From the NCBI GenBank assembly GCA_050186295.1, contig JBFWYP010000004.1, forward strand, positions 81,773 to 145,772: 64,000 bases of DNA, in the 5' to 3' direction. This DNA comes from Thermoanaerobaculia bacterium (GTDB lineage Bacteria > Acidobacteriota > Thermoanaerobaculia > Multivoradales > JAGPDF01). The notes beneath the pieces are model-generated. The model was given only the letters and a program-made list of their open reading frames with translations. It had not been told where the DNA came from and searched no databases. Positions within the stretch are counted from its first letter, which is position 1; each line of letters begins with the position of its first letter. This document shows positions 1 through 64,000 of this stretch, in pieces. The position numbers and the translations under genes were made by a program.

Positions 1-638
1 AGCACCGGCAGCGCCGGCTCGCCGGAGATCGCGCAGCGCCGCTCGTAGAGATCGGTGATCAGCAGACGGAACGAGCCCGCGCCGAGGCGCGGCCGCACGC
101 GTACCGGCTCGCCGAAGATCTCGCGCTGCGGCTCCGGCACCACCGACGGCTGCAGCGAGCGCAGCAGCGCCACCACCCGCTCCCAGAGCTTCCGCCCCTC
201 GCCGGCATCGACGGCGTAGCTCTTCCCCACCGTCTTCTTCTTGAAGTCGCGCGGCACCGGGATCCAGTCGAGCTCGTCGAAGAAGAACGGCTGCGCGAGG
301 ACGATCGCCCCGACCGCCGGATCCGGCTCCTCCTGCAGCCGTCCCGGGCGGAAGCGCTCGATCCGCGCCAGCATCTCCTCGGCGTTCGCCACGCCGTTCT
401 TCTCGCCGAACGCCTTCCAGGCGAGACTCGCCGGGACGTTGGTCGCGTGGGCGAAGAAGCCGCCGCCGACCACGTAGTCGTCCGGGCTGTGGAGCTTGAA
501 GAGGAACGGCTCGCCCGGCAGGAGCGCCTTGAAGTCGCGCCCGCCGCCGGGCTGCCAGAGATTCACCTCGTCGAGCTCCGGCCGTCGCCGGAGGGACCGG
601 AACCAGTCGTTGTCGGTGACGGCGAGGAACAGGTTCAT
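1..638 (-). CDS. HNH endonuclease-family protein (PF13391-like), N-terminal about 212 aa; C-terminus lies beyond the window edge
   Basis: Own reverse-complement translation from ATG (complement of 636-638): MNLFLAVTDNDWFRSLRRRPELDEVNLWQPGGG...FRLLITDLYERRCAISGEP, the onset of an HNH_2-type motif. The ORF runs off the window start. It is absent from the ORF track, presumably because it is an edge ORF. Confidence 0.5.
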   Translation of the reverse strand, partial: MNLFLAVTDNDWFRSLRRRPELDEVNLWQPGGGRDFKALLPGEPFLFKLHSPDDYVVGGGFFAHATNVPASLAWKAFGEKNGVANAEEMLARIERFRPGRLQEEPDPAVGAIVLAQPFFFDELDWIPVPRDFKKKTVGKSYAVDAGEGRKLWERVVALLRSLQPSVVPEPQREIFGEPVRVRPRLGAGSFRLLITDLYERRCAISGEPALPV

Positions 639-768
639 CGCGCTCCGCCTAGGTTCTCACAGGCGCCCGCGGGCGTCACCTGCAGCCACCGGCGCCCTGC
701 GCCGTGCGGCCGCTCGCCGGCTCCGCCCGTCGCTTGCGCTCCGGTTCGATTTCCAACACGATCGCCGG

Positions 769-2856
769 ATGAGAACCGAACGGAAATCCTCTCCCGCGAC
801 GCCCCCGGGGGCGCACGTCTGGCACCCGACGGCCGCCGCCGGCGCCGTCCTCGTCAGCCTGCTCGTCACCGCGGGCTCCGCCGCCTTCGCTGCCGCCACC
901 CCGCGCGGAATCCTGGTCGAGGACCTGAACCGCCGGGCCGACCCCTGCACCGACTTCTACGACTACGCCAACGGCACCTGGCGCGCCGAGAACGGGATCC
1001 CCTCCTACATGGACCGCTGGAGCCGGCGCTGGGCTTCGGGCGAGACGAACAAGGAGAACGTGCACGAGATCCTCGCCGAGCTGGCGAAGAAGAGCGACTG
1101 GCCGAGAGGCAGCGCCGATCAGCTCGCGGGCGACCACTTCGCCGCCTGCATGGACGAGGACGCGGTCCACCGCCTGGGCGTGAAGCCGGCGGAGCCCTGG
1201 CTCGCGGCGATCGACGCGATCCGCGATCGCGCGGCGCTCGAAGCCGAGATCCGCCGCTTCCACGACATGGGCGCCGCCGTCCCCTTCCGCCTCTCGGCGC
1301 AGCAGGACCTGCACGAACCCGAGCGGATGGTCGCCGACATCTCCGCCGGCGGCCTCGGCCTGCCGGATCGCGACTACTACCTCAGGGACGAGCCGCGCTT
1401 CGCCGAGGCGCGCACCAGGTACCGCGAGCACATGGCGAAGATGCTGACGCTGGCCGGCGCCGACGCCGCCGCAGCGGCCCGCGACGCCGAGACGATCTTC
1501 GCCTTCGAGAGGAAGCTCGCGGAAGCGTCGCTCGACAACGTCGCGCTGCGCGATCCGGCCAGCATCGATCACCCGACCACCTTCGCCGAGCTCACGAAGC
1601 TCGCGCCCCGTTTCGACTGGGCGCGCTACTTCGACGAGGCGAAGCTGCCGCGCGTCGCGATGAACGTCAGCGAGCCGAAGTTCCTCGAGGCGTTCGATCG
1701 CCTCCTCGCCGAGGCTCCTCTGGCGGACTGGAGGGCGTATCTCCGCTGGCACCTGCTCGACAACACCGCCGAGCAGCTCGCGCGGCCGATCGTCGACGAG
1801 AACTTCGCCTTCTACGGCGCCTACCTCGCCGGCACGACGGAGCAGAAGCCGCGCTGGAAGAAGTGCGTCGAGAACACCGACGGACTGCTCGGCGACGCGC
1901 TCGGTCAGAAGTACGTCGAGAAGTACTTCCCGCCCGCCGCCAAGGCGCGCATGCAGGAGATGGTGGGAAACATCCTCGCGGCGATGGGCGACACGATCCG
2001 CGGGCTCGACTGGATGGGCCCGGAGACCCGGACGAAGGCGCTCGAGAAGCTCTCCACCTTCACCCCGAAGATCGGCTATCCCGACCACTGGAAGTCGTAC
2101 GACGGAGTCACCATCACGCGCAGCTCGTACTGGGACAACGTCATGGCCGCCTCGCGCTGGCTCGTCGCCGACGGCCGGAGCCAGATCGGCAAGCCGGTCG
2201 ACCGCTCGCGCTGGGGGATGACGGCGCCGACCTCGAACGCCTACTACAACCCGCTGATGAACGAGATCGTCTTTCCGGCCGGCATCCTGCAGCCGCCGGG
2301 CTTCGACATGACGGCGACCGACGCGGTCAACTACGGCGGCATCGGCGTGGTGATCGGGCACGAGGTGAGCCACGGCTTCGACGACCAGGGCGCGCAGTTC
2401 GACGCCCAGGGCCGGCTCCGCAACTGGTGGACCGCAGACGATCTCGCCCGCTTCACCGCGCGCGGCCAGTGCGTCGTCGACCAGTTCGAGGGCTACTTCA
2501 TCGAGCCCGGGATCCACCACAACGGCAAGCTCGTCCTCGGCGAAGCGATCGGCGACCTCGCCGGCGCCAAGCTCGCCTGGCTCGGCTACCGGAAGTCGCG
2601 CGAGGGCAAGCCGGAGGAGCCGACCATCGACGGCTTCACCCCGGCGCAGCAGTTCTTCCTCGCCTGGGCGCAGTGGCGTGGCGACGAGATCCGTCCCGAG
2701 ACCCAGCGCCTCATGGTGCAGGGCGACCCGCACCCGATCGCCAAGTACCGCGTCATCGGTCCGCTGTCCAATCTCGAGCCGTTCCGCGAGGCGTTCGGCT
2801 GCCGGGCGGATGCTCCGATGATCCGGCCGCCCGCCGTGCGCTGCGAAGTCTGGTGA
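769..2856 (+). CDS. pepO: M13 family zinc metallopeptidase (PepO / neprilysin-like), secreted
   Basis: Frame of ORF 496..2856. Internal ATG at 769 gives MRTERKSS... followed by a hydrophobic signal peptide (AAAGAVLVSLLVTAGSAAFAAA). Motifs HEVSHGFDDQG (HExxH), SNAYYNP and GEAIGDLAG. Family-typical length of about 695 aa. Confidence 0.85.
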   Translation: MRTERKSSPATPPGAHVWHPTAAAGAVLVSLLVTAGSAAFAAATPRGILVEDLNRRADPCTDFYDYANGTWRAENGIPSYMDRWSRRWASGETNKENVHEILAELAKKSDWPRGSADQLAGDHFAACMDEDAVHRLGVKPAEPWLAAIDAIRDRAALEAEIRRFHDMGAAVPFRLSAQQDLHEPERMVADISAGGLGLPDRDYYLRDEPRFAEARTRYREHMAKMLTLAGADAAAAARDAETIFAFERKLAEASLDNVALRDPASIDHPTTFAELTKLAPRFDWARYFDEAKLPRVAMNVSEPKFLEAFDRLLAEAPLADWRAYLRWHLLDNTAEQLARPIVDENFAFYGAYLAGTTEQKPRWKKCVENTDGLLGDALGQKYVEKYFPPAAKARMQEMVGNILAAMGDTIRGLDWMGPETRTKALEKLSTFTPKIGYPDHWKSYDGVTITRSSYWDNVMAASRWLVADGRSQIGKPVDRSRWGMTAPTSNAYYNPLMNEIVFPAGILQPPGFDMTATDAVNYGGIGVVIGHEVSHGFDDQGAQFDAQGRLRNWWTADDLARFTARGQCVVDQFEGYFIEPGIHHNGKLVLGEAIGDLAGAKLAWLGYRKSREGKPEEPTIDGFTPAQQFFLAWAQWRGDEIRPETQRLMVQGDPHPIAKYRVIGPLSNLEPFREAFGCRADAPMIRPPAVRCEVW

Positions 2857-2941
2857 CGGAGCCGTCCGCCGGAGATCGGCGGCGCGCCGCAGCATAGACT
2901 CCGCCCATGATGCATCGGCTGCAGAGCGACGCAGGTCCGCG

Positions 2942-5662
2942 ATGACTCTCGCCGCCGGCACCCGTCTCGGTCCCTACGAGATCGTCGCGCCGCTCGGCGC
3001 GGGGGGCATGGGCGAGGTCTACCGCGCACGCGACGGCCGGCTGCAGCGCGAGGTGGCGATCAAGGTGCTGCCGGCGACCTTCGCCGCCGATCCGGAGCGG
3101 CTGGCGCGCTTCACCCGCGAGGCGCAGACGCTCGCGGCGCTCAATCATCCGAACATCGCGCAGATCCACGGCCTCGAGGAGTCGGGCGAGACGCGGGCGC
3201 TGGTCATGGAGCTCGTCGAGGGCGAGGATCTCGCGGCGCGGATCGCCCGCGGGGCGATCCCCCTCGACGAAGCGCTCGACGTCGCGCGGCAGTTCGCCGA
3301 CGCGCTCGACGCCGCGCACGAGAGCGGCATCATCCATCGCGACCTCAAGCCGGCGAACGTCCGGGTGCGTCCAGACGGCACCGTCAAGGTGCTCGACTTC
3401 GGCCTCGCCAAAGCGCTCGACCCCACGACCTCGACGGGCGGCGCCGGCGCTCCGACTCTCGCCAACTCGCCGACCCTCACCCAGCACGCCACCCAGCTCG
3501 GCGTGATCCTCGGCAGCGCCGCGTACATGTCCCCCGAGCAGGCGCGCGGCCGCGCCGTCGATCGCCGCGCCGACATCTGGGCGTTCGGTGCGGTCCTCTT
3601 CGAGATGCTCACCGGGCAACGCGCCTTCGAGGGGGAGGAGATCACCGACGTCCTCGCCTCGGTGCTCAAGACCGAGCCCGACCTCGACGTGGTGCCGGCG
3701 GAGACGCCGCCCGCGGTGCGCCGCCTCCTCCGCCGCTGCCTCGAGAAGGATCCGCGCCGCCGCCTGAGCTCGATCCACGACGCGCGCCTCGAGCTCGACG
3801 AGCGCGAGGCGGCGACGCCGGCCGCCGGCACGGCGGAACCGCCGGCATCGCGCCGCCCGTCGTCCCGCACGATCCTCGCCGCGGTCGTGGCGACGGCCGT
3901 CGTCACGGCGCTCGCGAGCTGGCTCGCTCTCCGTTCGGGCGCCGCGGGCGGCGCGCGCTCCGGCGCCGCCGCCGTCGCCCGCTTCTCGCTCCTGCCGCCG
4001 CCGGGCGAATCGTTCTACGCCGACTCGACCGGCGTCGCGATCTCCCCCGACGGCCGCAAGGTCGCCGCCCTCGTCGGCAACGCGACACGGGTCGGAACCA
4101 CGCTCTGGGTGCGCTCGCTCGACTCGCCCGCCATCCGCCCGCTGGAGAGCGGCGAGGAGGCGCAGGGGCCGTTCTGGTCGCCCGACAGCCGGCGGATCGG
4201 CTACTTCAGCAGCCGCGAGCTGAAGATCATCTCCGCCGACGGCGGCCGTCCGCAGGTCGTCTGTGACGCGCCGAACGGCCGCGGCGCCGCCTGGAACCGC
4301 GACGACCAGATCCTCTTCGCGCCGGACGCCAGCGGAGCGCTCTACCGCGTGTCGGCGAACGGCGGCACGCCGGTGGCGGTCACCGCTCTGGACTCCGCTC
4401 GTGGGGAGTGGTCGCATCGCAGCCCGCAGTTCCTCCCCGACGGCGACCACTTCCTCTTCGCCGTGCTGCCGGCGCGGAACGGCCGTTTCGACATCTACGC
4501 GAGCTCGCTCGCGAACCCGTCGGAGCGCACCCTGATCGGCGAGCTCGAGAGCACGCCGATCTACGTCGAGCCGGGGTGGCTCCTCTTCTCCCGCCGCGGC
4601 GTCCTCACCGCGCAGCGCTTCGACACGCGCGCCCTTCGCCTCGAGGGAGATGCGGTCGCGCTCGGCGACGAGCCGACGATGGTCTCCGACCCGGCGTTCA
4701 GCTACACCGCGGCGCCGGTCACTTCGAGCGCCGCCGACGGCACGCTCGCCTACGTCTCCGCCGGCGCGAACCGCACGCGCGCGTTCTGGCTCGGCGCGGA
4801 CGGAAGGCCGCCGGCCGACGGCGCCGACCTGCCGCTCCCGCCCGGCCCGTACTCGGCCCTGGCGATCTCTCCCGACGGTGCCCTCGCCGCCCTGGTGCGC
4901 TCGGTCTCACCGGTCGAATCGGCGATCTGGCTGGTCGAGCTCGCGCGCGGCGGCGGCACACCGTTCTCGGTCGGCGGCGGACGCAACGACGCGCCGGTCT
5001 GGTCGCCGGACGGCAGCCGCATCGTCTTCGCCTCGGATCGCGACGGCCCGCAGAACTTCTACATGAAGCAGCTCGGCGCCGGCGGTCCGGAGCTGCCGAT
5101 CTACTCCTCGCCGGCCATGTTCAAGAATCCGGAATCGTGGTCGGCGGACGGCCGCTGGATCCTCTTCCAGCAACTCAATCCGGGATCGCACCAGGACATC
5201 CTGCTCCTCCCGGCCGACGGGAAGGGAGAGCCGGTGCCGTTCATCGCCAACCCGGCGCGCGATTTTCTGACCTCGCCCTCCCCCGACGGCCGCTGGTGCG
5301 CCTACGTCAGCGAAGACTCGGGTCAGGCGCAGCTCTACCTCACCTCGTTTCCGGAGGCGGGCCGCCGGATCCAGATCTCGCGCGACGGCGCGTTCCACAG
5401 TTGGTGGTCGCGCGACGGCCGCGAGCTCGTCTGGGTCGACCAGGATCTGGAACGGATCTCACGGGTCGAGATCCGTCCCGCCGCGGGGTCCTCGTCGCTG
5501 CCGCAGATCGGCGATCCGCGCCGGATCTTCGATCTCCCGCCGGCCACGATCGCGGTCGCCCCCCTGCCCGACTTCTCGCGCTTCCTCGTCCTCGTCCCCG
5601 AGACCCACGTGATCGAAACCGTCACCGTGGTGCAGAACTGGCGGGCCGGGCTCGGGAAGTAA
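2942..5662 (+). CDS. Ser/Thr protein kinase with C-terminal TolB-like WD40 beta-propeller repeats
   Basis: N-terminal kinase motifs: GAGGMGEVYRA (P-loop), AIKVL (Lys), HRDLKPANV and DFGLAK. A TM segment sits at about aa 310-330. The C-terminus has repeated SPDG...(A/F)xS propeller blades. Confidence 0.85.
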   Translation: MTLAAGTRLGPYEIVAPLGAGGMGEVYRARDGRLQREVAIKVLPATFAADPERLARFTREAQTLAALNHPNIAQIHGLEESGETRALVMELVEGEDLAARIARGAIPLDEALDVARQFADALDAAHESGIIHRDLKPANVRVRPDGTVKVLDFGLAKALDPTTSTGGAGAPTLANSPTLTQHATQLGVILGSAAYMSPEQARGRAVDRRADIWAFGAVLFEMLTGQRAFEGEEITDVLASVLKTEPDLDVVPAETPPAVRRLLRRCLEKDPRRRLSSIHDARLELDEREAATPAAGTAEPPASRRPSSRTILAAVVATAVVTALASWLALRSGAAGGARSGAAAVARFSLLPPPGESFYADSTGVAISPDGRKVAALVGNATRVGTTLWVRSLDSPAIRPLESGEEAQGPFWSPDSRRIGYFSSRELKIISADGGRPQVVCDAPNGRGAAWNRDDQILFAPDASGALYRVSANGGTPVAVTALDSARGEWSHRSPQFLPDGDHFLFAVLPARNGRFDIYASSLANPSERTLIGELESTPIYVEPGWLLFSRRGVLTAQRFDTRALRLEGDAVALGDEPTMVSDPAFSYTAAPVTSSAADGTLAYVSAGANRTRAFWLGADGRPPADGADLPLPPGPYSALAISPDGALAALVRSVSPVESAIWLVELARGGGTPFSVGGGRNDAPVWSPDGSRIVFASDRDGPQNFYMKQLGAGGPELPIYSSPAMFKNPESWSADGRWILFQQLNPGSHQDILLLPADGKGEPVPFIANPARDFLTSPSPDGRWCAYVSEDSGQAQLYLTSFPEAGRRIQISRDGAFHSWWSRDGRELVWVDQDLERISRVEIRPAAGSSSLPQIGDPRRIFDLPPATIAVAPLPDFSRFLVLVPETHVIETVTVVQNWRAGLGK

Positions 5663-5689
5663 GAGGGCTCCGGATCGGCGCGCGGCGCG

Positions 5690-7132
5690 TCAGGGCCCTT
5701 CCGCCGACCAGAAGAGCGTCGACCCGGATTCGAAGTCGTCCGCGAAGATCAGGGAACCGGGCTGCGGCGTCGCGTTGTACTCCACCGCGCCGACGTCGCA
5801 GCCGTCGCCGTCCGGGTTGTCAGGCACGGCGGCGATGTCGCGTGCGCGCAGGCCGGTGCCGGCCTCGCCGTGCCCCCGCTGGTCGACCTCCGCCTCGCCA
5901 CAGCTCCCCTGGTCGATCACCGGATGCGGCGTTTCGGTGAGCGGCAGGTGGGTCGCCGTCGGGCCGCCGTTCGCCGCCAGCGCGCCGAGGCGCGGATCGA
6001 GCGGCGAGCCGCTCGTGCCGACGAAGTCGCCGTTGGCGTTGGCGACCCCTCCGCCGGGACTCGCCGGGAACTCGGTCTCGACGCAGCTCCCGTCGCCGAT
6101 CACGTTGAAGCCGTGGGTGACGACGGCGCCGGCCGGCGCCAGGGAGATCTTCATCTCGTCGCACGGAGAAGAGGACGCGTGATCGATGCCGCCGGCGACG
6201 ATCGAGTTCTGGAACTGCAGGGCGACGTCCGCCGTCGAGGTGCTGACCGCGTAGATCGTTCCGCCCGTGCCGAGGGCCGAGTTGGCGTCGAGGTCGGACT
6301 CGTTGCCGTAGAGGGTGCTGTCGAGGAGGACCACACTGAGGACGGTGCCGGTGCCCCCGGTGATGCCGAGCGCTCCGCCCTGGTGGTTCGAGCCGTTGCC
6401 CGAGAAGGTCGACGAGACGATGCGGACGGCGGCCGGAGTCGAACCGAACGGCACGATCCGGATCGCCCCGCCGATGCCGCTCGGTCCGGTCGATCGGTTG
6501 CCCGAAAAGGTCGAGCTCAAGATCGTCAGGTCGCCGCCGCCCGTCCAGGAGAGCGCGCCACCGCCGCCGACCGCGGCCGGCGCGGCGCCGTTGTTGTCGA
6601 ACGTCGTGCGCTCGATCCACAGGTTGCCGATGACGTTCGCACCGCCGCCGCTGCCGGTGGTCGCGCAATCGCGGACCGCCATGTCGACGAGCGCCACGCT
6701 CCCGGCGCTGCTCGTCGAGGCGAAGCAGCCGCCCGCGCCGTTGCGGACGGTGAAGCCGCGCAGGACGAGCCAGCGATCCTCGGCCGCGAGAAACCCCAGC
6801 GGCCGCACGAGGTCCATGCCGTCGATCGCCAGGAGGTCGCGCCCCGGCCCTTCGATCGCCAGACCGTCGGTGATCGTCGGCAGCGCCGTCGCGAGCTCGA
6901 TCGTGCCGCTGACCGAGAGCCGGATCCGGTCGGAGCTGCCGCTGCCGCACGGACAGTCGAAGCTCGGCGCGTCGGTGTTGGCCGCGACGATCGCCTCGCG
7001 CAGGGAACAGAAGCCGTCGTTCGCGTTCACGGACAGGAGCGTGTCGACGACGATCGTCGCCGCCGCCGCCGGGCCAGCGAGCAGGATCGCTCCGAGGGTG
7101 AGGGTGCACAGGACTCCTGACGTTCGTCGCAT
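5690..7132 (-). CDS. Secreted right-handed parallel beta-helix repeat protein (CSLREAI-motif adhesin/pectate-lyase-like fold) with a C-terminal FESG...W tail
   Basis: Signal peptide MRRTSGVLCTLTLGAILLAGPAAAA. It has a CSLREAIVAAN motif and Gly/Thr/Ser/Asn-rich beta-helix repeats. The C-terminus is ...LIFADDFESGSTLFWSAEGP. Confidence 0.65.
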   Translation of the reverse strand: MRRTSGVLCTLTLGAILLAGPAAAATIVVDTLLSVNANDGFCSLREAIVAANTDAPSFDCPCGSGSSDRIRLSVSGTIELATALPTITDGLAIEGPGRDLLAIDGMDLVRPLGFLAAEDRWLVLRGFTVRNGAGGCFASTSSAGSVALVDMAVRDCATTGSGGGANVIGNLWIERTTFDNNGAAPAAVGGGGALSWTGGGDLTILSSTFSGNRSTGPSGIGGAIRIVPFGSTPAAVRIVSSTFSGNGSNHQGGALGITGGTGTVLSVVLLDSTLYGNESDLDANSALGTGGTIYAVSTSTADVALQFQNSIVAGGIDHASSSPCDEMKISLAPAGAVVTHGFNVIGDGSCVETEFPASPGGGVANANGDFVGTSGSPLDPRLGALAANGGPTATHLPLTETPHPVIDQGSCGEAEVDQRGHGEAGTGLRARDIAAVPDNPDGDGCDVGAVEYNATPQPGSLIFADDFESGSTLFWSAEGP

Positions 7133-7286
7133 GGGGAGACTCCTTCCCCCCTCATGGCGACGAAACGATCGATCAGAAGACAGCCGGGACCCGTGCGGGT
7201 GATATTGTTCCGGCGCTCCGCCGCGGAGATCGCGCGCGGGCTCACTCCGACCTCACCGCGGTCGCTCCAACCCGAGGATCCGAACC

Positions 7287-8390
7287 ATGCTCCGAGCCGG
7301 CATCGTCGGCCTGCCGAACGTCGGCAAGTCGACGCTCTTCAACGCCCTCACCCGCACCCGCAAGGCCGAGTCGGCGAACTATCCGTTCTGCACCATCGAG
7401 CCCAACGTCGGCATCGTCACCGTCCCCGACCCGCGGTTGGCGCCGATCGCCAAGGTCGCCGGCACCCCGACGCTGGTTCCGGCGGCGCTCGAGCTCGTCG
7501 ACATCGCCGGCCTGGTGAAAGGGGCGGCCTCCGGCGAGGGGCTGGGAAACAAGTTCCTCTCGCACATCCGCGAGGTCGACGCGATCGTCCAGGTGGTGCG
7601 CTGCTTCGAGGACGGCGAGATCGTCCACGTCGAGGACCACCTCCATCCGATCGCCGACATCGAGACGATCCAGACCGAGCTGATGCTCGCCGACCTCGAG
7701 TCGCTGGCGCGCCAGAAGGAGCGCCTCGAGCGCGTCGCCAAGGGGGGCGACAAGACGGCGAAGGCGCAGATCGAGCTCGCCACCCGCCTCCTCGCCCACC
7801 TCGGCGAAGGCAGACCGGCGCTGACCCTCGAGCTGACGCCCGAGGAGCAGGAGCTGGTGCGGCCGTTCTTCCTCCTGTCGCGGAAGCCGACGCTCTACGC
7901 CTGCAACGTCGCCGAGGAGGATCTGGCCACGGCGGAGACCCATCCGCTCGTCGGCGAGGTCCGGCAGTGGGTGGCGACGCACCACGGCGCCGAGGCGGTG
8001 ACCGTGTCGGCGCGCATCGAGGCCGAGCTCGCCGAGCTGCCCGAGGCGGAGGCGGCCGAGTACCTCGCCTCGCTCGGCGTCATCGAGTCGGGCGTCGGTT
8101 CGCTGATCCGCTCGATCTACCACCTGCTCGGGCTGCGCACCTACTTCACCGCCGGCGAGAAGGAGGCGCGCGCCTGGACGATCCACGCCGGCGACACCGC
8201 GCAGGAGGCCGCCGCGGTCATCCACTCGGACATCGCGCGCGGCTTCATCCGCGCCGAGACGATTTCGACCGACGACTTCCTCCGCCTCGGCGGCTGGGCG
8301 AAGGCGCGCGAGACCGGCCAGGTGCGTCAGGAAGGCAAGGAGTATCTCGTCGCCGACGGCGACGTCATGCTGTTCAAGTTCAACGTCTGA
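7287..8390 (+). CDS. ychF: Ribosome-binding ATPase YchF (Obg-family P-loop GTPase/ATPase)
   Basis: Starts [22 protein letters not shown] (G1 motif) and has a TGS-like C-terminus ending [11 protein letters not shown]. Typical 367 aa length. Confidence 0.92.
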
Positions 8391-8419
8391 CCGGCGCGGA
8401 GCGTGCCCGCGCAGCCGGG

Positions 8420-8845
8420 CTAGCGCCGCGAACGATCGCCGGCGCGCGCTTCGAGCTCGGCCTGGATCGTCGCCGCGAGCGCGGCGAGCAGCAGGACGCT
8501 GAACTCGACTCCGTTCCGCCCCGCCCCCACCACCCACCACCCCTCGGAGCCGTGCACCATCAGGATGCCGGAGACGAGGATCAGGGCGTGGCCGAGCGCC
8601 ACCGGCACGACCGCGCGCCGCAGCACGAGGAGGAGCGGCCCGGTGACCTCGAAGAGCGTGATCGCGAGCGCCAGCGCGTGTCCGAACGGGATCCCCTGTC
8701 CGTCGAGATAGTTGCCGAAGCCGGCGTAGCCGCCGGTGAACAGCCGGTGTGCGCCATGGAGCCAGAGGAGGATCGCCGTGGCGACGCGGACGATCGCGAT
8801 CGACGGCGGCTGCGGGCCGCCGTTGCGCCAGAAGAGGATGGACAT
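8420..8845 (-). CDS. DoxX family membrane protein
   Basis: A 141-aa protein with four predicted TM helices. Its LWLHGAHRL / GLLLVLRR pattern is typical of DoxX. Confidence 0.6.
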   Translation of the reverse strand: MSILFWRNGGPQPPSIAIVRVATAILLWLHGAHRLFTGGYAGFGNYLDGQGIPFGHALALAITLFEVTGPLLLVLRRAVVPVALGHALILVSGILMVHGSEGWWVVGAGRNGVEFSVLLLAALAATIQAELEARAGDRSRR

Positions 8846-8952
8846 CCCCTTTCCTACGCACCGGGGCGGGCGAAGTTCATCGTCGAGGCCCGCTCCGCCC
8901 GCCGATTGCGTAACAGATCAGGCACGACCGTTCTCGCGGGAGGAAGGCACGG

Positions 8953-9993
8953 ATGCTGGTCTGGGGAACTCGTTCCAGGTCGCTCGATCTCGGTCCGGTG
9001 GATTCGCGGCACTGTCCGCGCTGCGGCAGCGAGTGCACCTTCCACCTCCTGCTGACCTACGCCCATCACCATCTCTGGTACCTCTTCGGCTGGGCCTCGG
9101 GCAAGCGCTACTTCGAGGTCTGCAAGATCTGCGGCCACGGCCCGCAGGTCGAGAGCGACGCCGTAGAAACCCGGCTCGGTCGCAATCCGATCCCGGCCTG
9201 GCATCGCTTCGGGATCCTCGGCCTCGTCGGAGGGATCGCCGCGCTCATCCTGTTCGGCGTCCTCCTCCGCCTGACCGGGCCGGAGGTTCGCAACATCCCC
9301 GACCTGGTCGAACGGATGCAGCGCGGCGACGAGACCGCGGTCGCCCAGCTTCGGCGCGAGGCGGAGGCGGGCGACCTGCCGTCGCAGCAGGCGCTCGCCG
9401 ACCTCCTCGCCGGCGGACCGGAGAAGTTCCGCGATCTCGAGGAGGCGTTCCGCTGGACGCACGCCGCCGCGGACCAGGGCAGCGCGCTCGCCCGCCTCTC
9501 CCTCGGCTCGCGCTACGAAGCGGGCGCCGGAGTGGAGGCCGACCCGGCGGAGGCGCTGCGCTGGTACCGCCTTGCCGCCGACCAGGGGGTCGCCGCCGCC
9601 TGGAACCGGATCGGCCGGCTGGTCCACGACGGCGTCGGCACGCCGGCCGACCCCACCGAAGCCGCGCGCCTGTTCCGCCGCGCCGCCGAGGGGGGCGACG
9701 CCGAAGGGATGCTGAACTACGGCATCTCCTGTCTCGACGGCGACGACGGCGCGGTGGATCCCGTCCGCGCCGCCGAATGGTTCGCGAAGGCGGCCGCAGC
9801 GCCGCGCGAAGACCCGGCCGGCCGGGCGATCCGCGCCGAGGCGGCGTTCCGGCTCGGTGCGCTCTACGAGTCGGGGACCGGGGTCGAGCGCAACCTCCTC
9901 GAAGCGCTCCACCAGTACGAACAGGCGAGCTCCGTCCGCGACGATGCCCGCCGGGCGCTCGAGCGGCTGAAGGCCCGGCTCGAATCGTCCTGA
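8953..9993 (+). CDS. Membrane-anchored Sel1-repeat (TPR-like) protein with an N-terminal zinc ribbon
   Basis: CPRCGSEC...CKICGHGP (CxxC...CxxC) is followed by a TM helix (FGILGLVGGIAALILFGVLL). Then come 5-6 Sel1-like repeats (A..W(Y/F)..AA.QG...A...LG). Confidence 0.7.
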   Translation: MLVWGTRSRSLDLGPVDSRHCPRCGSECTFHLLLTYAHHHLWYLFGWASGKRYFEVCKICGHGPQVESDAVETRLGRNPIPAWHRFGILGLVGGIAALILFGVLLRLTGPEVRNIPDLVERMQRGDETAVAQLRREAEAGDLPSQQALADLLAGGPEKFRDLEEAFRWTHAAADQGSALARLSLGSRYEAGAGVEADPAEALRWYRLAADQGVAAAWNRIGRLVHDGVGTPADPTEAARLFRRAAEGGDAEGMLNYGISCLDGDDGAVDPVRAAEWFAKAAAAPREDPAGRAIRAEAAFRLGALYESGTGVERNLLEALHQYEQASSVRDDARRALERLKARLESS

Positions 9994-10012
9994 GGCAGGC
10001 GCCGCACCGGCG

Positions 10013-12448
10013 CTACGGCGCCCAGGGGGAGGCGGTCACTTCGAGGTGGCGGACGAAGGCGTCGCGGCAGGCCGTCGAGCGCGCGGTGAGATCGGCAAGC
10101 TCGGACCGCTCGCGGAACGGCGCCAGCAGCGGACTGCGATCGGTCTGAGGCACCATGCAGAAGCCGCGCTCGACGGCGCGCGCGAAGAACAGCGCGGCGC
10201 GGTCGAGCTCTCCCGCGGCGGTGGCGAGGGCGCCGTTCTTGAAGTCGACGTCGCCGTCGTGCACCGTCCGGTTGCCCGAGCTCGCGAGCTCGTCGATCTT
10301 CCGGCGCACTTCGTCGCGCGGCGCTCCCTCGAGCCAGGCGGCGACGAAGCCGAGCCCCCAGCCGGGTTCGGAGAGCGCACGCACCAGGCGCCGCGCGGCA
10401 TCGAGGTCCTGCCGGCCGAGCGCCGCGAACAGCTCGACGTAGAGGTGCCAGTCCGAGTCGTCGCGGGTGCGGAAGTAGCTCCGCGCGAGCTCCTCGTCGC
10501 CGACGTCGAGCGCCACCCAGACGCAGTGCCCGAGACGCGACTCGTGCGGGTCGAGCCGCATCCCCGCTTCGCAGCGCTCGACCGCCTGCTCGTGCAGGCC
10601 GCCGTAGCGGAAGACGTAGGCGAGACCCGCCTGCGCCGCCGCGCTCTCGGGACGCCGCTCCGCCAGCCGCGCCGCGGTGTCGAACGCCGTCGCGAGCTCG
10701 CCCGCCTCGGTCCAGACCCAGATGAAGCCGGCCGCCGCCTCGACCGACTCCGGGTCGAGCACCAGAGCGCGCTGCATCGCCTCGAGCGAACGCTGCATCG
10801 CCGTGTCGCCGCCGCCGCCGTAATGCGCCTGCTGGTAGACGCGGTAGCCGAGCTCGCTCCAGGCCGGCGCGTAGTCGGCGTCGAGTGCCAGCGAGCGCTC
10901 GAGCAGGTCGATCGCCGTCCGGTCGGCGAACGGCCGCGACACGGCGCGCAGGAAGAGCTCGTATGCCTCGCCGTTGCCGGGCACGGCGCCGGGGGCACGC
11001 GTCGTCGACACGACTCCGAGCGCCGGCAGAAGCCCCTGTTCGAGGCGGGCCGCGATCTCGCGGTCGAGCGCCAGCAGGTCGCGCCGCGCCACGCCGAGGC
11101 TCTCGTTCCAGAGCACCCGGTTCCCGGCGACGGTGAACGCCTCGAGCGCGACGCGGAGCTCGCTCCCCTCGGCGAGGAGGTGCCCGGTGAGGACCGTCGC
11201 CGCGTCGAGCGTCCGTCCCGCGTCGGCGGGGTCGACGTCGCCGCCGTCGAAGCGGCGCGAGCGGCTGAACGGCCGCACCGTGAGCGCCGGCGTGCGCGCC
11301 AGGAGCGTCGTCATGCCGTCGGCGAGCGCCAGGCGGAGATAGTCGAGCCCGGCGTCGCCGGTCAGGTTGTCGAGCGGCAGGACGGCGATCGACGGCGGTC
11401 TTGCCGGCGCCGGCGCCGCCCGCGCCGCGGACTCCGCCACCGGCCTCGTCGCCGCGGCGACCGGTTCCGCCCCCTGGCGCCGGGAGACGACGAAGACCGC
11501 GACGAGGAGCGCGGCGACGGCAACGGTAGCCGCACCCGCGAGCCAGCGCCCGGAGCGCCGCGCACGCCCTCCCGCCGGGAGGTGGCGCGCCTCCTCCGCC
11601 GCCGCGCGCAGCGTGCCGGCGAGATCGCGCGCCGATGACGGCCGGTCGGCCGGATCCTTGGCGAGCATCCGCCGGACGATCCGCGCCAGCTCCGGCGGCA
11701 GGTGCGCCGCGCCCGAGGCGAGATGCCGCGGCTCCTCGCGCAGGATCGCGGTCATCGTCTCGGCCTCGGTCGGCCGCGCGAAGGCGCGTTCGCCGGTGAG
11801 GAGCTCGTAGAGGACCGAACCGAGGGCGAAGAGATCGGAGCGCTCGTCGGCCGGCTCGCCGCGCACCTGTTCGGGGCTCATGTAGCCGGCGGTACCGAGC
11901 ACCGCGCCCGTGCCGGTGAGCGAGCTCCGCGTCGACGCCTCGGCGACGTCGCCCACCCGCGACGGCCGGTCGAGGACGCGCGCCAGGCCGAAGTCGAGGA
12001 TCTTGAGCCCGCTCTCGCGTGCCAGGAACAGGTTCTCCGGCTTGAGGTCGCGGTGGACGATCCCCTTGGCGTGCGCCGCGGCGAGGCCGTCGGCGATCTC
12101 GGCGGCGAGAGCGGCGGCGCGCGCCGGCGGCAGCGCGCCGCGGCCGAGCGTCTCGCGCAGCGTCTCCCCTTCGAGGAGCTCGGTGACGAGGTAGTTGCGC
12201 CCGCCGTCGGCGCCGACGTCGTGGACCGTCAGGATGCGCGGATGCTGGAGCGCGCTCGCCGCGCGCGCCTCCTGCTCGAAACGGCGCAGCCGCTCCGGAT
12301 CGCGCGCCAGCGCCTCGGGCAGCACCTTGATCGCGATCTCGCGCCCGAGCCGCGTGTCGCGCGCGCGGTAGACCTCCCCCATCCCGCCCGCGCCGAGCGG
12401 CGCGACGATCTCGTACGGTCCCAGGCGCAGCCCGGCTTCGAGGGTCAA
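10013..12448 (-). CDS. Ser/Thr protein kinase with a TM segment and an extracytoplasmic TolB-N-like/TPR sensor region
   Basis: The N-terminal 45 aa are nearly identical to the kinase at 2942 (MTLEAGLRLGPYEIVAPLGAGGMGEVYRARD). Kinase motifs HRDLKPENL and DFGLAR. A TM helix sits at about aa 300-320. Next comes the SIAVLPLDNLTGD motif typical of Acidobacteria kinase-associated periplasmic domains, followed by TPR-like helices. Confidence 0.85.
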   Translation of the reverse strand: MTLEAGLRLGPYEIVAPLGAGGMGEVYRARDTRLGREIAIKVLPEALARDPERLRRFEQEARAASALQHPRILTVHDVGADGGRNYLVTELLEGETLRETLGRGALPPARAAALAAEIADGLAAAHAKGIVHRDLKPENLFLARESGLKILDFGLARVLDRPSRVGDVAEASTRSSLTGTGAVLGTAGYMSPEQVRGEPADERSDLFALGSVLYELLTGERAFARPTEAETMTAILREEPRHLASGAAHLPPELARIVRRMLAKDPADRPSSARDLAGTLRAAAEEARHLPAGGRARRSGRWLAGAATVAVAALLVAVFVVSRRQGAEPVAAATRPVAESAARAAPAPARPPSIAVLPLDNLTGDAGLDYLRLALADGMTTLLARTPALTVRPFSRSRRFDGGDVDPADAGRTLDAATVLTGHLLAEGSELRVALEAFTVAGNRVLWNESLGVARRDLLALDREIAARLEQGLLPALGVVSTTRAPGAVPGNGEAYELFLRAVSRPFADRTAIDLLERSLALDADYAPAWSELGYRVYQQAHYGGGGDTAMQRSLEAMQRALVLDPESVEAAAGFIWVWTEAGELATAFDTAARLAERRPESAAAQAGLAYVFRYGGLHEQAVERCEAGMRLDPHESRLGHCVWVALDVGDEELARSYFRTRDDSDWHLYVELFAALGRQDLDAARRLVRALSEPGWGLGFVAAWLEGAPRDEVRRKIDELASSGNRTVHDGDVDFKNGALATAAGELDRAALFFARAVERGFCMVPQTDRSPLLAPFRERSELADLTARSTACRDAFVRHLEVTASPWAP

Positions 12449-12728
12449 CGGCCGGATTGTACGGGACGGCTCTCCGGGGAGGCCGACCCGTCGATGCCGG
12501 CCTTCCGGCGCGGCACTGGACAGCCGGCGGTTCCGGGTCTGCGCTGCGACTCGACAACATGGATCTGCGGCGGACTGTCCGTGCTCTTCCGGAGCGCCTC
12601 GTCGCCCTCGACATCTTCTGCTTCGCGCCGATGGCCGCGCTCGCCGGCGATGACCTCCTCACCAGGACCGACACCGTGACGACGATCGCCGCCGCGATCC
12701 ACATTTCGCCGCCCGGAAGGCGCCGGCG

Positions 12729-13127
12729 CTACGCCGAGGCGACGAGCTTCGCCAGGGTGTGGCGGTGGCAGTGCGGCTCGTCCTCGGCGCAGTGGCAGAG
12801 GAGCGTCACCGGCCCGCGCGCGGCGAGCTCGCGCAGCAGCCGCAGGGTGAACTTCTGGCCGTGGTTCTTGATCGTCGCGCAGCGCGCGTCGACCGGGCCG
12901 TCCTCCGCCATCTCGGCGCGATACCCCTTCACGAACGCCGCCCAGGAGATCTTGCCGTCGAGCACGCTCCGCAGCAGCTCCTCGCTCGGCGCGAGATTGG
13001 GCATCCAGACGTCGTAGCGGTCGGTCGGCATGCCGCGGCCGCGGAACCGGGTGGCGAGGACACGGAGGCCGTCGGCCTTCGGGTCGATCGGGCTGTGGAC
13101 GCTTCGGGTGCGGAGATGGAGGGGCAT
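12729..13127 (-). CDS. DUF488 family protein
   Basis: Internal ATG at 13127 (aa 35 of the track ORF), with a GGAG RBS about 8 nt upstream. Motifs RYDVWMPNLAPSEELL and LLCHCAEDEPHCHRHTLAKL. Confidence 0.65.
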   Translation of the reverse strand: MPLHLRTRSVHSPIDPKADGLRVLATRFRGRGMPTDRYDVWMPNLAPSEELLRSVLDGKISWAAFVKGYRAEMAEDGPVDARCATIKNHGQKFTLRLLRELAARGPVTLLCHCAEDEPHCHRHTLAKLVASA

Positions 13128-13264
13128 GGGGACTCTCCGGAGAGTTCGCCTCAGCCTACTCCGCCCCGCGCCGGCTTCGCGACCAGCGGCGGCCGCGGCC
13201 ACCTGCCGCCAGGAATCCCCGCGCGCCATGTCTCCTTCCGGCCGGTTTCCGCGTTCTTCCCGGC

Positions 13265-14653
13265 ATGAGAGCCCAGCGACCCCTTGGCCGACTCCTCGTG
13301 CGCGGCGCGCTCCTCGCCTGCGCCGCCCTGCCCGTCCCCCTCGCCCCGCTCGCCGCCGCCGACGGCGATCTCGACACCTCCTACGACGGCGGCGCCTTCA
13401 CCCTGGCCTGGGTCTCCGGAGATGCCCGGGCCAACGTGGTGCTGCCGATCGCCAACGGGCAGCTGCTGGTGGGCGGCACGGTGGGCGAGCCGGGGGGCAA
13501 CGACGGCTGGGGGGTGGCGAAGCTCGACGCGAACGGCACGCGCGAGCTCGTCTGGTCGCTCGTCTTCGAGATCGTCTACGCCAGCGACGAGACGATGGCG
13601 ACCAACCGCGAGCTGCTCGCCATGGGGCGCGACGCGAGCGACCGGACGATCCTCGCCGGCGCGATCAACGCCGGAATCGGTTTCGAGATCCCGATGCTCG
13701 CCCGGCTCGGCACGAACGGTGGGCTCGACGACACCTTCGACGAGAACGGGATCCTCCCGATCGACGACATGCCGGCCGCCTGGAACGAAATCCACACGCG
13801 GGCGGCCGCGGTGCTGCCCGACGGGCGGACCGTCCTCGCCGGCGACTGCAATCACTGTCCGACCGACGGCGAGAAGTGGATCTGGGTGACGCGGCGGCTC
13901 GCCGACGGATCGCCCGACACCGGCTTCTCGGGCGACGGCTGGCACTCGTTGCGGTACACCGCCGACGGCCCGTCCTACGTCGAGGCGCTCGTGGTCGACG
14001 AAGCGGGCCGGATCACCATCGGTGGCCGGGTCGGGCTCCCCGGCGAAGACGCGTCGTATCTCGCGCGGCTGGTCGCCTCGAGCGCCTTCGACGGCAGCTT
14101 CGGCGGCGGGGACGGGATCGCCGGCCCCTTCCCCGACCTCCTCTTCAACGACCTCGCCCTCGATCCGTCGAGCGGGCGGATCGCCGCGGCCGGCGGAGAG
14201 TCGTACAGCCACGGACAGCTCAACGTCTTCACCGCCGCCGGCCTCCCCGACACGACCTTCTCCGGCGACGGCCACGTCGATCTCGACCTCGAGGAGGGAA
14301 CCGGGATCGAAGGGGTGGCGTTCCAGAGCGACGGCAAGCTTGTCGCGGTCGGCGGGATCGACGCCAACGGCACCAACAACGGCGGCTTCTTCCTCGCCCG
14401 GCGGCTGGTGAACGGCAACGCCGACCCGAGCTTCGACGGCAACGGCGTCAAGCGCATCGAGTTCGACGCCGCGCCGAACGTGCGCGACGAGGCGCTGGCG
14501 GTGACGACGATGGGCGGGCGCCTGGTCGCGGTGGGCTACGCCGGCGCCGGCGGCGGCCACGACGCGGAGATGGCCGTCGTGCGCACCGAGAACGCCGGCA
14601 TCTTCCTCGACGGCTTCGAGCGCGGCACGACCGGGGCCTGGTCGGGATTCTGA
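13265..14653 (+). CDS. Secreted delta-60-repeat beta-propeller protein with a C-terminal FERG..AWS tail
   Basis: Signal peptide MRAQRPLGRLLVRGALLACAALPVPLAPLAAA. It has about 7 repeats carrying the D(T/P)(S/T)(F/Y)(D/S)G.G motif, e.g. LDTSYDGGA, LDDTFDENG, PDTGFSGDGW, FDGSFGGGDG, PDTTFSGDGH, ADPSFDGNGV. The C-terminus is IFLDGFERGTTGAWSGF. Confidence 0.7.
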   Translation: MRAQRPLGRLLVRGALLACAALPVPLAPLAAADGDLDTSYDGGAFTLAWVSGDARANVVLPIANGQLLVGGTVGEPGGNDGWGVAKLDANGTRELVWSLVFEIVYASDETMATNRELLAMGRDASDRTILAGAINAGIGFEIPMLARLGTNGGLDDTFDENGILPIDDMPAAWNEIHTRAAAVLPDGRTVLAGDCNHCPTDGEKWIWVTRRLADGSPDTGFSGDGWHSLRYTADGPSYVEALVVDEAGRITIGGRVGLPGEDASYLARLVASSAFDGSFGGGDGIAGPFPDLLFNDLALDPSSGRIAAAGGESYSHGQLNVFTAAGLPDTTFSGDGHVDLDLEEGTGIEGVAFQSDGKLVAVGGIDANGTNNGGFFLARRLVNGNADPSFDGNGVKRIEFDAAPNVRDEALAVTTMGGRLVAVGYAGAGGGHDAEMAVVRTENAGIFLDGFERGTTGAWSGF

Positions 14654-14818
14654 TCGCCGGAACGTAACGATCCTCCGCTCCTGGCGTTGGAACCTTCGAG
14701 CGCGCCGAGACTGCGTGCCCGGTCGGTTCCGCCGTGCGGCGAACCGATCTCCCGAGATCCGGGTCGACGAGCTCCGCACACGCGGCGAGGTCGGCCGAGC
14801 CGCTGGCGGAGGAGATCG

Positions 14819-15463
14819 ATGCGTCGATGGCGTTCGAAGCTGCAGTCGAAGTGGGGAATGCGACTCCTCTGGCTGGTGCCGCTCCTGTCGCTCGTCTTCG
14901 AGACCGACCTGACGGCGCTGATCTGGATCGGCACGACGCTGATCGCGCTGATCTTCGTTCCGGCGGCCCGCCAGGCGACGCTGGCGATGGTCTACCGGAA
15001 CGTGCCCCTCTCGCTCGCGATCGGCACCGCGATCGGCGGCTCGCTCGCGCTTCTCCTCGATCCCTGGCTCGAGCCGGCGCTCGAAGCGTGGACCGGTTCG
15101 AAGATCGACCTCTCGCAGCTCGAGAAGCTGCCGGGCGATCCGGGGCAGTACGTCGTCTGGCTGATCCTCGGCATGGGCTTCGGCGGCTTCTGGGAGGAGC
15201 TCTCCTTCCGCGGCTACTTCGTCGGCTGGGGCACGAAGCTCTTCGGCAACTGGACCGCGCTCCCCCTCACTCTCGGCCTCGCGCTCGTCTTCGGCGCCGG
15301 CCACATGTACCAGGACCTCCCCGGCGCCATCTCCACCGGCATCAGCGGCCTGATCTTCGGGCTGACCTACCTCGCCTGCGACCGCAAGCTCCTCCCCGCG
15401 ATCACCGCCCACGCCGTCGCCAACTTCACCGGCGTGACGCAGATCTACCTCTACGGGTTGTAG
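14819..15463 (+). CDS. CPBP family intramembrane metalloprotease (CAAX protease/Abi)
   Basis: ATG at 14819 is preceded by a GGAGGAG RBS. Multi-TM protein with motifs EELSFRGY, FGAGHMYQ and HAVANF. Confidence 0.75.
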   Translation: MRRWRSKLQSKWGMRLLWLVPLLSLVFETDLTALIWIGTTLIALIFVPAARQATLAMVYRNVPLSLAIGTAIGGSLALLLDPWLEPALEAWTGSKIDLSQLEKLPGDPGQYVVWLILGMGFGGFWEELSFRGYFVGWGTKLFGNWTALPLTLGLALVFGAGHMYQDLPGAISTGISGLIFGLTYLACDRKLLPAITAHAVANFTGVTQIYLYGL

Positions 15464-15510
15464 CGCCGACCCGACTCACGACGAGCCAGCCCTTCCCTCC
15501 GGGCCCCGGG

Positions 15511-16668
15511 TCAACCTGCTTCCGCGGCCAGCTCCTCTGCGTAGCGCTGGTAGGAGAAGATCCGTCCGCGTCGCCGCTTCGTGAGCTCGGCCACCAGCCC
15601 CAGCTTCTCGAGGTGTACGAGCGACTTGTTGACCGTGGCGGGAGTGAGTCCCGTCGCCTCGACGAGCGAGCCGGAGGTCGAGATCGGCTGCCGCTGCAAC
15701 GCCTCGTGCACCGCGAGCGCCGACGGCGCCGCGCGGCCCAGGCCGACGATGCGCTCCCGATCCTCGGCGACCAGGGCGAGGAGCGCGTTCGCCGTGGCGA
15801 CCGCCTGCGCCGCGCTCACCTCGACTCCCTCGGCGAAGAACTCGAGCCAGCTCTCCCAGTCGCCGTGGAGTCGCACCTCGTTCAGCAGCTCGTAGTAGCG
15901 AGCGCGGTGCATCCGGAAGTAGAGGCTCGGATAGAGCATCGGCTCGCGCAGCACACCGTCGGCGACGAGCTGAAGGACGATCAGCAGACGCCCGAGGCGG
16001 CCGTTCCCGTCGAGGAACGGATGGATCGTCTCGAACTGCACGTGCGCGAGCGCCGCCTTGAGCAGCGGCGGCGTGGCCTCGGACTCGTCGTTCAGGAAGC
16101 GCTCGAACTGCCGGAGACAGTCGGGCAGCGCGTTTGCCGGGGGCGGAACGAAGGCGGCGTTGCCCGGCCGAGTGCCGCCGACCCAGACCTGCGAGCGGCG
16201 GATCTCCCCCGGCATCCTGCTCTGCCCGCCGGGATGGGCGAGCAGCACTGCGTGCATTCCGCGCAGCAGTCGCATCGAGAGCGGCATCCCGCCGCGCAGC
16301 GCGGCGAGGCCGTGCTCCAGCGCCGCGACGCAACGACTGACTTCGCGGGCATCCTCCACCGGCACGCCCGGCTGCTCGTCGATCTCGAAGAGCAGCAGGT
16401 CGGCGAGCGAGGACTGCGTGCCTTCGATCTGCGACGAGAGCACCGCCTCCTTGCGTACGAAGCTGTAGAGCACGAGCGCAGCATTCGGCAGATGCTCGGT
16501 GAGTGCATCGAGCCGCCCCAGGGCAACGAGCGCGTCGTCGAAGCGTCGCCGCAACGCCGGCGACCAGACGATGGCCGGCTCCGGCGGCAGCGGTGCAGGC
16601 ACGAACGCCCGGAAGCGCTCGCCGGAGGCGGAGACTTCGACGTAGGTTCCGGGATCGGAGCGGTGCAT
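15511..16668 (-). CDS. Fic family protein (AMPylase) with an N-terminal inhibitory SxxxEG motif and a C-terminal winged-HTH
   Basis: Canonical HPFLDGNGRLGRLL Fic motif. An upstream SSQIEG matches the (S/T)xxxE(G/N) inhibitory helix. The C-terminal wHTH-like segment is ...EATGLTPATVNKSLVHLEKLGLV. Confidence 0.85.
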   Translation of the reverse strand: MHRSDPGTYVEVSASGERFRAFVPAPLPPEPAIVWSPALRRRFDDALVALGRLDALTEHLPNAALVLYSFVRKEAVLSSQIEGTQSSLADLLLFEIDEQPGVPVEDAREVSRCVAALEHGLAALRGGMPLSMRLLRGMHAVLLAHPGGQSRMPGEIRRSQVWVGGTRPGNAAFVPPPANALPDCLRQFERFLNDESEATPPLLKAALAHVQFETIHPFLDGNGRLGRLLIVLQLVADGVLREPMLYPSLYFRMHRARYYELLNEVRLHGDWESWLEFFAEGVEVSAAQAVATANALLALVAEDRERIVGLGRAAPSALAVHEALQRQPISTSGSLVEATGLTPATVNKSLVHLEKLGLVAELTKRRRGRIFSYQRYAEELAAEAG

Positions 16669-16743
16669 GAATATGGCTAGAAACCTGAAACAAGCGACCT
16701 CGTTATTTTAGATTAAGCTCCTTTTCTAAATCAACCTGCCTCC
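16669..16743. promoter_or_regulatory. AT-rich spacer (about 35% GC) between the DUF2779 stop and the Fic start; probably holds the DUF2779 terminator and the Fic promoter
   Basis: The sequence aaacctgaaacaagcgacctcgttattttagattaagctccttttctaaatcaacctgcc is a strong compositional outlier in an approximately 70% GC background. Confidence 0.3.
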
Positions 16744-18303
16744 TCAGCCCCGCTCTGCGACCAGCCGCTCGAGCGCCGCGACGATTTCGATCATCCCCGC
16801 GGTGTCGCGCGCGCAGTAGTCGAGGAGCGCGCGGCGGATCGACTCGCGCTCCGCCGCGGTGGTTCCGGGCGCGTTCGAGCGCACGAACTCGCGCGCCGCG
16901 AGCTGCCCCTCCTGGATCTCGAGCTCGTCGTAGCCGCGGTCGCCCAGCACCGGCAGCACCCGCTTGAGCGAGGCGCTGCCGCGCTGCGCCGGGTGGTAGT
17001 AGTCGAAGCGCGCGAACGGATCGAGCAGATCGACGAGCCGGCCGGTGACGCGCGCCGCCCACTCGACGTGCTCGGGAAAGTGCGCCGCCGTCTCGGCGAG
17101 CACCCGCCGCTCGAACGAAGCGTTGTAGACCAGGATCGCCGGCGGCGGTCCTCCCCCGGCGGCCGCGTCGAGCTCGCCGATCGCCGCCCGCAGCGCCGCG
17201 AGGAAGCCCGCTCGCGGATCGTCGCCGTCCGGCGCCAGCCAGGCGTCGGCGCGCGGCGCCGCACCCTCCTCTTCCAGCCGATGGAGCGAGAACTGGAACG
17301 GGATCTGCTGGTAGGGGCGCGTGCCATCGAACGGCGGCACGGCGGAGGCGAAGGTCTCGAAGTCGAGGAAGAGGCGCGGATACGGGAGCTGCTCGAGGAA
17401 CGAGGCGATCGCCGCGCGATTCACGTGCGCCTCGCCGGTGCGCGCCGCCTCGACCTGGATCCGCTGGTCGGCCTGGAGCTCCGCGGTCGCCGGCAGGGAG
17501 CGGAGGTCGCGCACGCCGCTCCCGTAGAGCTGCCACATCCGCTGCCCGCCGCGGCGGAGGTCGAGGAGGTCGTGCTCCGGCCGTTCGCCCCAGCAGTACG
17601 GCAGGAGCGGGCAGGTGTGCGGCGCCTTGCAGTGCGGACCGATCGCGATCTCCGGCTCCGCCGGAAGCGCCGCGACCGCGACGAGCTCGGCGACCCGCTG
17701 CGGAATCTCCCGCGCCAGCGCCGCGACCTGCTCGCCGAGATCGACGACGGTGAAGAGCCGCCGGAGATCGAGCGCCCCCTCGCGCACGTAGTCCGAGCTC
17801 AGATGCACGAGCGAGGTGCGACGCACCCGCAGCCCGGCCGAGCGCACGATCCAGGCCTGGAGCGCGAGATCCTCGACGTTCTCGTCCCTGGCGGACGTGC
17901 CGCTCTTCACCTCGTACAGATCCCAGGCGCCGGCGCTCCCCGCCTCTCCCCCGTCGTCGTCCACCGGCACCAGGATGTCGACCCGGCAGCCGACGTCGGC
18001 ATCGCCACCACCCTCGCCAGCGCCGCCAGCGCCGCCAGCGACGAACGTCGCCTCGTACAGCGGCAACCGCCAGGCGAGCGCATCGCGCGTCTTCGCCGCC
18101 GCCTCCATCCAGCGGAAGCGTCCACCGGTGATCTCCATCCCGCCCGGAAAGAGCTGCTGCGCCAATCGCCCCACCTCGTGCCCCTGATCGAACACTGCCT
18201 TCGTCGCGGCGTCCACCGGCGGCACGAGCTCCCGGCGATTCGCTTCGATCCAGAGCCGCTTGAAGCACTGCCGGCCGGCGAGGTAGCGGGATTTGGAGAG
18301 CAT
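16744..18303 (-). CDS. DUF2779 protein: Cas4/RecB-like PD-(D/E)xK Fe-S nuclease domain fused to a DnaQ-like DEDD 3'-5' exonuclease domain
   Basis: Starts MLSKSRYLAGRQCFKRLW, the family-typical N-terminus with the first Cys. A D...EVK nuclease core (VDILVPV...DLYEVKSG) and a CKAPHTCPLLPYC Cys cluster. The C-terminal half has Exo motifs LFLDFETF (I), YNASFE (II) and LLDYCARD (III). Confidence 0.7.
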   Translation of the reverse strand: MLSKSRYLAGRQCFKRLWIEANRRELVPPVDAATKAVFDQGHEVGRLAQQLFPGGMEITGGRFRWMEAAAKTRDALAWRLPLYEATFVAGGAGGAGEGGGDADVGCRVDILVPVDDDGGEAGSAGAWDLYEVKSGTSARDENVEDLALQAWIVRSAGLRVRRTSLVHLSSDYVREGALDLRRLFTVVDLGEQVAALAREIPQRVAELVAVAALPAEPEIAIGPHCKAPHTCPLLPYCWGERPEHDLLDLRRGGQRMWQLYGSGVRDLRSLPATAELQADQRIQVEAARTGEAHVNRAAIASFLEQLPYPRLFLDFETFASAVPPFDGTRPYQQIPFQFSLHRLEEEGAAPRADAWLAPDGDDPRAGFLAALRAAIGELDAAAGGGPPPAILVYNASFERRVLAETAAHFPEHVEWAARVTGRLVDLLDPFARFDYYHPAQRGSASLKRVLPVLGDRGYDELEIQEGQLAAREFVRSNAPGTTAAERESIRRALLDYCARDTAGMIEIVAALERLVAERG

Positions 18304-18428
18304 TGGGTCGCCCGGAGGCTGGGCGGAAGAGTATCGCTCCAGGCGGAGAAGACGGAGTTCGCCGGTGTGGCGATGGAAGTGCGACTAGCCCCCGGCGCTG
18401 TGCCAGAGGACCAAACAAATCCAGGCAG

Positions 18429-19100
18429 CTAGCCCGGCCGCTCCAAGACCCGGAAGTATGTATCGAGGTGGACGCGCTCCACGTTCCACTTCCTCGAGAC
18501 CTGGAGTGCGGCCTCTTGAAACCGCTCGTTGCTCTCCACGTCGATGTCGCCGATCTTCCGCCACGCCGGAGCAATGTCCGGCTCCAGCTCGTGGAGACGC
18601 CGGCCGGAGATACTGTCGAGAGGGACCTCGAACCAGTCCGGCGAAACCTTCGAGCCGAACTCGGACTTCAGGAACGCGTTGTAGTAGCAGTCGCGAAGAA
18701 AGATGTTCAGACACTTTCGCGCCAGCCCCCAGGCGCATCGTCCGACTCCAACGGCCTCCTGAATCCTGTCCGTCCAGCGATCGAGTGCCGCGAGGGGCCT
18801 CTTCTGGCCCGACACTCCAAAACTCGACAGGCGGACGTGAGAGAGCGCCGAACGAAGATCGTCGACGAGTCCAGCTTTCTGCCCTCGAGCCGTGGAAGCG
18901 CCAACGGCAAGCCTCGCGCATCGGAGATCAATGGCGAGATGCAAACTAGGCCGCTTCTTGAGAGAAGCCGCCGCTGGGCCCCGGGGTGAACGAGCGGATC
19001 CGCATCGGGGCCGGTGGTTGTCGGCCCTGCCTTCACTCTCAGCATCACTTCGGCATACGAGCCTGTCGCCGCTGTCGACTTCGCTTCGCCACGCTGGCAT
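18429..19100 (-). CDS. Hypothetical protein in the SIR2 operon; start uncertain
   Basis: The C-terminal 130 aa are protein-like and lower in GC (…CLNIFLRDCYYNAFLKSEFGSKVSPDWFEVPLDSISGRRLHELEPDIAPAWRKIGDIDVESNERFQEAALQVSRKWNVERVHLDTYFRVLERPG). The ATG at 19100 is 14 nt after the upstream gene's stop. The N-terminal part is compositionally poor, so the true start may lie further downstream. Confidence 0.4.
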   Translation of the reverse strand: MPAWRSEVDSGDRLVCRSDAESEGRADNHRPRCGSARSPRGPAAASLKKRPSLHLAIDLRCARLAVGASTARGQKAGLVDDLRSALSHVRLSSFGVSGQKRPLAALDRWTDRIQEAVGVGRCAWGLARKCLNIFLRDCYYNAFLKSEFGSKVSPDWFEVPLDSISGRRLHELEPDIAPAWRKIGDIDVESNERFQEAALQVSRKWNVERVHLDTYFRVLERPG

Positions 19101-19114
19101 TTGCGCATCCAACG

Positions 19115-19771
19115 CTAGGGTGAGGCGCCGGGCGCCAAACCTACCGAAACCAAGTAGCGATTGTGCAGTTCCACGAATAGCTTCAGCAACCGCCCAACCT
19201 CGTTCACACAAGACGGTGCGAGAGGGCCGGACCACTCGATTCCAGAGTGCAGAAACCCGTTTCGTGCTTTTGCAACTTCGCCAAGAAATTCCCAGCCCTC
19301 TTCCGCTTCGAGCTCAGCCACTGCTCGATCGAGCGGAACGGCAGTGAGGGTCTGAAACAACTCGGCCATTCGGCGCCGTCCTCGAGCCTTGTCGAATAGA
19401 TCCCGCTGTTCCTCGTTGGCGAGACCTTTGCGCACCATTAGCCTCTTTAGGAGGTGGCGCAGCAACGCTTCCTGAAGGGCACAGAAATAGTTAACAGTCG
19501 CTAGTTCCGCGCCCTTGTTTGCCCAAGGCGGCGCCCCTCCAATGGAGAGTGCCAGCCATCGTTGCTGTTGCATGAGATCCACTAAAGAAAGCACCTGCAT
19601 CGGGAAGTAGGCGCGCGACACAACATTCTCAACACCGCATGCCGGGCAAGGCCATGGCACCGCTGCTCCAAACCGGCCCACGACATCGCACTGGTGGCAG
19701 ATGATGTAGCCACCGAGGACCGCTGAAAGGGGTTGGAGCGGATCGATGTCGTAGAGTTGAAGCTGGGCCAT
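19115..19771 (-). CDS. Zinc-ribbon protein with a HEPN-like RNxxxH motif (candidate RNase effector)
   Basis: CHQC-x16-CPAC zinc ribbon (aa 25-45). The rest is alpha-helical. KARNGFLHSG (R170, N171, H175) fits the HEPN Rx4-6H / RNxxxH signature. GC is lower than in flanking DNA. Confidence 0.6.
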   Translation of the reverse strand: MAQLQLYDIDPLQPLSAVLGGYIICHQCDVVGRFGAAVPWPCPACGVENVVSRAYFPMQVLSLVDLMQQQRWLALSIGGAPPWANKGAELATVNYFCALQEALLRHLLKRLMVRKGLANEEQRDLFDKARGRRRMAELFQTLTAVPLDRAVAELEAEEGWEFLGEVAKARNGFLHSGIEWSGPLAPSCVNEVGRLLKLFVELHNRYLVSVGLAPGASP

Positions 19772-19828
19772 GAACCCGCGTTCAAGCCTGCGTCACTTTC
19801 CAAATCACTCCTAGCTCTCTCGCGACCA

Positions 19829-22624
19829 TCAACTTTGGCTCCTCAGTGTCCTGTAGAGCTCCTCAGCACCTTCGATCCTTCGCATCCGTTCAAGCAGTCG
19901 AAAGGATTCCGACCTGAAACCGGCTGATGAGAGCCTTCTCACCGTCTCTAGCAAGTGGCCATCCAGATCGAAGTCGGGCTCACTGGCGTCCAACGCGAGG
20001 CTGAGCAGGACAAGAACCTCATGCGGGTTCAAGTCCGCTAGCCGTACAAACTCTTCGGCCACTTCATAAAAGTCGACGCCTTTCGCCACTTCTGGAATCA
20101 CTCTCCTCAGCCAGTCCATTGCCTCGTCATCAAGCCGCTCGACGAAGCAGATAAGACGACCAAGGGCTCTCTTCAGTTCAGCCAGACTTCCGGCACCCTC
20201 ATCGCGCAACTCCAGAGTCCGCCGGACGAAGCTGAGGATCTTTGCCACCTGCGTCGCCTCTAGACCTTGCCGCTCAAGTGCCCAATAAAGGTGAGCCACA
20301 ACGACAAGATCCTCCTCACGGCCACTTCCCACGAGAAAGGTCAGGTTCTCGCCGTCGAGCTCCTCCTCCCCCCAGAGATAGCCCAAGCCAACAGACTCCA
20401 CTAGCCGCTCTCGGGCCTGGCGGCCTCTCGGGGGGTGCCTCAGGCCATCGAGAATGACCCCACCGTCGCGAAGAGCACGATAGACGGCACGGGATGTCGC
20501 CGCGTACGCCAATCCGTCCAAGGCGCTCTCCCTCGTCAAACGCCCCTCGAGGGAGAAAACACCCAGAGCCCTTGATCGCACCCACTCGTCGTCTAGATAG
20601 TAGAAGTTTGAAAGCCGCGAGCCGAGCAAAGTTGAGAACTCGAAATTTCCATCCGTGCACCGATCCAACTCACGATCAAAGATCGGCCGAACACGGCTCC
20701 AGGCTGTCGAATGCCCCGCCTTGGCTAGATCAGCCTCGCGACAGCTTCGTAGGGTCAGGCCAATCAGTGACTCAATGACCTTCCCGCGAGTACTGTTGAT
20801 CGCCTGATGCATTGGGTCATCGTCGAGGGTATCGGCAGGCTTCAGGCGATCAAGTAGCGCAGTTGTGATTTCGATCGCAACCTCAAGCAAAGAAGCCGGA
20901 ATCCCTCGGAGCTCGTCACGCGCTCCGGCGGCTAGCGCCTTCATAGCAGCGCTCGAAACGGCCTCTGGCTCCCCCTTCCATGAGAGCACTTCCCTAGTTG
21001 CCCAAGACTCATCGGTAAGCAAGAACTTACGCACGCCGTTGATCAGCTGCTTCCAGAGTTCCGCAGTATCAATGGCTATCTCGGCAACAGAATTCTTTGA
21101 CCAGAGCCTGCTCACGGCCATTAGGAATGCATAAAAGTATTCCGGCCGCGCCTCTAGATAGATAGCCGGGGCGCGAAGGAATTCTTCCGGTGACTCCACA
21201 ATCGCTTCCTCAAACTCTTGAATCAACGCGTCGACGGGGGATCCATTCCACGTCTCATCGCCTCGCATCGCGTTGATCTGCGAAATCAAGGTACCCTCGA
21301 TCGCCATGGCCTTTAGAGCGCCACGTGACAGCGGAGAGGGGCCCGGCCCCCACCTGGTCTCGTGGTAGATCTGGAAGTCGGGGTGCTCGGATGATGGCAA
21401 TGCCCCGGCCGCATTCGCCTTGGCGAGAACCTCTTCAACCCAAGCAAGCCCTTTCCCCTCCAAAGCCCGGAGCCACTTCGCCGTTCGAAATAGAAACTCC
21501 CTCTCGTCATCAGGGTTTGCTCGGGCAACCTCTTCAATCGCAGAGCGCGTTAGCTCCTTCTGCTCTTCACTGAACTCGGCCCATCGTTGCGCAACCAACT
21601 CATAGGTCTCGTGAAACAGATCGACCGCAAAGTGTGCGGTGTTCGGATGAAATGCGGACGCGAGCCCAGCCCATCTCTCTTTTAGGACGTAAAGGCCAAT
21701 CCTGCGAAGAATCTGCGAATCGCTTCGCAAAAGGCCCTCGACAAACTCTCGCGCTCCAGCCTGGCCCGAATCAATCCACTCAAGCGTTGAATCACGAAGC
21801 GCTTCGACAAACCCGTTTGCGACAGCCTCCCAGCTGTGATTCTGATCGTGGTCGCCGATCGATGGTCGAATAGAGCAGCTGAGTTGCTGACCGAGAGATG
21901 TTCCAAAGACCTGGCGGATTCGATCCGAAAGGAGTGCCGTCGCGTCCGCTCCCATTTCCCGGCCGAAAGTTTTTGCGTGGTCCAGCAGAAGCTTTCTTAG
22001 CCAGTACGCTTCGACAGCCGGAACGGCGCGCCCCTGGTCAAGGTCGTCGCTCGCCGGTTCCCGAACTGAAAGAGCGGTCAGGTGCCCGAATACCCGAAGT
22101 GCTAACACTTTGCATCGCGGCTCCTCGCTTCCAAGGAGATTTGAGAGAAGACCCTTGGAAACTGCCTCTGAGACAAGCGCACCTTCGAACCTTCCGGCGA
22201 GCCAAATTGGCAGGAGATCCACGGTCTCTTCACGGATGAGCGAAACCGGAACCGCGCCCAAGATTTCCGCAAAGATCCGATTGGTGTGGTAGTTATCCCG
22301 CTGCTGGGATCCCGACCCCAGACTAACTTCACGCACTACTTCGAGCACCTGCGCTCCGAGCTCGAGATCAGGCTTGGAGCTGGACCGCCTAGCGACCGCA
22401 AGGAGATATCTGAGTACAGGCCAGAAGGGAATTCGGTAGTAGCCCCTGTTCGCCTCGTCTTCCACCGGCACTGGATTCTCGCCAGCGGAAAAGAATCCCT
22501 CCTGCAGCAGGTCTTCGAAATGCTTCTCGGGCTTCTCCCGAGCCGCGAGCTCCTCAAATCCGAACGAGGCGAGCTCTCTGCTCGCTCGCAGCTTTCGCAT
22601 GAAGGCCTCGAAGTTCGCACTCAC
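19829..22624 (-). CDS. Large (931 aa) alpha-helical protein without recognisable catalytic motifs; candidate sensor partner of the SIR2 protein
   Basis: Single long protein-like ORF in a reduced-GC region. No Walker A/B, HxH, DxD or nuclease motifs were seen. Its start overlaps the SIR2 stop (ATGA at 22621-22624). Confidence 0.7.
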   Translation of the reverse strand: MSANFEAFMRKLRASRELASFGFEELAAREKPEKHFEDLLQEGFFSAGENPVPVEDEANRGYYRIPFWPVLRYLLAVARRSSSKPDLELGAQVLEVVREVSLGSGSQQRDNYHTNRIFAEILGAVPVSLIREETVDLLPIWLAGRFEGALVSEAVSKGLLSNLLGSEEPRCKVLALRVFGHLTALSVREPASDDLDQGRAVPAVEAYWLRKLLLDHAKTFGREMGADATALLSDRIRQVFGTSLGQQLSCSIRPSIGDHDQNHSWEAVANGFVEALRDSTLEWIDSGQAGAREFVEGLLRSDSQILRRIGLYVLKERWAGLASAFHPNTAHFAVDLFHETYELVAQRWAEFSEEQKELTRSAIEEVARANPDDEREFLFRTAKWLRALEGKGLAWVEEVLAKANAAGALPSSEHPDFQIYHETRWGPGPSPLSRGALKAMAIEGTLISQINAMRGDETWNGSPVDALIQEFEEAIVESPEEFLRAPAIYLEARPEYFYAFLMAVSRLWSKNSVAEIAIDTAELWKQLINGVRKFLLTDESWATREVLSWKGEPEAVSSAAMKALAAGARDELRGIPASLLEVAIEITTALLDRLKPADTLDDDPMHQAINSTRGKVIESLIGLTLRSCREADLAKAGHSTAWSRVRPIFDRELDRCTDGNFEFSTLLGSRLSNFYYLDDEWVRSRALGVFSLEGRLTRESALDGLAYAATSRAVYRALRDGGVILDGLRHPPRGRQARERLVESVGLGYLWGEEELDGENLTFLVGSGREEDLVVVAHLYWALERQGLEATQVAKILSFVRRTLELRDEGAGSLAELKRALGRLICFVERLDDEAMDWLRRVIPEVAKGVDFYEVAEEFVRLADLNPHEVLVLLSLALDASEPDFDLDGHLLETVRRLSSAGFRSESFRLLERMRRIEGAEELYRTLRSQS

Positions 22625-23625
22625 GGCTCGGCCTCAAGTAGAGCTCTCATCTCGAGCTTTTCCTGCATTACAAGGGGCGTTGCTGCCGGAATTTCCTTGG
22701 CAAACGCCTCCAGCACGTCAATAAGCTGATCGTAACCTCGCCCATCTAGCGCAAACGGAACTAGTTCGATTCCACACTCCTCGCGGTAGTAAGTTCTAAG
22801 CCTTCGCATCATCGCTAGTTCATGCGTGAAATATCCCTGAAGCATGTAGTGCCGCTGAGCTCTTCCAGCCTCTGACCTGTGCCTCGCCTTCTGAACAACG
22901 TACTCGAGAACCTCAAGTTCGTCGAAGCCGTAGCCAACAAACAACACACTGTACTGACTAAAGAGATGCTCCAAGAATGTCAAGATGCGATTCTCATCCT
23001 GACTCGTTCGAACGAACCTATCGTTTGCGTAGTGATCCAAGTAGTCCCGCGTGGTGAGAACCATCTCTTCAGGGAACTCAATCGAACCGTGAAGGTGAAC
23101 GACGGTATCCGGCTGTCTCAGGTCGTCTGGGAGTATCAGGCTCGGTTTGCTCACCATCCTGCGCTTTAGCCGTTGCGGAGCGCTATTCATCGCCGCTTCA
23201 GGCTCGAAGTCGCCCCGATACTCGCGGTCCTCGTCTAGCCACCGATCGTAGTTCGTCGTGACGAAATTCCTCGACAGTCGCGACAGGGCGCGATAGAGCC
23301 GAATACCCTTCTCGTTCTTCTCCCAATCCTTCGGATGGAGTATTGCCTGGAAATCGATTGGCGTGCTGTGTTCCCGCGCCAGTGCGGTGGCAATCGCCAG
23401 TTTGATCTTGGCACCCTTGCGTTTGAGAAGTTCGACTTCAGCGTGATTCAGCTTTCCTCTTTCAACGAAGAATTGTAAGCACCTGTCGGCAAAACCGCTC
23501 CAATCTGGGCATCCAGCGAGCCGCGATGCGCCCGCACCTACGAAAGGCCTAAGGTAACCGATGGCTGCGGCCTCGCGAAGGCCTTCGGGGATCGCTGGTA
23601 TCGCTTGAATATCTGCCAGAGACAT
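22621..23625 (-). CDS. SIR2-like (SIR2_2/DHS-like NAD-binding) domain protein, defence-type NADase candidate
   Basis: MSLADIQAIP...LRPFVGAGASRLAGCPDWSGF (the GAGxS loop), VTTNYDRWLDE (the TTNYD motif) and VVHLHGSIE (the catalytic His motif). It is 334 aa with no deacetylase Zn module. Confidence 0.8.
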   Translation of the reverse strand: MSLADIQAIPAIPEGLREAAAIGYLRPFVGAGASRLAGCPDWSGFADRCLQFFVERGKLNHAEVELLKRKGAKIKLAIATALAREHSTPIDFQAILHPKDWEKNEKGIRLYRALSRLSRNFVTTNYDRWLDEDREYRGDFEPEAAMNSAPQRLKRRMVSKPSLILPDDLRQPDTVVHLHGSIEFPEEMVLTTRDYLDHYANDRFVRTSQDENRILTFLEHLFSQYSVLFVGYGFDELEVLEYVVQKARHRSEAGRAQRHYMLQGYFTHELAMMRRLRTYYREECGIELVPFALDGRGYDQLIDVLEAFAKEIPAATPLVMQEKLEMRALLEAEP

Positions 23626-23780
23626 CGGACCCGAACCTAGACCTGGACTCTGAAGCTCTTCATCACCTCACCCTCCAGCTGATTGATTACCCTCACCGCA
23701 ATCTCCCCCGACTTCGCTTTCTCGAACAGCCTTGAAGTGTCACTACGGTACGTCGCCCAAGCCTCGTCGTCGAAATCGGC

Positions 23781-24287
23781 TCAGAGCGTCGTCTTGAGCG
23801 CCTTGCAGGGCACGTTGGCGCCGAGGAAACAGTTGTTGCGAGCGAAGATCTCTCCTTCGGTATAGTCGGAGTCAATGGCCCAGCGGGCGACGCCGACGAC
23901 GTCGCCGCAGCGGATCTCGCCAGTCTTGGGGCCGAAGATGTCGGCGCCCTTGACCTTGACGCGATTCTGAGCGCTTTGACCCTGAACAGTCTCGGAACCG
24001 GGTTCGCGGAAATTGACAAAGTAACTGCCGCTGTTCCGCGCCTCCAATTTGTGAACCAGCCGTACTCTCACAAGCCTGTGGTTCCCATCCTCCACGCGGT
24101 TGTCGACCGCCGTATTCCGAGCCGGGCACGTCACCGCGTTAGTCGGCCGGCAGGTGTGCCAACGCCACTCGCGTGGTGCCTGCGCTCGCAATTCGGATCC
24201 CGCGTCAGTCACGCTAGGTTCTCCAGATATTCCAAGACACAGATTAGGTGCGCGGAGCACCGAAGAATCTATCGTGCAGTCCATCAA
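23781..24287 (-). CDS. Possible small orphan ORF or gene remnant in the 740-nt spacer between the two defence modules; start uncertain (track TTG at 24287 or internal GTG near 24071)
   Basis: The C-terminal about 95 aa are protein-like (…YFVNFREPGSETVQGQSAQNRVKVKGADIFGPKTGEIRCGDVVGVARWAIDSDYTEGEIFARNNCFLGANVPCKALKTTL). No family was recognised and the N-terminal part is weak. Confidence 0.25.
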   Translation of the reverse strand: MMDCTIDSSVLRAPNLCLGISGEPSVTDAGSELRAQAPREWRWHTCRPTNAVTCPARNTAVDNRVEDGNHRLVRVRLVHKLEARNSGSYFVNFREPGSETVQGQSAQNRVKVKGADIFGPKTGEIRCGDVVGVARWAIDSDYTEGEIFARNNCFLGANVPCKALKTTL

Positions 24288-24365
24288 GTTGGCCTCCCAA
24301 AGCGAGGTCCGACGAGCTCCCCGCTCGAGTCTCTCACTTCGGCAAGTGTGCCCTCCAGAACGCCT

Positions 24366-26828
24366 TCAAATTCCCACAACGGCGACGAATTCCCCGACAA
24401 CTCGCACTACTTCGGGCGCTTCCGGCTCCAACACGATTGCCTCGTACCCACCCCGGTCGCTGTCGGGACTGAGAACGATCCGCTCGTGCTGCCAACTCCC
24501 GTCTTCGGCTGCCCCCTTGTCGCTCCTGTAGAGCTTCACCGTGTAGCGGCCCCCGGACTCCGGGTCGGATCCTTCGCGTAGCTCGACCAAGACCACCTTC
24601 CCGGCCCTCGAGCCCGCTGGCGCTTCGCGGAACAGGCACCAGGAGCCGTTCGGGATCCGCCGGTTCATCGACTCGCCGACCACCTGGATCAGGAATCTCC
24701 CGGGGCGGGCTGGGAAATCTTCCGGAAGTGCGACCCAATCGATAGCTTCTGACACCTCGCCGTCCTCCGCCGCCTGAATCAGGGCCTGGAACTCGCTGAA
24801 GCCGCCTGCCGCTGCGCGCAGGTCGAAAACCGGGATGGCGTTCTCGAAAGGCCGAAGCGCTTCGGCAGCCACTCGCTCGAACGGGAGCGAGCGGGCGGGC
24901 CGGCTCTCGGGGGGTGAGGTTGCCTCCGCTTCGTCGGCGCGGCCGGGAAATGCGAGCGGAGTACCGATCCGGCTGCGAAAGAAGCGCTCGGTGTCTTTGT
25001 CCTCGAAGTAGACGAAGCAGCCCTTGAGGCCACGCGAGAGAAGGACTCGGTAGGTGTTCTTCACCAGGGCCAGGAATTCACCCTTCGCTCGCTTGACCTT
25101 GGTGTCCTGCGACACTTCCGGATGCCCCTCCCACACCTGTCGGTCGAGGTCATAGGTCAAGTCTTTCCCGAAGATGACGCCGACAAAGTCGAACTCGAAT
25201 CCCTGCGCCGTATAGACACAGCCGATCTGGAAAAGACCTCCTGGATCGTGCGCCCAGAGATTGGACTTGGGGATACCTGGGGCGAGCTTCCCGGCGTCGG
25301 GCCTGGCATTCCATGGCCGCGCGAATCCGTCGATGGTGACATCGTTCTCGAGCTGGCCGTTCTTGTCCGGTTTCGACCAAGGCCAACAGAATCCGGCAGT
25401 GAGGCGCGCCGTTGCTCCGGCCTGCACTTTCGAACGAATCAGCTGATCGAGCTCCTCGGGGCTCTCGCAGATGCCGAACTCGAAGCCTTCCTCGGTCTGC
25501 AGGATGCTGCTCGGCGTCTTTTCGATTCCGAGCGTGTTGTTGACCCACTCGACGAACTGGTCGGAGCCGGCGCAGCGGAACTGTGCGTGCAGCTCATACT
25601 CGAGCACGCGGCAACCCAGTGACGCGGCACTGGAGCGGATGTAGTCCGTAGAGCCGATCTCTCCAGGCCGCACGACCTGGCGATCGTCCACGAAGTAGAC
25701 GCTCACCTTGGAGGCATGGATCAGCTCCTCGACCTGCGGTAGGCCGCTGCGCCGACTCTTCGGCGTAAACCGGTCCACGCTCGTCGTCCGGATCCGGTGC
25801 GACTCGTCGCAGATCAGAACGTCGATCTCGTTCGGTTGCGCCTCGACGTAGCTATTGAAGTACTTGAACTGCACCTGGCTCCGCGAGCCGACCATTTTCC
25901 GCAGCGTTTCCGTGAACGCCTTCGAACCGGTCGCATAGTGCGAGTTGAAGCCCTCCGCGAGAAGCGAGCTCATGAGATTGAGCGCGATGACCGACTTCCC
26001 GGTCCCGGGTCCGCCACGAACGATCAGGACGGTCTTCTTCGCGTCGTGGAAGCCGGACTTCGCCAGCGCGAGGACCTTGCTGTGAACGACCAGCTGCTCA
26101 TCCAGGAGGACATACTGCGGCAGGCCCTGAATCACCTTCGCGACGTGGTCCATCAAGCGCTTGCTGGCGCGGTACTTTCCCTCTTCGATGCGCTGCAGGA
26201 CCGGCATCCCGTCCCCGCCACGGAGCCGCTCCGCGAGGAACTGAGAGAGCTCGTCGGAGTGCGACGCAGTGAATGACGGCGCCTCCTGGAGAATCTGCTG
26301 GTAGCGCGGGCGGAAAAGGGTGTCGTCGGCGACCGGGTTGTAGTTGTGCAGAAAGGCGCAGGCGGTCACCCCGACGGGCGACTCTCCTTCGTAGAAGGCG
26401 GTGTGCCCATCCTTCAGATACTGCCTGTAGGCGTTCGCCTGGGCAGATGGGTGCAGAACGTCGCGGATCGCACCGCCGACCCAGGTCTGCACCAGATTCT
26501 CGCCGTCCGACTCCTCACACTGCTCCCACTGCTTGAGCTCGATGATGATCGCCTGGGCCCGGCCCGGCTCGTCGTGCCCGCAAACGAGGCAGTCGAGCCG
26601 CTTCGATGTCAGTGGCAGTTTGTATTCGAGGAGAACGCCGTGGTCGTCGAGCGAGGAGCGCTGGAACGTCAGCGTCAGTGCGCGGAGCGAGTTCTGCCAG
26701 GAAGCGACCTCGCCATCGCCGGGCTTGTATCCGAAGTGGGCGACGAAAGCCTCGACGAGCTTGCCGGCAATCCGGTTCCGTGCCGTGTCCTCGAAGAGCT
26801 GGGTCGTGCTTCCTGAATACAGCCTCAT
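24366..26828 (-). CDS. DUF2075-type nuclease/P-loop NTPase (PD-(D/E)xK N-domain plus SF1-like ATPase) fused to a C-terminal LexA/S24-like peptidase domain
   Basis: N-terminal SWQNSLRAL and ...RLDCLVCGHD...AIIIELKQW (D-ExK). Walker A VRGGPGTGKS (aa 271-279) and Walker B VLICDESHR. The C-terminal 120 aa read ...LRAAAGGF...LIQVVGESMNRRIPNGSWCLFRE...GKVVLVEL...RYTVKLY. This gives a GESM serine nucleophile plus a downstream Lys, with an Ala-Gly about 45 aa upstream. Confidence 0.75.
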   Translation of the reverse strand: MRLYSGSTTQLFEDTARNRIAGKLVEAFVAHFGYKPGDGEVASWQNSLRALTLTFQRSSLDDHGVLLEYKLPLTSKRLDCLVCGHDEPGRAQAIIIELKQWEQCEESDGENLVQTWVGGAIRDVLHPSAQANAYRQYLKDGHTAFYEGESPVGVTACAFLHNYNPVADDTLFRPRYQQILQEAPSFTASHSDELSQFLAERLRGGDGMPVLQRIEEGKYRASKRLMDHVAKVIQGLPQYVLLDEQLVVHSKVLALAKSGFHDAKKTVLIVRGGPGTGKSVIALNLMSSLLAEGFNSHYATGSKAFTETLRKMVGSRSQVQFKYFNSYVEAQPNEIDVLICDESHRIRTTSVDRFTPKSRRSGLPQVEELIHASKVSVYFVDDRQVVRPGEIGSTDYIRSSAASLGCRVLEYELHAQFRCAGSDQFVEWVNNTLGIEKTPSSILQTEEGFEFGICESPEELDQLIRSKVQAGATARLTAGFCWPWSKPDKNGQLENDVTIDGFARPWNARPDAGKLAPGIPKSNLWAHDPGGLFQIGCVYTAQGFEFDFVGVIFGKDLTYDLDRQVWEGHPEVSQDTKVKRAKGEFLALVKNTYRVLLSRGLKGCFVYFEDKDTERFFRSRIGTPLAFPGRADEAEATSPPESRPARSLPFERVAAEALRPFENAIPVFDLRAAAGGFSEFQALIQAAEDGEVSEAIDWVALPEDFPARPGRFLIQVVGESMNRRIPNGSWCLFREAPAGSRAGKVVLVELREGSDPESGGRYTVKLYRSDKGAAEDGSWQHERIVLSPDSDRGGYEAIVLEPEAPEVVRVVGEFVAVVGI

Positions 26829-26831
26829 CGA

Positions 26832-27206
26832 TCAGAGCCGATCGTACTTGCGGTTGCTGCCGCGCGATCTCTCGACCGGATATTTCGACTCGTTGACCAC
26901 CAGCTTGGCGCGCAACGCATTCGCGGGGTCGATCCCGTTCCGCTCACAGAACCGCAGGAGAAAGAAGAGTGTGTCGCCGATCTCGTGTTCGATCGCCAGG
27001 CGATCGTTGGCGTCCGCGAGCCGCTCCTCGACCTCCTCGTCGCTCAGGAAGCGGAACTGCGCGAGGAGCTCGGCCGCTTCGGTGGCAAGCCCGATCGCCA
27101 GATCTTTGGGTGAGTGAAACGGATCCCACTCGCGCGCCTCGCAAAAGGCCTGGACCTCCTTCGCCAGCGCCGCAAGCGTGTCGCTCCTCGCACTGCCCTC
27201 GCTCAT
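26832..27206 (-). CDS. MazG-like nucleotide pyrophosphohydrolase (small all-alpha NTP-PPase)
   Basis: ATG at 27206 with a GGGAG RBS 5 nt upstream. It is preferred over the track TTG at 27311, which would leave only 17 nt to the upstream gene. The 124-aa protein has EAAELLAQF...EEExxE...EIGDTLFFLLRF motifs. Its stop lies 3 nt before the start of the downstream DUF2075 gene. Confidence 0.7.
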   Translation of the reverse strand: MSEGSARSDTLAALAKEVQAFCEAREWDPFHSPKDLAIGLATEAAELLAQFRFLSDEEVEERLADANDRLAIEHEIGDTLFFLLRFCERNGIDPANALRAKLVVNESKYPVERSRGSNRKYDRL

Positions 27207-27327
27207 GCGACTCCCATCGAAGTGAATTGCTGGCGGCACTCTACCGAACCGATCCGCCAGGGCCTTCGCCTCCTCACCCGTATCAACGAACAACTCCCCC
27301 AAACCGGTCAAATCGGGCGGAGTTTTC

Positions 27328-28320
27328 TCACCACCCCCACCTCCCCATCCAGTCGACGGCGTTCGAGAGGGCGTCGATCAGGCCGTGGAGGGCGACGATC
27401 AGGAGCCAGTTCCGGGTGCGCAGCCAGAGGACGCCGAAGAGGAGGCCGGCGACGCCCATGGTGGTGATGCTGTAGGCGAGCGCCAGGGCGAGGGAGGGCG
27501 GTTCGGTCATCCCTTCCAGCGCGGCGGCTCCGCGCAGCCAGAGGCCGGGGGCGTGGGCGAGGCCGAAGACGAGGGCCGCAAGGAAGAGGCCGGCCGCCGG
27601 GGAGCGGGTGAGGGCGGCGAGGCGCGACTGCAGGAGGATGCGGAAGAAGGTCTCCTCCACCAGCCCCGCCTCGAGCGACATCCAGAGGAACGAGAGGACG
27701 AGGCCGACGAGCCAGTGGCGGCCGGCGAGCGAGCCGTCGAGGAACGGGCGGGCGCCGTGGCCGATCAGGAGCTGGATCGCGACCATCGCCGCGCCGAGGA
27801 CGACGAAGGCGAGCCAGCTGCGGTTGCGCGTTCGGGCGTCGGAGGGCGGCCCGGGTGGCCAGCCGAGGCCGAGCGCTTTCGGCAATAGCGGCGATCTCCC
27901 GAGAGCGAATCGATAAGCCGCGAGCGGCACCGCGACGAAGACCGCGAGCTTGAGCAGGAGCTCGACCGTGTCGATCCAGCGCGGGTCCGAGCCCGGCGGC
28001 GCGAACGCCGCGACGAGTCGCCCCTTCGCCGCCAGGAAGAGGACCACCCAGCCGACCAGCGCGGCGAGGAGCCATCCCTCCCGCGCCCGCCGCGCGCCGG
28101 GCGCTCCCGCGCCGGAATCCTCTGGAGCCAGCGGCGGCAGCGGCAGACCGCGGCAGACGAGGAGCGCGACTCCGGGGAGCGCCAGGCCGAAGATCAGGAG
28201 GAGGAAGAGCGGGCCCTCGAGCGGCTTTCCGAGAGCCGCGAGGGTCGCGCCGCCCGCCAGCCAGGCGGCGGCGAAGAGCGCGAAGGCGATGGTCCCGGCC
28301 CGGCTCGCGCGGGCGGTCAT
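27328..28320 (-). CDS. CPBP family intramembrane metalloprotease (second copy, 331 aa)
   Basis: Internal ATG at 28320 gives MTARASRAGTIAFALFAAAWLAGG. Multi-TM protein with motifs EETFFR, FGLAHAPG and HGLIDALSNAV. Confidence 0.7.
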   Translation of the reverse strand: MTARASRAGTIAFALFAAAWLAGGATLAALGKPLEGPLFLLLIFGLALPGVALLVCRGLPLPPLAPEDSGAGAPGARRAREGWLLAALVGWVVLFLAAKGRLVAAFAPPGSDPRWIDTVELLLKLAVFVAVPLAAYRFALGRSPLLPKALGLGWPPGPPSDARTRNRSWLAFVVLGAAMVAIQLLIGHGARPFLDGSLAGRHWLVGLVLSFLWMSLEAGLVEETFFRILLQSRLAALTRSPAAGLFLAALVFGLAHAPGLWLRGAAALEGMTEPPSLALALAYSITTMGVAGLLFGVLWLRTRNWLLIVALHGLIDALSNAVDWMGRWGW

Positions 28321-28526
28321 CCTGTTCGGGTCTCCATGCCCGATCCCCCCGGAAGGTGACAGCGAAAGGGCGACTCTACCCGAGCGCTCCGCGCGGGCCA
28401 GGTCCACGAATTCCGGTCGCCGCTTCGACTGGGGTCATGCCCGTTTCGGCGCCAGGTTCCGGCGCCGATTCGCGTCTCTTTCGACGGGAGGACACAAGTT
28501 GACCACTATGTCATTTCTGACATACC

Positions 28527-28868
28527 ATGGCCGGCGGTGACGAGGAGCGTCCGCTCGTGTGGCTCGGGGGAGAGATTCGCACTCCGCCGCTCTCCCACGC
28601 AGCCCGCGTCGAAGCCGGCCTGCTGCTCCGGCGCCTGCAGGCGGGCGAATCGATCGGCATGCCGTACTGCCGGCCCATGCCGTCGGTCGGCGAGCGCTGC
28701 TACGAGCTGCGAATTCCGGATCGCGCGACCAGTTGGCGCATCGTCTTCCGGCTCGACGCAGATGCCGTCGTGCTGCTCGAGGTCTTCGCGAAGAAGACGC
28801 GGGCAACCCCATCGTCGGTGATCCAGACCTGCAGGCGGAGGCTCCGCAGGTACGAAGGGAGAGTGTGA
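28527..28868 (+). CDS. higB: Type II toxin, Gp49-like/HigB-like RelE/ParE superfamily
   Basis: A 113-aa protein. ERPLVWLGG...CYELRIPDRATSWRIVFRLDADAVVLLEVFAKKT matches the Gp49/HigB pattern. It is followed 25 nt later by an XRE-HTH gene. Confidence 0.65.
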   Translation: MAGGDEERPLVWLGGEIRTPPLSHAARVEAGLLLRRLQAGESIGMPYCRPMPSVGERCYELRIPDRATSWRIVFRLDADAVVLLEVFAKKTRATPSSVIQTCRRRLRRYEGRV

Positions 28869-28893
28869 TGCACGGAATCGTCGGAGAGATCCC

Positions 28894-29211
28894 ATGAAAC
28901 CCGCCAAGCGCGCGCGGCTCGAAGCCTCCGGCTGGACTGTCGGTACGGCGGCGGAGTTCCTCGCTCTCGACGAGATCGAGTCGGCGATCGTCGACCTGCG
29001 ACTGACCCTCGGCCGGTCCCTTCGCGATCGGCGGACCCGCAGAGGACTCACCCAGTCGGAGCTCGCGCGGCAACTCGGTTCGAGTCAGTCGCGGGTGGCG
29101 AAGATGGAGGCCGCGGACGCCTCGGTATCGCTCGACCTGCTGATCCGCTCGCTTGTCGCACTCGGAGCGCGATCGAAGGAGATCGCGCGGGCCATCGCAC
29201 CCGGTTCCTGA
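28894..29211 (+). CDS. higA: XRE-family HTH antitoxin (HigA-like)
   Basis: A 105-aa protein. LRDRRTRRGLTQSELARQLGSSQSRVAKME is a canonical HTH_XRE. A GGAGAG RBS precedes the start. It pairs with the upstream toxin. Confidence 0.7.
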   Translation: MKPAKRARLEASGWTVGTAAEFLALDEIESAIVDLRLTLGRSLRDRRTRRGLTQSELARQLGSSQSRVAKMEAADASVSLDLLIRSLVALGARSKEIARAIAPGS

Positions 29212-29310
29212 CCGCGGCTCCCGCCCCGCCCCCCCTCCCCCACTTTCGTCAGATCGCTCCCCTGCCGAAGAGACGTTCCGGCCGCTTGCGGGCGGCGGCA
29301 GAGTTCCCGC

Positions 29311-30546
29311 ATGGACGACAACCGGCAGGGATCGAAGCGCAGCGAGTGGAATCTCTGGCAGCTCTGGGGGCTCTGGGCCCTGGTCGGCTTCTACGCCGCG
29401 GCGGCGGCGTTCGCGCAGAGCGACCCTCTGCCCCTCACCGCCGAGCTCCAGGTCAACCAGTTCGCGACCGGCGGGCAGGAAGCGCCAAGGGTCGCCATGA
29501 GTCCCACCGGCGTCCACGTGGTCGTCTGGTCGAGCCCGGGTCAGGACGGCGACGGCGTCGGGGTCATCCTCCGGCGGTTCCCCGCCGACGGAAGCGCCCC
29601 GTTCAACGAGTCCGTCCTCAACCAGTCGACGACGGGGGATCAGGGGCTCTCCGACATCGGGATGAATGCGAACGGCAACTGGATCGCGGTCTGGAGGAAC
29701 TTTGCCGGTGGCGCCTCGGTCCGAGGCCGCGCCGCGAGCAACGGCGGCACGACGTTGGGGAGCGAGTTCGAGATCTCCCAGACCACGCAACCCGTCGACG
29801 GACCCGCAGCAGCCCGCACCAACGACGGCGGCTTCGTCGCGTCCTGGGGAGCCAACGTCGGCGTGCGCTTCTTCGACAACTCTCTGCAGCCGGTCACCGG
29901 CGACATCTCCCCCGCCCCGGCGCTCAGCGGGATCTTCCGACCGAGGGTCGCGGCGCTGCCGCTCGCCGGCTCGGTCGTCGCGATGGCCGCCGCCGACAAC
30001 GACGTGAACGGCGTCTTCGCGCAGCGCTTCGACGCCGCCGGCGATCCTGTGGGAGATCTGATCCCGGTGCCGGAGAACGAGAGCCACGACCAGAAGTTCG
30101 CCGTGGTGGACGCCGCCGCGGACGGGAGCTTCGTGATCGCCTGGCAGGACACCCCGGACGGAGTCCGCGTGCGCTGTTTCGAGGCCGACGGCACGCCCCG
30201 GAGCGCCGAGATTCCCGTCTCCGGCGTCTCGGTCTCTCCCGAGATCGCCGTCTCCCCCGGCGGAGCGTTCGTGGTGACCTACTCCGTTACCGAAGTCCTG
30301 GCCCGCGAGTTCGACCGCACCTGCCAGCCGATCGGACCCGAATTCCTGGCGAACACCACCACCTCCGGCTTCCAGGCCGGTTCCGCCGCCGCGGCCGGAA
30401 ACGACCGCTTCGTGATCGTCTGGCACTCCGCGAATCTCGACGGCGACGGGCTCGGGATCGCCCGCCGCATCTTCCGCTTCCGCTCGATCTTCTCGGACAA
30501 CTTCGAGAGCGGCGACGACGGCGCGTGGAGCAACGGGTCGCTCTGA
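29311..30546 (+). CDS. Secreted repeat (beta-propeller-like) protein with a C-terminal FESGDDGAWS tail
   Basis: Signal peptide MDDNRQGSKRSEWNLWQLWGLWALVGFYAAAAAFAQS. Repeats of W..(Q/N)DGDG.GV..RRF...G (GVHVVVWSSPGQDGDGVGVILRRF; FVIAWQDTPDGVRVRCF; FVIVWHSANLDGDGLGIARRIF). The C-terminus is FSDNFESGDDGAWSNGSL. Confidence 0.65.
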   Translation: MDDNRQGSKRSEWNLWQLWGLWALVGFYAAAAAFAQSDPLPLTAELQVNQFATGGQEAPRVAMSPTGVHVVVWSSPGQDGDGVGVILRRFPADGSAPFNESVLNQSTTGDQGLSDIGMNANGNWIAVWRNFAGGASVRGRAASNGGTTLGSEFEISQTTQPVDGPAAARTNDGGFVASWGANVGVRFFDNSLQPVTGDISPAPALSGIFRPRVAALPLAGSVVAMAAADNDVNGVFAQRFDAAGDPVGDLIPVPENESHDQKFAVVDAAADGSFVIAWQDTPDGVRVRCFEADGTPRSAEIPVSGVSVSPEIAVSPGGAFVVTYSVTEVLAREFDRTCQPIGPEFLANTTTSGFQAGSAAAAGNDRFVIVWHSANLDGDGLGIARRIFRFRSIFSDNFESGDDGAWSNGSL

Positions 30547-30639
30547 AGAGGGCGCGCCCGCAGAACGAAACAGGGAGCCGGCAGTTCACCGGCTCCCTGT
30601 TCGGTCTTCGTGGTGGCGGTCCGCCGCCCGAGGCTCGGG

Positions 30640-32028
30640 TCAGGCGTGCCGGCGACGGCGCAGCAGCAGCACGGCGAGAGCCGCCATCGCGAGCGCCAGG
30701 GCGAGCAGGCCCCAGGACGACAGGGTCGGCACGGTCAGCGGATTCTCGGTGACATTGAGCGTCGCCGTGGCCGTCGCCTCGGCCGAGGCGCCGCTCTGGT
30801 CGGACGCCGTCCAGGTCGCCACGTTGGTCACCGAGGCGGTCGCCACGTGCTCGACGTTGACCCAGGCGGAGGCCCCCGGGACGAGGACGTACGAGAATCC
30901 GGAGAGGATGGTCCCGAGCTGCGAATCGACCAGGTCGTGGGTGTCGAAGCTGACCGTGCCCGTGTTGGTGACCAGGAAGCAGTACTGCACGACAGTCCCC
31001 ACGGGCACCTCGAGGACGCTCTCGGTCGCGCACAGGTTCTCGTCGAGGCCGACCGTCTTCTCGAGGGTGATCTCCGGCGTCCCGGGGGCGCCGAGCCAGG
31101 CGCCGGCCGAGAAGATCTCGAAGGTGGTCCACGGGTTGTTGAGCGGCGTCTGGAACGCGGCGAGAGCGAAGTCCCAGATGTAGACCGAGCCCGGCTCGTC
31201 GGTGACGAAATAGGCGCGGCCGTCGCCGATCGTCAGGCCGTCGATGTCGACCTCGGCGTTCGGATACGGAGTGATCAGGGTCGCCGTTCCGTCCATGTTG
31301 ATGCGGAAGAGGCCGTTCCCGTTCGGCGTCGTGTCGTCGTTCGTGCCGTAGAACTCACCGGTCGCCGGGTCGACGGCCAGGCCGCCGAAGTCGAAGTCGC
31401 CGTCGGTGTAGTCGATGAACACCGTCGCGACGAGCGTGTTGGTGTCGATCGTCCAGATCGCCTCGTTGGCGATGTTCTTGGTGCCGTAGAGGACGCCGTT
31501 GTAGAAGGCGAGCGAGACTATCGCCTGCGGCGCGCCCGTGCCGTCGACGATCGTCCCCAGCGAGGAGACGGCGCCGCCCACGGGCCAGACCAGCAGCGTC
31601 GATCCACTGTTGAAATAGACCTGATCGCCGACCGGATCGTAGGCCGAGCCCCAGACCTGGTTGCCGGAGAAGGCGGTCGAGAAGGCGTTGGTCACGACGT
31701 CGATCCGCTGCGCGTCGACCGCGGTGTTGTCGACACCGACGAAGAGCGGGCCGGGCGTCGGCCCGTCGAGAACCGAGATGCCAGGGGCTGCTCCGCCGAG
31801 CGACGGATCCAGGCGGACCGCGCGGTCACGCCGGTTCGTCGTCCGTGCCCGGGGTCCCGGTGCGACCCGGGCGCTGCCGGCAGCCGCCTGCTCGGCGGCC
31901 AGCGACCGCGTCTGCTCGGCGGCGGTCTCCGGACTCTCTTGGTCGGCCGCGACGAGCGCCGGCGCCAGGAGCAGGAGAAGGGGGAGAAGCGCGGCGGCGA
32001 CCCGGCGAAAGCTCTGCGGACTCTGCAT
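30640..32028 (-). CDS. IPTL-CTERM exosortase-sorted surface protein with a DUF11-like repeat domain
   Basis: Signal peptide MQSPQSFRRVAAALLPLLLLLAPALVAA. The C-terminus VPTLSSWGLLALALAMAALAVLLLRRRRHA matches the IPTL-CTERM motif plus TM helix plus Arg cluster. A DUF11-like segment (TVGLDENLCATESVLEVPVGTVVQYCFLVTNTGTVSF) precedes it. Confidence 0.75.
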   Translation of the reverse strand: MQSPQSFRRVAAALLPLLLLLAPALVAADQESPETAAEQTRSLAAEQAAAGSARVAPGPRARTTNRRDRAVRLDPSLGGAAPGISVLDGPTPGPLFVGVDNTAVDAQRIDVVTNAFSTAFSGNQVWGSAYDPVGDQVYFNSGSTLLVWPVGGAVSSLGTIVDGTGAPQAIVSLAFYNGVLYGTKNIANEAIWTIDTNTLVATVFIDYTDGDFDFGGLAVDPATGEFYGTNDDTTPNGNGLFRINMDGTATLITPYPNAEVDIDGLTIGDGRAYFVTDEPGSVYIWDFALAAFQTPLNNPWTTFEIFSAGAWLGAPGTPEITLEKTVGLDENLCATESVLEVPVGTVVQYCFLVTNTGTVSFDTHDLVDSQLGTILSGFSYVLVPGASAWVNVEHVATASVTNVATWTASDQSGASAEATATATLNVTENPLTVPTLSSWGLLALALAMAALAVLLLRRRRHA

Positions 32029-32212
32029 GGGACCTCCTTGGCGTAGTGGAAAAGGCCTGCGGCCGAGCGGTCCGACGTTCCGGACCGGGCGCCCACGTCA
32101 CGGATGGTTCGAGAACCGATGGTAGCACCCGGTGGAGGGCGGCGCCCTTCGATCGGCTCCGGGCGGCCCCGCGGGCGGGACGGACTCCCGATCCTGCCGG
32201 GAGCCGCGCTCT

Positions 32213-33955
32213 TCAGCGATGTTCGGCGAGCTCGGGCGTCAGGTCGACGCCGTAGCTCGCGGCGACGCTGCCGTGGCGCGGATCGTCGGGCTGGTGGGCG
32301 TAGTCCCAGCTCCAGCGCTCGACGCGCAGGGCGGTGATCCGCTCCCCCGGCGCGGCGGTCCGGTTCCAGGCGCGGCCGACAGCGCGCAGGAACTCCTTCG
32401 CCACCGGCTCCGTCGCCGGCCGGAAGCCGTGGCGGACGATGCGGCGGTAGCGCGCGTCGCGGAGCGCCGGAATCGCCGCCTCGACCGGCGCCTTCCCCTC
32501 CTCCCCCGAGGCGTAGGTCGCGCGCACCGCGTACCAGTCGACGCGGCCGGTGAGGTTCGGGTTCGAGTACATCTGCATGGCGGTCAACGGATACTCTTCG
32601 AGCCGCACGACCCAGAGCGTGACGAAGAGCGCGACGAGGAGGCGGAAGCGGCGCGGCCAGTCGATCGCCACCGCGCCGCCGGTCGCTTCGAAGGCGGGCG
32701 CGAGGGCCCGCGGACCGGCGGGAGCCGGACGCCGGAGACGTGCGAGGAGCCAGCGCTTCGCCGGCCGCCAGTCGTAGAAGATCGCCTGCAGCAGGACGAG
32801 GTCGAAGAAGAGGACGTTCTGCAGCACCCAGATCGACAGGTGCATGCCGATCGTGAGGAGCGGCAGGAGGCGGCGCGCGCGGGCCGAGAAGAGGACGAGA
32901 CCGAAGCTCGTCTCGGCGACGATCGTGCCGATGCCGAAGAGCCAGAAGAGGGCGTCCGGCGCGTGCACCAGGCGGAGCGAGAAGCTCCAGTCGAACTGCA
33001 TCGGATTGAGCGTGTCCATGAGGAGCAGGCTCTTGAGGTTCTCCGGGTAGGTCCACTCGACGCCGGCGCGCCGCAGCTTGCTCAGGCCCGCTTCGACGTA
33101 CGGCAGCGCGAGCGCCGTCCAGACGAGGAAGCGCGCCCAGCCGTAGGCGACGCTCTCGCCCGCCGGATCGGGCAGCGGCACCGCGGCGTCATCGGCTCCG
33201 GCGCTCCGGCGCGCCCGTCCGCCGAGCCAGCGGTCGAGCGAGAAACCGTCGCCGCAGGGGGTGAACGAGAGGACGAAGAGGAGGTACATCGGCACCAGAC
33301 CGGTGTGGTAGAACCAGGCGTAGGAGCGGAAGATCCCGGCGAAGACGAGGTAGGAGAGCGCGGCGAGCGGCACGCTCCAGCGCGTGCGGAAGCCGAGGAG
33401 CGCCGCCACCAGCAGGACGATCGTCACGCCCTGGAAGAGGGCGAGCGCGAACGGCGCGGTGAGGAACGAGCCGAAACCGATCGGCGCCGCATCGAAGAGC
33501 CGGAGCACCCCCTCCGGTTTCCACATCGCACGCGGCAGGAGCGCGCTGCTCGGCAGGTCCTCCCAGACGGCGCTCACCAGCAGCACGAACGAGACCCAGG
33601 CGCGGATCGCGCCCAGCATGCCGGCGGAGGCCGGCGGCACGAACCGGGCGGCGAAGCCGGCGCCGCGGCTCGAGCTCGCGAACAGCCGGTAGCCGACGAC
33701 GCCGACGAGGAGCCAGCGGATCGTGGTGCGCCAGGCGCCGAGGCAGTCGGCGAGGGTCGGATAGCCGCGGAGACCCGCGGCGGCGCGCGCCACGAGCCCT
33801 CCCCCTTCACCGGCCGGCGCGTGGGCGTAGAGCCAGGCGATCGCCTGCGGCGCCGCGAGCTCGCCGAGGAGGAGCCAGACAGCGACCAGCAGCAGGAGAG
33901 GACGCCACTGCCGGGCCTCCTCCCCGGCGGCGGCGGTCCGTTCGCGGCGGCTCAT
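32213..33955 (-). CDS. HTTM-like (vitamin K-dependent gamma-carboxylase-related) polytopic membrane protein
   Basis: Internal ATG at 33955 gives MSRRERTAAAGEEARQWRPLLLLVAVWLLL. It has many TM helices. The start overlaps the stop of the upstream DCC gene by 4 nt. DCC and HTTM are classic neighbours. Confidence 0.55.
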   Translation of the reverse strand: MSRRERTAAAGEEARQWRPLLLLVAVWLLLGELAAPQAIAWLYAHAPAGEGGGLVARAAAGLRGYPTLADCLGAWRTTIRWLLVGVVGYRLFASSSRGAGFAARFVPPASAGMLGAIRAWVSFVLLVSAVWEDLPSSALLPRAMWKPEGVLRLFDAAPIGFGSFLTAPFALALFQGVTIVLLVAALLGFRTRWSVPLAALSYLVFAGIFRSYAWFYHTGLVPMYLLFVLSFTPCGDGFSLDRWLGGRARRSAGADDAAVPLPDPAGESVAYGWARFLVWTALALPYVEAGLSKLRRAGVEWTYPENLKSLLLMDTLNPMQFDWSFSLRLVHAPDALFWLFGIGTIVAETSFGLVLFSARARRLLPLLTIGMHLSIWVLQNVLFFDLVLLQAIFYDWRPAKRWLLARLRRPAPAGPRALAPAFEATGGAVAIDWPRRFRLLVALFVTLWVVRLEEYPLTAMQMYSNPNLTGRVDWYAVRATYASGEEGKAPVEAAIPALRDARYRRIVRHGFRPATEPVAKEFLRAVGRAWNRTAAPGERITALRVERWSWDYAHQPDDPRHGSVAASYGVDLTPELAEHR

Positions 33956-34368
33956 GGCAGGAAGCGGTCGCGGAGCTCGGGCGTCGGCAGCCAGCAGACC
34001 TCCTGGCGGCCGAACCAGCGGTAGCGGTTCCGCGCCACGAAGTCGTAGACCAGGTCGCGCAGCGGCCGCGGCACGACGCGGAAAAGGGAGAGGAGCCACC
34101 AGCCGCCACCGACCCGCCGCGCCACCTCGAGCGCCGCCGAGCTCTTCACCCAGAGGCGGTCGCCGTCGACCAGGACGACAGTGTCCATGGCATCGAGCGG
34201 CAGCTCGTGCCGCGCGAGGAGCTCGCGCGCCGCGTCGGACTGCAGCGAGGCGAAGCGGAAGCGCTTCGCCGCGTCGTGGCGGATCACCCACTGCACCGAA
34301 CCGTTGCAGAGATTGCAGACGCCGTCGAAGAGGAGCGTCGGATGGGACAGAGGGGCGGGGTTGACCAT
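33952..34368 (-). CDS. DCC1-like thiol-disulfide oxidoreductase (DUF393)
   Basis: TLLFDGVCNLCNGSVQWVIRHD...FRFASLQS is the diagnostic N-terminus with the CxxC motif. Confidence 0.8.
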   Translation of the reverse strand: MVNPAPLSHPTLLFDGVCNLCNGSVQWVIRHDAAKRFRFASLQSDAARELLARHELPLDAMDTVVLVDGDRLWVKSSAALEVARRVGGGWWLLSLFRVVPRPLRDLVYDFVARNRYRWFGRQEVCWLPTPELRDRFLP

Positions 34369-34927
34369 CGACGCGGGGGAAGGTAGGACCAGTCTATCGC
34401 CGCTGCGGCGCGCGGGCGCGTCCCGGTTCGCGGCGCGGCGACCGATCGATCCTCATCGGCGCCATCGGGGAGAAGATCGAACGGATCGTCCGGCACGGAA
34501 GCGGAGCACCCGCCCGGCGGCGACCGAATGGCGCGGCCCGGTTTCGATCTCCGGCTCGCCGGCGGCCGGCGGCGGCGCGCCGTAGCGCGCCTCGAGCTCT
34601 TCCAGGATCCGGTCGGCGCGGAGGCGGATCCGCTCGACGCGCTGTCGCAGGAGGTCGACCGGGCGCACGTCGCCCCCGTCGTCCCCGATTCGGGGCGCCT
34701 CCCGCCACGGCTCGCCGGGAAACCCGGCACTCTCAAGCTGCGATTCCTCGCCCATCGCCACCTCGGCTTTCGTCGTCCTCACCCATAAGAACGAACGAGA
34801 GGGCCGAACCGGGCGCCTCCCCTCCGGAGGCGGGGGCACTAGAATCGCCCCGCGATTCCGGTCGTCACGGAGCGCTTCCCGGTCGCCGTGCGGCGGGAGG
34901 GGGCGCTCCTTTCCTCAGGGGGAGCTC

Positions 34928-35368
34928 ATGGGTCGAGCCATCGGTGGTGCGGTCGTGGGATACGTCGTCGACTTCGTCGTCATGCTCGGGCTGATGACGG
35001 TGGCCTGGTTCGCGCTCGGCGCGGACGGCGCCTTCCGGCCCGGGGTCTGGGAGGTGACGACGCTCTGGATCCTCCTGCTGTTCGTCGCCTCGTTCGCCTC
35101 CGGCTATGTCGGCGGCACGGTCGCCGTGAAGGTCGCGGCGAGCGCCCGCGGCGCGACGTTCCTCGCCGTCCTGATCGTCGCGCTCACCATCGTCTTCGAG
35201 TTTCCGGTGGTCGCCGGCTGGGTGCCGATGCCGCCGCTGCCGCGCCCCGACGACCTGCCGATGTTCGAAGCGATGGGCAACGGTCGGCAGCCGCTCTGGT
35301 CGCTGGTGCTCCACCCGCTCCTGGGCGCCGCAGGCGCGCTCCTCGCCGGTCGTCGCCGGGCGGCCTGA
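34928..35368 (+). CDS. Small hypothetical membrane protein (4 predicted TM helices)
   Basis: A GGGGGAG RBS precedes the ATG. The hydrophobic segments are protein-like. Confidence 0.5.
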   Translation: MGRAIGGAVVGYVVDFVVMLGLMTVAWFALGADGAFRPGVWEVTTLWILLLFVASFASGYVGGTVAVKVAASARGATFLAVLIVALTIVFEFPVVAGWVPMPPLPRPDDLPMFEAMGNGRQPLWSLVLHPLLGAAGALLAGRRRAA

Positions 35369-35384
35369 GGCGACCGCGCGGGCG

Positions 35385-36011
35385 TCAGATCGCGCCGGTC
35401 GCCGAGCTCCAGCGGCAGTTGCTGCCGCTTTCGAACTCGAAGCTGTCGGAGTAGATCTCGCCGTCGAAGCCCAGGTAGAGCCGGTCCCATTCGACCGTGA
35501 ACTGCGGCTCGCCGATCTGGGCAATGATGTTGTCGACGCTGAACCGGACCCCTTGCACTCCGTTCGGAAGGTTGACCTCGCCGAGGATGCGGGTCCAGAT
35601 GGGCGAGCTCGGCCCCGCCACGGTCGGCGTGAAGCTTGCGCCACCCTGACAGCCGGAATCGTTGAAGAGGGTGAGATAGATGCGCGAGTAGACGTTGGCC
35701 GTGGTGCGGTAGTCGCCGCCGAGGAAGATCGTCGGGTGGACGGCCGAATCGATCGCGATGCAGCCGATCGTCTCGAAGAAGAAGAACTGGTTGCCGCCGC
35801 CCGAGACCCCCGAGGTCCCCTCGAGCGCCTGCGACGTCGTGCAGTGCGCCTGGTCGGCGACGAGCTGCACGCTGCCCGTTTCGACGATCCAGCCGTCCGT
35901 TCCCTGGCCGACGTCGAAGGCCGGATTGGAGAGCAGATTCTGGGCGGACGATCCGCTCGCAAAACCGAACGCGACGAACACGAACAGGGCACCGATCGCC
36001 TGATGGCGCAT
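35385..36011 (-). CDS. Secreted hypothetical protein with a C-terminal FEFESGSNCRWS tail
   Basis: ATG at 36011 has a GGAGGAGG RBS 7 nt upstream. Signal peptide MRHQAIGALFVFVAFGFASGSSAQ. The C-terminus is EIYSDSFEFESGSNCRWSSATGAI. Confidence 0.65.
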   Translation of the reverse strand: MRHQAIGALFVFVAFGFASGSSAQNLLSNPAFDVGQGTDGWIVETGSVQLVADQAHCTTSQALEGTSGVSGGGNQFFFFETIGCIAIDSAVHPTIFLGGDYRTTANVYSRIYLTLFNDSGCQGGASFTPTVAGPSSPIWTRILGEVNLPNGVQGVRFSVDNIIAQIGEPQFTVEWDRLYLGFDGEIYSDSFEFESGSNCRWSSATGAI

Positions 36012-36082
36012 GACGAGCCTCCTCCGGGGCCGGCGGACAGTAGCCCACTCCCGGGAGGAAAGAAAGAGGAATCTTCGCCGCG

Positions 36083-36943
36083 CTATTCGGTGCAGATCTC
36101 GAAGATCTGCAGGTCGTCGATCAGCGTGTGGGCGGTGATGCCGGCGGTCAGATTGCTCCAGGAATCGATCGCGAAGCCGCCGCTCACCCCCTGCAGGTCC
36201 GGCGTCGCGTCGAGCGCCTCGACCTGGAACAGCGCGGGCTCCGGCGTCCCTTCGGGCCAGACACGCGCCCGGAGCCGGGTCGAGCTCCCCGGCGGGCCGT
36301 CCGGAGCGCCGCCGGTGGCCGCGGGCGGCGGCGCGTCGAGCAGGTAGCGCACGCGGTACGGCACGTCGGCCGACAGTCCGAGCGCGGCGTCGAAGTCGAT
36401 CAGGATCGGCTGCTCGCTGCCGTCGACCTCGCGCCAGACGCCGATCGCCGGACCGCGGAACGCCTCGACGAAGACGGCGTAGCCCTGGCCGTGCGGCATC
36501 GTCTGCTGGAGGTAGCCGCCGTTCTGGCGCGCGTAGAAGCCGACCCCCTGCGTCCCCGGGTCCTCGAGGATCATCGTGAAGAGCGCCTGGACCGTCGTCG
36601 CCGCGCCGGGCGCGACCATGCGGGCGAGCGAGTAGCCGCTCGGATCGGGCCGCAGGCGGCCGCGCCCGCCCTGCACGTCGGCGAGCGCCACCTCGTTGCC
36701 CGACTCGACCCAGGGCGACGGCCAGCCCGCGCCGTCGGGCAGGTTCCAGTCCTCTTCGAGCAGCAGCGCGCCGCAGCAGGCGGGCGCCGCGTTCGCGGAG
36801 CTCCAGGCGCAGGTCGAACCGACCTCGAATCCGTCGAAGAAGATCGTGTCGGCGGCGAGCGCAGCGGTCGCGAGCTCCGCAGCAACGCCGAGCGCGGCGA
36901 GCTCGGCGAGGCGCCGTCGCCATCCTGCGCGGGAGCGGCTCAT
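36083..36943 (-). CDS. Secreted hypothetical protein carrying the FDGFEVGSTCAWS motif immediately after its signal peptide
   Basis: MSRSRAGWRRRLAELAALGVAAELATAALAADTIFFDGFEVGSTCAWSSANAAPAC. The rest is a Gly/Pro-containing protein-like sequence with no recognised family. Confidence 0.55.
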   Translation of the reverse strand: MSRSRAGWRRRLAELAALGVAAELATAALAADTIFFDGFEVGSTCAWSSANAAPACCGALLLEEDWNLPDGAGWPSPWVESGNEVALADVQGGRGRLRPDPSGYSLARMVAPGAATTVQALFTMILEDPGTQGVGFYARQNGGYLQQTMPHGQGYAVFVEAFRGPAIGVWREVDGSEQPILIDFDAALGLSADVPYRVRYLLDAPPPAATGGAPDGPPGSSTRLRARVWPEGTPEPALFQVEALDATPDLQGVSGGFAIDSWSNLTAGITAHTLIDDLQIFEICTE

Positions 36944-37042
36944 GCCCCATTCTGCGCGCAATCCGCGCGCCGCCTCAAGGAGATCCCGACAGCTGCGTGT
37001 GGCGGCCGGTTGTTATGCTCGCTCCCCTTCCATGAGGTGTCC

Positions 37043-38473
37043 ATGCCCGACCGCTCCCCGTCCGTCTCCGCCCGCCGTTTCCGCACCCGCCGGCTCCTCG
37101 CGGCGCTCGCGCTCCTGCCCCTCCTGGGCTGCGCCCGCACGCCGCCGCCGCCGCCGGTGAGCCTCGACACGCTGGCGCCGGACTACGTGAAGCTGGTGCT
37201 CGGCATCGGCGAGCACGACCCGGCCTACGTCGACGCCTACTACGGGCCGGAGGAGTGGCGGGCGCAGGTCAAGGCGGAGGCGCTCGACCTGAAGAATCTC
37301 GCCTGGCACACCAGCGACCTGATCAAGGCGGTCGGGCGGCTCCCCGAGACCGCCGGCGGCGCGCCGGGGAGCGACGCCGAGCTCACCCGCCTCCGGCACG
37401 ACTACCTGCTGCAGCAGGCGCGGAGCGCGGCGTCGCGCATCGCCCTCCTCCAGGGCGCGAAGATGTCGTTCGACGAAGAGTCGCAGGCGCTCTACGACGC
37501 CGTCGCGCCGAAGCACGAGGTCGCCTACTTCGACGAGCGGGTGGCGAAGGTCGAGGCGCTGATGGACTCGCTGCCGGCCGCCGCCGGGGGCGCGGGACGG
37601 AAGGCGTCGCTCCGCGACCGGATCGAGGCGTTCCGCGACCGTCTGACGATTCCACCCGAAAAGGTCGCCGCGGTCTTCGACCGTGCCATCGCCGAGTGCC
37701 GCGAACGCACGAAGCGGCGGATCGAGCTCCCCGCCGACGAGAGCTTCACCGTCGAACAGGTGACCGACAAGCCGTGGAGCGCCTACAACTGGTATCAGGG
37801 GCACCACAAGAGTCTCATCCAGGTGAACGTCTCGCTGCCGATCCGCATCGACCGCGCGGTCGACCTCGCCTGCCACGAGGGGTACCCGGGGCACCACGTC
37901 TACAACCTGCTGCTCGAGCAGAAGCTGGTCGAAGAGCGCGGCTGGCCCGAATACCAGGTTTACGCCCTCTTCTCGCCGCAGTCGCTGATTGCCGAGGGTT
38001 CGGCCAACTTCGGCATCCGCATGGCGTTCCCGGGCGAGGAGCGGATCGCCTTCGAGCGCGACGTGCTCTACCCGCTCGCCGGTCTCGATCCGGCGCTGGC
38101 CGAGCCGTACGCCCGCCTGCGCGAGCTCCTCGAAGGGCTCTCCTACGCCGGCAACGAGGCGGCGCGCGACTATCTCGACGGACGGATCGACGCCGCCGCG
38201 GCCGCCGCCTTCCTCGAGAAGTACGAGTTCTCCTCGCCCGAGCGGGCGAAGCAGCGGATCTCGTTCTTCGACACCTACCGGAGCTACGTCATCAACTACA
38301 ACCTCGGCCAGGACCTGGTGCGCGACTACGTCGACGCCCGCGGCGGCACGAGCGACGAGGCGAAGCGATGGGAGGTGTTCACCGACCTGATCTCGTCGCC
38401 GCGCCTGCCGAGCGGCCTGGTCGTCGAGCCGCCGCCGCCCCCTCCGGCGCCGGAGGCGCCCGCCGCCGAATAG
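37043..38473 (+). CDS. DUF885-like lipoprotein, putative zinc metallopeptidase (HEGYPGHH motif)
   Basis: ATG at 37043. Lipobox LLPLLGC. The HEGYPGHHVYN motif resembles the DUF885 HExxPGHH signature. The C-terminal tail is proline-rich. Confidence 0.55.
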   Translation: MPDRSPSVSARRFRTRRLLAALALLPLLGCARTPPPPPVSLDTLAPDYVKLVLGIGEHDPAYVDAYYGPEEWRAQVKAEALDLKNLAWHTSDLIKAVGRLPETAGGAPGSDAELTRLRHDYLLQQARSAASRIALLQGAKMSFDEESQALYDAVAPKHEVAYFDERVAKVEALMDSLPAAAGGAGRKASLRDRIEAFRDRLTIPPEKVAAVFDRAIAECRERTKRRIELPADESFTVEQVTDKPWSAYNWYQGHHKSLIQVNVSLPIRIDRAVDLACHEGYPGHHVYNLLLEQKLVEERGWPEYQVYALFSPQSLIAEGSANFGIRMAFPGEERIAFERDVLYPLAGLDPALAEPYARLRELLEGLSYAGNEAARDYLDGRIDAAAAAAFLEKYEFSSPERAKQRISFFDTYRSYVINYNLGQDLVRDYVDARGGTSDEAKRWEVFTDLISSPRLPSGLVVEPPPPPPAPEAPAAE

Positions 38474-38495
38474 CGGCGCCGACGGCCTCCGCACC

Positions 38496-38744
38496 GTGCC
38501 GTACGCCTACCTGCTCCGCTGCCGCGACGGCTCGCTCTACGCCGGCGCGGCGGTCGAGCTCGAGCGCCGCCTCCAGGAGCACGCCGCCGGCCGGGCGTCG
38601 CGCTACACCCGCTCGCGTCTGCCGGTCGAGCTCGTCTGGTCGGTCGAGGTCGAGAGCTGGAGCGCCGCGCTGCGCGAGGAGGCGCGGATCAAGAGCCTGT
38701 CACGCGCCGAAAAGCTGCATCTCGTCGCCGCGACGAAGCGCTGA
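38496..38744 (+). CDS. GIY-YIG nuclease family protein (small, UPF0213-like)
   Basis: MPYAYLLRCRDGSLYAGAAVELERRLQEH gives the GIY-YIG core with the conserved R and E. 82 aa. Confidence 0.7.
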   Translation: MPYAYLLRCRDGSLYAGAAVELERRLQEHAAGRASRYTRSRLPVELVWSVEVESWSAALREEARIKSLSRAEKLHLVAATKR

Positions 38745-38759
38745 GCCGCGCTCGCCGCT

Positions 38760-39782
38760 TCAGACCGGTCGGAGCAGCCGCTGCACCGGGAGCAGCCGGG
38801 CGAGCCACCCGACGAGAGCCAGCGCTGCGATCGCCGCGAGCGGAACCGCGAACGCTCCCCGCGCGCTTTGCGGCAGGCAGGCGAGCGTCCAGACCAGCGG
38901 CACGTGCAGCAGGTAGGCGACGAGCGCCTGGCGTCCGAACGGCTCGAGGAACGGACCGCACAGCCGCCGCACGGGAACCAACCAGCGGTCCACCACCCAC
39001 CAGAGCGTGATCGCCAGGGCGAGCAGATTGAGCAGCCGGAGCGGTCCGAGATAGTTGCGCCCGAACCAGAGATAGAGCCACTCCGGAGCGGATTCGAGCA
39101 GTCCCGGCACGGCGAGCTGGCGATGGACGGCGAACGCCAGGGTCAGTGGCACGGCGATCGCGACGACGGCGCGCGGCAGGTGTCCGGCGTCGTCCTCCCC
39201 CCACCGCCGGTGTCCGACGAGGATTCCTGCTACGAACAGGAGCTGCCAGCTGGCGAGCGGAAAGCTCGCCTCGGCGGTCTCGAACGGGGCGAGCAGGAGG
39301 CTGCCGTAGGGCATCCGGTTCGCCAGCCATAGGAGGACCGAGAGCGCACCCACCCAGATCCCGCAGCCGGCGCGCAGCGCCGCGAGCACCAGCGGCGCGA
39401 GCAGCAGGAAGACGACGTAGCGCGGCAGGACGTGGAGCACTGAAGGCTGATCGAACGAGAGGATCTGCAGCCAGCGCGGCGCACCATCCCAGTACCCGGC
39501 GAGGAAGCCGCCGGGAAGCACGCGGCTCCCTTCGAGCTGGCGCAGCGCGAGGACGAGCGCCGTGTTCACGACCCAGAGCCAGAGCGCACGCCGCCAGAGC
39601 CGCAGCGCGAATTCGCGGCTGCGTCCCGCCGCGGCCCGGCGCCGACCGACCCGGCCGAGGGTGACTCCGGAGAGGAGGAAGAAGCCGCCGGCGGCGCTCA
39701 CCGCACCGAACGGCCAGACGAACGGCCCACCGACCCAGCCGAAGTGGACCAGGAGCATGCGGGCGACGAACAGCCCGCGCAA
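38760..39782 (-). CDS. Acyltransferase-3/OpgC-like polytopic membrane protein
   Basis: N-terminal RGLFVARMLLVHFGW resembles the acyltransferase_3 start motif. About 10 TM helices. Confidence 0.5.
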   Translation of the reverse strand: MRGLFVARMLLVHFGWVGGPFVWPFGAVSAAGGFFLLSGVTLGRVGRRRAAAGRSREFALRLWRRALWLWVVNTALVLALRQLEGSRVLPGGFLAGYWDGAPRWLQILSFDQPSVLHVLPRYVVFLLLAPLVLAALRAGCGIWVGALSVLLWLANRMPYGSLLLAPFETAEASFPLASWQLLFVAGILVGHRRWGEDDAGHLPRAVVAIAVPLTLAFAVHRQLAVPGLLESAPEWLYLWFGRNYLGPLRLLNLLALAITLWWVVDRWLVPVRRLCGPFLEPFGRQALVAYLLHVPLVWTLACLPQSARGAFAVPLAAIAALALVGWLARLLPVQRLLRPV

Positions 39783-39840
39783 CAGATCGATGCGCGGGTC
39801 GCGTCCGTCCGGAGCGGCAAGGTCCGCCCGGACCTCCAGC

Positions 39841-40386
39841 TCAGCTCTCCCCTTGCGATGCGAAGCGCGCCGCGAGCGCCGGCAGCGCGTCGCCGGTGAC
39901 GCGGTAGACGGTCCACTCGTCCATCGCCTGCGCGCCGAGCCGCTGGTAGAAGCGGATCGCCGGTTCGTTCCAGTCGAGCACCGCCCACTCGAGCCGGCCG
40001 CAGCCGCGCTCGACGGCGAGGGCGGCGAGAAACGCCAGGAGCGTCTCGCCGATGCCGCGGCCGCGGAAGTCGGGCTTGACGAACAGATCCTCGAGGTAGA
40101 TCCCGGGCCGGCCGAGGAAGGTCGAGAAGTTGTGGAAGAAGAGGGCGAAGGCGGCCGGCTCCCCTTCCCACTCCGCGATCACCACCTCGGCGACGCGGCG
40201 CTCGCCGAAGAGCGAGCGCGCCAGTCCGGCCTCGTCGGTCACGACCTCGTGGGCGAGCTTCTCGTAGTCGGCGAGACCGCGGATCAGTTCGAGGACCAGC
40301 GGCACGTCCTCCGCGGTCGCGAAGCGGAGGCGGATCCGCGGGTTGGGGGTCGCGATCGGTTGGTTCATGCCGGCATTCTCACCCAC
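39841..40386 (-). CDS. GNAT family N-acetyltransferase
   Basis: FVKPDFRGRGIGETLL matches the acetyl-CoA binding motif (R/Q-x-x-G-x-G/A). A GTG at 40386 has a GGGAGAG RBS. An alternative ATG lies at 40368. Confidence 0.75.
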   Translation of the reverse strand: MGENAGMNQPIATPNPRIRLRFATAEDVPLVLELIRGLADYEKLAHEVVTDEAGLARSLFGERRVAEVVIAEWEGEPAAFALFFHNFSTFLGRPGIYLEDLFVKPDFRGRGIGETLLAFLAALAVERGCGRLEWAVLDWNEPAIRFYQRLGAQAMDEWTVYRVTGDALPALAARFASQGES

Positions 40387-40494
40387 GCGGCTCTCCCGGC
40401 GGCACCAGACTGCACAGGATCCGGGCAGGCGTATAGTGAAACCCTGTTTCCGCAGAGAAGCATCCTTGCTTCATTTCCCGAGAAGGGGGTACCG

Positions 40495-41286
40495 ATGAGA
40501 GAAATCCGTCGCAGCACCGCGCTGTCTCTGGCCGTCGCCACCATCCTGGCGCTGGCCGCCTTCGCCGCGGCTCCGGTCCTGGCCGAGTCGCACGAAGAGA
40601 AGATGCCCGGCCCGATCGCCGACCTCTGGATGGTCTGGCCCAAGGCGGGCCACGAGGCGCAGTTCGCCACCGCCATCCAGGCACACTTGGCGTGGCGCAA
40701 GCAGGCCGGAGAGGGCTGGACCTGGAGCGGATTCCAGCCGCTCGTCGGCACCGACCTCACCTACTACGTCTTCCGCTCGGGCGATCACGAGTGGGCCGAC
40801 CTCGACGCCCAGGACGCCTGGGAGGTGAAGACCAAGGCCGGAGCCGAGTTCAACAAGAGCATCATGCCGCACGTCGACCGGCTCGAGCACTACATCACCG
40901 AACAGGACTTCGCCAACTCGCACTGGGCCCCGGCCGAGGACTACAAGTACTTCTGGGTCGAGGACCACGTCGTCAAGAGCGGCCACCAGCAGGACGTTCG
41001 CGAAGCGCTCGGTGTCCTCACCAAGGGGCTCGTGGACGGCGGCTGGACCGGCTCCTGGGCGGTCAGCCGCTCGGTGGGTGGCGCCGGCGGCGGCCTCACG
41101 CTGGCCTTCCCGTACCGCACGTTCGCCGAGATGAAGGAGCCCGAGCCGGGCTTCATGGAGATCCTGACCAAGGGGATGGGCTCGGCCGAAGCGGCAGGCG
41201 CGGCGATGGGCAAGTGGGACGCCTCGATCGAGTCGTCGAAAACGACGATCTACGTCTACCGGCCCGACCTGTCGACCAAGATGTAA
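40495..41286 (+). CDS. Secreted hypothetical protein
   Basis: ATG at 40495 after a GGGGG RBS. Signal peptide MREIRRSTALSLAVATILALAAFAAAPVLA. Protein-like composition. No family recognised. Confidence 0.6.
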   Translation: MREIRRSTALSLAVATILALAAFAAAPVLAESHEEKMPGPIADLWMVWPKAGHEAQFATAIQAHLAWRKQAGEGWTWSGFQPLVGTDLTYYVFRSGDHEWADLDAQDAWEVKTKAGAEFNKSIMPHVDRLEHYITEQDFANSHWAPAEDYKYFWVEDHVVKSGHQQDVREALGVLTKGLVDGGWTGSWAVSRSVGGAGGGLTLAFPYRTFAEMKEPEPGFMEILTKGMGSAEAAGAAMGKWDASIESSKTTIYVYRPDLSTKM

Positions 41287-41366
41287 CGCGATCCCCAGGA
41301 AGGCGGCGGGACCGTCCTGGCCCGTTCGGCGTCAGAATGTCGTTCCTCTGTCCAAGGAGAATCGAC

Positions 41367-42329
41367 ATGAAACGGTCCCGCCCCTCCCTCTCGTTTCTTT
41401 CCCTGGTCGTCGCGTCCGCGCTCGTCGGCTGCTCCGACCCGAACTCCGGAGTTGCCGCCGGCGAAGCCGGAGTCTCCGCCGCCAAAGCGCCGGCGGAGAC
41501 TGCGCCCATCCAACCCTGGAGCTACCCCCCGCCGGTCTCGGGACGGATCTCCGAGGCCAACGCCGGGACGTTCGATCTCGTCGACGGCATCGCCTATCCG
41601 GCCAGTGACGCGTCGAAGGGAACCGTCGTCTTCGTGACCTCGAAGGCGATCGCCTCACCGTTGCTCGCGACGACCACCTGCCCGGCGACCAAGGCGCGCG
41701 CACTCAAGCTTCTGCGCAACGCCCACTACGTGGAGCTGACGATCGACTCCCGAGGGCACGCACCGACGTTTCTCTACGGCTCGCCGTACGACGGTCAGGG
41801 GCGCGGATTCGACACCGGGAACAGCGAGTGGCAGAGCACCCTGGCGATCGCGGACGGAATCGCGAAGGGAACGGTTCGCCACCGCTACTACGGTTCGTTC
41901 GACTACGCCGTACCGGTCGCCCGCACGCTGCCGACGGAGGTCAGCGAGGACGACCGGATGGCGGCCGGGTACGCCGCCTGGGGAGGCGACGCGCCGGTAC
42001 CGACCGACGTCGAGGCGATCACCGCCTACGGTCTCACCTACCGGGCCGTCGTCGACGGCGACCTCGGGCGCTACCTCGAGCTGCAGGGATTCACTGCGGA
42101 TGAGATCGCGAAGATCCGCGGCCTCGCCGGAATCGACGACGACTTCCGGGCGCATCGCGATCGCTTCCTCGATCCCGGGGCGCCCGAGGAGCCGACGCTC
42201 GCGAACGGATTCGCCGCCATCGGCGCCCGCGGTACGAACACCAAAGGCGAAGCGTTCGCGAACTACTACGAATTCACGCCCTGCGGCGGCGCGCTCGTGC
42301 TCACCTCGATCGCGCTCAACCCGCAGTAA
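41367..42329 (+). CDS. Hypothetical lipoprotein
   Basis: ATG at 41367 after an AAGGAGA RBS. Lipobox LVGCS. No family recognised. Confidence 0.6.
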   Translation: MKRSRPSLSFLSLVVASALVGCSDPNSGVAAGEAGVSAAKAPAETAPIQPWSYPPPVSGRISEANAGTFDLVDGIAYPASDASKGTVVFVTSKAIASPLLATTTCPATKARALKLLRNAHYVELTIDSRGHAPTFLYGSPYDGQGRGFDTGNSEWQSTLAIADGIAKGTVRHRYYGSFDYAVPVARTLPTEVSEDDRMAAGYAAWGGDAPVPTDVEAITAYGLTYRAVVDGDLGRYLELQGFTADEIAKIRGLAGIDDDFRAHRDRFLDPGAPEEPTLANGFAAIGARGTNTKGEAFANYYEFTPCGGALVLTSIALNPQ

Positions 42330-42386
42330 TTCCTGAAACCGCGCTGCATCCTCCCGGCCGCCCGCAGGTGGGCGGCCGGCGTCAGG

Positions 42387-45300
42387 TCACTCCCACCAGA
42401 GCTTCGCGCGCTCCCTCTCGTCCGGTGCGATCTCGTTCATGGTCGCGGAGTCGTAGAGGCGGCCGTTGGCGAGGACGTAGTGCAGCTTCGTGGACTGGCG
42501 GATGTCGTCGAGCGGGTTGGCGTCGAGGACCACGAGGTCGGCGAGCTTTCCGGCTTCGATCGAGCCGATGTCGCGGTCGAGGCCGAGGTAGCGGGCGCCG
42601 GCGAGGGTGCCAGCGCGGAGCGCCTCGAACGGCGTCATGCCGCCCTGCACCATCATCCAGAGCTCCCAGTGTGCGGCGAGCCCTTCGCGCTGCCCGTGGG
42701 CACCGAGCTGGACCGAGACGCCGGCGTCGAGCAGCTGCTTGGCGACCTTCGCCTGCAGGATGTGGTTGTACTCCCCTTCCGGCGCGATCTCGCGGCGGCG
42801 GGAGCGGGCGTCGAGGATCTGCCGCGGCACGAAGTGCGCGAGCGGCTCCTCCGACCAGACGTCGGTGTGGGCATACCAGTAGGTCTCGCCGAAGAGGCCG
42901 CCGTAGGCGACGCCGAGCGTCGGCGTGTAGCCCACCTTCGTCGCGCCCCAGAGCTGCTCGACGTCCTTGTAGATCGCGCCGACCGGGATCGAGTGCTCGA
43001 CCCCGGTGTGGCCGTCGACGACCTGCGACAGGTTCTGCGCCAGGAGCGAGCCGCCCTCGGGCACGACCATCATTCCGAGCTCGCGGCCGGCGGCGATCAC
43101 CTGCTGGCGCTGCTCGCGCCGCGGCTGGTTGTAGCTCTTGACCGAGAATGCTCCGGCCGCCTTCAGTCGACGGAGGTGCATCTTCGCGTCGTCGAGCGAA
43201 TCGATGATGGCGTTGAAGTCGCCCTTGGCGCCGTAGAGGATCGTGCCGGTCGAGAAGATGCGCGGCGCGACGATCATCCCGGCGCGCTGGAGCTCGGCGG
43301 CGGCGAAGATCTCGTCGGTGTCGTTCGACGGATCGTGGAGGGTGGTCACACCGTAGGCGAGGCTGGCGAGGTTGACCCAGCTCTGCTGCGGGATCAGCTG
43401 GTCGGAGCCCTGCGGTCCGTGCCAGTGCACGTCGACGAGACCCGGGATCAGCGTCTTGCCGCTGACGTCGATCGTCCGCGTGCCCTCGGGGATCGCCACG
43501 GCGCCGGCGGCGCCGACGGCGACGATCCGGTTGCCGTCGACGACGACCACGCCGTTCTCGATCACCTCGTCGGATCCGTCACGCATCGGGATCACGCGGC
43601 CGCCGACCAGGGCGAGCCGGCCGGCGGGCTTGCCGTACGGCACCTGGAAACCGAGATCGACCCCGGTGGCGGGCGGCTCGGGCAGCTTCGCCGGCGCCCC
43701 CTCGAGGAAGGCGAAGGCGTCCTTGAGATCGCGGGTGTAGAGCTCGGGCCCGAGCGACCAGTGGAGGCTCCGTGAATCGCCCGACCAGTGCACGTTCTCG
43801 CCGGCGTCCTTCGAGACCCGCGCGAGCGGCAGCGAGCTCGCCTTCGGTCCGAGCTCGATCGCCTTGCCGGTGGCGACGAACGGCGCCACGTGGACGTTCC
43901 AGCGCTCGACGAACGCCAGCCAGCGGCCGTCCGGCGAGAGGCGGAAGTCGGTCGCCGCCTCCGAGGTCACGTGCACGCGCTCGTCCGAACCGTCGAGCTC
44001 GAGCGAGACGAACGAACGCTTGTCCTCGGCGCCGTAGCGCATCAGGTAGACGCGTCCGGAGTCGGCGCCGAACTGCGGCTTGAGACCGTCCTCGGTGACC
44101 AGCACCGGCTCCCCGCCCGAAGCCGGCACGACGAAGATCCCGGTCTCGCGCCCCCAGGCGGTGCCGCGGAGGAAGTTGCCGGTGTCCTTGCGGTAGACGA
44201 CCCGCGAGCCGTCGGGAGTGAAGGCCGGTTCGAAGTAGTGACCCGGCTCGTCGGTGAGCTTGCGCGGCGCCGAGCCGGCGATCGCGTCGACCACCTTGAC
44301 GGCGCCGAGGTTGCCGTCGTCGAACGTCGTGTAGACGATCGAGCGGCCGTCGCGCGACCAGGAGCCGGCGTACTCGAAGTTGGCCGGATCGCTGGTCAGC
44401 CGCTGCGGCACGCCGGCCGGGAGGTCGCGGATCCAGAGCTTGCCGAGCGTCTGGAAGATCACCCGCGTGCCGTCGGGCGACGGCTCGACCCAGCGCAGCA
44501 TCTTCACCGGGAAGCGGTCGGGCGCGACCTCGACCGGGAAGCGCAGCGCCTCGGTCACCTGGCGCGTGTCGCGGACGTGGAACGGCACGATCGTGTCGCT
44601 GCCGCTCTCGACGTCGAGGCGGTGGATCTTGCCGCCGGCCCAGAAGATCAGCTCGCGCCCGTCGGGCGACCAGGAGAAGGCCGGGTAGACGCCGTGGATC
44701 GCCCAGGTCTCCTGGAGGTCGCGATCGAGCTTGTCGTAGACCGCACGCTCGACTCCCGAGGCGAGGTCCTGGACGAAGAGGGTCGACTGGAAGCGGACGC
44801 GGCGGACGTAGGCCAGGCGCTTGCCGTCCGGCGACGGAGTCGGCCGGATGGCGCCGCCGGCGCCGTCGACCCAGCGCTCGATCTTGCCGGTCTCGCGGTC
44901 GAGCCGGAAGATGACGTAGATGCCGGCGTTCGAATCCTTGTTGTACTCGAACACGGCGCCGGGGGTCGCGTCGCGCGAGAAGTAGACGTAGCGGCCGTCG
45001 GGCGAGAAGGCGGGCTCGCCGACGTCCTTCTGGTCGTTGGGCTTCTCGGTGAGCTGCAGGCCGTCGCCACCGGTGCGGTGCCAGAGCCAGATCTCGCCGC
45101 TGCCGAGCGAGCGCTCGGAGGTGAAGTGCTTGTGGCCGGCGATCCACTGGCCGTCGGGGCTCCAGGCCGGGCTGTTGACCAGGCGGAAGCTCTCCTTCGA
45201 AATCTGCTGCGGCTCGCTGCCGTCGCGGCGCATGATCCAGAGGTTGTCGCCGCCGGCGCGGTCGCTGGTGAAGGCGATCCACTGGCCGTCGGGCGAGAAG

Positions 45301-45605
45301 CGCGGCTGCATGTCCCAGGAGACGCCGGAGGAGATCGCGCGCGCCTCGCCGCCGGAAGCGGGCATGACGTAGATGTCGCCCAGCAGATCGAAGACGATCT
45401 CGTTGCCCGCCGGCGACAGGTCGACCGTCATCCAGGTCCCTTCGTCGACGTCGATCGTGGCGGCGTGCGACGGTCCCGGAGGATGGTTGACGTCCCACTT
45501 CGGCGCCTCGTCCTTCTTCGCCTCGTCGGTTTTCTTCTTCGTGTCGGCCGCGAAGGCGGTGCCGGCGAGCAGACACAGGGCGAGGACGGACAGGAATCGG
45601 CGCAT
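42387..45605 (-). CDS. Amidohydrolase family protein with an N-terminal TolB-like beta-propeller (about 1070 aa, secreted)
   Basis: Signal peptide MRRFLSVLALCLLAGTAFA from the internal ATG at 45605. TolB-like blades (SPDGQWIAFTSDRAGGDNLWIM). The C-terminal amidohydrolase region has LIPGLVDVHWHG (metal-binding HxH). Confidence 0.8.
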   Translation of the reverse strand: MRRFLSVLALCLLAGTAFAADTKKKTDEAKKDEAPKWDVNHPPGPSHAATIDVDEGTWMTVDLSPAGNEIVFDLLGDIYVMPASGGEARAISSGVSWDMQPRFSPDGQWIAFTSDRAGGDNLWIMRRDGSEPQQISKESFRLVNSPAWSPDGQWIAGHKHFTSERSLGSGEIWLWHRTGGDGLQLTEKPNDQKDVGEPAFSPDGRYVYFSRDATPGAVFEYNKDSNAGIYVIFRLDRETGKIERWVDGAGGAIRPTPSPDGKRLAYVRRVRFQSTLFVQDLASGVERAVYDKLDRDLQETWAIHGVYPAFSWSPDGRELIFWAGGKIHRLDVESGSDTIVPFHVRDTRQVTEALRFPVEVAPDRFPVKMLRWVEPSPDGTRVIFQTLGKLWIRDLPAGVPQRLTSDPANFEYAGSWSRDGRSIVYTTFDDGNLGAVKVVDAIAGSAPRKLTDEPGHYFEPAFTPDGSRVVYRKDTGNFLRGTAWGRETGIFVVPASGGEPVLVTEDGLKPQFGADSGRVYLMRYGAEDKRSFVSLELDGSDERVHVTSEAATDFRLSPDGRWLAFVERWNVHVAPFVATGKAIELGPKASSLPLARVSKDAGENVHWSGDSRSLHWSLGPELYTRDLKDAFAFLEGAPAKLPEPPATGVDLGFQVPYGKPAGRLALVGGRVIPMRDGSDEVIENGVVVVDGNRIVAVGAAGAVAIPEGTRTIDVSGKTLIPGLVDVHWHGPQGSDQLIPQQSWVNLASLAYGVTTLHDPSNDTDEIFAAAELQRAGMIVAPRIFSTGTILYGAKGDFNAIIDSLDDAKMHLRRLKAAGAFSVKSYNQPRREQRQQVIAAGRELGMMVVPEGGSLLAQNLSQVVDGHTGVEHSIPVGAIYKDVEQLWGATKVGYTPTLGVAYGGLFGETYWYAHTDVWSEEPLAHFVPRQILDARSRRREIAPEGEYNHILQAKVAKQLLDAGVSVQLGAHGQREGLAAHWELWMMVQGGMTPFEALRAGTLAGARYLGLDRDIGSIEAGKLADLVVLDANPLDDIRQSTKLHYVLANGRLYDSATMNEIAPDERERAKLWWE

Positions 45606-45758
45606 GCGGTGCTCCTCTGGTCGGAAGTGGAACGGGGGCTGCCCGGTCATTCTACGGGATCGCCCCCTCGCCGCCCGCGAGTCCGCTCACTCACCACCAA
45701 CGACGATTGCGCAACGCCGGTCGCCCATCTTCGGCGACCGGCGAGCTGTGGAGCCTGG

Positions 45759-46688
45759 TCAGCGCAGGCGGTAGGCGAGCAAGGCGCGCACGTTGAGCAG
45801 GGCGTCGTTCTCGGACGGGCCGCGGCCCAGTGGATCGCGGACGACGTCGAGCGGCGAATAGAAGAGCTCGCCCGCGAGACGCCAGCGCTCCGACGCCTGC
45901 CAGGCGATGCCGGCGGTGGCGCCGTAGTCGTCCCCCTCGTGGTGGAGCCGGCTGCGATCGACGAATCCGTCGTAGAGCGCCCGCACCTGGAAGTCGGCGT
46001 CGAGCCGCTGCCAGATCCCCGAGAGATGGAGCTCGACCGTCTCCCCCGCCCGCCAGGCGAAGCCGAGCTCGGCGCCCCAGGAGTCGATCGTCATCGTGTC
46101 GTTCGACACCTCTTCGCAGAGGAACGGATTGCCCACCGGATCGGAACCGGCGGCGACCTCGGAGGCCGGACAGGTGATGTCCCCCTCGAGATCACCGGTA
46201 AGGTAGAAGAGTTGCGCCCCGAGACGCGCCCGGTCGCCCTTCCAGAGCGGACGCCCGAGTGCCAGCGAGACCAGATTCGCCTCGACGCCGTCGAAATCGA
46301 GCGGCGGCACCCAGCCGGCCGACAGGGTCAGCTGGGCGGGAAGCCCGATGCGGAGCACGGGCCGGCCGAACAGGTTCGACCGGTTGAGGTCCTCGACCTT
46401 CGTACCGGAAAAGCCCACGCGGCGCTCCTCTTCGGAGAGCGACGGAATCGAACCGGCCTCGAGTGCGATCTCGAACGTCCCCGGAGCGATCGTGTCGGCG
46501 ACGCCGAACGCCGTCGGGGTCGCTACCGCCGTGAACCAGCGCATCGCCCAGGCCTCGGGCCGTGTCTCGTCGAGCTCCTCGGTGAACTGCGCCGCAGCCG
46601 GGGCCGCGGCGATCAAAAGCGCGGCCGCGACCGCCGCCGTCGCGAGACGGCGGGCGCGGCCGCGGAGACCTTCCACCGGTCCGCTCAC
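45759..46688 (-). CDS. Probable outer-membrane beta-barrel protein
   Basis: A GTG at 46688 overlaps the upstream stop (GTGA). Signal peptide (M)SGPVEGLRGRARRLATAAVAAALLIAAAPAAAQF. The rest has alternating amphipathic strands. Confidence 0.5.
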   Translation of the reverse strand: MSGPVEGLRGRARRLATAAVAAALLIAAAPAAAQFTEELDETRPEAWAMRWFTAVATPTAFGVADTIAPGTFEIALEAGSIPSLSEEERRVGFSGTKVEDLNRSNLFGRPVLRIGLPAQLTLSAGWVPPLDFDGVEANLVSLALGRPLWKGDRARLGAQLFYLTGDLEGDITCPASEVAAGSDPVGNPFLCEEVSNDTMTIDSWGAELGFAWRAGETVELHLSGIWQRLDADFQVRALYDGFVDRSRLHHEGDDYGATAGIAWQASERWRLAGELFYSPLDVVRDPLGRGPSENDALLNVRALLAYRLR

Positions 46689-48112
46689 GGGCAGGTCGGC
46701 AGGGCGGCGATGTCGCCATCCGAAGCGAAGTTGCCGAGCGGGTTCGAGTAGTTCTTCGTCACGCAGGCGGTGGTGTCGAGGACCTCGGTCTGAAGCCCCA
46801 GGTTGGTCGCCGCGGCGTAGAAGAACCAGTAGGCGTTGAGCTCCGATCCGCAGCCACGCACCATCTTCACCAGCATCTCGAGGTTCGACGGATCGAAGAA
46901 GTAGAAGAAGCCCGAGTCGGCGGTGGAAGGAACCGCGAACGCCGGACCGCTGCCGCCCGAGAAATCGGTCCAGGTGATGCGGACGCGGAAGCGGCTCGGA
47001 TCGCCCGAGCCACCGGCGAGGCAGAGCGTCGTCGCATCGGCAACGCACGGTTCGCAGGTGATGTCGTCGTCGGTGATCGAGACCGTCGCGGTCGACGGCG
47101 AACCGAGGGTCGCGCCGCCCGAAGGCGCCGAGAGGGTCGCGGTGAACGACTCGGAGGGCTCCTCGACGCTGTCGCCGACGATCGGCACCTGGAAATTCTT
47201 GTTCGCGCTGTCGCCGTTCCCCCACGAGAGGGTGCCGCTGGTCGCGAGGTAGTCGCTGCCGGTGAGCGCCGTTCCGTCGCCGGTGGCGTAGTTGACCGAG
47301 ATGGCGCCGGTCGAGCCGCCGGTCCGCTCGGCGGTCAGCGTGACGTTGGGCGCGCTCTCCGAAACCGTCGCCGTGGAGCTCGTGAAGCGCACGGTACCCG
47401 GGCTGCCCGGAGTGGAGTCGTTGTCGTTGATCGTCACCGTGACGACGCTCGGCGAACCGAGCGAAGCGCCGCCGCCCGGCGAGACGAGCTGCACCGAGAA
47501 GGTCTGGTTCCCTTCGACGTCCGAGTCGTCGACGATCGGCACCTGGAACGTCTTGTTGTTGTCGTCGTTGTCGGCCCAGTTGAGCGTGCCGTTGGTCTGG
47601 ATGTAGTCGGACGGGGTGTTGGCCGTCCCGTTGTTGACCGTCTCGTAGTTCACCGAGACCGCGCCGTCGTCGCCGCCGGTGCGCTGCACGGTGAGGGTGA
47701 TGTTGCCGGCCCCTTCGCTGACCGACTTCGAGGCCGAACCGGTGAAGCTGAGCGAGCCGGGCGCGCCACCGCCACCGCCGCCGCTGACCGTGATGGTGCC
47801 GAACATCGCGACGCCCGGACTGCCGTGGGCCTCGCAGTGGTAGCCGAACGTGCCCGGGCTGTTGAAGGTGTGCGTGAACGGCGGCCAGCTCGAGCTGACG
47901 TTGCCGCTGCGGAAGAGGCCGTCGTCCGAGTTGACGTTGTGCGAACCACCCATCAGCGTCCAGCGCACGGTGTCGCCGACGTTGATGGTCGGGAACTTGG
48001 GCGAGAAGCTGTTGGACGGTCCGACGGCGATCTCGACGATCGCCGCACGGGCGCCGGCGGCGAAGAGTGCGGCGACGACGAGGATCAGGATCGTTCGCGA
48101 AAGGCTGCGCAT
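46685..48112 (-). CDS. Secreted cupredoxin (plastocyanin/azurin-like) plus two Calx-beta domains plus a Cys-rich C-terminal domain
   Basis: Signal peptide MRSLSRTILILVVAALFAAGARAA. A type-1 copper site (H…YHCEAHGSPGVAMFG) gives Cys-His-Met ligands. Two Calx-beta repeats (DYIQTNGTLNWADNDDNNKTFQVPIVDDSDVEGNQTFSVQL; DYLATSGTLSWGNGDSANKNFQVPIVGDSVEEPSESFTATL). The C-terminal domain of about 110 aa has 8 Cys. Confidence 0.75.
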   Translation of the reverse strand: MRSLSRTILILVVAALFAAGARAAIVEIAVGPSNSFSPKFPTINVGDTVRWTLMGGSHNVNSDDGLFRSGNVSSSWPPFTHTFNSPGTFGYHCEAHGSPGVAMFGTITVSGGGGGGAPGSLSFTGSASKSVSEGAGNITLTVQRTGGDDGAVSVNYETVNNGTANTPSDYIQTNGTLNWADNDDNNKTFQVPIVDDSDVEGNQTFSVQLVSPGGGASLGSPSVVTVTINDNDSTPGSPGTVRFTSSTATVSESAPNVTLTAERTGGSTGAISVNYATGDGTALTGSDYLATSGTLSWGNGDSANKNFQVPIVGDSVEEPSESFTATLSAPSGGATLGSPSTATVSITDDDITCEPCVADATTLCLAGGSGDPSRFRVRITWTDFSGGSGPAFAVPSTADSGFFYFFDPSNLEMLVKMVRGCGSELNAYWFFYAAATNLGLQTEVLDTTACVTKNYSNPLGNFASDGDIAALPTCP

Positions 48113-48155
48113 GGTGGTCTCCCTGGAAGGTTTCCTCATGGATTGGACAGTGGGC

Positions 48156-48638
48156 TCACTGCTTGCGGAACAGCCGGCGCAGGATCTGGATCTGGCCGGC
48201 GTGGTAGATGTCGTGCTGGGCGATGCCGGCGACCTCGTCGGCGACCAGCCACTTCTGTTTCGGTGAGGTATTCCACAGCTCGTCGTCCCGGAGCGAGGAC
48301 ACCGCCGTCCGCAATTGGCGATGCATCGTCCGCAGGAGACGGAGATCGGCGGCGAGATCGGCAGCCTTCGGCGTCCGGCTCTCGGGACGGCGGAAGAAGT
48401 TCGATCCCGGGAGCGGAAAGCCGCCGCGCTTCTCCCCGGTCAGCCGCCGCCGGACGGCGTACTTCCAGTAGGCGCAGTGGACGGCGAGCTCCCAGACGTT
48501 GTGGCGACGCGGGTTCGGGCGGAAGACGGCCTCGGCGACGGTGAGCCCGCGCAACGATCCGGCGAGGTTCGTGCCGTGCCACGCACGGCGGTCGAACGCC
48601 TGGTCGATCTGCCGCAGCAGGAGCTCTACCCTCGTCAT
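48156..48638 (-). CDS. DinB/YfiT-like (DinB_2) four-helix-bundle metalloprotein
   Basis: WHGTNLAGSL...HCAYWKY...QHDIYHAGQI matches the His triad pattern of DinB_2. Confidence 0.6.
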   Translation of the reverse strand: MTRVELLLRQIDQAFDRRAWHGTNLAGSLRGLTVAEAVFRPNPRRHNVWELAVHCAYWKYAVRRRLTGEKRGGFPLPGSNFFRRPESRTPKAADLAADLRLLRTMHRQLRTAVSSLRDDELWNTSPKQKWLVADEVAGIAQHDIYHAGQIQILRRLFRKQ

Positions 48639-48815
48639 CGATCGCTAGGTCTCCGCTCCCGGACGGCTCCGTCCCGTCCCGTGGTCGATGGTATCTGCCG
48701 TGGGAGGTAGCAAGAGTTCTGCCGGGGACCCCTGACTTTCGTCAGGGGTCCGGTAAGATTGCGCCTCGCGCCCGCGGACGCTCCGCGGACGACTCCCCGA
48801 GAAGGAAGCCCGCGG

Positions 48816-50252
48816 ATGAGCTCCAAGACCCCCATCACCGTCGCCCACGGCGACGGCATCGGCCCCGAGATCATGGCCGCCACCCTGAACATCCTCGAAG
48901 AGGCCGGGGCGGCGCTCGAGATCGAGACGATCGAGATCGGCGAGAAGGTCTACCTCGCCGGCAACAGCGCCGGGATCGAGCCTTCCGCCTGGGACTCGCT
49001 GCTCCGCACCAAGGTCTTCCTGAAGGCTCCGATCACCACGCCGCAGGGGGGCGGATTCAAGAGCTTGAACGTCACCACCCGGAAGATGCTCGGGCTGTTC
49101 GCCAACGTGCGCCCGTGCGTCTCGTACGCGCCGTTCATCCGCACCAAGCATCCGGGGATGAACGTCGTCATCGTGCGCGAGAACGAGGAGGATCTCTACG
49201 CCGGCATCGAGCACCGCCAGACCGCCGAGGTCTACCAGTGCCTGAAGCTGATCTCGCGCCCCGGCTCGGAGAAGATCGTGCGCTACGCCTTCGAGTACGC
49301 GAAGCGCAACGGGCGCAAGAAGGTGACCTGCTTCACCAAGGACAACATCATGAAGCTGACCGATGGGCTGTTCCATCGCGTCTTCGACGAGGTCGGCGCG
49401 GACTACCCGGAGCTCGAGAAGGAGCACTGGATCGTCGACATCGGCGCCGCCAAGCTCGCCGACACGCCCGAGGCGTTCGACGTCATCGTCATGCCGAACC
49501 TGTACGGTGACATCCTCTCCGACGTCGCGGCGCAGATCGCCGGCTCGGTCGGCCTCGCCGGATCGGCGAACGTCGGCGCCCTAGCGGCGATGTTCGAGGC
49601 GATCCACGGCTCGGCGCCGCGGCGCGCCGGCCAGAACATGGCCAATCCGTCGGGGCTCCTCCACGGCGCGATCCTGATGCTGCTCCACATCGGCCAGCGC
49701 GACGTCGCCGAGCACGTCCACAACGCCTGGCTCAAGACGGTCGAGGACGGCATCCACACCTACGACATCTACAAGGACGGGATCTCGCGCGAGAAGGTCG
49801 GCACGCACGAGTTCGCGCAGGCGGTGATCACCCGCCTCGGCATGCGGCCCGAGACACTGCCGGCCGTCTCCTACGCCGGAGCCGTCGGCCAGCAGGCACC
49901 GATCGACGCCGCGCCGACGACGCCGGTCGCCAAGAAAACGGTCGGCGTCGACGTCTTCGTCGACTACCAGGGCGATGTCGCGGCGCTCGCCGATCGGCTC
50001 GGCGCCGTCGCCGGGCCGTTCACGCTGCAGACGATCGCGGCGCGCGGCGTGAAGGCGTGGCCGGAGGGCCGTCTCCTCACCGCCGGGATCGATCATTTCG
50101 CGGCGCGCTTCATGGCCGCCGACGAGGCGCCCCACGGCGAGATCGCAGCGCTCCTCGGACGCCTCGCCGGAGCCGGGATCGACTTCATCAAGACCGAGAA
50201 TCTCTGCACTTTCGACGGTCAGCCCGGCTACTCGCTCTCGCAGGGACAGTAG
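48816..50252 (+). CDS. icd: NADP-dependent isocitrate dehydrogenase (isocitrate/isopropylmalate dehydrogenase family, long form with C-terminal extension)
   Basis: ATG at 48816 after a [33 protein letters not shown] and GSAPRRAG motifs. 478 aa. Confidence 0.7.
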
Positions 50253-50264
50253 CGGCCACCCACG

Positions 50265-51713
50265 TTGGCCACCCCGATCCCCGTCAACAGCGCGCGCTTC
50301 CGGCTCGACGAGATCGTCGCGGCGACCGGGGGAGCGCTCGTCGAGCTCGCGCCGGAGCGCACCGTGCGCGGCGTCTCGACCGATTCGCGGAGCGCTCCGG
50401 AGGGGGCGCTGTTCGTCGCCCTGACCGGAGAGACGTTCGACGGCCACCGCTTCGTCGACGAGGTGCGCGGGCGCGGCGCGGTGCCGCTCGTCGCCGCCTC
50501 GCGCGCGCTCGCCGGTCCGCGCATCGAAGTCGAGGATCCGCTCGTCGCCCTCGGGGCGATCGCCCGCGCCTACGTCGATCGCGAGACGGCCGGGCGCGAC
50601 GTACCGGCGCTCACCGTCGGCGGCGCCGCCGGCAAGACGACCACCAAGACGCTCACCGCCGCGGCGGTCGCCGCTCTCTGCGGGCGTACCCTCGCCACCG
50701 CCGGCAATCTCAACAACCGGATCGGACTGCCGATGACGCTCCTCACTCTCGCCCCCGCGGACCGCGCCATCGTCCTCGAGTGCGGCACGAGCGAGCCGGG
50801 CGAGATCGCCGCGCTGGCGCGCATCGCCGCACCGGACGTCGCCACCGTCACCAACGTCGGGGTCGAGCACTCGCTCCGCCTGGGATCGGTCGACGAGATC
50901 GCCGACGAAGAGGCCGGCCTGCTCCTGGCGGCGCGGCGCGCGGCGGTCGCCAACGCCGACGATCCGCTCCTCGTGGCGCGCCTCGCCCGCGCCACGGCGA
51001 CGCGCCTTTCGTTCGGCCGCGCCGAGGGAGCCGACCTCCGTCTGGTCGAGCGCACGGTCGACGCCGCCGGCGTCTCGACGATCCGCTTCCGCACGCGCGG
51101 ACCCTGGTTCGCGGCGCGGCTCGGCGACCGCGAGCTCCGCTTCACGACCGCCCTCCTCGGCGAGACCGCGGCGATGAACGTCGCCGCCGCGGTGCTCGGT
51201 GCCTTCGCGATGCTCGATCGCACCGCATCCGACGTCGAGATCGGGCAGCTGGCCGAGGCGATCGCCGCCGTCGAAGCGGTACCGGGGCGGCTGCGACCCG
51301 TCGCGCTCGCCGACCTGCTGGTGATCGACGACAGCTACAACGCCAATCCCGGCTCGGTGCGGGCAGCGCTCTCCGCCGCGCGCGAGGTCGCCGACCGGCG
51401 CGGGGCGCGCCTGATCCTGGCGCTCGGCGACATGCTCGAGCTCGGCGACCTCGCCGCCGCCGAGCACCGCACGATGCTCCGGGCGGCCGATCGCACCGGC
51501 GCCTCCGAGCTCCTGCTCGTCGGGCCGGAGTGCGCCGGAGCCGCGGGCGCCGTCGCGGGCGGGCTCGCGACTCCGTTCCGCACCTTCGCCGACAGCCGTG
51601 CCGCCGGCGAGGCGATCGTCCGAATCGTGCGGCCGGGCGACGTGATCCTGGTGAAGGGCTCGCGTGGCATCCGGATGGAGAACCTGATCCAGCAACTGGA
51701 GGAAAGCCGATGA
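50265..51713 (+). CDS. murF: UDP-N-acetylmuramoyl-tripeptide--D-alanyl-D-alanine ligase
   Basis: N-terminal [11 protein letters not shown]...[17 protein letters not shown]. Mur-ligase P-loop [10 protein letters not shown]. The central and C-terminal Mur ligase domains are present. Confidence 0.8.
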
Positions 51714-52201
51714 CCGGGACGACGCCGCTCGTGGGAATCCTGATGGGCAGCAAGAACGACTGGGAGATCATGTCCGAGGCGAAGAAGGTATTCGACGATC
51801 TCGGCATCGCCTGCGAGGCGCGGGTCCTCTCCGCGCACCGCACGCCGGACGAGGCGCTCGACTACGCCGCCGGCGCTTCGGAGCGCGGCCTCCGGGCGAT
51901 CATCGCCGGAGCCGGCGGCGCCGCACACCTCGCCGGCGTTCTCGCCGCCAAGACACTGCTGCCGGTGCTCGCCGTGCCGATCAACTCGACGCCGCTCCTC
52001 GGGCTCGACTCGCTGCTGGCGATGGTCCAGATGCCCAAGGGGATCCCGGTCGCGACCTTCGCCATCGGCAAGGCCGGGGCCGGCAACGCGGCGCTCTACG
52101 CGGCGCAGATCCTGGCGCTGCAGGACGAGACGATCGCGGCCCGGCTCACCGCCTTCCGCGAGTCGCGCCGCCAGGAGATCCTGGCGCAGAAGCTGGTCTG
52201 A
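51710..52201 (+). CDS. purE: N5-carboxyaminoimidazole ribonucleotide mutase
   Basis: ATG at 51710 overlaps the murF stop (ATGA). [14 protein letters not shown] and [15 protein letters not shown] are PurE signatures. 163 aa. Confidence 0.85.
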
Positions 52202-52205
52202 GGAG

Positions 52206-52727
52206 TCAGATTCCGTAGCGTTCGGTGAGGATCGCCCGGTGGTGGAGCTCGTGCCCCGCCACCACCCAGGCGATCGCCCGCACCGAGAGGCCGTGACCGG
52301 AGGCCTCGCCGCGCCGCGCCCAGTCCCGCTCGCCGAACGAGCGGAAGAGGTGCAGCGTCGCTTCGCGGACCGCGTAGAGGTCGGCCAGGAGCGACTCCCA
52401 GGAGCGCGTGGCGACGTTCGCGTTCGGCGCCAGGACGTCCTGATCGAAGCCCGGGAGCGGCGTCGCGTCGCCGCGTCCGAACCGCAGGGCGCGATAGGCG
52501 AAGACCCGTTCGCAGTCGGCGATGTGGGCGACGATGTCGCGCACGGTCCATTTCCCGGGGGCGTAGCTGAAATCGGACTTCGCCTCCGGGATGGCGCCGT
52601 AGAACTCGCGGAGCTCGGCGAGCGAGCCCTCGAGCCGGTCGCGGATGTCGCCGTCGGGGACCTTGCCGATGTAGCCGGCGAGGAATTCGGAGTGTTCGTC
52701 GGACGAGGGGCGCTGGGCGAGATCCAT
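52206..52727 (-). CDS. DinB family protein (DinB_2)
   Basis: ATG at 52727 gives MDLAQRPSSDEHSEFLAGYI. Motifs WTVRDIVAHIADCE and GHELHHRAIL. Confidence 0.6.
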   Translation of the reverse strand: MDLAQRPSSDEHSEFLAGYIGKVPDGDIRDRLEGSLAELREFYGAIPEAKSDFSYAPGKWTVRDIVAHIADCERVFAYRALRFGRGDATPLPGFDQDVLAPNANVATRSWESLLADLYAVREATLHLFRSFGERDWARRGEASGHGLSVRAIAWVVAGHELHHRAILTERYGI

Positions 52728-52801
52728 GCCCGGAATTCTACCCCGGTTGCCCGCCGCACCCGCCGCAGTACAATGCCCACGGAAGTCCTGATCTGGAAGG
52801 A

Positions 52802-55074
<2,273 letters not shown>

Positions 55075-55078
<4 letters not shown>

Positions 55079-55464
55079 GCGGCGAGCTCATCTGGGTGGT
55101 CGAGGACAACGACCAGAACTTCGAGCTCGTCGACTACCTCCTGTCCGAGAACGGCTACCGTGTGCTGCGCGCCCGCGACGGCGGCGAAGTGCGTCGCCTC
55201 CTTTCGGGCGAGGCGCCGCATCTGGTGCTCCTCGACATGAATCTTCCTTCGGGCTCCGGACTCGATATCGTAGGGGAGTTGCGCCACTCTCCGCTGGTTC
55301 TCTCCGCGCCGATCGTGGCGGTCACCGCGCACGCCATGCGCGGCGACCGCGAGCGCTTCCTCGCCGCCGGCTGCGACGAGTACATCTCGAAACCGATCGA
55401 GACGAGCACGTTCCTCGAGACCGTGCGCGCGCTCCTCGATCGCGCCGCGGGAAACGAACGATGA
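55075..55464 (+). CDS. Single-domain response regulator (CheY-like receiver)
   Basis: VVEDNDQNFELV...LLDMNLP...ISKP. GTGA overlap with the upstream HK stop. Confidence 0.8.
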
Positions 55465-57446
55465 GCACTCTGCCCCGCGCACCGGCGCGGATCCTCGCGG
55501 TCGACGATCAGCCGGAGAATCTCGAGCTGCTGTCGGCGATCCTGACCGACGAGGGCTACAGCGTGGCGCTCGCCGGCGACGGCATCGCCGCCCTCGAATC
55601 GGTCGCCGCCAGTCCGCCGCAGGCGATCCTGCTCGACATCATGATGCCGCGTCTCGACGGCTTCGACGTCTGCCGCCGGCTCAAGTCGACGCGCCCGACC
55701 TGCTTCATTCCGGTGGTGATGCTGACCGCGCTCTCGGACGTGGAGAGCAAGGTGCGCGGCTTCGAAGCCGGCGCCGACGACTTCCTCAACAAGCCGTTCC
55801 ACCGCTTCGAGCTGCTCACACGCCTGCGCTCGCTCCTCCGGATCCGCAGCCTGCGGGACGAGCTCGACTCGACCGAGGAGCTGATCTTCAGCATGGTCCA
55901 CCTCCTCGAAGAGAAGGATCCGCTGACCCGCAACCATTCCCACCGGGTGGCGGCGATCGCGACGGCGGCCGGACGAGGCCTGGGGCTCGAATCGGGACGG
56001 CAGCGCAACCTGACCCTCGGCGCGCTGCTCCACGACATCGGCAAGATCGGCGTGCCGGATTCGATCCTGCTCGCGCCGGAGGGCTCGCGCGATGCCGCGG
56101 CGACCGAGGCCTACCGCCGGCACCCGGAGCTCGGTGCGCGGATCCTCGCCCCGATCGCCTCGCTCGCCGGCACGCTGCCGCTGATCCGGCACCACCACGA
56201 GCGTCGCGACGGCAGCGGCTATCCCGACGGACTCTCCGGCAGCGCACTGCCGCTCGAGGTCGAGATCCTCGCGGCGGCCAACTTCGAGGACCGTTCCCGG
56301 GCGGTGGCCGCTCCGGGGGCGAAGTCGGCGCTCCTCGCAGAGGCCGGCAACGGTCGCTTCGATCCGCGCGTCGCCGCCGCCGTGGCGAAGGCGAGCGACG
56401 AAATCGCGCGGCTGCCGGCGCTGCCGGCGATCGACGAGCTCCTCCCGGCGCCGACCATCGAGGCCGGTGGTCAGATCCTGGTGGCCGACGACAACGCGAC
56501 GAATCGCCAGCTCTACCGCGAGCTCCTCTCCCACGCCGGCTACCGGATCGAGACCGTCGACGGCGGCCGGGCGGCGCTCGAGGCGTACGAAGCGATCAAG
56601 CCCGATCTCGTCATCCTCGACATCCGCATGCCCGACATTTCGGGCGAGGAGGTCTGCCGGTGGATCAAGGCGGACGCGGCCTCCGCCTTCCTGCCGGTGG
56701 TCCTGGTCACCGCCTACGAGGAGCGCGGCCTGCGCATGCGCGCGCTCGATTCCGCCGCCGACGAGCTGCTCATCGCCCCGGTCAACCGGCTCGAGCTGCT
56801 GGCACGGGTGCGTTCGCTCCTCCGTCTCAAGATCTACCACCAGGATCTCGTGCGCCACGAGAACGTCGTCCTCTCCCTGTCGGCGGCGCTCGAGGCGAAG
56901 GATGCCTACACCCGCGGCCACAGCCAGCGCGTCGGCGAGCTCGCCACGCGCCTCGCGCAGGAGATGCGGCAGGACGCCGCCATGGTCGAGCGGATGCGGA
57001 CCGCGGGGTTGCTGCACGACATCGGCAAGGTGGCGATCCCGCAGAGCCTGCTCAACAAGCCCGGCCGGCTGTCGCCGGAGGAGTTCGCCAAGGTGATGAC
57101 CCATCCCGTGGTCGGCTGGGAGATCTGCAAGCGGCTGCGCACCGCCGAGTCGGTGCTCGACTGCATCCGCTACCACCACGAGCGGCACGACGGCAGCGGC
57201 TATCCCGACGGGCTCGTCGCCGAGGAGATCCCGTTCCAGGCCCGGCTGCTGGCGGTGGCCGACGCGCTCGACGCGCTGACGTCGGAGCGCGCCTACCGCC
57301 GGCGGCTGACGATCGACGAAGCGGTCGAGCTGCTCGCCCACGAGACGGCGGCCGGGAAGTGGGATCCGGAGATCTTCTCCGCCCTCACGTCGCTCGCCGC
57401 GCGCGGCGAGGCGGACCCGCGTCAGGCGGTCGCGGCGACCGGCTGA
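55461..57446 (+). CDS. Response regulator with tandem REC-HD-GYP modules (two receivers, two HD-GYP c-di-GMP phosphodiesterase domains)
   Basis: REC1 (ILAVDDQPENLELL...DIMMPRLDG). HD-GYP1 (HSHRVAAIA...LLHDIGKIGVPD...HHERRDGSGYPDGL). REC2 (ILVADDNATNRQLY...DIRMPDISG). HD-GYP2 (HSQRVGELA...LLHDIGKVAIP...HHERHDGSGYPDGL...ADALDALTSERAYRRRL). ATGA overlap with the upstream gene. Confidence 0.8.
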   Translation: MSTLPRAPARILAVDDQPENLELLSAILTDEGYSVALAGDGIAALESVAASPPQAILLDIMMPRLDGFDVCRRLKSTRPTCFIPVVMLTALSDVESKVRGFEAGADDFLNKPFHRFELLTRLRSLLRIRSLRDELDSTEELIFSMVHLLEEKDPLTRNHSHRVAAIATAAGRGLGLESGRQRNLTLGALLHDIGKIGVPDSILLAPEGSRDAAATEAYRRHPELGARILAPIASLAGTLPLIRHHHERRDGSGYPDGLSGSALPLEVEILAAANFEDRSRAVAAPGAKSALLAEAGNGRFDPRVAAAVAKASDEIARLPALPAIDELLPAPTIEAGGQILVADDNATNRQLYRELLSHAGYRIETVDGGRAALEAYEAIKPDLVILDIRMPDISGEEVCRWIKADAASAFLPVVLVTAYEERGLRMRALDSAADELLIAPVNRLELLARVRSLLRLKIYHQDLVRHENVVLSLSAALEAKDAYTRGHSQRVGELATRLAQEMRQDAAMVERMRTAGLLHDIGKVAIPQSLLNKPGRLSPEEFAKVMTHPVVGWEICKRLRTAESVLDCIRYHHERHDGSGYPDGLVAEEIPFQARLLAVADALDALTSERAYRRRLTIDEAVELLAHETAAGKWDPEIFSALTSLAARGEADPRQAVAATG

Positions 57447-57452
57447 GAAGCG

Positions 57453-58859
57453 TCAGGCGCGGTGCGCGGCGACGATCGCCGCCACCGAACGGTCGACGTC
57501 GGCGCCGGTCGTCGACCAGTTCGAGACCGAGATCCGCATCGCCCCCTTGCCCTGCCAGGTGGTGCCCGAGAGCCAGCAGGTGCCGTCCTCCTGCACGCGC
57601 CGGATCACCGCCCGGGTGTGGGCGTCGATCGCCGCTTCGTCGGCACCGGCGCCGGGCGAGAAGCGCACCAGCGCCTGGTTCAGCACCACCTCGTTGAGGA
57701 GCGTGACCCCGGGCTCGCGCGCGAGGAGCTCGGCGAAGCGGCGGGCGTGCGCGACCGAGCGCTCGACCAGCTCGCGGACGCCGCGGCGGCCGAGATGGCG
57801 CAACGTCGCCCAGACCGCGAAGCCGCGTGCACGGCGCGAGAACTCCGGCACCCATTCGAACGGATCGCGCTCGCGGCCGGCGGTCTGCTGCAGGTAGGAG
57901 GCGTTGGCGGTGAGCGCGGCGCGATGCGCGGCGGGGTGGCGGCAGAAGGCGAGGCCGCTGTCGTAGGGCACGTTCAACCACTTGTGGGCGTCGGTCGCCC
58001 ACGAATCGGCGAGCTCGACACCGGCGACCAGCGGGCGCAGCCCGGGGCTCGCGCCGGCCCAGAGACCGAAGGCGCCGTCGACGTGGAGCCAGGCGTCGTG
58101 CCGGCGTGCGAGCGCGCCGATCTCGGCCAGCGGATCGAACGCTCCGGTGTTCACGTTGCCCGCCTGTGCGCAGACGAGGAGCGGCCGCCCGGAGAGCTTC
58201 GCGAGCCGTTCGGCGAGGGCCGAAGCGACGATCCGCCCCTGTCCGTCGACGGCGACGCGGTGCACCCGGTCGCTCCCCATCCCCAGCATCTGGAGCGCCG
58301 TGTGAACGGTGACGTGCGCCTCCTCCCCCAGCACGACTTCGATCTCGGGCGCCCCGAAGAGACCGCGCTTCTCGACGTCCCAGCCGGCGCGATCGAGGAG
58401 GAAGTGGCGCGCCGCCGCGAGCGCGGAGAAGTTGGCCGCCTGACACCCGGTGACGAAGCCGACGCTCGCCTCTCCCGGAAGACCGAGGAGCTCCTTGATC
58501 CACTCTCCGGCGGCCTCCTCGGCGACCGCGTTGGCGGGCGAGAGGACGTAGAGCCCGGCATTCTGGTCCCAGGTCGAGGTCATCCAGTCGGCGGCGACGG
58601 CGACGGGATAGGTCCCGCCGACGACGAAGCCGAAGTAGCGCGGACCGGCGGTGGCGACGATCCCTGGATCGCCGTCGCGCACCAGCCGTTCGAGAACGGC
58701 GGGCGCAGGCTCCCCTTCCTCGGGCAGCGGCCCGGCGAACCGATCGCGCATGCTCTCGACGGCAAAGGGAATGCCGACGGGCCGCTCGGCGACGCCGTCG
58801 AGATAGTCCGCGGCAAGCTCCGCGGCGCGTTGCAGCAGGGGTCTGGTCTCCGAGCTCAC
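57453..58859 (-). CDS. PLP-dependent group II decarboxylase family protein (diaminobutyrate/glutamate decarboxylase-like)
   Basis: The fold-type I pattern has the PLP lysine in DAHKWL, an HVDGAFG motif, and a typical 468 aa length. Confidence 0.7.
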   Translation of the reverse strand: MSSETRPLLQRAAELAADYLDGVAERPVGIPFAVESMRDRFAGPLPEEGEPAPAVLERLVRDGDPGIVATAGPRYFGFVVGGTYPVAVAADWMTSTWDQNAGLYVLSPANAVAEEAAGEWIKELLGLPGEASVGFVTGCQAANFSALAAARHFLLDRAGWDVEKRGLFGAPEIEVVLGEEAHVTVHTALQMLGMGSDRVHRVAVDGQGRIVASALAERLAKLSGRPLLVCAQAGNVNTGAFDPLAEIGALARRHDAWLHVDGAFGLWAGASPGLRPLVAGVELADSWATDAHKWLNVPYDSGLAFCRHPAAHRAALTANASYLQQTAGRERDPFEWVPEFSRRARGFAVWATLRHLGRRGVRELVERSVAHARRFAELLAREPGVTLLNEVVLNQALVRFSPGAGADEAAIDAHTRAVIRRVQEDGTCWLSGTTWQGKGAMRISVSNWSTTGADVDRSVAAIVAAHRA

Positions 58860-58905
58860 GCCGGGGAGTCTATCCCCCGGCGGAGCTCTCGGACCCTGAC
58901 GAAAG

Positions 58906-60000
58906 TCAGTCGCGCAGGAAGTGGCAGGTGTACCCGCCGGGATGCTTCTGCAGGTAGTCCTGGTGATACTCCTCCGCCGGCCAGAACGGTCCGGCGGCGG
59001 TGATCTCGGTGACCAGCGGCCGCTTCCACTTGCCGGAGGCGTCGACGCGCGCGAAGACCGCCTCGGCGGTCGCCTTCTGCGCCTCGCTCTCGTAGAAGAT
59101 CGCCGAGCGGTACGACGTGCCGACGTCGTTGCCCTGCCGGTTCTTCGTCGTCGGGTCGTGCATGCGGAAGAACCAGCCGAGGAGCTGCTCGAACGACAGG
59201 CGCTCGGGGTCGAAGACGACCTTCACCGACTCGGCGTGCCCGGTCGTACCCTTCTTCACGTCCTCGTACGTGGCGTTCGGCAGCGTGCCTCCGGTGTAGC
59301 CGACCTCGGTCTCGACCACACCGGGGATGTCGCGGAGGATCTCCTCCATGCCCCAGAAGCAGCCGCCGGCGAGCAAGGCGGTCTCGCGCTTGCCGGAGTC
59401 CTTCGCCAGCACGCCCGCCTTTTCGAACGCCGGCAGGAAGCGCTCGTACCCCTCGTCGATCAGCTTGTCGACCGGCACGAAGCGCAGCGCCGCCGAGTTC
59501 ATGCAGTAGCGCTGGCCGGTCGGGCGCGGCCCGTCGTTGAAGACGTGGCCGAGGTGCGAATCGGCGCCCGCCGACCGGACCTCGGTCCGTGTCATGAAGA
59601 GCTTCGTGTCGGTGTGCTCGCTGACCACACCCGGCTCGATCGGCTGGCTGAAGCTCGGCCAGCCGGTTCCCGAGTCGTACTTGTCGAGCGACGAGAAGAG
59701 CGGCTCGCCACTCACGACGTCGACGTAGATTCCCGCCTTCTTGTTGTCCCAGTACTCGTTGCGGAACGCGGGCTCGGTGCCGTCCTCCTGCGTCACGGCG
59801 TACTGCAACGGCGTCAGGCGCTCGCGCAGCTCCTCGTCCGACGGCTTGTTGCTCGATGTCATTCCTTTTCCTCTCGCGGTGGCACTGTTCTTCGCCCGGG
59901 AGGGGTGTGCCGGCCTCTCGAGCGCGGTGAGCAGCAGGGGTCCGACCAGCGCGACGAGCGCGATGGCGATGATCCAGGAGACGATTCGGTGGCTGTTCAT
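58906..60000 (-). CDS. Membrane-anchored bifunctional methionine sulfoxide reductase, MsrB domain followed by MsrA domain
   Basis: N-terminal [29 protein letters not shown] from the ATG at 60000 (alternative 60039). MsrB motifs [15 protein letters not shown], CxxC-less Zn-free type with GTGWPSF, and [10 protein letters not shown]. MsrA motif GGCFWG. Confidence 0.75.
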
Positions 60001-60098
60001 CGTGCTACTTTCGATGCGTTCCGGCGGTTCCGGTTTCATCGCGACCCCCAGGCTCTGTTACGTCGACCGGCCGGCCGCGGATGGGAGAGAATGATGGC

Positions 60099-61115
60099 AT
60101 GGAACTCCGCAATCGAAACGTCGTGGCGCCGCCCTTCCGTGCCGGACTCCTCCTGCTGGCCGTCTCCTTTGCAGGATGCGGGCCGGACCGCACGCCGCCG
60201 GCGGCTCCGTCTCCTTCCGAGCCCGCCGCCGGAGCGACGGTCGTGACCGACGCCGCGGCGATCCCCTGGGAGGACCGCGTCGCGGCGTGGAAGCGGCACC
60301 GCCACGATCGCCTGGAGCGAACCGACGGCTGGCTCACGCTCGTCGGCCTCTCCTGGCTCGAAGAGGGCGACAACCGTGTGGGCAGCGCTCCCGATTCCCG
60401 CGTCCTGCTGCCCGAGGGGAAGGCGCCGGCGCTGCTCGGCGTGATCCACAAGGAGGGGGACCGGACGACGTTCCGTGCGGCGCCGGGGGTCACGGTCGCT
60501 TCGGGTGGCGCCGCCGTCACCGAGATCGCGATGACCAGCGATCGCGACGGCACACCCACGCCGATCGAGACCGGCAGCCTGACCTTCACCGTCATCGAGC
60601 GGGCGGAGCGCCTCGCGGTGCGCGTCCGCGACAGCGAGTCCGAAACGCTGCGCGCCTTCCGCGGGCTCGACTACTACCCGCTCGACCCGGCGTGGCGGAT
60701 CGACGGCCGCTTCGAGCCGGCCGCCGAGGTCGGCGAGGTTTCGGTTCCCAACGCCGTCGGCTACGAGGAGAAGATCCGCGCCCCCGGCCACGTGGTGTTC
60801 GAGTTGGGCGGCCAGGAGTTCCGCCTGCTCGCTCTCGACGACACCGGCGACGGGCGGCTCTTCCTCGTCTTCGGCGATCCGACCAACGGCAGCGAGACTT
60901 ACGGCGGCGGGCGCTTCCTCTACACCGACGAGCCCCGCGACGGACGGGTCGAGATCGACTTCAACCGCGCCTACAACCCGCCCTGCGTCTTCACCCCGTA
61001 CGCCACCTGCCCGCTGCCGCCGCCGGGCAACCGGCTGTCGGTCGCGGTGCGCGCCGGAGAGAAGCGCTACTCCCACGAAGCGGCGCACGCGGAACCGGCG
61101 CCCGGCGCCGGATGA
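60099..61115 (+). CDS. DUF1684 domain lipoprotein
   Basis: ATG at 60099 with a GGGAGAG RBS 9 nt upstream (the track start at 60081 is less likely). Lipobox LAVSFAGCG. DUF1684 signature GGGRFLY...DFNRAYNPPCVFTPYATCPLPP. Confidence 0.7.
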   Translation: MELRNRNVVAPPFRAGLLLLAVSFAGCGPDRTPPAAPSPSEPAAGATVVTDAAAIPWEDRVAAWKRHRHDRLERTDGWLTLVGLSWLEEGDNRVGSAPDSRVLLPEGKAPALLGVIHKEGDRTTFRAAPGVTVASGGAAVTEIAMTSDRDGTPTPIETGSLTFTVIERAERLAVRVRDSESETLRAFRGLDYYPLDPAWRIDGRFEPAAEVGEVSVPNAVGYEEKIRAPGHVVFELGGQEFRLLALDDTGDGRLFLVFGDPTNGSETYGGGRFLYTDEPRDGRVEIDFNRAYNPPCVFTPYATCPLPPPGNRLSVAVRAGEKRYSHEAAHAEPAPGAG

Positions 61116-62632
61116 CGGAGCCCCGCGGCCTCTACGAACAGGTCCTCGCCGCGGGCGGCGGCGTCCTGCCGCAGCCGCGACCGCCCCGCCCCTCCGCCGC
61201 CATCGTCCCCTGGCGTCGCGATGCGGCCGGCGCGATCGAGGTCTTCTGGCTCGAACGCGGACGGAGCCTGCCGTTCATGGCCGGGTGGCGCGCCTTCCCG
61301 GGCGGCGCGCTCGACCGCAGCGACGCCGGCCTCGCCGTCGCCGGCGCCCCGGCCGGAATCTCCCCCGGGGAGCGGACGCCGGCCTCCGCCGACGGTGACG
61401 ATCCGGCACCTGAAGCCGATCTGATCCCGGGAATCGTCGCCTGCGCCCTGCGCGAGCTGGCCGAGGAGACCGGCGTCCGGCCCGTCCGCGACGGCCTGCC
61501 GGACGGCGGCCGGCTCGAGTTCGCCGGGCGCTGGCTCACGCCGCCGCTCACACCGGTCCGCTTCGACAACCGCTTCTTTCTCCTCGCCTGGAGGCCCGAC
61601 GACGGCGAACCGCACGCCGTGCCGCCGGAGAGCGCCTCCGGCGAATGGATCCGGCCGGCAGCGGCTCTGGCGGCGATCGCTTCGGGCGACGCGCTCGCCG
61701 CGCCGCCGATCGTGCATCTTCTCCGTGTCCTCGCCGAGGAGGGTCCCGAGGGCGCCGGCGCGGCGCGCCGCCTGCGCGACACCCGCGAGTGCAATCTCGG
61801 ACCGCTGCGCCGGATCGAGTTCCGCCCCGGCATCCTGACCTTTCCCCTCGCCGCCGCGACGCTGCCGCCGGCGACGCACACCAATTGCTACCTCCTCGGC
61901 ACGCGCGACTGCGTGCTGATCGATCCGGGCTCGCCGTTCCCGGAGGTCCAGCGCGCGTTGTCGGGCGCCCTCTCGGCGGCGGCCGGCACGCTCGGCCGCG
62001 AAGTGCGGGCGATCTGGCTCTCCCACCACCATCCGGATCACGTCGCCGGCGTCGCGGCGCTGCGCGAAGAGCTGGGGCTGCCGGTCTACGCCCACGCCGC
62101 GGCGGCGCTCCGCCTGCGCGAAGTCGGGATCGCGGTCGACGGCGAGCTCGTCGACGGCGAGCTCGTCGCGCTGCCGGGAGCTCCGGGCGAGGCGGCGTTC
62201 ACCGTCCGCGTCCTGCACACTCCGGGGCACGCCCGCGGTCACCTCGCCTTCGAGGTCGAGTCGAGCGGCTCGATCCTCGCCGGCGATCTCGTGGCCGGCG
62301 CCGGGACGATCGTGATCGATCCGCCCGAAGGAGAGATGTCGCGCTATCTCGATTCGCTCGCCGCTCTCGAAGCGCGGGCGCCGCGCACGCTGTTCGTCTC
62401 GCACGGCGCGCCGTTCCTCGCCGCGGCGGACAAGCTGCGCGAATATCGCGCGCACCGGCTCGAGCGCGAGGCGCAGGTTCTCCGCGTCTGGCGCGAGAAG
62501 GGGCTGCGCGAGCCGGCGGAGTTCGTGCCCGAGGTCTATCCCGAGCTCGCACCGGCGGCGCGACCGCTCGCGGAGCGCCAGGTCCGGGCCCATCTCGTCC
62601 GGCTCGCCGAGCTGGGCGAAATCGCCCCCTGA
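61112..62632 (+). CDS. NUDIX hydrolase fused to an MBL-fold metallo-hydrolase
   Basis: ATG at 61112 overlaps the DUF1684 stop (ATGA). Nudix box GIVACALRELAEETGV. MBL motif LSHHHPDHVAG, plus a downstream HTPGHARGH. Confidence 0.7.
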   Translation: MTEPRGLYEQVLAAGGGVLPQPRPPRPSAAIVPWRRDAAGAIEVFWLERGRSLPFMAGWRAFPGGALDRSDAGLAVAGAPAGISPGERTPASADGDDPAPEADLIPGIVACALRELAEETGVRPVRDGLPDGGRLEFAGRWLTPPLTPVRFDNRFFLLAWRPDDGEPHAVPPESASGEWIRPAAALAAIASGDALAAPPIVHLLRVLAEEGPEGAGAARRLRDTRECNLGPLRRIEFRPGILTFPLAAATLPPATHTNCYLLGTRDCVLIDPGSPFPEVQRALSGALSAAAGTLGREVRAIWLSHHHPDHVAGVAALREELGLPVYAHAAAALRLREVGIAVDGELVDGELVALPGAPGEAAFTVRVLHTPGHARGHLAFEVESSGSILAGDLVAGAGTIVIDPPEGEMSRYLDSLAALEARAPRTLFVSHGAPFLAAADKLREYRAHRLEREAQVLRVWREKGLREPAEFVPEVYPELAPAARPLAERQVRAHLVRLAELGEIAP

Positions 62633-62663
62633 TCCGTATGATCGGGCACGGAGGAACACCCGC

Positions 62664-63299
62664 ATGCCCTCGAAGCGCAACCCGTACCGGAACGTTCTCC
62701 CCTTCGCCCTTCTCGTCGGCTCTCTCGGGATCGGCGGTGCAGCGCTCGCCCAGGTCGGTCCGACTCCGGCGCCCAAACCGCCTGCGGGCGACAGCGGATC
62801 GCCGAGCGCCGCGCCGGCTGCCGGCGGGAGCAGTGCCCCGGCCGCGAGTCCGCGCGCACGCCGCGGCGATGCCGCTCTCTCCGGCGCCGAGAATGCGTGG
62901 TGGCACCGCAAGATCGGCACCGATCTCGGCCTGACCGACGCCCAGCGCCAGAAGCTCGACGCCACCAGCGAGAAGCTGAACCGCGACCTCGGCACCTCGC
63001 AGGAGTCGCTGCGGACGGTCCGCGGCACCCTGCAGAGCGCGCTCCAGAACGGCGACTGGGCGGCGGCCCGCCGTGCCTACGAAACCCAGGCCACCCACGC
63101 CGCGGCGAATATCCGGCTGCAGGGCGAAGCGCAGATCGCGCTGCTCACCGCGCTCACCGCCGAGCAGCGCAAGCAGCTCGCCACGACCTATCCGAACCTG
63201 CTGACGGCGCCCGTCGGCAGGTCGCGGCAGGGGCGGTTCGATCCGCCGGCGAAGGACGCTCCGGCGCCCAAGCCGGCACCTCCCGCCTCGAAGCCGTAG
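62664..63299 (+). CDS. Periplasmic Spy/CpxP-like LTXXQ-motif protein
   Basis: Signal peptide MPSKRNPYRNVLPFALLVGSLGIGGAALAQ. Two LTxxQ motifs (LTDAQRQKL, LTAEQRKQL). Pro/Ala-rich linkers. Confidence 0.6.
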   Translation: MPSKRNPYRNVLPFALLVGSLGIGGAALAQVGPTPAPKPPAGDSGSPSAAPAAGGSSAPAASPRARRGDAALSGAENAWWHRKIGTDLGLTDAQRQKLDATSEKLNRDLGTSQESLRTVRGTLQSALQNGDWAAARRAYETQATHAAANIRLQGEAQIALLTALTAEQRKQLATTYPNLLTAPVGRSRQGRFDPPAKDAPAPKPAPPASKP

Positions 63300-63300
63300 G

Positions 63301-63948
63301 TCAGCGTTCGACCGGCGCCGCGGCCGATCGGCCGCGGGCGACCGGATCGAGATGCCAGACCTCGTGCGCGCGGTCGGGTGAGAGGAAGCGGCGCTCGGCG
63401 CCGGCCTCCGGCAGCGCCACGATCGCCCGCCCCAGCTCGAGGATCCGCGGCCCTTCGAGGAAGCGATCGCTCGAGCCCGGTTCGATCACCAGCCAGCGCA
63501 CCCCCAGTTCGGAGAGCTCGGCGAGGATCTCCGGTGGGTCCCCCACCGTCGGCAGACCGCCGCCATGGCGTGCCCTCGCCAGGAGTCGCGGGCGATAGAG
63601 CCAGAACCGCAGCACCGGACGCCCGGTCTCGAGATGGAACCAGAGATCGTTCGCCGCGGCGATCGCCTCTCCTTCGGAAACGTTCGCGCGCAGGAAAGCG
63701 GCGGTCGCGTCGAAGCTCGCGAGCTCGCTGCTCTCCGAAGCGAGGGAGCGCGGGGTCGGCAGCACCGACGCGTCGCGCTCGGCGATTTCGATCGCGATTT
63801 CGGAAAGGCCGGAGAGCGCGAGAGCCCCCACCAGCAGGGGCGCCAAACGACGGCCGAGAGGCAGCGGGCCGGCGCGGCCGGCGACGGCGATCGCCAGCGG
63901 CAGCATCGAGACCAGAAAGCGCGCCGACGGATCGGGCTGCAACGCCAC
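63301..63948 (-). CDS. Hypothetical protein (N-terminal hydrophobic segment); may extend toward the window end
   Basis: Track ORF with protein-like composition (…LWFHLETGRPVLRFWLYRPRLL…LGVRWLVIEPGSSDRFLEGPRILELG). No family recognised. Confidence 0.4.
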   Translation of the reverse strand: MALQPDPSARFLVSMLPLAIAVAGRAGPLPLGRRLAPLLVGALALSGLSEIAIEIAERDASVLPTPRSLASESSELASFDATAAFLRANVSEGEAIAAANDLWFHLETGRPVLRFWLYRPRLLARARHGGGLPTVGDPPEILAELSELGVRWLVIEPGSSDRFLEGPRILELGRAIVALPEAGAERRFLSPDRAHEVWHLDPVARGRSAAAPVER

Positions 63949-64000
63949 GATGCCGATCCCGGCGCCGAGCCAGAGGATCGCCGGCAGGCGGCGTTCGCGC

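Follow-up and report, generated by a model that had tools for sequence, protein, structure and literature searches.

Composition and extent of the foreign block

Does the run of defence-type genes between 15.5 and 27.3 kb of the window (the whole 64,000-nucleotide stretch of DNA analysed here) represent one acquired defence island, or did its parts arrive separately? The source genome is metagenome-assembled and belongs to an uncultured Thermoanaerobaculia (Acidobacteriota); the locus is identical in the source and in two independent assemblies. It is a variable region on the downstream side of ychF, a housekeeping gene: in three relatives whose YchF proteins are 84–88% identical, YchF is all that is shared here, plus Fic in one case, and the nearest relatives show no synteny whatever in this region. 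Genes between 15.5 and 28.3 kb all lie on the minus strand at close spacing, as an earlier, sequence-only reading had stated, and that reading took the region for a lower-GC island of about 12 kb between two CPBP/Abi protease genes.

The GC dip is real, but its extent is about 9 kb (18304–27327), with boundaries in the intergenic gaps 18304–18428 and 27207–27327. GC in 1-kb windows is 0.56–0.65 between 18 and 27 kb and 0.67–0.77 elsewhere, GC of the block is 0.54–0.64 against a host value of 0.71 ± 0.023, and the tetranucleotide distance between the block and the remainder of the window is 0.36–0.59 (peaking at 0.49–0.59 over 18–25.5 kb) against a background of 0.12–0.23. Measured against 32 host genes (GC3 0.894 ± 0.048), the block contains two compositional grades: the zinc-ribbon HEPN (ZnR-HEPN), sensor and SIR2 genes have GC3 of 0.61–0.63 (z −5.5 to −6.0), and the MazG-like and DUF2075-S24 genes 0.81–0.83 (z −1.3 to −1.7; total GC z −3.0 to −3.3). 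GC and codon usage thus differ from the flanks at 18.3–27.3 kb, as had been predicted for the longer interval, but not at the Fic and DUF2779 genes (GC3 z −0.2 and +0.4). Those two are indistinguishable from the 32 host genes and so do not belong to a 12-kb island.

It is likely, in our estimation, that these 9 kb or so of foreign DNA (18.3–27.3 kb) form a mosaic defence island that was assembled piecemeal in a variable region from independently mobile modules. Composition, domain content, conserved catalytic residues, gene pairing and non-synteny are the observations on which this is based; the biochemical activities, triggers and defence phenotypes given below for the island modules are predictions from homology and context. 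The proposal that the island was acquired stands in that the block is foreign and defence-rich and the nearest relatives of its main modules are in unrelated phyla and in differing neighbourhoods, which fits horizontal acquisition. What does not stand is the single unit, since two or more two-gene modules, each mobile on its own, sit in the block as a mosaic with one orphan gene and some decayed remnants, in two GC grades. Acquisition is deduced only from composition and phyletic pattern, because there are no boundary marks and no empty site, and the small GC3 deviation of module 2 (1.3–1.7 sd below host genes; the module is introduced below) counts against it. As the earlier reading had it, neither convincing direct repeats at the boundaries, nor a tRNA, nor any integrase or transposase was found, the last two among 20 ORFs of the flanks and right arm (none beyond 47.3 kb). 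Its family assignments (Fic, DUF2779, SIR2_2, MazG-like, DUF2075/SLFN-g3 helicase, Gp49/HigB plus XRE and two Rce1-like/CPBP proteins) likewise hold. The whole is an ordinary defence island with one interesting candidate system, a MazG-like protein with a nuclease-helicase-S24 protein, here called module 2.

The MazG-like and nuclease-helicase-S24 operon

Module 2 is a conserved operon that is predicted to encode a MazG-like pyrophosphatase and an Nhi-like nuclease-helicase ending in a LexA/UmuD-type self-cleaving domain. The product of its first gene (26832–27206, minus strand) is a 124-aa MazG-like all-alpha NTP pyrophosphohydrolase (Pfam MazG-like, 2.5e-7; also a PHROG pyrophosphatase match) whose ExxE...ExxD acidic residues are kept in seven orthologues. 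The second gene (24366–26828, minus strand) encodes an 820-aa protein composed of a PD-(D/E)xK nuclease, a DUF2075/SLFN-type SF1 helicase (SLFN-g3_helicase, 1.7e-82) and a LexA-like S24 domain, and its residues D79/E97/K99, Walker A at 272–279 and D341-E342 are invariant in 18 homologues. GC3 is 0.84 across the N-terminal 207 codons, and the long ORF is therefore real. The gap between the two genes is 3 bp in the window and −4 to +22 bp in six measured relatives, and a MazG gene adjoins the helicase gene in eight of ten loci (in seven it directly precedes the helicase gene on the same strand, and in the locus L021 it is on the opposite strand). More than 7800 homologues of the nuclease-helicase were found, the top 120 of which are full-length and 53–76% identical, and at the DNA level homology to the nearest relative coincides exactly with the two module 2 coding sequences.

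The family assignment of this protein as a DUF2075 nuclease-NTPase was correct as far as it went, but its LexA-type S24 domain (aa 655–820; 24369–24866, minus strand) had gone unnoticed. This domain scores 23.7 bits with Pfam Peptidase_S24 (cut-off 23.3) and 13 of 13 family members match; the top 34 PDB matches of its AF2 model (pLDDT 74) are LexA, lambda CI and UmuD; and its AAG, GxSM and TVK motifs align with A83-A84-G85, S119 and K156 of LexA. Pfam, the predicted fold and the LexA alignment together argue for membership of peptidase family S24. A673, A674, G718, S720, M721 and K765 are invariant in the family alignment and G675 is at least 90% conserved, and among these are a putative self-cleavage site, Ala674-Gly675 (24804–24809), and the Ser720/Lys765 dyad. 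Fold, Ala-Gly cleavage-site motif and Ser/Lys dyad thus all align with LexA, lambda CI and UmuD, whose self-cleavage is stimulated by RecA filaments, and UmuD provides an established case of an S24 domain switching on an enzyme of DNA transactions. As with UmuD, the partner here is such an enzyme and not a repressor; unlike in LexA and UmuD, the domain is fused C-terminally to a 650-aa nuclease-helicase and not to an HTH or a short UmuD N-terminal arm, and in the window protein self-cleavage and RecA dependence are putative. RecA-independent LexA-like proteins exist, IrvR being one (PMC7101444).

Nhi and Nhi-like defence proteins, which have been validated experimentally (Bari et al. 2022; Millman et al. 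2022), likewise carry a PD-(D/E)xK-type nuclease at the N-terminus and a DUF2075 SF1 helicase after it. The window system differs from these in adding the C-terminal LexA-like S24 domain and the MazG-like partner gene, whereas Nhi is described as a single-gene system, and the PADLOC Nhi model matches the window protein weakly and only in part (2e-10, aa 238–390). Relatives of the nuclease-helicase that have no S24 domain exist on viral contigs and plasmids, and the S24 domain is therefore not essential to the core function. No PADLOC model covers module 2 as a system and no literature on the operon was found; the pair is apparently undescribed. We propose that during infection RecA-ssDNA filaments, or some similar signal of damage or replication, would stimulate self-cleavage at Ala674-Gly675, that loss of the C-terminal domain would license the nuclease-helicase to degrade replicating phage DNA, and that the MazG-like enzyme may trim or sanitise the (d)NTP pool.

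The same features could belong to an SOS-type repair or replication-restart function tied to RecA filaments, with MazG sanitising nucleotides, that rides in variable regions. The LexA/UmuD-type domain with its intact cleavage site and catalytic dyad, the UmuD precedent and the lack of a defence-database model or literature for the operon are all compatible with this, and so is the unusually high conservation of the family (53–59% identity across phyla), a degree less often seen in rapidly evolving defence genes and one that would suit repair as well. However, the operon is compositionally foreign in the window genome, has a patchy distribution, travels as a pair of genes, and has relatives on plasmids and viral contigs; its domain organisation matches that of the validated Nhi and Nhi-like proteins; and all three of the S24-bearing contexts place it next to recognised defence genes (HNH, McrBC-type, ZacB/ZacC-like and PDC-S05). 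We consider a repair function unlikely and treat module 2 as a candidate defence system.

Resident neighbours and the limits of the import

The Fic gene (15511–16668, minus strand) encodes a 385-aa SoFic-like Fic AMPylase (Fic_N and Fic domains) with a C-terminal wHTH, in which the HPFLDGNGRLGR motif is intact and an SSQIEG inhibitory motif is present. It is a resident gene, because its GC3 is host-like (0.883) and a 71%-identical orthologue lies near YchF, at the same position relative to it, in the closest relative found (L023). It resembles SoFic, a single-gene Fic defence protein (Millman et al. 2022), in its full-length PADLOC SoFic match (E = 9.6e-109), Fic motif and C-terminal wHTH; it differs in a score below the NCBIfam SoFic equivalog cut-off (138 bits vs 550), in host-like composition and in having an orthologue in a relative, and for these reasons we regard it as a resident Fic protein whose defence role is putative. 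The 519-aa DUF2779 protein (16744–18303, minus strand; Pfam DUF2779, 8.4e-35) had no match in a PADLOC search and, with a GC3 of 0.913, is outside the foreign block. Between these two genes is the AT-rich spacer that had been pointed out before; it spans 16669–16743, has a GC of 0.40 and contains a promoter-like site.

The left CPBP/Rce1-like intramembrane protease gene (14819–15463, plus strand; Pfam Rce1-like, 1.4e-14) and the right one (27328–28320, minus strand; 2.4e-14) had been thought to bracket the island, perhaps as an insertion hotspot or a defence element. Their products have no significant mutual similarity (E = 0.13), neither gene matches any PADLOC model, and no relative shows the two side by side, so this idea finds no support. 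The right gene has a host-like GC3 of 0.91, and its product has weak, sub-threshold similarity to Mrt-type CTERM-sorting proteases. Beyond it lie genes for a Gp49/HigB-like toxin (28527–28868, plus strand; Pfam Gp49, 4.5e-12) and an XRE/HigA-like antitoxin (28894–29211, plus strand; HTH_31/HTH_3, with antitoxin-type NCBIfam matches), preceded by a promoter-like site at 28499–28528. Fic, DUF2779, both CPBP proteases and HigBA are resident neighbours outside the import.

These findings bear on the view that one 12-kb island (15.5–27.3 kb, with Fic and DUF2779) entered in a single insertion between the CPBP/Abi genes, which would then mark a hotspot or belong to the defence repertoire. All ten genes are on one strand and tightly packed, there are CPBP genes on both sides, and PADLOC names the Fic gene SoFic. 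Against it, Fic and DUF2779 are of host composition, the Fic orthologue near YchF in the nearest relative occurs there without the rest, the CPBP proteins are unrelated in sequence and unmatched in PADLOC, the low-GC block has two GC grades and gene remnants, and homology to relatives is module-sized. Insertion as a unit is improbable on this evidence, and the foreign DNA would have accumulated piecemeal and not as one 12-kb cassette.

Still less probable is that the low-GC block is native and owes its composition to gene-specific constraints or low expression and not to horizontal transfer. It has neither mobility genes nor boundary repeats, and no empty site was found among the relatives with YchF at 84–88% identity, there being none because they are non-syntenic here. 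However, GC3, which is largely free of protein constraint, falls by up to 6 sd over several adjacent unrelated genes, intergenic DNA drops too, the nearest homologues are in other phyla, and none of the island genes is seen downstream of YchF in the loci retrieved from the closest relatives. Foreign origin remains our reading of the block.

A DSR1-type system split into two genes

The earlier description of a SIR2 NADase-type protein with a large partner is right and can be made more specific: PADLOC identifies the pair as a DSR1-type protein split into two genes. The 334-aa SIR2 NADase subunit (22621–23625, minus strand; Pfam SIR2_2, 9.5e-19) matches positions 1–292 of the PADLOC Dsr1 model PDLC04166 (E = 1.2e-53) and the 931-aa sensor subunit (19829–22624, minus strand) positions 310–1166 of its 1227 (E = 8.1e-83), so that the two ORFs are consecutive parts of a single model; they meet in a 4-bp overlap (GTGA). 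GAGxS, TTNYD (N125) and HLHGS (H179) are invariant in five SIR2 orthologues. Among 19 non-self sensor homologues, 16 are stand-alone proteins of 894–952 aa with 30–37% identity; of the other three, two are shorter or partial sequences and the third, of 1206 aa, is distantly related. A SIR2 gene is immediately upstream of the sensor gene in four of four contexts and in Vibrio pOCN014. The pairing thus recurs in five further genomes (Desulfovibrionales, a proteobacterium, Ca. Uhrbacteria, Vibrio and one metagenome contig), split with overlaps of 4–8 bp and with sensors 21–37% identical to the window sensor, and all other neighbours differ among those five. Within a fused SIR2 protein from Bacillus (1333 aa) there is a region that aligns with the sensor N-terminus. 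By homology, this module 1 is a two-gene, translationally coupled split DSR1, and the pair is conserved in six unrelated genomes.

DSR1 depletes NAD+ (bioRxiv 10.1101/2021.12.14.472415), and the E. coli Dsr1 sensor detects the phage major capsid protein (PMC12803255, where "split proteins" appear in the methods only). The window pair has the DSR1 layout (Gao et al. 2020; Garb et al. 2021/2022), a SIR2 NADase bearing the catalytic Asn and His and then a large sensor, both halves matching the one PADLOC model end to end, and the expected logic is the same, NAD+ depletion gated by a sensor as in EcDsr1, whose trigger is the major capsid protein. It differs in that effector and sensor are separate, translationally coupled genes in an arrangement conserved across phyla, and in a similarity to the NCBIfam Dsr1 equivalog of 28 bits against a cut-off of 1400. 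By analogy with DSR1, the 931-aa sensor may recognise a phage structural protein and then activate the separately encoded SIR2 subunit, which would destroy NAD+ and abort the infection. A DSR1 broken by frameshift into a pseudogene, as the consecutive mapping of the ORFs on a single-protein HMM and their offset by one reading frame at the 4-bp overlap might suggest, is effectively refuted by the recurrence of the split across phyla at such low sensor identity, the predominance of stand-alone sensor homologues and the intact, full-length state of both ORFs with invariant SIR2 catalytic residues.

The zinc-ribbon HEPN gene and the remnants

The 218-aa protein encoded at 19115–19771 (minus strand; module 3) is, as had been proposed, a zinc-ribbon plus HEPN-like protein, an orphan that may act as an RNase effector. 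It belongs to a small unnamed family. It departs from the HEPN toxins of HEPN-MNT pairs and from Abi-type HEPN RNases in its N-terminal four-Cys zinc ribbon, in matching no Pfam HEPN model and in having no adjacent MNT or other antitoxin candidate.

Two further pieces are probably debris of earlier occupants. One is the 3'-terminal remnant of a DNA methyltransferase gene (23781–24065, minus strand; the last ~95 codons only): just aa 74–167 of a 167-aa ORF match, to the C-terminal ends of methyltransferases (PADLOC MTase_III 875–937 of 983; PHROG 67 603–696 of 743; plasmid site-specific DNA methyltransferases at 38–46%), and the upstream part is not coding-like. The other is a small ORF of unknown function (128 aa; 18429–18815, minus strand), possibly 5'-truncated, which shares 32–36% identity with the last ~115 aa of hypothetical proteins some 180 aa long and whose upstream extension is not coding-like. 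These proteins are encoded on plasmids of Ralstonia, Cupriavidus and Burkholderia, in surroundings of defence type, and a terminator-like hairpin is located at 18437–18421.

Composition, extent and history of the island

The G + C content of the window is ~71%, and in 1-kb windows it falls to 0.56–0.65 between 18 and 27 kb with values of ~0.70 to either side; a 200-bp profile places the edges of this dip at ~18.4 kb and ~27.3 kb. The tetranucleotide distance to the rest of the window peaks at 0.49–0.59 over 18–25.5 kb, compared with 0.12–0.23 elsewhere. Genes were called from the pronounced GC3 bias that marks this genome, and each was compared in composition with a reference set of 32 host genes in the window (GC3 0.894 ± 0.048). 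Against it the GC3 values of the ZnR-HEPN gene, the 931-aa sensor gene and the SIR2 gene lie 5.5–6.0 sd under the host mean and that of the methyltransferase-like ORF 2.8 sd under it; the MazG-like gene and its DUF2075 partner have a total GC z of about −3 and a GC3 merely 1.3–1.7 sd lower, and the Fic (15511–16668, minus strand; GC3 z −0.2) and DUF2779 (16744–18303, minus strand; z +0.4) genes are host-like. The anomaly is thus genuine, well beyond chance and of two grades. The sequence-only reading had proposed a low-GC island of ~12 kb; the dip itself stands in both GC windows and tetranucleotides, but its extent shrinks to ~9 kb (18304–27327) with the host-like Fic and DUF2779 genes outside it, and host-deviating composition of the kind expected of a horizontally acquired island is found for 18.3–27.3 kb only. 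The remaining descriptive claims fared better: the gene map bears out the single coding strand and tight packing, the AT-rich spacer is at 16669–16743 (GC 0.40), and family searches confirmed the gene families, including the two CPBP genes and HigBA. The identical arrangement is present in GCA_050251375.1 (6 substitutions in 21 kb) and in two Logan assemblies (100% identity), so chance misassembly of a single data set does not explain it.

The earlier statement that tRNAs, integrases and boundary repeats are absent also holds within the scans that were run. Mobility signatures were not seen: there is no integrase among the ORFs scanned against protein families, which lie within the first 47.3 kb; searches for flanking direct repeats gave just imperfect GC-rich chance matches, no tRNA or tmRNA was found, an Rfam search of the window returned zero families at E up to 0.1, and promoter- and terminator-like sites do not exceed their frequency in shuffled sequence. 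Neither a scan of GTDB representatives with the left-flank 462-aa gene (best matches 24–27% identity) nor one of JGI metagenomes with the right-flank 411-aa gene (24–27% identity matches only) gave close relatives. Anchoring on YchF did yield relatives, at 84–88% YchF identity, whose downstream regions share no genes with window positions 8.4–34 kb except one Fic; since these relatives are non-syntenic, the whole neighbourhood is a variable region and an empty site is undefinable. In the closest of them (L023, GCA_031403995.1) a PhdYeFM-PIN toxin-antitoxin pair lies directly upstream of ychF (9291–9913), and the shared Fic gene is followed by a gene for a 1192-aa protein without a Pfam family (12679–18979), so the ychF neighbourhood gathers accessory genes in this lineage. 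Horizontal acquisition is supported by composition, by module-sized homology to distant phyla and by gene debris, and not by mobility signatures.

In most prokaryotes defence genes cluster in variable, compositionally foreign regions, and the island as such is routine. It reads as a genuine mosaic defence island of an ordinary kind, below the size first claimed, in which we infer all gene functions from sequence; its wider value lies in a split DSR1, a MazG/nuclease-helicase/S24 operon and a zinc-ribbon HEPN family.

A probable two-subunit DSR1-type system

Two adjacent minus-strand genes, one for a 334-aa SIR2 protein (22621–23625) and one for a 931-aa sensor (19829–22624), divide a single PADLOC Dsr1 model (PDLC04166, 1227 positions) between them, the former matching positions 1–292 (E 1.2e-53) and the latter positions 310–1166 (E 8.1e-83). 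The SIR2 domain (SIR2_2, 9.5e-19) has the catalytic Asn and His, and the motifs GAGxS, TTNYD (N125) and HLHGS (H179) are invariant in five orthologues. The pair thus has both the SIR2 domain and the large C-terminal Dsr1-homologous sensor region of DSR1. However, DSR1 carries effector and sensor in one polypeptide, whereas here there are two ORFs, the SIR2 stop overlapping the GTG start of the 931-aa ORF by 4 bp (GTGA), and the two proteins score only 28.3 and 28.1 bits against an NCBIfam equivalog cut-off of 1400 bits.

The two-gene arrangement is conserved in five other genomes, for which reason a frameshift pseudogene was discarded as its origin. In four unrelated ones, which include Desulfovibrionales, a proteobacterium and Ca. 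Uhrbacteria, a ~330-aa SIR2_2 gene overlaps the start of the sensor homologue by 4–8 bp and all other neighbour genes differ; the fifth pair, a very distant one, is on the Vibrio coralliilyticus plasmid pOCN014. Sixteen of the 19 non-self homologues of the sensor are stand-alone proteins of 894–952 aa (30–37% identity), and the other three are two shorter or partial proteins and one distant 1206-aa protein. Conservation is higher for the SIR2 subunits (44–50%) than for the sensors (31–37%). In addition, the sensor N-terminus aligns within a 1333-aa Bacillus "SIR2 family protein" of the fused type, as it should if a DSR1-type protein was split. On the mobilizable plasmid pOCN014 the divergent pair (306-aa SIR2 and 942-aa protein, 210–5748 of the retrieved locus) adjoins a SLATT-domain gene.

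DSR1 drains NAD+ upon infection (10.1101/2021.12.14.472415), and its TPR-type sensor, which Avs7 also has, recognises the phage major capsid protein (PMC12803255); the methods section of the latter paper mentions that split proteins were encountered. From these likenesses we infer that the gene pair encodes a two-subunit DSR1-type system that would work like DSR1. IMG/VR viral contigs yielded no member of the sensor family, and a solved-structure search with the 931-aa sensor, alone or as a profile, gave no sequence-level match. The conserved two-subunit form offers a natural setting in which to study how a SIR2 NADase is turned on in trans by a capsid-type sensor, and it is an example of loci that HMM rules built on one protein can misread.

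A MazG/putative nuclease-helicase operon with a LexA-type domain

The second module consists of a 124-aa MazG-like gene (26832–27206, minus strand) that sits 3 bp upstream of an 820-aa gene (24366–26828, minus strand). The 820-aa ORF is coding throughout (GC3 0.84 over the first 207 codons), and the 613-aa NCBI call of this gene is a gene-calling difference on the same sequence. Its product has a DUF2075/SLFN-type helicase domain (PF09848, 1.7e-82), and in an 18-sequence alignment the Walker A (GGPGTGKS, 272–279) and Walker B (D341-E342) motifs of an SF1 helicase are invariant, as is an N-terminal PD-(D/E)xK motif (D79...E97-L-K99) that makes the protein a candidate nuclease by motif. The family is very large, with >7800 matches; the best 120 of these are 791–828 aa long except for the 613-aa NCBI call, and the full-length relatives among them are 53–76% identical and in many cases annotated with Peptidase_S24. 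A solved-structure search with the full-length protein found nothing at the sequence level.

The C-terminal 166 residues resemble the self-cleaving domain of LexA. In the same alignment A673-A674, G718-x-S720-M721 and K765 do not vary, G675 is conserved to at least 90%, and AAG, GxSM (GESM) and TVK align with E. coli LexA A83-A84-G85, S119 and K156. The domain alone passes Pfam PF00717 (23.7 bits, cut-off 23.3), which 13 of 13 homologues also match; the best solved-structure matches of a profile of the isolated domain are LexA C-terminal domains, and the top 34 Foldseek PDB matches of its AlphaFold model (pLDDT 74) are LexA, lambda CI and UmuD, including fragments with the cleavage-site region. 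The domain thus has the fold of the S24 family, a Ser/Lys dyad (S720, K765) and a putative Ala-Gly cleavage site upstream of the catalytic core. LexA, CI and UmuD undergo self-cleavage stimulated by RecA-ssDNA, and such cleavage is predicted for the S24 domain of this operon. UmuD cleavage, which activates Pol V, is our model for the switch. RecA-independent LexA-like proteins also exist (PMC7101444).

The MazG-like gene, whose ExxE...ExxD residues are conserved, is adjacent to the helicase gene in eight of the ten loci, S24-less relatives on viral contigs included. It lies immediately upstream on the same strand in seven loci and on the opposite strand in another (L021), and the gaps range from −4 to +22 bp in the six loci measured. 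Nucleotide homology to the nearest relative (75%) covers exactly the two coding sequences. Nhi and Nhi-like proteins (nuclease plus DUF2075 helicase) are the nearest precedent; however, PADLOC Nhi matches at 2e-10 over aa 238–390 only, and Nhi is a stand-alone single gene, whereas the module adds the MazG-like partner and the S24 domain. Other PADLOC matches of the 820-aa protein, to PDC-S41 and AbiO, are likewise partial and around the P-loop, the MazG-like gene has zero PADLOC matches, and PADLOC v2 has no system model for the operon. Literature searches on DUF2075 with MazG, DUF2075 with S24, Nhi-like with MazG, and S24 with RecA and anti-phage found nothing relevant. The combination of MazG and an Nhi-like nuclease-helicase with a LexA-type switch is apparently a widespread candidate system not described so far, and the operon is abundant: its homologues run into the thousands and span phyla.

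What the operon does is a more speculative matter. Its neighbours elsewhere are recognised defence genes (HNH, McrBC-type, ZacB/ZacC-like and PDC-S05); the main rival to a defensive function is that the module serves a repair-type role. As a mechanism we propose that RecA filaments would stimulate self-cleavage at Ala674-Gly675 and that the cleavage would license the nuclease-helicase. A bolder anti-phage reading, which may well be wrong, is that the operon is an unrecognised, widespread immune system in which RecA-ssDNA filaments on phage replication or recombination intermediates would be a direct, protein-level signal of infection; self-cleavage at that site would then unleash the nuclease-helicase, and the MazG-like enzyme would act on the nucleotide pool. 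If true, a self-cleaving switch of the LexA type, attached to an effector enzyme, would couple immunity to RecA filaments by simple post-translational means.

S24-less pairs of MazG and nuclease-DUF2075 genes are present on three contigs classed as viral (L017, L018 and L020), one of them labelled a giant-virus MAG (L020, IMGVR_UViG_GVMAG-S-1041346-124_000001, 4243–6485); it could be that viruses or mobile elements carry the pair, or that the contigs are misclassified. HNH_2 nucleases of ~300 aa (L005 8897–9790, ScoMcrA-like in this locus; L013 12484–13383; L015 4624–5619) lie, in different genomes, immediately next to each of the two modules, split DSR1 and MazG/DUF2075-S24, and the HNH_2 nuclease is a recurrent neighbour, not a conserved component, of either.

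A zinc-ribbon HEPN protein and gene debris

The 218-aa ZnR-HEPN protein (19115–19771, minus strand) has no match in Pfam, PADLOC, NCBIfam or PHROGs, and its family is small (179 representative clusters). The zinc-ribbon cysteines C28, C42 and C45 are invariant and C25 is at least 90% conserved; among 30 family members the HEPN Rx4-6H motif takes the form RNxxxH with R170 and H175 invariant and N171 at least 90% conserved, and the protein has the four-helix HEPN fold. Curated HEPN profiles do not recover it, and five of the 30 relatives match HEPN_RiboL-PSP weakly. The family is a compact, unnamed candidate for an RNase effector.

Two further minus-strand ORFs appear to be debris. Only the last ~95 residues of the 167-aa ORF (remnant 23781–24065) have matches, to the extreme C-termini of DNA methyltransferases, and it is a gene remnant; the 128-aa ORF (18429–18815) matches the C-terminal two-thirds of ~180-aa plasmid proteins located among defence genes and may be truncated. 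Neither these two ORFs nor the ZnR-HEPN gene recur beside the split DSR1 or the MazG module elsewhere, and the idea that they are accessories of those modules was dropped on this ground.

Resident neighbours of the island

The Fic protein retains the catalytic motif HxFx(D/E)GNGRxxR (HPFLDGNGRLGR) and the inhibitory-helix motif. It resembles PADLOC SoFic over its full length (9.6e-109), but scores 138.5 bits against the NCBIfam SoFic equivalog cut-off of 550 bits. In the closest relative a counterpart with 71% identity lies near YchF and is oriented alike, and with its host-like composition this Fic is a resident neighbour gene. The DUF2779 protein has no PADLOC match; by eye it contains a PD-(D/E)xK-like motif (D...EVK), a cluster of cysteines resembling that of Cas4 (CKAPHTCPLLPYC) and, within the DUF2779 region, the motif "FLDFETF", which is DnaQ-like.

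The two CPBP genes (14819–15463, plus strand; 27328–28320, minus strand) match no PADLOC defence model, and the name "Abi" attached to PF02517 has historical reasons and does not speak for abortive infection. Their interpretation as duplicated targets was rejected, the two proteins being unrelated to each other. The right one has a weak, sub-threshold likeness to Mrt-type CTERM-sorting proteases (MrtS, MrtJ and the myxosortase core) and lies 2.3 kb from a gene for a protein with an IPTL-CTERM signal (30640–32028). The CPBP proteins may be protein-sorting proteases, perhaps acting on that IPTL-CTERM protein, and unconnected with phage. HigBA (28527–29211, plus strand) is a toxin-first pair with a 25-bp gap, in which a PF05973 toxin (4.5e-12) is followed by an HTH_31/HTH_3 XRE antitoxin.

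Five of the six substitutions that separate GCA_050251375.1 from the window fall within 71 bp (30063–30133) inside the 411-aa gene (29311–30546). All five are G/C to T/A transversions, and three change an amino acid (P252T, D267E and V275L); the other 21 kb are identical save one A474V in the DSR1-type sensor. Local hypervariability, a patch of recombination or an artefact of the assembly or consensus could each account for the cluster. The left flank encodes a Sel1-repeat protein (8953–9993) and two large Ser/Thr kinases (2942–5662 and 10013–12448), of which one has PD40/WD40 repeats and the other TPR; this signalling repertoire is unusually rich for a bacterium.

Follow-up and report, generated by a model that had tools for sequence, protein, structure and literature searches.

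A predicted zinc-ribbon HEPN protein family outside current defense models, with one member next to a split Dsr1 gene pair

Introduction

On the minus strand of a Thermoanaerobaculia genome, the gene for a small zinc-ribbon protein closely follows two genes of a SIR2-type defense system, and the question that this locus raises is whether the small protein is a component of its neighbors' system or an effector in its own right. The window, by which we mean the whole stretch of 64,000 nucleotides that was analyzed, contains a SIR2 gene, a partner gene for a 931-aa protein, and a gene for a 218-aa protein in which the original prediction had seen a zinc ribbon and a HEPN-like ribonuclease motif. 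The same prediction had proposed that a HEPN RNase and a SIR2 NADase make up a two-effector abortive-infection module at this locus. Here, we consider what family the 218-aa protein belongs to and whether it is tied to the SIR2 genes. The reading that we favor, and that we hold to be reasonably probable, is that of a self-contained zinc-ribbon HEPN ribonuclease that consists of one protein, is of the antiphage, abortive-infection type, and would represent an undescribed family.

Results

A 218-aa protein with a zinc ribbon and one R-N-x3-H motif

The gene runs from 19115 to 19771 on the minus strand as a 657-nt ORF from ATG to stop, encoding 218 aa plus the stop codon, and when read directly from the window sequence it is the real ORF that it had been taken for. 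Its start codon is credible because the N terminus of the protein lines up with the N termini of homologues, and an identical protein is on record as the hypothetical protein AB7G12_05970 of a metagenome-assembled Thermoanaerobaculia bacterium genome (GCA_050251375.1). All features of the gene that follow are likewise on the minus strand. An N-terminal Cys4 zinc ribbon spans residues ~22 to 57 (19601..19708), with four invariant cysteines and modeled short β-strands; its two halves are CHQC (residues 25 to 28, 19688-19699) and CPAC (residues 42 to 45, 19637-19648). The Cys4 pattern is present as predicted, but the spacer between the halves is 13 residues long and not 16. Residues 58 to 207 (19151..19600) form a predicted HEPN-like helical domain, so designated from an AlphaFold2 (AF2) model and from sub-threshold HEPN profile matches, whose second helix holds the conserved acidic residue E101 (19469..19471), part of an E-x3-R arrangement in the window protein. 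Near the C terminus, where an R-N-x-x-x-H arrangement had been noted, stands RNGFLH (R170 to H175, 19247..19264), the predicted catalytic Rx4H at the C-terminal end of helix 3 and the sole Rx4-6H of the protein.

From the composition of the 218 aa, about 0.8 Rx4-6H and about 0.009 RNxxxH would be expected by chance. RNxxxH was seen twice in the 78,034 residues of the window's long stop-to-stop ORFs, and therefore the motif by itself carries no significance at the scale of the window. It gains its significance because it is conserved across relatives, and not from its single occurrence here.

The protein belongs to a rare and unnamed family

In an exhaustive HMMER scan, for which 1.84 billion cluster representatives were searched, 179 relatives were found at an E value of ≤1e-3 and 87 at ≤1e-10. 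Nearly all are 215 to 240 aa long, and they match from end to end with 25 to 41% identity. In a word-indexed search of 5.8 billion proteins, the 218-aa query matched itself only; with the family alignment as the query, the word-index search returned only 5 proteins. A separate search for related loci with a sub-alignment of 13 members gave only 2 loci from genomes and 12 from metagenomes, the majority of which were short.

In a full-length alignment of 98 members, C25, C28, C42, C45, and R170 are present in every sequence (98/98), and N204 is also invariant. N171 is kept in 95/98 and H175 in 97/98; position 101 is E in 93/98 and D in the remaining 5/98; and outside these motifs, C188 is conserved in 95/98 and H203 in 85/98. 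Among 119 near-full-length representatives, RNxxxH occurs in 107 and CxxC-x(11-19)-CxxC in 115, with a modal spacer of 15, and the motif has been lost in a small, N-terminally extended subclade (P0080, P0085, P0105, and P0126). Judged by this conservation, the family is real, and selection, not chance, accounts for its zinc ribbon and its R-N-x3-H motif.

The family is rare and patchily distributed, its single-member clusters being scattered over phyla, and the cluster names of the relatives all read "hypothetical protein." A tblastn search of a plasmid collection and a search of PHROGs gave no family match. The family is unmodeled in Pfam, NCBIfam, PADLOC, and PHROGs, and it is both rare and unnamed.

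Sub-threshold profile matches and a modeled helix order point to the HEPN superfamily

The window protein alone had no match in Pfam, NCBIfam, PADLOC, or the PDB sequences, and searches of the PDB sequences with the protein and with the family profile returned zinc-ribbon noise only. When the 98 members were compared with Pfam one by one, 18 matched HEPN_RiboL-PSP (PF18735; best E value, 3.7e-5) and 13 matched HEPN_Apea (PF18739; best E value, 2.7e-5). These two were the only recurrent Pfam families besides zinc ribbons, to whose models members gave weak matches, and in one member, residues 65 to 205 aligned to positions 9 to 185 of the 191 positions of the RiboL-PSP model. The family consensus, compared with Pfam, gave Apea at an E value of 0.017, DUF4145 (PF13643) at 0.17, and Swt1 (PF18731) at 0.42, and the recurrent PADLOC matches among members were to CARF-HEPN, Csx1/Csm6, RT-HEPN, Cas13-ApeA, and Cas12f-type zinc ribbons. 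All of these matches in Pfam and PADLOC fell below the curated cutoffs, no curated HEPN model reaching its gathering score, and we therefore do not file the family under any named HEPN family.

A single-sequence AF2 model reached a pLDDT of 48 and was discarded, and a model built with the alignment reached a pLDDT of 90.9 and a pTM of 0.88. It places short strands in residues 23 to 54, corresponding to the ribbon, and then helices at residues 58 to 76, 82 to 114, 119 to 128, 132 to 143, 147 to 153, 157 to 176, 184 to 190, and 192 to 207, in agreement with the helices that had been expected behind the ribbon. We assign residues 58 to 76 to helix 1, 82 to 114 to helix 2, 119 to 153 to an insert, 157 to 176 to helix 3, and 184 to 207 to a kinked helix 4. 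RNGFLH forms the C-terminal end of the helix at 157 to 176 and is followed by a loop and by the kinked last helix; E101 lies within the helix at 82 to 114, and position 105 is not kept as K or R family-wide. The HEPN core has been described as built from four helices, with an insert separating helices 2 and 3 and an often kinked helix 4, in which Rx4-6H lies where helix 3 ends and reaches into the following loop, N, D, or H follows the arginine, and a conserved acidic residue, typically within E-x3-[KR], lies in helix 2 (Anantharaman et al. 2013, PMC3710099). The AF2 model matches this published layout point by point, as a correspondence in the order of secondary structures only.

The helix order is that of the HEPN fold which had been anticipated for the C-terminal part, but comparison of the modeled fold itself by Foldseek is not significant: nothing in the PDB matched at an E value of <0.1, the best HEPN structure being the toxin 7ae8 at rank 7 (E value, 1.1; TM scores, 0.30/0.38), and BFVD gave no significant match. 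With hhalign, the family motif was set on RNIVAH of HepT and on RNRKAH of Ymh, where the motif alone was aligned, without significance. The conservation across the family, the AF2 layout, and the recurrent sub-threshold HEPN matches nevertheless support the combination of a zinc ribbon with a HEPN-like RNase motif, and the superfamily had been named correctly from a feature that is conserved in the relatives. We consider it very probable that the family belongs to the HEPN superfamily, without assignment to a named family. With PF18735, PF18739, and Swt1/Abi2 it shares an Rx4H that includes the asparagine, the acidic residue of helix 2, the insert, the kinked helix 4, and neighborhoods rich in restriction-modification (R-M) and Abi genes, and it differs from the named families in its own N204, C188, and H203 and in matches that stay below threshold.

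The two upstream genes correspond to a split Dsr1

A spacer of 57 nt (19772..19828, minus strand; GC, 0.561) separates the zinc-ribbon HEPN gene from the stop codon of the upstream gene at 19829, exactly the distance originally given. That upstream gene (19829..22624, minus strand) encodes the 931-aa protein, which matches positions 310 to 1166 of the 1,227 positions of the PADLOC Dsr1 model PDLC04166 (E value, 8e-83). It overlaps by 4 nt with the gene for a 334-aa SIR2_2 protein (22621..23625, minus strand; Pfam SIR2_2 E value, 9.5e-19), which covers positions 1 to 292 of the same model (E value, 1.2e-53). Dsr1, or defense-associated sirtuin 1, has been described as a SIR2 NADase system made up of one protein (Garb et al., bioRxiv 10.1101/2021.12.14.472415), whereas two genes cover the model here, and because they do so, they are predicted to be the N-terminal and C-terminal halves of a complete, split Dsr1. 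About 20 homologues of the C-terminal half were found, with lengths of 929 to 952 aa, and a search for the 931-aa protein in GTDB genomes gave no relative.

In a genome of ~70% GC, the whole region between ~18.4 and 27.3 kb forms an island of low GC. Within it, the SIR2 gene (GC3, 0.606), the gene for the 931-aa partner (0.630), and the zinc-ribbon HEPN gene (0.626) make up a compositional block of ~4.6 kb with GC3 values of 0.61 to 0.63, against 0.76 to 0.83 in the flanks, which comprise a downstream gene for a 128-aa protein (18429-18815, minus strand; 0.829), a gene for a 143-aa protein (0.757), a helicase gene (0.811), and a MazG gene (0.794), and against 0.88 to 0.91 in the host genes beyond. 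No terminator-like hairpin was found between the three cassette genes, the 57-nt spacer included, and the only one on the minus strand lies at 18421-18437, after the gene for the 128-aa protein. Across the whole region, a scan for sigma-70 promoters returned none and is therefore silent on operon structure; scans for Rfam families, tRNAs, and direct repeats around the island found no end markers and no RNA partner. Since the three genes have a GC3 in common that sets them apart from both flanks, they probably arrived as one block, and the same common GC3, together with the lack of a terminator-like site between them, makes it plausible that the zinc-ribbon HEPN gene is co-transcribed with the split Dsr1 in this genome. 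This composition and continuity partly favor the earlier two-effector reading.

The linkage to Dsr1 is not conserved

If the zinc-ribbon HEPN protein belonged to the SIR2/Dsr1 system as its integral third part, with NADase and RNase triggered together, one could point to the strand that its gene shares with the Dsr1 genes, to its position 57 nt downstream of them across a spacer that holds no terminator-like site, and to a GC3 that is near-equal to that of both Dsr1 genes and unlike that of either flank. However, the two upstream genes already account fully for the PADLOC Dsr1 model, and they overlap each other by 4 nt while the HEPN gene is set apart from them. In addition, we compared 4 related split-Dsr1 loci (L016-L019), in each of which a SIR2_2 gene lies directly upstream of the relative of the 931-aa protein. 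They carry four different downstream genes, encoding a 553-aa unknown protein, a 169-aa unknown protein past a gap, a convergent DUF6414 protein, and an HNH/ScoMcrA-like protein, and hmmsearch of all their ORFs with the family profile found a zinc-ribbon HEPN relative in 0/4. Conversely, hmmsearch with the SIR2 and partner profiles found a homologue of either in 0/18 other loci of the zinc-ribbon HEPN family. An integral role in Dsr1 is, in our judgment, very unlikely, and the proposed two-effector module with the SIR2 NADase does not hold up, as the pairing is seen in none of these loci on either side and Dsr1 appears complete without it. To judge by this gene content, the linkage to Dsr1 is not conserved, and we do not count the zinc-ribbon HEPN gene as a regular Dsr1 component; it is best annotated as an independent neighbor and not as an obligatory subunit.

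Relatives occur alone or beside varied defense genes

The loci of the relatives show how varied the settings of the family are. One member lies 16 nt downstream of the gene for a type IIG R-M enzyme; another lies between Mrr, 26 nt away, and DUF2971 in an island of PIN/HepT toxin-antitoxin genes; a third follows AAA and TIR_2 genes; a fourth is carried by an integrase/primase element; and in an Elusimicrobiota genome, a member sits ~3 nt behind a Ymh-family HEPN gene. Other members are found near DUF499 or HATPase_c_3 ATPases and beside TPR proteins, and solitary ones stand between tpiA/secG and a MoCF gene, beside polA, and, in Marinobacter sp. DUT-3, beside ribonucleotide reductase and IS110. 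About half of the contexts sampled are not obviously defense related, and no gene family is common to the neighbors of 7 representative family loci. The family has no conserved partner gene; its members occur alone or packed beside varied defense genes, and the pattern is that of a single-gene module that is autonomous and is prone to settle in defense islands.

The tight packing behind R-M (16 nt), Mrr (26 nt), a TIR operon, Ymh-HEPN (~3 nt), and Dsr1 (57 nt) might also be taken to mean that the protein is a promiscuous accessory or back-up effector, which would need a primary defense gene but would accept R-M, Mrr, TIR, Ymh-HEPN, or Dsr1 in that role, and it accords with such an idea that many HEPN families sit in R-M operons (PMC3710099). 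On the other hand, in several genomes the gene is solitary, amid housekeeping genes and on its own strand, and no known mechanism couples such unrelated partners, so that we regard an accessory role as quite unlikely and keep to the self-contained effector.

HEPN toxins are common in toxin-antitoxin systems, and the gene for the 128-aa protein, on the same strand with the terminator-like hairpin behind it, could then be imagined as the antitoxin of a pair whose toxin is the zinc-ribbon HEPN protein. Yet a gap of 299 nt lies between the two genes, their GC3 values differ (0.829 versus 0.626), the 128-aa protein has no match in Pfam, PADLOC, or NCBIfam, no homologue of it is found beside other family members, and no MNT-type partner is present, all of which makes a toxin-antitoxin pair extremely improbable. 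The family resembles HepT/MNT systems (e.g., PDB 7AE8) in its RNxxxH-type motif, in comparisons that are not significant, and differs from them in the additional zinc ribbon, a longer helical insert, and the lack of an MNT or other conserved antitoxin gene.

The housekeeping contexts bear on a further alternative, in which the protein is no immune RNase at all but a zinc-ribbon protein, HEPN-like or no more than helical, whose function in binding RNA or nucleotides would be a housekeeping or regulatory one, or a protein that uses its R, N, and H residues in a role other than cleavage. Several such contexts, a subclade without the motif, a structure search without significance, profile matches that all stay below threshold, and the invariant or conserved N204, C188, and H203 outside the canonical HEPN signature would all be in line with it. 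Against this stand the rare and patchy distribution with single-member clusters across phyla, the presence of the gene on low-GC islands and mobile elements, and the full catalytic triad pattern in ~90% of members; because of this patchy spread, the islands, and the retained triad, a conflict gene fits better than a housekeeping gene. We consider a nonimmune function unlikely and continue with the immune ribonuclease as the working assumption.

Discussion

Our results lead us to view the 218-aa protein as a member of a kind that is already known, i.e., the single-protein zinc-ribbon HEPN RNases of defense islands, while the family itself is new. The closest known analogue is the system first annotated as PD-T7-4, a "Zn finger-HEPN" protein encoded by a single 661-nt ORF (Vassallo et al. 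2022, PMC9519451), which is now called RAZR for ring-activated zinc-finger RNase (Zhang et al. 2026, PMC13017515). In RAZR, a Cys4 zinc ribbon at the N terminus is joined to a C-terminal DUF4145/HEPN domain, in which R146 and H154 are essential; alone, the protein is nontoxic and forms linear oligomers, and it becomes active once the zinc-finger domains have assembled around phage rings formed by an Erf-like recombinase or a portal protein, upon which it cleaves RNA nonspecifically and causes abortive infection (PMC13017515). Variability is highest in its zinc-finger domain, which sets the specificity (PMC13017515). Our protein is alike in being encoded by a single gene of nearly the same size (661 nt and ~25 kDa for RAZR/PD-T7-4, 657 nt and 218 aa here), in combining an N-terminal Cys4 (residues 25 to 45) with a C-terminal HEPN-type domain (predicted for residues 58 to 207), and in having no partner gene and islands and mobile elements as its setting.

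In contrast to these likenesses, the catalytic R146/H154 of RAZR lie in DUF4145, whereas our family carries a canonical R-N-x3-H. DUF4145 had no match from the window protein, reached 12.4 bits with the family consensus against a cutoff of 23.1, and was not among the Pfam families matched by at least 2 of the 98 members. The PD-T7-4 model of PADLOC, which we take to be included in PADLOC-DB 2.0.0, was matched neither by the window protein nor by its 98 relatives. No RAZR chain (9Y6U/9Y9C) was found at an E value of ≤10 when the family profile was run against the PDB sequences, in a copy of the PDB whose content of both entries was confirmed through their Gp77 chain, and RAZR was absent from the top 50 Foldseek matches. 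Moreover, unlike the zinc finger of RAZR, the ribbon of our family does not exceed the HEPN region in variability, with a mean pairwise identity of 0.31 for residues 1 to 57 and likewise 0.31 for residues 58 to 207. RAZR/PD-T7-4 is the closest known analogue, with no sequence or profile link detectable by way of the PADLOC model and the PDB chains. Zinc-ribbon fusions have also been listed for the Swt1/Abi2 and DUF4145 groups of HEPN proteins, e.g., Npun_R5629 in Swt1/Abi2 (PMC3710099), and therefore the architecture itself is not new.

By analogy to HEPN RNases in general, two HEPN domains may dimerize, so that R170, N171, H175, and E101 would together make up a composite RNase site that is metal independent. 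The behavior of RAZR/PD-T7-4 leads us to speculate further that the enzyme would be kept inactive until infection, that the zinc-ribbon domain would be the likely sensor or assembly module, and that once triggered, the enzyme would cleave RNA, stop translation, and abort the infection. In the cassette described here, it would act in parallel to the Dsr1 NADase and not as a part of it, two immediate neighbors that are both predicted abortive-infection effectors.

It could also be that the protein stands for a separate lineage of zinc-ribbon HEPN RNases, either converged on or far diverged from RAZR, that is functionally wired to the split Dsr1, so that one infection signal would lead both to NAD+ depletion and to RNA cleavage. 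If true, this might, for instance, insure the cell against phages able to rebuild NAD+, and we judge such wiring to be highly improbable. With the self-contained effector as the preferred reading, the annotation of the cassette is corrected from a three-part system to a split Dsr1 and an independent HEPN gene.

Our findings describe a second zinc-ribbon HEPN family that has the architecture of RAZR without a detectable sequence relation to it and that is absent from Pfam, NCBIfam, and PADLOC. This second family suggests that the zinc-ribbon HEPN design is more widespread than defense finders currently report. Its ~180 sequences, one of them from a cultured Marinobacter, offer material for probing how general the activation principle of RAZR may be.

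A probable nested low-GC3 cassette carrying a split Dsr1

Within the low-GC island, the SIR2 gene, its partner and the zinc-ribbon HEPN gene (window 19115-23780) have a GC3 of 0.61-0.63, compared with 0.76-0.83 in the remaining island genes and 0.88-0.91 in host genes. This sharp step suggests that the three genes form a younger, 4.6-kb cassette nested within an older island, and no repeats or tRNA were found at its flanks.

The first two of these genes encode a split Dsr1 on the minus strand (19829-23625), consisting of a SIR2_2 protein of about 330 aa and a partner of about 940 aa, with a 4-nt overlap between their genes. This two-gene arrangement is present in at least four other loci (L016-L019) from different phyla, including Desulfovibrionales, Proteobacteria, and others, and the approximately 20 homologues of the partner are all 929-952 aa long. 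The NCBIfam Dsr1 model barely detects these homologues (E ~4e-7), and one PADLOC Dsr1 model matches them strongly.

Other genes in and around the island

Upstream of the cassette, a minus-strand Schlafen-group-3/DUF2075 helicase gene (24366-26828; E 1.7e-82) is preceded on the same strand by a MazG-like gene (26832-27311) that ends 3 nt ahead of its start. The length of the helicase differs by source, being 613 aa in one and 820 aa in another. The 820-aa protein has PADLOC matches to PDC-S41, AbiO, and Nhi, as well as a weak, below-cut-off Peptidase_S24/LexA-like match at its C terminus (E 5.7e-4).

Downstream of the zinc-ribbon HEPN gene lies a minus-strand gene for a 128-aa protein (18429-18815) with no match in any family library, followed by a terminator-like hairpin at 18421-18437; the 299-nt spacer ahead of this gene (18816-19114) has no Rfam match. 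The island is flanked on the high-GC side by minus-strand genes (15511-18303) for a 385-aa Fic/DOC protein whose C terminus carries a winged-helix domain and a 519-aa DUF2779 protein with a faint Cas4-like match. Just past the other end, a Gp49-family (HigB-like) gene and an HTH_3/XRE gene (window ~28527-29211; 561-1245 in locus L001) probably constitute a toxin-antitoxin module.

Conservation and distribution of the zinc-ribbon HEPN family

Besides the HEPN signature, the alignment of 98 full-length family members (A1) contains other conserved residues, namely N204 (98/98), C188 (95/98), and H203 (85/98), which fall within an L-F-V-x-L-H-N motif of the last helix, and C97 (73/98; window-protein numbering throughout). 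These residues may provide a second metal site or extend the active site. Four representatives of 263-273 aa (P0080, P0085, P0105, and P0126) form a subclade that is extended at the N terminus by about 45 aa, retains the zinc ribbon and has lost the R-N-x3-H motif, and these are presumably catalytically inactive relatives.

In an Elusimicrobiota genome (L021, 7270-8693), a 242-aa Hypoth_Ymh (HEPN-family) gene is followed about 3 nt later by a zinc-ribbon HEPN gene, placing two different HEPN proteins in tandem. Among GTDB species representatives, and with the pattern used, Marinobacter sp. DUT-3 (L020; NZ_JBNRMG010000001.1, 1076508-1093155) is the only cultured isolate in which a family member was found. 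The gene there comes after those for a class II ribonucleotide reductase and a TSCPD protein, with an IS110 transposase nearby. This Marinobacter member offers a convenient entry point for experimental work.

Follow-up and report, generated by a model that had tools for sequence, protein, structure and literature searches.

A 334-aa SIR2 protein and a 931-aa helical partner, encoded by adjoining, overlapping genes of a Thermoanaerobaculia bacterium (contig JBFWYP010000004.1; 'the window' denotes the whole 64,000-nucleotide stretch of DNA that was analysed), are, judged by sequence, a split DSR of the DSR1 type and not of the DSR2 type. The pair is probably a two-subunit, DSR1-type sirtuin, that is, a NADase triggered by a phage protein and made up of a SIR2 effector and a solenoid sensor. 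Both halves are homologous to, and collinear with, DSR1, the catalytic residues are intact, the coupling of the genes is conserved and the genes are inherited together. The earlier note had proposed a split DSR-like pair, which is upheld, and a kinship of the partner with DSR2, which gives way to a DSR1-type assignment by PADLOC (PDLC04166). The pair extends a known type of immunity and does not reveal a new kind. Its features are as follows.

22621..23625, minus strand: SIR2 (SIR2_2) NADase-type effector subunit, 334 aa (Pfam, PADLOC, homologues, AF2 model and fold matches)
19829..22624, minus strand: predicted DSR1-type sensor subunit, 931 aa, HEAT/ARM-like alpha-solenoid (PADLOC, P0262 and AF2 model)
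22621..22624, minus strand: GTGA stop/start overlap, translational coupling (sequence and related loci)
23524..23538, minus strand: GAGAS NAD-binding loop, aa 30-34 (translation; G30, A31, G32 and S34 invariant in 37 homologues)
23245..23259, minus strand: TTNYD motif with catalytic Asn N125, aa 123-127 (translation; T123, T124, N125 and D127 invariant in 37 homologues)
23083..23097, minus strand: HLHGS motif with catalytic His H179, aa 177-181 (translation; H177, L178, H179 and G180 invariant in 37 homologues)
22633..22677, minus strand: SIR2 C-terminal helix, aa 317-331, candidate docking element (conservation and AF2 model)

The coordinates and lengths of both ORFs agree with those first claimed, and both are real genes rather than chance ORFs, because they have full-length homologues at 30-75 % identity. 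At the 4-nt junction, the GTG start of the sensor gene lies over the TGA stop of the SIR2 gene in a different frame; the coupling had thus been read correctly, while the overlap, given as ATGA, reads GTGA. The same GTGA overlap is found in five related loci (L001, L009, L014, L021 and L031). The GTG start is backed by the alignment of the sensor family profile, which starts at residue 1 of the 931-aa protein, and by the nearly invariant F8, which lies upstream of the first ATG (codon 9). A promoter scan returned no sigma-70-like promoter upstream of the pair, and terminator-like matches were fewer than in shuffled sequence.

The 334-aa protein matches Pfam SIR2_2 (E=9.5e-19) and carries the GAGxS, TTNYD and HLHGS signature ascribed to it; it lacks a Zn module, as had also been noted, since it contains just three Cys in all and no CxxC. 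We found 785 homologues of this subunit, the best 120 of which are nearly all ~330 aa in length. Its AF2 model (pLDDT 84) has KomC, ThsA and the SIR2 domain of DSR2 as its nearest solved folds, with KomC the best. At the C-terminus, where the consensus closes with ...EMEALL, P313 and L329 hardly vary; the helix at 317-331 sits in blocks of the model with pLDDT 69, 57 and 49, being poorly anchored in the monomer, and this conserved helix is a candidate docking element for the sensor.

The 931-aa protein has 17 full-length homologues of 929-952 aa. Its AF2 model is all-alpha (mean pLDDT 82.7, pTM 0.53), its overall shape being uncertain because the pTM is only 0.53, and its fold matches are HEAT/ARM solenoids only. 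No Pfam match, Walker A motif or ATPase/nuclease family was found in it; the partner models as a non-enzymatic HEAT/ARM-like solenoid, in keeping with the description of it as helical and free of catalytic motifs. Comparison with HEAT/ARM folds and with the DSR2 C-terminal domain had both been suggested, and only the former gave matches. For likeness of the sensor to DSR2, we found no PADLOC Dsr2 match, no PDB sequence and no DSR2 fold match. DSR2 of Bacillus subtilis is a tetramer that senses the phage tail-tube. What the pair has in common with DSR2 is the NADase fold of SIR2 and, in general terms, a scheme in which a helical sensor activates NAD+ depletion; however, DSR2 is a single chain where the pair is two proteins, and the sensor of the pair is not homologous to the C-terminal MID/CTD solenoid of DSR2.

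A single PADLOC Dsr1 model (PDLC04166) spans both proteins in order, with the SIR2 subunit on positions 1-292 (1.2e-53) and the sensor on positions 310-1166 (8.1e-83); the remaining two PADLOC Dsr1 models match the pair weakly. Both subunits are likewise collinear with P0262, a fused SIR2 protein of 1227 aa, to residues 341-1218 of which the sensor aligns with 26 % identity over 912 columns (6e-86). As in DSR1, the order is first a SIR2_2 NADase module that bears the catalytic Asn and His (N125 and H179 in the pair) and then, towards the C-terminal side, a helical sensor of ~900 aa. DSR1, however, is one polypeptide, whereas the pair comprises two, linked only by the stop/start overlap, and a great distance separates the pair from the E. 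coli-type Dsr1 that has been tested: against the curated NCBIfam equivalog for Dsr1, NF041818, the two proteins score 28.1 and 28.3 bits, where the cut-off is 1400 bits. The sources for DSR1 are reportedly Gao et al. 2020 and Garb et al. 2021/2022. The literature describes DSR1 as 'a single SIR2-domain protein' and reports NAD+ depletion by it upon infection; the reported trigger of the E. coli Dsr1 sensor is the phage major capsid protein. Given its distance from the type studied in experiments, the pair cannot simply be assigned the same trigger and outcome.

The split is conserved. In 56/56 related loci from many phyla (about 53 of them independent; identity 21-50 %), a SIR2 gene of ~330 aa adjoins and overlaps a partner gene of ~940 aa, the outcome of the neighbourhood comparison that the earlier note had advised. 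The overlaps measure 8, 4, 1 or 17 nt, with four geometries and all three stop codons, and at every locus a start codon is placed for reinitiation. On these sequences, the two-gene DSR1 layout is common in environmental bacteria. The sensor has ~4,400 relatives in all. Within the best-scoring 148 of them, 124 are full-length, and 116 of these are standalone-sized, 2 SIR2-fused and 5 TIR-fused; among close relatives of the sensor, the two-gene form is commoner than the fused form. It is extremely unlikely that the pair represents the decay of a single DSR1 gene, cut in two by mutation (frameshift or nonsense) or by faulty assembly. Such an origin would fit the collinearity of the halves with fused proteins and the position of the break at the domain linker, but the same break with a proper overlapping start recurs across the 56 loci in all these geometries and with all three stop codons, most full-length relatives are standalone-sized, and both the N-terminus of the sensor and the C-terminus of SIR2 have conserved residues. 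A frameshift or pseudogene origin of the split was rejected on the conservation across 56 loci. Neither reading that the earlier note had set against its own, a hidden ATPase or nuclease family or a frameshifted single gene, holds.

The overlap of the ORFs in different frames also invites programmed ribosomal frameshifting, which would yield a fused DSR1 besides or instead of two proteins. This is hardly credible: the frame of the partner gene relative to SIR2 is -1 in some loci and +1 in others, and the junction (...GAG GCC GAG CCG TGA) has no slippery heptamer. Programmed frameshifting was rejected on these two grounds, and the reinitiation-placed start codon at every locus speaks against it as well.

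The distance matrices of SIR2 and partner are correlated (Mantel r=0.88; 0/2000 permutations as high). The partner is the more divergent of the two in 93% of comparisons, which fits the expectation for a sensor.

For the favoured two-subunit NADase, we infer that the proteins form a complex, what triggers it, that NAD+ is depleted and that a defence phenotype results. Translation of the sensor would follow that of the upstream SIR2 gene through termination-reinitiation at the GTGA, and its ~930-aa HEAT/ARM-like solenoid would be the counterpart of the sensor domain in single-chain DSR1. SIR2 subunit and sensor would assemble into a non-covalent complex mimicking the fused protein, in which the place of the covalent linker is probably taken by the SIR2 C-terminal helix together with conserved helices at the N-terminal end of the sensor. 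The solenoid would then bind an abundant phage protein, for which the capsid protein is the E. coli Dsr1 precedent, and trigger binding would set off NAD+ hydrolysis by SIR2, so that NAD+ falls and phage replication is blocked.

Alternatively, SIR2 could be intrinsically active and the sensor its stoichiometric inhibitor, in the manner of a toxin-antitoxin system, with SIR2 freed by a phage protein or by depletion of the sensor; once free, SIR2 may assemble with itself into active oligomers or filaments, like ThsA and KomC. Release is feasible with two separate polypeptides, translational coupling would set the stoichiometry, and the solved structures of KomC and ThsA, the closest solved SIR2 folds, are helical filaments. 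We nevertheless consider this improbable. Relatives in which SIR2 and sensor are fused have no way to free an effector, and they are nested among the split forms. The effector gene also comes first; it is unusual for an antidote to be translated later than its toxin, as the sensor would be here. Loci L020 and L045, moreover, have a broken partner gene along with a SIR2 ORF whose alignment is still essentially full-length; a SIR2 that was toxic on its own would be lethal there, although these loci may be wholly decayed.

The SIR2-fused sensors are nested among split ones, and the TIR-fused sensors are nested in the same clade. The TIR-fused relatives (for example P0238, P0268 and L065) have a closely related sensor solenoid; unlike the pair, with its separate SIR2 subunit, they carry an N-terminal TIR effector in cis. 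As a bolder conjecture, and one that we think is rather unlikely, the two-subunit layout may be ancestral and dominant in the sensor clade, the solenoid being an exchangeable, trans-acting receptor that was repeatedly captured by NADases (by SIR2 to give classical DSR1, and by TIR). Activation would then come from the assembly or rearrangement of a non-covalent complex of sensor and effector, not from allostery within one molecule. If this were true, the split system would be a natural tool to part sensing from killing in DSR-type immunity. The natural split in any case lets sensor and effector be expressed, titrated and swapped independently; because the system is naturally split, the switching of a SIR2 NADase by a helical phage-protein receptor would be directly testable.

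Other systems also place a SIR2 NADase in a separate, partner-controlled subunit, namely SPARSA (short pAgo with SIR2-APAZ) and Kongming KomBC; however, their partners (pAgo and KomB) are unrelated to the sensor of the pair, in which Pfam searches of both proteins found no PIWI/MID, APAZ or nucleotide-signal component and the partner is HEAT/ARM-like. SPARSA occurs in fused as well as split forms. Unlike in SIR2-HerA (Nezha), the partner has a solenoid fold and neither a P-loop nor a HerA/FtsK-type ATPase match. In Thoeris, SIR2 is fused to SLOG/Macro and the ThsB partner has a TIR domain, whereas the 334-aa SIR2 protein has no extra domain and its partner no TIR; the PADLOC ThsA models match the SIR2 part only, and weakly (3.6e-8). 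Avs5 (SIR2-STAND) has a STAND NTPase placed between its effector and its sensor, whereas neither protein of the pair has an NTPase match or a Walker A motif. The architecture had been called non-canonical, which is accurate with respect to the named tested systems but not beyond them, since the split form makes up a large family of wide distribution.

DSR1 has been catalogued and tested solely as a single protein, and the split form may be missed or mislabelled; tools and curated models that expect one gene of ~1200 aa may overlook it. NCBI labels the sensor 'hypothetical protein' in the source genome and in others. At least one passage of the 2026 Dsr1/Avs7 sensor preprint (PMC12803255) already mentions 'split proteins' for this sensor family.

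The surroundings of the pair in the window comprise the following.

18300..27300, no strand: low-GC island carrying the pair, context and not part of the system (GC and GC3)
19115-19771, downstream of the pair: ZnR/HEPN-like ORF, 218 aa, CxxC...CxxC / Rx4H
18429-19235: ORF matching the '223-aa unknown' of the earlier note, putative start

The downstream genes had been put forward as a second effector. This was not borne out: none of 85 related loci has a homologue of the ZnR/HEPN-like ORF or of orf268, neither of which has a Pfam, PADLOC or NCBIfam match, and the 218-aa protein matches only itself among 5.8 billion proteins, which makes it an orphan. Both were rejected as parts of the system. 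At the island borders, no convincing att-like repeats or tRNA genes were found.

A final alternative has no link to phage defence: the SIR2 protein would be a protein deacylase or ADP-ribosyltransferase with housekeeping or regulatory duties, and its partner a HEAT-repeat scaffold. Protein modification is possible for SIR2 enzymes, but we regard this role as very unlikely for a SIR2_2 family member lacking a Zn module, whose best matches are defence NADases. The genomic setting also speaks against it. The pair is patchily distributed across phyla, in low-GC islands, on plasmids (one in Vibrio) and beside R-M/Abi genes, with cases of IS66 disruption and pseudogenes. In the window, the GC content of the island is 52-66% vs 72-75% in the flanks, and GC3 is 0.61-0.63 for the pair vs 0.88-0.91 for the Fic and DUF2779 genes in the flanks; the pair, in this island, lies next to a Schlafen-type helicase. 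Elsewhere, its neighbours include defence genes encoding MmeI-type R-M, AbiEi, a PLD-helicase, an HNH McrA-like protein and SLATT.

Both proteins of the pair match a single PADLOC model, Dsr1 PDLC04166 (1227 positions), with the SIR2 subunit covering positions 1–292 (1.2e-53) and its partner, the putative sensor, covering positions 310–1166 (8.1e-83). The two genes are arranged as follows:

22621–23625, minus strand: SIR2 subunit, 334 aa, first gene of the pair
19829–22624, minus strand: partner ORF, 931 aa, second gene of the pair

When aligned to P0262, a fused 1227-aa SIR2 protein from the exhaustive profile search described below, residues 5–311 of the SIR2 subunit correspond to residues 2–275 (25 % identity, 2e-20) and partner residues 50–923 correspond, collinearly, to residues 341–1218 (26 % identity, 6e-86). 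These collinear matches to the model and to P0262 indicate that the two genes represent one DSR1-type protein cut at the effector/sensor linker. The earlier note had favoured a DSR2-type reading, which did not survive comparison: neither protein matches the PADLOC Dsr2 models, a profile of 16 partner homologues returned nothing at E ≤ 1 against PDB sequences that include many DSR2 chains, and DSR2 is absent, as are enzymes with catalytic folds, from both lists of fold matches for the partner. DSR1 is defined as a single polypeptide, whereas the pair comprises two ORFs, and each protein scores 28 bits against the curated NCBIfam Dsr1 equivalog (cut-off 1400). On sequence grounds, we therefore file the pair as a two-gene variant of DSR1, neither DSR1 sensu stricto nor DSR2, that is predicted to work like DSR1 and descends from the same stock; given its distance from the E. 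coli type that has been tested (28 versus 1400 bits), the trigger should not be assumed. It further differs from SIR2-HerA (no ATPase), Thoeris (no SLOG/Macro or TIR partner), SPARSA (no pAgo) and Avs5 (no STAND NTPase).

The SIR2_2 signature attributed to the 334-aa protein is supported by Pfam (9.5e-19) and by three intact motifs, GAGAS (aa 30–34), TTNYD (aa 123–127) and HLHGS (aa 177–181), whose residues do not vary among 37 homologues. The protein contains just three cysteines, none in a CxxC motif, and therefore lacks a deacetylase-type Zn module, as had been proposed. The folds nearest to its model (pLDDT 84.2, pTM 0.84) are the anti-phage NADases KomC and ThsA and the SIR2 domain of DSR2. 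We found 785 relatives, and the best 120 are nearly all ~330 aa long, with 47–75 % identity.

The 931-aa partner has no Pfam match and no Walker A motif. Its AlphaFold2 model (16-sequence alignment, mean pLDDT 82.7) is entirely helical, with a pTM of 0.53 that leaves the global shape uncertain. Fold comparison matched generic HEAT/ARM solenoids only, Foldseek returning RRP12, importin-beta, CAND1 and SF3B1 at a TM of ~0.25. The description of the partner as a non-enzymatic helical protein is thus upheld, and neither Pfam nor the fold lists gave an ATPase- or nuclease-type match that would place it in a known unrelated family.

The junction reads ...GAG CCG TGA GTG..., the TGA stop of the SIR2 ORF overlapping the GTG start of the partner by 4 nt. 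The earlier note read this overlap as ATGA; it is GTGA. The GTG start is credible since the family profile alignment begins at residue 1 and the near-invariant F8 precedes the first in-frame ATG (codon 9). A promoter scan for the pair identified none.

Several searches show that the split is real. With the partner as query, a word-indexed search gave 17 full-length relatives (929–952 aa, 30–37 % identity), among them sequences from Desulfovibrionales, other Proteobacteria and a CPR bacterium, and a single longer match (1206 aa, 26 % identity covering 22 % of the query). The partner gene is directly preceded and overlapped by a 327–332-aa SIR2_2 gene on four independent contigs, whose other neighbours all differ. 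The same layout occurs on a Vibrio coralliilyticus plasmid, annotated as 'SIR2 family protein' and 'hypothetical protein'. An exhaustive profile search yielded 4358 partner relatives (1421 at E ≤ 1e-30); among the best 148 representatives, classed by length with Pfam added for the long ones, 116 are standalone-sized (900–970 aa), 24 are fragments, two are SIR2 fusions (1227 and 1250 aa), five are N-terminal TIR fusions (~1100 aa) and one carries a 100-aa N-terminal extension. A scan of GTDB species genomes added 80 loci. Wherever a locus had a close relative of the partner and sufficient upstream sequence, a separate SIR2 ORF lay directly upstream, except for two TIR fusions:

L065, 4425–7724: sensor relative with N-terminal TIR fusion
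L042, 2196–5537: sensor relative with N-terminal TIR fusion

The SIR2 stop and partner start overlap in 56 loci, equivalent to ~53 independent cases (L003, L004 and L022 share one sequence and L016/L017 an identical junction), by 8 nt (n=31), 4 nt (n=18), 1 nt (n=6) or 17 nt (n=1). TGA, TAA and TAG stops are all represented, and the partner occurs in either alternative frame. This conservation across several geometries, stops and frames rules out a frameshift artefact in a single fused gene, as well as a recent pseudogene and programmed frameshifting.

Comparison of SIR2 and partner distance matrices over 45 pairs gave a Mantel r of 0.88, reached by 0 of 2000 permutations, and the partner was the more divergent in 93 % of comparisons, a pattern consistent with a conserved enzyme and a faster-evolving receptor having been inherited together. 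For 125 sensors, with split status inferred from length, a rough neighbour-joining tree places the SIR2- and TIR-fused proteins within the split ones, which suggests repeated fusion or fission. The fused P0241 (1250 aa) lies closest to the standalone-sized P0235 (distance 0.59), which may reflect a recent fusion or fission event or else an error in gene calling. In the close sensor relatives P0238, P0249, P0268, P0286 and P0287, an N-terminal TIR domain takes the place of SIR2 pairing, and the more distant L075 and L081–L084 bear N-terminal extensions of 200–320 aa with no Pfam match. On 96 Bacillus plasmids, mostly conjugative ~180-kb records, the post-SIR2 region of fused 'SIR2 family proteins' also matches the N-terminal 170–250 residues of the sensor (matches H2–H15 being from Bacillus anthracis, B. 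mycoides and B. thuringiensis). In Rhizobium sp. LjRoot258 (L040, 924–4978), an IS66-family element of ~2.9 kb (transposase PF03050, 5.6e-101) has inserted into the SIR2 gene of a split pair; judging from this disruption, the split system is inactivated in that strain.

Garb et al. describe DSR1 as one SIR2-domain polypeptide whose action lowers NAD+ upon infection; against phage phi29, the drop was transient and the culture did not collapse. According to a 2026 preprint (PMC12803255), the Dsr1 sensor is homologous to that of Avs7 and has a bent, bilobed repeat architecture, its trigger being the phage major capsid protein. By homology, on which every functional statement on the pair is based, the SIR2 subunit and the solenoid would form a stable complex, the solenoid would capture a phage structural protein and this binding would switch on NAD+ hydrolysis. 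The C-terminal helix of the SIR2 subunit (aa 317–331), conserved yet poorly anchored in the monomer model, and the conserved N-terminal helices of the sensor are candidates for taking over the role of the covalent linker. The main alternative is that an inhibitory sensor releases an intrinsically active SIR2. The nested fused relatives speak against such release, as do the related loci L020 and L045, where a broken sensor gene lies downstream of a SIR2 ORF that can still be aligned over essentially its full length; these cases are relevant to the question of SIR2 toxicity in the absence of a sensor. In these loci (L020, 4991–7841; L045, 4991–7806), a stop or frameshift divides the sensor into two ORFs.

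The bipartite layout had been called non-canonical. This holds for the named, tested systems, in which DSR1 is described as a single protein, and our literature search found no paper describing or testing a split DSR1; however, the split family is widespread, and the preprint mentions "split proteins" in the sensor family, so specialists have met such cases. The two-gene layout is a sound, widespread and unsurprising architectural variant.

The pair lies in a 9-kb island of 52–66 % GC within a window of ~70 % GC, and its GC3 is 0.61–0.63 versus 0.88–0.91 for the flanking Fic and DUF2779 genes, which points to horizontal acquisition. Its surroundings are as follows:

15511–16668 and 16744–18303, minus strand: Fic/DOC and DUF2779 genes, high-GC flank
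18429–19235, minus strand: orf268, up to 268 aa, start unclear, overlapping the end of the 218-aa gene
19115–19771, minus strand: 218-aa ZnR/HEPN-like ORF with CxxC...CxxC and Rx4H (ARNGFLH), 57 nt downstream of the sensor gene
23781–24287, minus strand: apparent methyltransferase remnant (PADLOC MTase_III positions 875–937, 3.8e-14)
24366–26828, minus strand: Schlafen group-3 helicase protein, 820 aa (PF09848, 1.7e-82)
26832–27311, minus strand: MazG-like gene, island edge
27328–28407: CAAX-protease-like gene, marking the other flank

The 218-aa ORF, orf268, the helicase, the methyltransferase remnant and the MazG-like gene have no homologue in 85 related loci; therefore, the conserved unit is the two genes alone, and there is no support for the proposed role of the downstream ORFs as a second effector or a further part of the system. 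The 218-aa protein has no Pfam, PADLOC or NCBIfam match and is an orphan, matching only itself among 5.8 billion proteins; as its GC3 (0.63) resembles that of the pair, it may have been acquired together with the pair. The 820-aa Schlafen protein, which matches PDC-S41, AbiO and Nhi of PADLOC less strongly and weakly resembles S24 peptidases over residues 687–751, is probably encoded by a distinct defence gene that shares the island with the pair. Between it and the SIR2 gene, the 23781–24287 ORF matches the C terminus of Type III methyltransferases over its last ~60 residues and looks like the remnant of a deleted R-M system. For orf268, which has no family match, a terminator-like hairpin (18437–18421, minus strand) lies just past the stop.

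Follow-up and report, generated by a model that had tools for sequence, protein, structure and literature searches.

Nuclease-based immunity faces an old question, namely how it avoids killing its host if the chromosome is damaged or unmethylated or if repair intermediates abound. Textbooks answer with restriction alleviation, whose mechanism is known, to our knowledge, for no other case than that of Type I enzymes and ClpXP. A self-cleaving LexA-type tail carried by the effector would, if true, offer a modular and simple solution open to direct testing, and a locus of a Thermoanaerobaculia bacterium raises this possibility. It lies in a window of 64,000 nucleotides (the whole stretch of DNA analysed; contig JBFWYP010000004.1, positions 81,773 to 145,772) and comprises two genes, one for a MazG-like protein and the other for a predicted nuclease–helicase with a LexA-like C-terminus (Table 1). 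What is new here is a conserved two-gene module, an optional bacterial tail and the presence of this tail on many other enzymes.

A first-pass annotation, made from the letters alone, had described the 820-aa product as a three-part protein (nuclease, DUF2075 and S24) preceded 3 nt away by a MazG-like gene. Direct reading of the sequence bears out the gap, and every sequence-level statement on the three parts that was checked holds; as a minor correction, the SWQNSL motif, attributed to DUF2075, belongs to the N-terminal nuclease domain and lies beyond the Pfam envelope of DUF2075. No Shine–Dalgarno sequence is evident in the spacer ahead of the nuclease–helicase ATG, and translational coupling of the two genes is thus likely. 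Since homologues of the 820-aa protein align from residue 1, its start is correct; the public annotation of this gene begins at Met208, which leaves out the nuclease domain. The MazG-like gene starts at the ATG at 27206, with GGGAG upstream; the TTG at 27311 was discarded as a start because the homologues begin at that ATG. The module sits in a lower-GC stretch (about 56–64% versus about 70%) with a split Dsr1 (detected by PADLOC), a CPBP protease and a HigB/HTH pair as neighbours. PADLOC v2 gave no strong full-length match of both genes to a named system (the best, PDC-S41, is partial, E = 3e-16) and no match at all for the MazG-like gene, and NCBIfam contains no specific family.

Table 1. 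Features of the two-gene module; positions are those of the window, and domain functions are predicted.
Feature	Residues	Position	Strand	Remarks
MazG-like / DCTPP1-like all-alpha NTP pyrophosphohydrolase gene	124 aa + stop	26832..27206	(-)	Pfam PF12643
Intergenic spacer 'tcg', 3 nt		26829..26831	(-)	between MazG-like TGA (26832-26834) and ATG at 26828
Nuclease-helicase-S24 gene	820 aa	24366..26828	(-)	ORF, ATG start; at least 119 full-length homologue clusters; AF2 model
N-terminal restriction-endonuclease (PD-(D/E)xK) fold	1-235	26124..26828	(-)	D79 26592-26594; E97-L-K99 26532-26540
SWQNSL motif	43-48	26685-26702	(-)	read from sequence
R77-L78-D79 and IIIELK	77-79; 94-99	nuclease domain	(-)	predicted catalytic D79, E97-x-K99
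DUF2075 / Schlafen-group-3 SF1B helicase core	265-610	24999..26036	(-)	Pfam PF09848
Walker A GGPGTGKS	272-279	25992-26015	(-)	motif residues invariant
Walker B VLICDESH (D341-E342)	337-344	25797-25820	(-)	motif residues invariant
Flexible linker	621-660	24849..24968	(-)	mostly low confidence, poorly conserved; pLDDT <50 at aa 624-647
Cleavage-site strand AIPVFDLRAAAGGF	664-677	24798..24839	(-)	predicted scissile Ala674-Gly675 at 24804-24809
S24 (LexA/UmuD-type) Ser-Lys peptidase core	695-820	24369..24746	(-)	Pfam PF00717
Putative nucleophile Ser720 (in GESM)	720	24669-24671	(-)	aligns with LexA S119
Putative general base Lys765 (in TVKLY)	765	24534-24536	(-)	aligns with LexA K156

By sequence, the 820-aa protein belongs to the DUF2075 / SLFN-g3_helicase (PF09848) SF1 helicases and is a predicted helicase: the Pfam match spans model positions 1–354 of 354 (E = 1.7e-82, 278 bits against a cut-off of 24). 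In the AF2 model (pLDDT 81, pTM 0.70), the helicase core resembles DSH9, RecD2, Dda, SLFN11/14 and Dna2 in Foldseek, with E-values of 1e-8 to 1e-11 for RecD2, Dda, DSH9, SLFN11 and Dna2, and of 5e-9 to 2e-8 for the matches to SLFN11/14 and Dna2. Schlafen group 3 proteins (SLFN11/SLFN14) have their helicase core in the same Pfam family. The partner is likewise assigned to the MazG family as a DCTPP1-like NTP pyrophosphatase of predicted activity. It matches PF12643 (31.9 bits against a cut-off of 27), as do all 38 of 38 family members, and the family profile aligns over its full length with dCTP pyrophosphatase 1 / RS21-C6 of human and mouse (E = 7.6e-35), including the metal site E-x-x-E ... 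E-x-x-D, whose residues E43, E46, E75 and D78 are invariant across the MazG-like family. The partner differs from DCTPP1 in being prokaryotic, 112–130 aa long and encoded in an operon with a nuclease–helicase. Its pairing with this enzyme points to dCTP or modified-dCTP hydrolysis in defence, an uncharacterised role.

The domain order recalls that of Nhi (SERP2475) from Staphylococcus epidermidis, a dimeric PD-(D/E)xK and DUF2075 protein with nuclease and helicase activities that limits phage DNA accumulation (10.1101/776245), and of Nhi-like, found to be defensive by experiment (Millman et al. 2022; 10.1101/2022.05.11.491447). In both, an N-terminal PD-(D/E)xK domain is followed by a DUF2075 (PF09848) SF1B helicase in one large polypeptide, and both, as well as the 820-aa protein, are associated with defence islands. 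The homology to Nhi that the first-pass annotation had proposed checking is therefore upheld for the architecture but not for the whole sequence: the PADLOC Nhi model covers only aa 238–390, i.e. ~150 residues around Walker A (E = 2e-10), as does AbiO likewise, and the failure of full-length homology places the protein, although expected to work like Nhi, outside the Nhi sequence family. Furthermore, the Nhi gene stands alone, and its product has a glyoxalase-like C-terminus of poor conservation (10.1101/776245), whereas the protein here ends in a LexA-type S24 tail and has a MazG/DCTPP1-like partner gene that looks obligate.

The tail is, on sequence grounds, a Peptidase S24 domain with the predicted dyad and scissile bond at homologous positions. 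The Pfam score of Peptidase_S24 is slightly below the cut-off of 23.3 bits when the whole protein is searched (20.0 bits) and above it for the C-terminal segment alone (23.5 bits); the C-termini of 24/24 homologues match this family (best E = 1e-12), and the core is all-beta in the AF2 model. With hhalign, a profile comparison of the kind suggested in the first-pass annotation, the C-terminal profile aligns with the LexA C-terminal domain and UmuD at 92% probability (E = 5.7e-7), with site, Ser and Lys in register. LexA chains are also the only top matches of the tail in a PDB profile search, but these are weak (E = 0.02–1). The Ala-Gly that had been likened to the LexA/UmuD site lies in LRAAAGGF, where A674-G675, 45 residues ahead of Ser720, aligns with LexA A84-G85 (LPLVGRVAA/GEP in LexA, ...VQC/GFP in UmuD), in line with that earlier proposal. 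Among 120 homologues, Ser720, Met721 and Lys765 never vary, A674 is found in 119, and position 675 is occupied by G in 103 cases, by S in 15 and by T in 2; P666, A673, A674 and F677 are conserved at 95–100%, and the linker ends in a conserved LPF(R/E)xL patch (aa 648–653). It is difficult to account for such purifying selection on both the dyad and its substrate loop without cleavage taking place, and predicted competence for self-cleavage is well supported. The marginal whole-protein score, the weak PDB matches and the Ser or Thr found at position 675 in 17/120 homologues were counted against the self-cleaving reading.

The likeness to LexA, lambda cI and UmuD consists of a Ser-Lys dyad and an Ala-Gly (or Cys-Gly) site on the strand before the core, with similar spacings (site to Ser, 45 versus 35–38 residues; Ser to Lys, 45 versus 37–43). 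The layout is LexA-like, with an N-terminal functional part followed by linker, site and S24 core, but the N-terminal part is a 620-aa nuclease–helicase instead of a helix-turn-helix repressor or a short UmuD arm. The tail also displays invariant residues specific to its subfamily and absent from LexA (W698, D755, Y767, S769, W779 and H781), of which W779 and H781 belong to an extra conserved hairpin.

The distribution of the module was surveyed in 80 species-level genomic loci (68 bacterial and 12 archaeal). The MazG-like gene is the only conserved neighbour of the nuclease-DUF2075 genes; it adjoins them in 51/80 loci, lies within 6 kb in 55/80 and stands in head-to-tail order with gaps of -3 to 79 nt in 45/80. 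The coupling seen in the first-pass annotation is hence no local accident but a conserved pairing, and the module occurs in bacterial as well as archaeal genomes. The S24 tail is optional, being present in 28 of the 68 bacterial loci and in none of the 12 archaeal ones (Fisher p = 0.006, uncorrected for phylogeny), a restriction that fits a bacterial RecA/LexA-type signal. Natural tail-less homologues of ~620–650 aa, up to 62% identical, have the same MazG partner. The distribution is patchy and HGT-like, with members on plasmids and a few phages; tail presence was mapped on a neighbour-joining tree, which is crude. The DUF2075–S24 fusion, of which the first-pass annotation was aware of no description, is indeed described in no paper found in the literature search, but it is not rare: it is borne by 28 of the 80 loci, and the homologues form at least 119 full-length clusters at 90% identity (791–828 aa). 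Of these, 50 carry precomputed PF00717 and PF09848 matches; a few entries are automatically named 'phage repressor protein C ... peptidase S24' or 'LexA'.

The same tail is found well beyond this family. A search with it returned 2423 representatives at E <= 1e-3 and 519 at E <= 1e-30, and 68 of the best 150 carriers have other N-terminal parts, namely Type ISP/IIG, HsdR (Type I), McrBC, XhoI, AlwI, LlaJI, DUF3427, MrfA, Schlafen and PLD; PF00717 is matched by 63 of these 68. The partners are mostly restriction enzymes. Throughout the best 150 carriers, Ser and Lys are each kept in 149, and the three positions of the cleavage pattern A-[A/C]-G in 143, 146 and 141, respectively. This spread suggests that the DNA-damage signal is coupled directly to bacterial immunity, in a way not described so far. 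Two separate propositions follow, to which we give a single joint weight, a little short of even odds: the DCTPP1-like pyrophosphatase and the nuclease–helicase may form an unnamed two-gene defence system of bacteria and archaea, and the tail may be a distinct S24 subfamily acting as a portable C-terminal 'SOS-sensing tail' on dozens of unrelated restriction and defence enzymes. On the latter proposition, the enzymes would respond to RecA* independently of transcription, through self-cleavage leading to restriction alleviation or to damage-gated activation.

The tail might also serve mainly a structural or targeting purpose. The S24 domains of LexA, cI and UmuD dimerise and bind the RecA filament, so that the tail could serve for dimerisation or direct the enzyme to RecA-coated ssDNA, cleavage being absent, incidental or triggered otherwise than by RecA*, for instance by a protein of the phage, by pH or by a stress signal. 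The subfamily-specific invariant residues hint at an additional interaction surface, Nhi acts as a dimer (10.1101/776245), and RecA-independent cleavage is described for some LexA-like proteins, e.g. IrvR (PMC7101444). However, Ser, Lys and Ala-Gly are near-invariant across the best 150 carriers despite their differing N-terminal enzymes, and this explanation seems quite improbable.

Still less credible is a role outside defence, with both genes serving DNA repair or nucleotide-pool housekeeping and SOS control acting on their proteins. House-cleaning is the established task of DCTPP1-type enzymes, MrfA, of a repair helicase family, is among the tail partners, and the structural matches include Dna2-like proteins. 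Such a role would fit poorly with the patchy, HGT-like occurrence on plasmids and a few phages, with a lower-GC setting near Dsr1 and a toxin–antitoxin pair and with a partner spectrum made up mostly of restriction enzymes; it also sits badly with the experimental evidence on Nhi and Nhi-like (10.1101/776245; 10.1101/2022.05.11.491447) and the use of the DUF2075 Pfam family as a defence marker (PMC10121019).

The reading that we favour, with a probability of roughly 60%, is that of a functional tail which regulates, by self-cleavage, an Nhi-like defence enzyme that has a dCTPase-like partner. The two genes would constitute an anti-phage or anti-MGE module beside the split Dsr1, in which the PD-(D/E)xK nuclease and the SF1B helicase would act jointly on DNA, the probable substrates being intermediates of replication or recombination. 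The S24 tail on its flexible linker would be a post-translational switch reading DNA damage through the RecA-ssDNA filament, and a cut at Ala674-Gly675 would sever this probably dimerising domain, leaving an enzyme that ends in ...LRAAA-COOH. The data themselves show which domains are present, that the residues for catalysis and cleavage are intact, that the operon is conserved and that the tail has spread as a module; we infer that cleavage occurs, that RecA* is its trigger and in which direction the switch works. Given such a switch, shut-off takes slightly more than half of the weight, activation clearly less and other outcomes a small remainder. For shut-off, loss of tail-mediated dimerisation and/or exposure of a ClpXP-type C-terminal degron, as in LexA, would restrain the nuclease–helicase while the host chromosome has gaps, stalled forks and repair intermediates; the net effect would be built-in restriction alleviation.

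Activation is the opposite possibility, in which the tail would keep the enzyme inactive until RecA*-stimulated self-cleavage releases or activates DNA degradation, possibly in an abortive manner. The cleavage apparatus is intact and strongly constrained, the flexible linker is compatible with a removable inhibitory domain, UmuD provides a precedent for activation of a partner through S24 cleavage, the core left after the cut would match the natural and presumably active tail-less form, and defence systems are commonly switched on by infection cues. However, classical Type I, Type ISP/IIG and Type II restriction enzymes and McrBC carry the same tail, and SOS gating would cripple them, since they act immediately on incoming DNA and tell self by methylation. 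Moreover, hosts tolerate tail-less homologues with the same partner, so that the core has no obvious need for an inhibitor, and nothing in the analysis pointed to contacts between the tail and the catalytic domains. Activation as a full account is therefore unlikely, and damage-triggered shut-off or destabilisation fits these two observations at least as well, the partner spectrum of enzymes needing no activation being what tips the preference towards shut-off.

Classical restriction enzymes, for their part, need restraint after DNA damage, as in restriction alleviation through ClpXP: for the Type I EcoKI HsdR subunit, the stalled translocating complex is the signal recognised by ClpXP, and removal follows if the host's chromosome suffers damage or lacks protection (PMC12707154). 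The outcome is conceptually the same as that of the favoured shut-off, a translocating nuclease being removed by proteolysis, but the enzyme here would carry its own SOS-responsive autoprotease, a mechanism absent from that review. LexA-like proteins have C-degrons beside the cleavage site (PMC5742171), and the [A/V/I]-A-A found ahead of the predicted scissile bond in the homologue alignment was counted for shut-off. Two considerations run counter to it. A LexA cleavage site requires an -AA end in any case, so that this end discriminates neither direction, and the product (aa 1–674) would resemble the presumably active tail-less homologues, so that cleavage alone need not inactivate.

If true, a self-cleaving tail would extend RecA*-LexA chemistry beyond repressors and UmuD to immunity enzymes; if the switch activates instead, it would represent a new infection sensing through RecA filaments. 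A parallel is seen in animals, where Schlafen helicases and DCTPP1 are both present. In one related locus, the MazG-like protein is also encoded beside an HNH_2 endonuclease and beside a DUF2779 protein.

The 820-aa protein is an Nhi-like nuclease-helicase joined to known S24 chemistry: a PD-(D/E)xK nuclease and a DUF2075 helicase of the SF1B type are followed by a LexA/UmuD-type domain (the 'tail'), and the gene is paired with a MazG-like gene. The favoured reading, given a probability of about 0.6, is a defence module whose effector bears a functional self-cleaving regulatory tail. Translation of the window returned all the motifs quoted in the first-pass annotation, each at its place. In Pfam, PF09848 (DUF2075/Schlafen group-3 helicase) covers aa 265-610 (E = 1.7e-82) and, when the whole protein is searched, Peptidase_S24 matches aa 687-751 below threshold. 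The C-terminal segment alone exceeds the S24 threshold, and 24/24 sampled homologues match (best E = 1e-12). PDB searches with the single sequence or a full-length profile gave nothing useful for the whole protein, while a C-terminal profile returned LexA chains as its only top matches, albeit weak ones. With hhalign, the same profile aligned to the LexA C-terminal domain and UmuD at 92% probability (E = 5.7e-7), pairing the cleavage-site, Ser and Lys segments (AAAG/VAAG, VGESM/SGMSM and TVKLY/TVKRL, respectively). The observation of the first-pass annotation is thus confirmed. Its interpretation is supported in part. By sequence, the tail is a bona fide S24 family member.

Conservation and structure prediction complete this picture. 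Across an alignment of 120 homologues, the D79/E97-x-K99 nuclease triad and the Walker A and B motifs are invariant, and in the tail P666, A673, A674, F677, W698, F712, G718, S720, M721, D755, K765, S769 and H781 are invariant or nearly so. The P-loop and the nuclease site, like the partner protein, are apparently active. The whole-protein AlphaFold2 model (pLDDT 81, pTM 0.70) shows a disordered linker at aa 624-647, a low-confidence loop at aa 673-693 just past the Ala-Gly pair and an all-beta C-terminal domain. Foldseek with the full model returned helicase matches only, and none for the nuclease or S24 domains; the core groups with the SF1B helicases DSH9, RecD2 and Dda, and also with SLFN11/14 and the nuclease-helicase Dna2.

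The chief new result is the spread of the tail over unrelated enzymes. When 1.84 billion representative proteins were searched with a profile of aa 645-820, 2423 matched at E <= 1e-3, of which 519 reached E <= 1e-30. Architectures were surveyed in the best 150 (P0121-P0269 among them; all E < 2e-46): 20 include a portion of the DUF2075 core, 62 have only a short N-terminus and could be fragments or stand-alone proteins, and 68 carry >100 residues of unrelated N-terminal sequence. Pfam domains found in these 68 are Type_ISP_C (10 proteins), Eco57I (6), the MrfA Zn-binding domain MZB (5), ResIII, Helicase_C and N6_Mtase (4 each), the HsdR C-terminal domain T1RH-like_C, DUF3427, RE_endonuc and SWI2/SNF2 (3 each), Schlafen AlbA_2, MmeI methyltransferase, TnsA-like endonuclease and each of two HTH families (2 each), and XhoI, AlwI, LlaJI, McrBC, PLD and HSDR_N (1 each). 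Per-protein tables place the S24 domain C-terminal to the enzyme domains within the same polypeptide, and the gene of a Type ISP-like example (P0190, locus L085 1009-4509) is complete and internal to its contig. Among the best 150, the Ser and the Lys of the dyad are each present in 149, the three positions of the site A-[A/C]-G in 143, 146 and 141, and the subfamily-specific residues W698, F712, D755, Y767, S769, W779 and H781 are kept. Such retention behind unrelated enzymes indicates, at the level of sequence, a distinct S24 subfamily acting as a portable C-terminal module of restriction/defence enzymes; if a modular SOS tail were confirmed experimentally, it could define a new regulatory principle.

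The first-pass annotation knew of no DUF2075-S24 fusion, and no paper describing one was found in the literature searched, where subscription journals were incompletely covered and a prior description is possible. The fusion is common in sequence databases and partly auto-annotated, so that 'undescribed' is the proper term and 'rare' is not. Within the same coverage, no description was found of DUF2075 with MazG or Schlafen, or of S24 domains with restriction enzymes or restriction alleviation, and a 2025 restriction-modification review of 270,000 characters (PMC12707154) mentions neither LexA nor S24. The DARNA preprint, promising at first sight, concerns a HEPN protein.

The core of the module has the architecture of Nhi, a dimeric nuclease-helicase that keeps phage DNA from accumulating and that a phage SSB counteracts (10.1101/776245). 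The likeness is one of working and not of sequence family, the PADLOC models of Nhi and AbiO matching the P-loop region only; the link to Nhi-like proteins raised in the first-pass annotation stands for architecture, with sequence similarity confined to that region. Membership in PDC-S41, the best PADLOC match, was rejected because the match is partial and spans a 70-residue stretch only; NCBIfam offered nothing specific. By analogy with Nhi, the probable targets of the core are intermediates of replication or recombination. That the tail truly self-cleaves is argued by the near-invariance of Ser, Lys and Ala-Gly across enzymes with unrelated N-termini. As the predicted site, in a LexA-like layout, follows the functional part and precedes the S24 core, cleavage would part the enzyme from its tail. 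The most economical trigger would be the RecA-ssDNA filament, as in nearly all characterised family members; RecA-independent cleavage exists, however, as in IrvR (PMC7101444).

Cleavage could switch the enzyme in either direction. Shut-off is somewhat favoured, in the first place because most partners of the tail are restriction enzymes, which need constitutive activity and whose known need is restraint after DNA damage; restriction alleviation of EcoKI proceeds via ClpXP (PMC12707154). Moreover, LexA-like proteins bear latent ClpXP C-degrons at their new C-terminus (PMC5742171), and in the homologue alignment [A/V/I]-A-A precedes the predicted scissile bond, although this -AA end is imposed by the cleavage site itself and to that extent weakens the argument. 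Lastly, S24 domains dimerise and Nhi works as a dimer, and the enzyme could become monomeric once its tail is lost. The opposite outcome, damage-gated activation by tail cleavage, was the proposal of the first-pass annotation and gains from the fact that a cleaved core would resemble the tail-less enzymes that occur naturally and are presumably active; it is rated roughly half as likely as shut-off.

The distribution of the gene pair was established by a scan of one genome per species, which gave 556 relatives, the best 80 loci of which were analysed. The tailed form of ~800 aa occurs in 28 of the 80 (27 detected by HMM, plus the frameshifted L075), and nearly all others encode a 620-650-aa form ending just past the helicase. 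Of the 80 loci, 55 have a MazG-like gene: in 45 it directly precedes the nuclease-helicase gene on the same strand (gap -3 to 79 nt), in 6 it directly follows, and in 4 it stands at another position within 6 kb. Of the 28 tailed loci, 22 have it. About one-third of the related loci (25/80) lack this partner within 6 kb. When all neighbouring ORFs in the best 80 loci were clustered, the MazG-like gene was the only conserved partner; the clusters ranked second and third were rejected because their ORFs are antisense shadows of that gene. The two genes form a conserved module to which the tail is an optional addition. Members of the module come from numerous bacterial phyla, from archaea (Thermoplasmata, Woesearchaeota, Methanosarcina and Thaumarchaeota), from 103 plasmid records, of which most are tail-less, and from a small number of phage records; a tblastn search of plasmids with only the S24 tail gave a single record. 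The tail is restricted to bacterial loci (28/68 versus 0/12 archaeal loci; Fisher p = 0.006, phylogeny-uncorrected). In a crude NJ tree of the core, one deep clade has 20/20 tailed members, and further tailed proteins, including the 820-aa query, are interspersed among tail-less ones, implying repeated loss or gain of the tail. On a mobilisable plasmid of Hymenobacter canadensis (L081; NZ_CP114769.1, 1904-5890), two tandem DUF2075 genes adjoin DNA methyltransferase and DUF4747 genes, with no MazG-like gene annotated between.

In a full-length alignment, the partner family matches dCTP pyrophosphatase 1/RS21-C6 (E = 7.6e-35), and its E-x-x-E ... E-x-x-D metal ligands are invariant; the MazG-like gene had no PADLOC match. 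The partner may hydrolyse dCTP, or modified dCTPs that phages need, or it may regulate the nuclease. Extra DCTPP1-like MazG copies occur in some related loci (L002 11848-13133 and 2106-4039; L023 3159-3641; L071 12612-13160). In L002, one copy shares 4 nt with the end of an HNH_2 endonuclease gene and another follows a DUF2779 gene, an arrangement suggesting that the DCTPP1-like pyrophosphatase may be a general accessory of (defence) nucleases.

Genes of the module and its surroundings in the window
Feature	Coordinates	Strand	Remarks
820-aa ORF	24366..26828	-	ATG start
MazG-like gene, 124 aa	26832..27206	-	ATG start preceded by GGGAG; agrees with homologue starts
Dsr1-type defence sirtuin, two ORFs	19829..22624 and 22621..23625	-	4-nt overlap
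CPBP/Rce1-like intramembrane protease (Abi family)	27328..28407	-	directly upstream of the module
HigB-like Gp49 toxin gene, then HTH antitoxin gene	28527..28868; 28894..29211	+	beyond the CPBP gene
Several long ORFs (218-623 aa)	16703..19771	both	left edge of the lower-GC stretch

At the junction of the two module genes, three nucleotides (tcg) separate the TGA stop of the MazG-like gene from the ATG that starts the 820-aa gene. For the MazG-like gene, a start at TTG 27311 (159 aa), taken from a mechanical ORF list, was ruled out because homologues begin ~35 codons later and the ribosome-binding site favours the ATG. In NCBI, the identical protein (P0006, named 'DNA/RNA helicase domain-containing protein'), from a Thermoanaerobaculia MAG, has its start placed at Met208 (613 aa). 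Most of the PD-(D/E)xK domain, catalytic residues included, is therefore missing from the record, although the alignment with homologues extends to residue 1. A promoter and terminator scan around the operon found nothing above chance on the minus strand.

The module lies in a defence island with a split Dsr1, the CPBP protease and the HigB/HTH pair. G+C is ~70% across the window and 56-64% in the stretch at ~18.5-27.3 kb; the protease and the HigB/HTH pair lie at the edge of this stretch, in a region of normal GC. The long ORFs at the left edge had no Pfam match at E <= 1e-3 and are candidate genes only, in high-GC sequence. The first part of Dsr1, a 334-aa SIR2 protein, matches positions 1-292 of the PADLOC Dsr1 model (E = 1e-53), and the second, of 931 aa, is the C-terminal part (positions 310-1166, E = 8e-83); the split reflects a frameshift or else a natural two-gene form. 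This region has the lowest GC of the window, ~57%.
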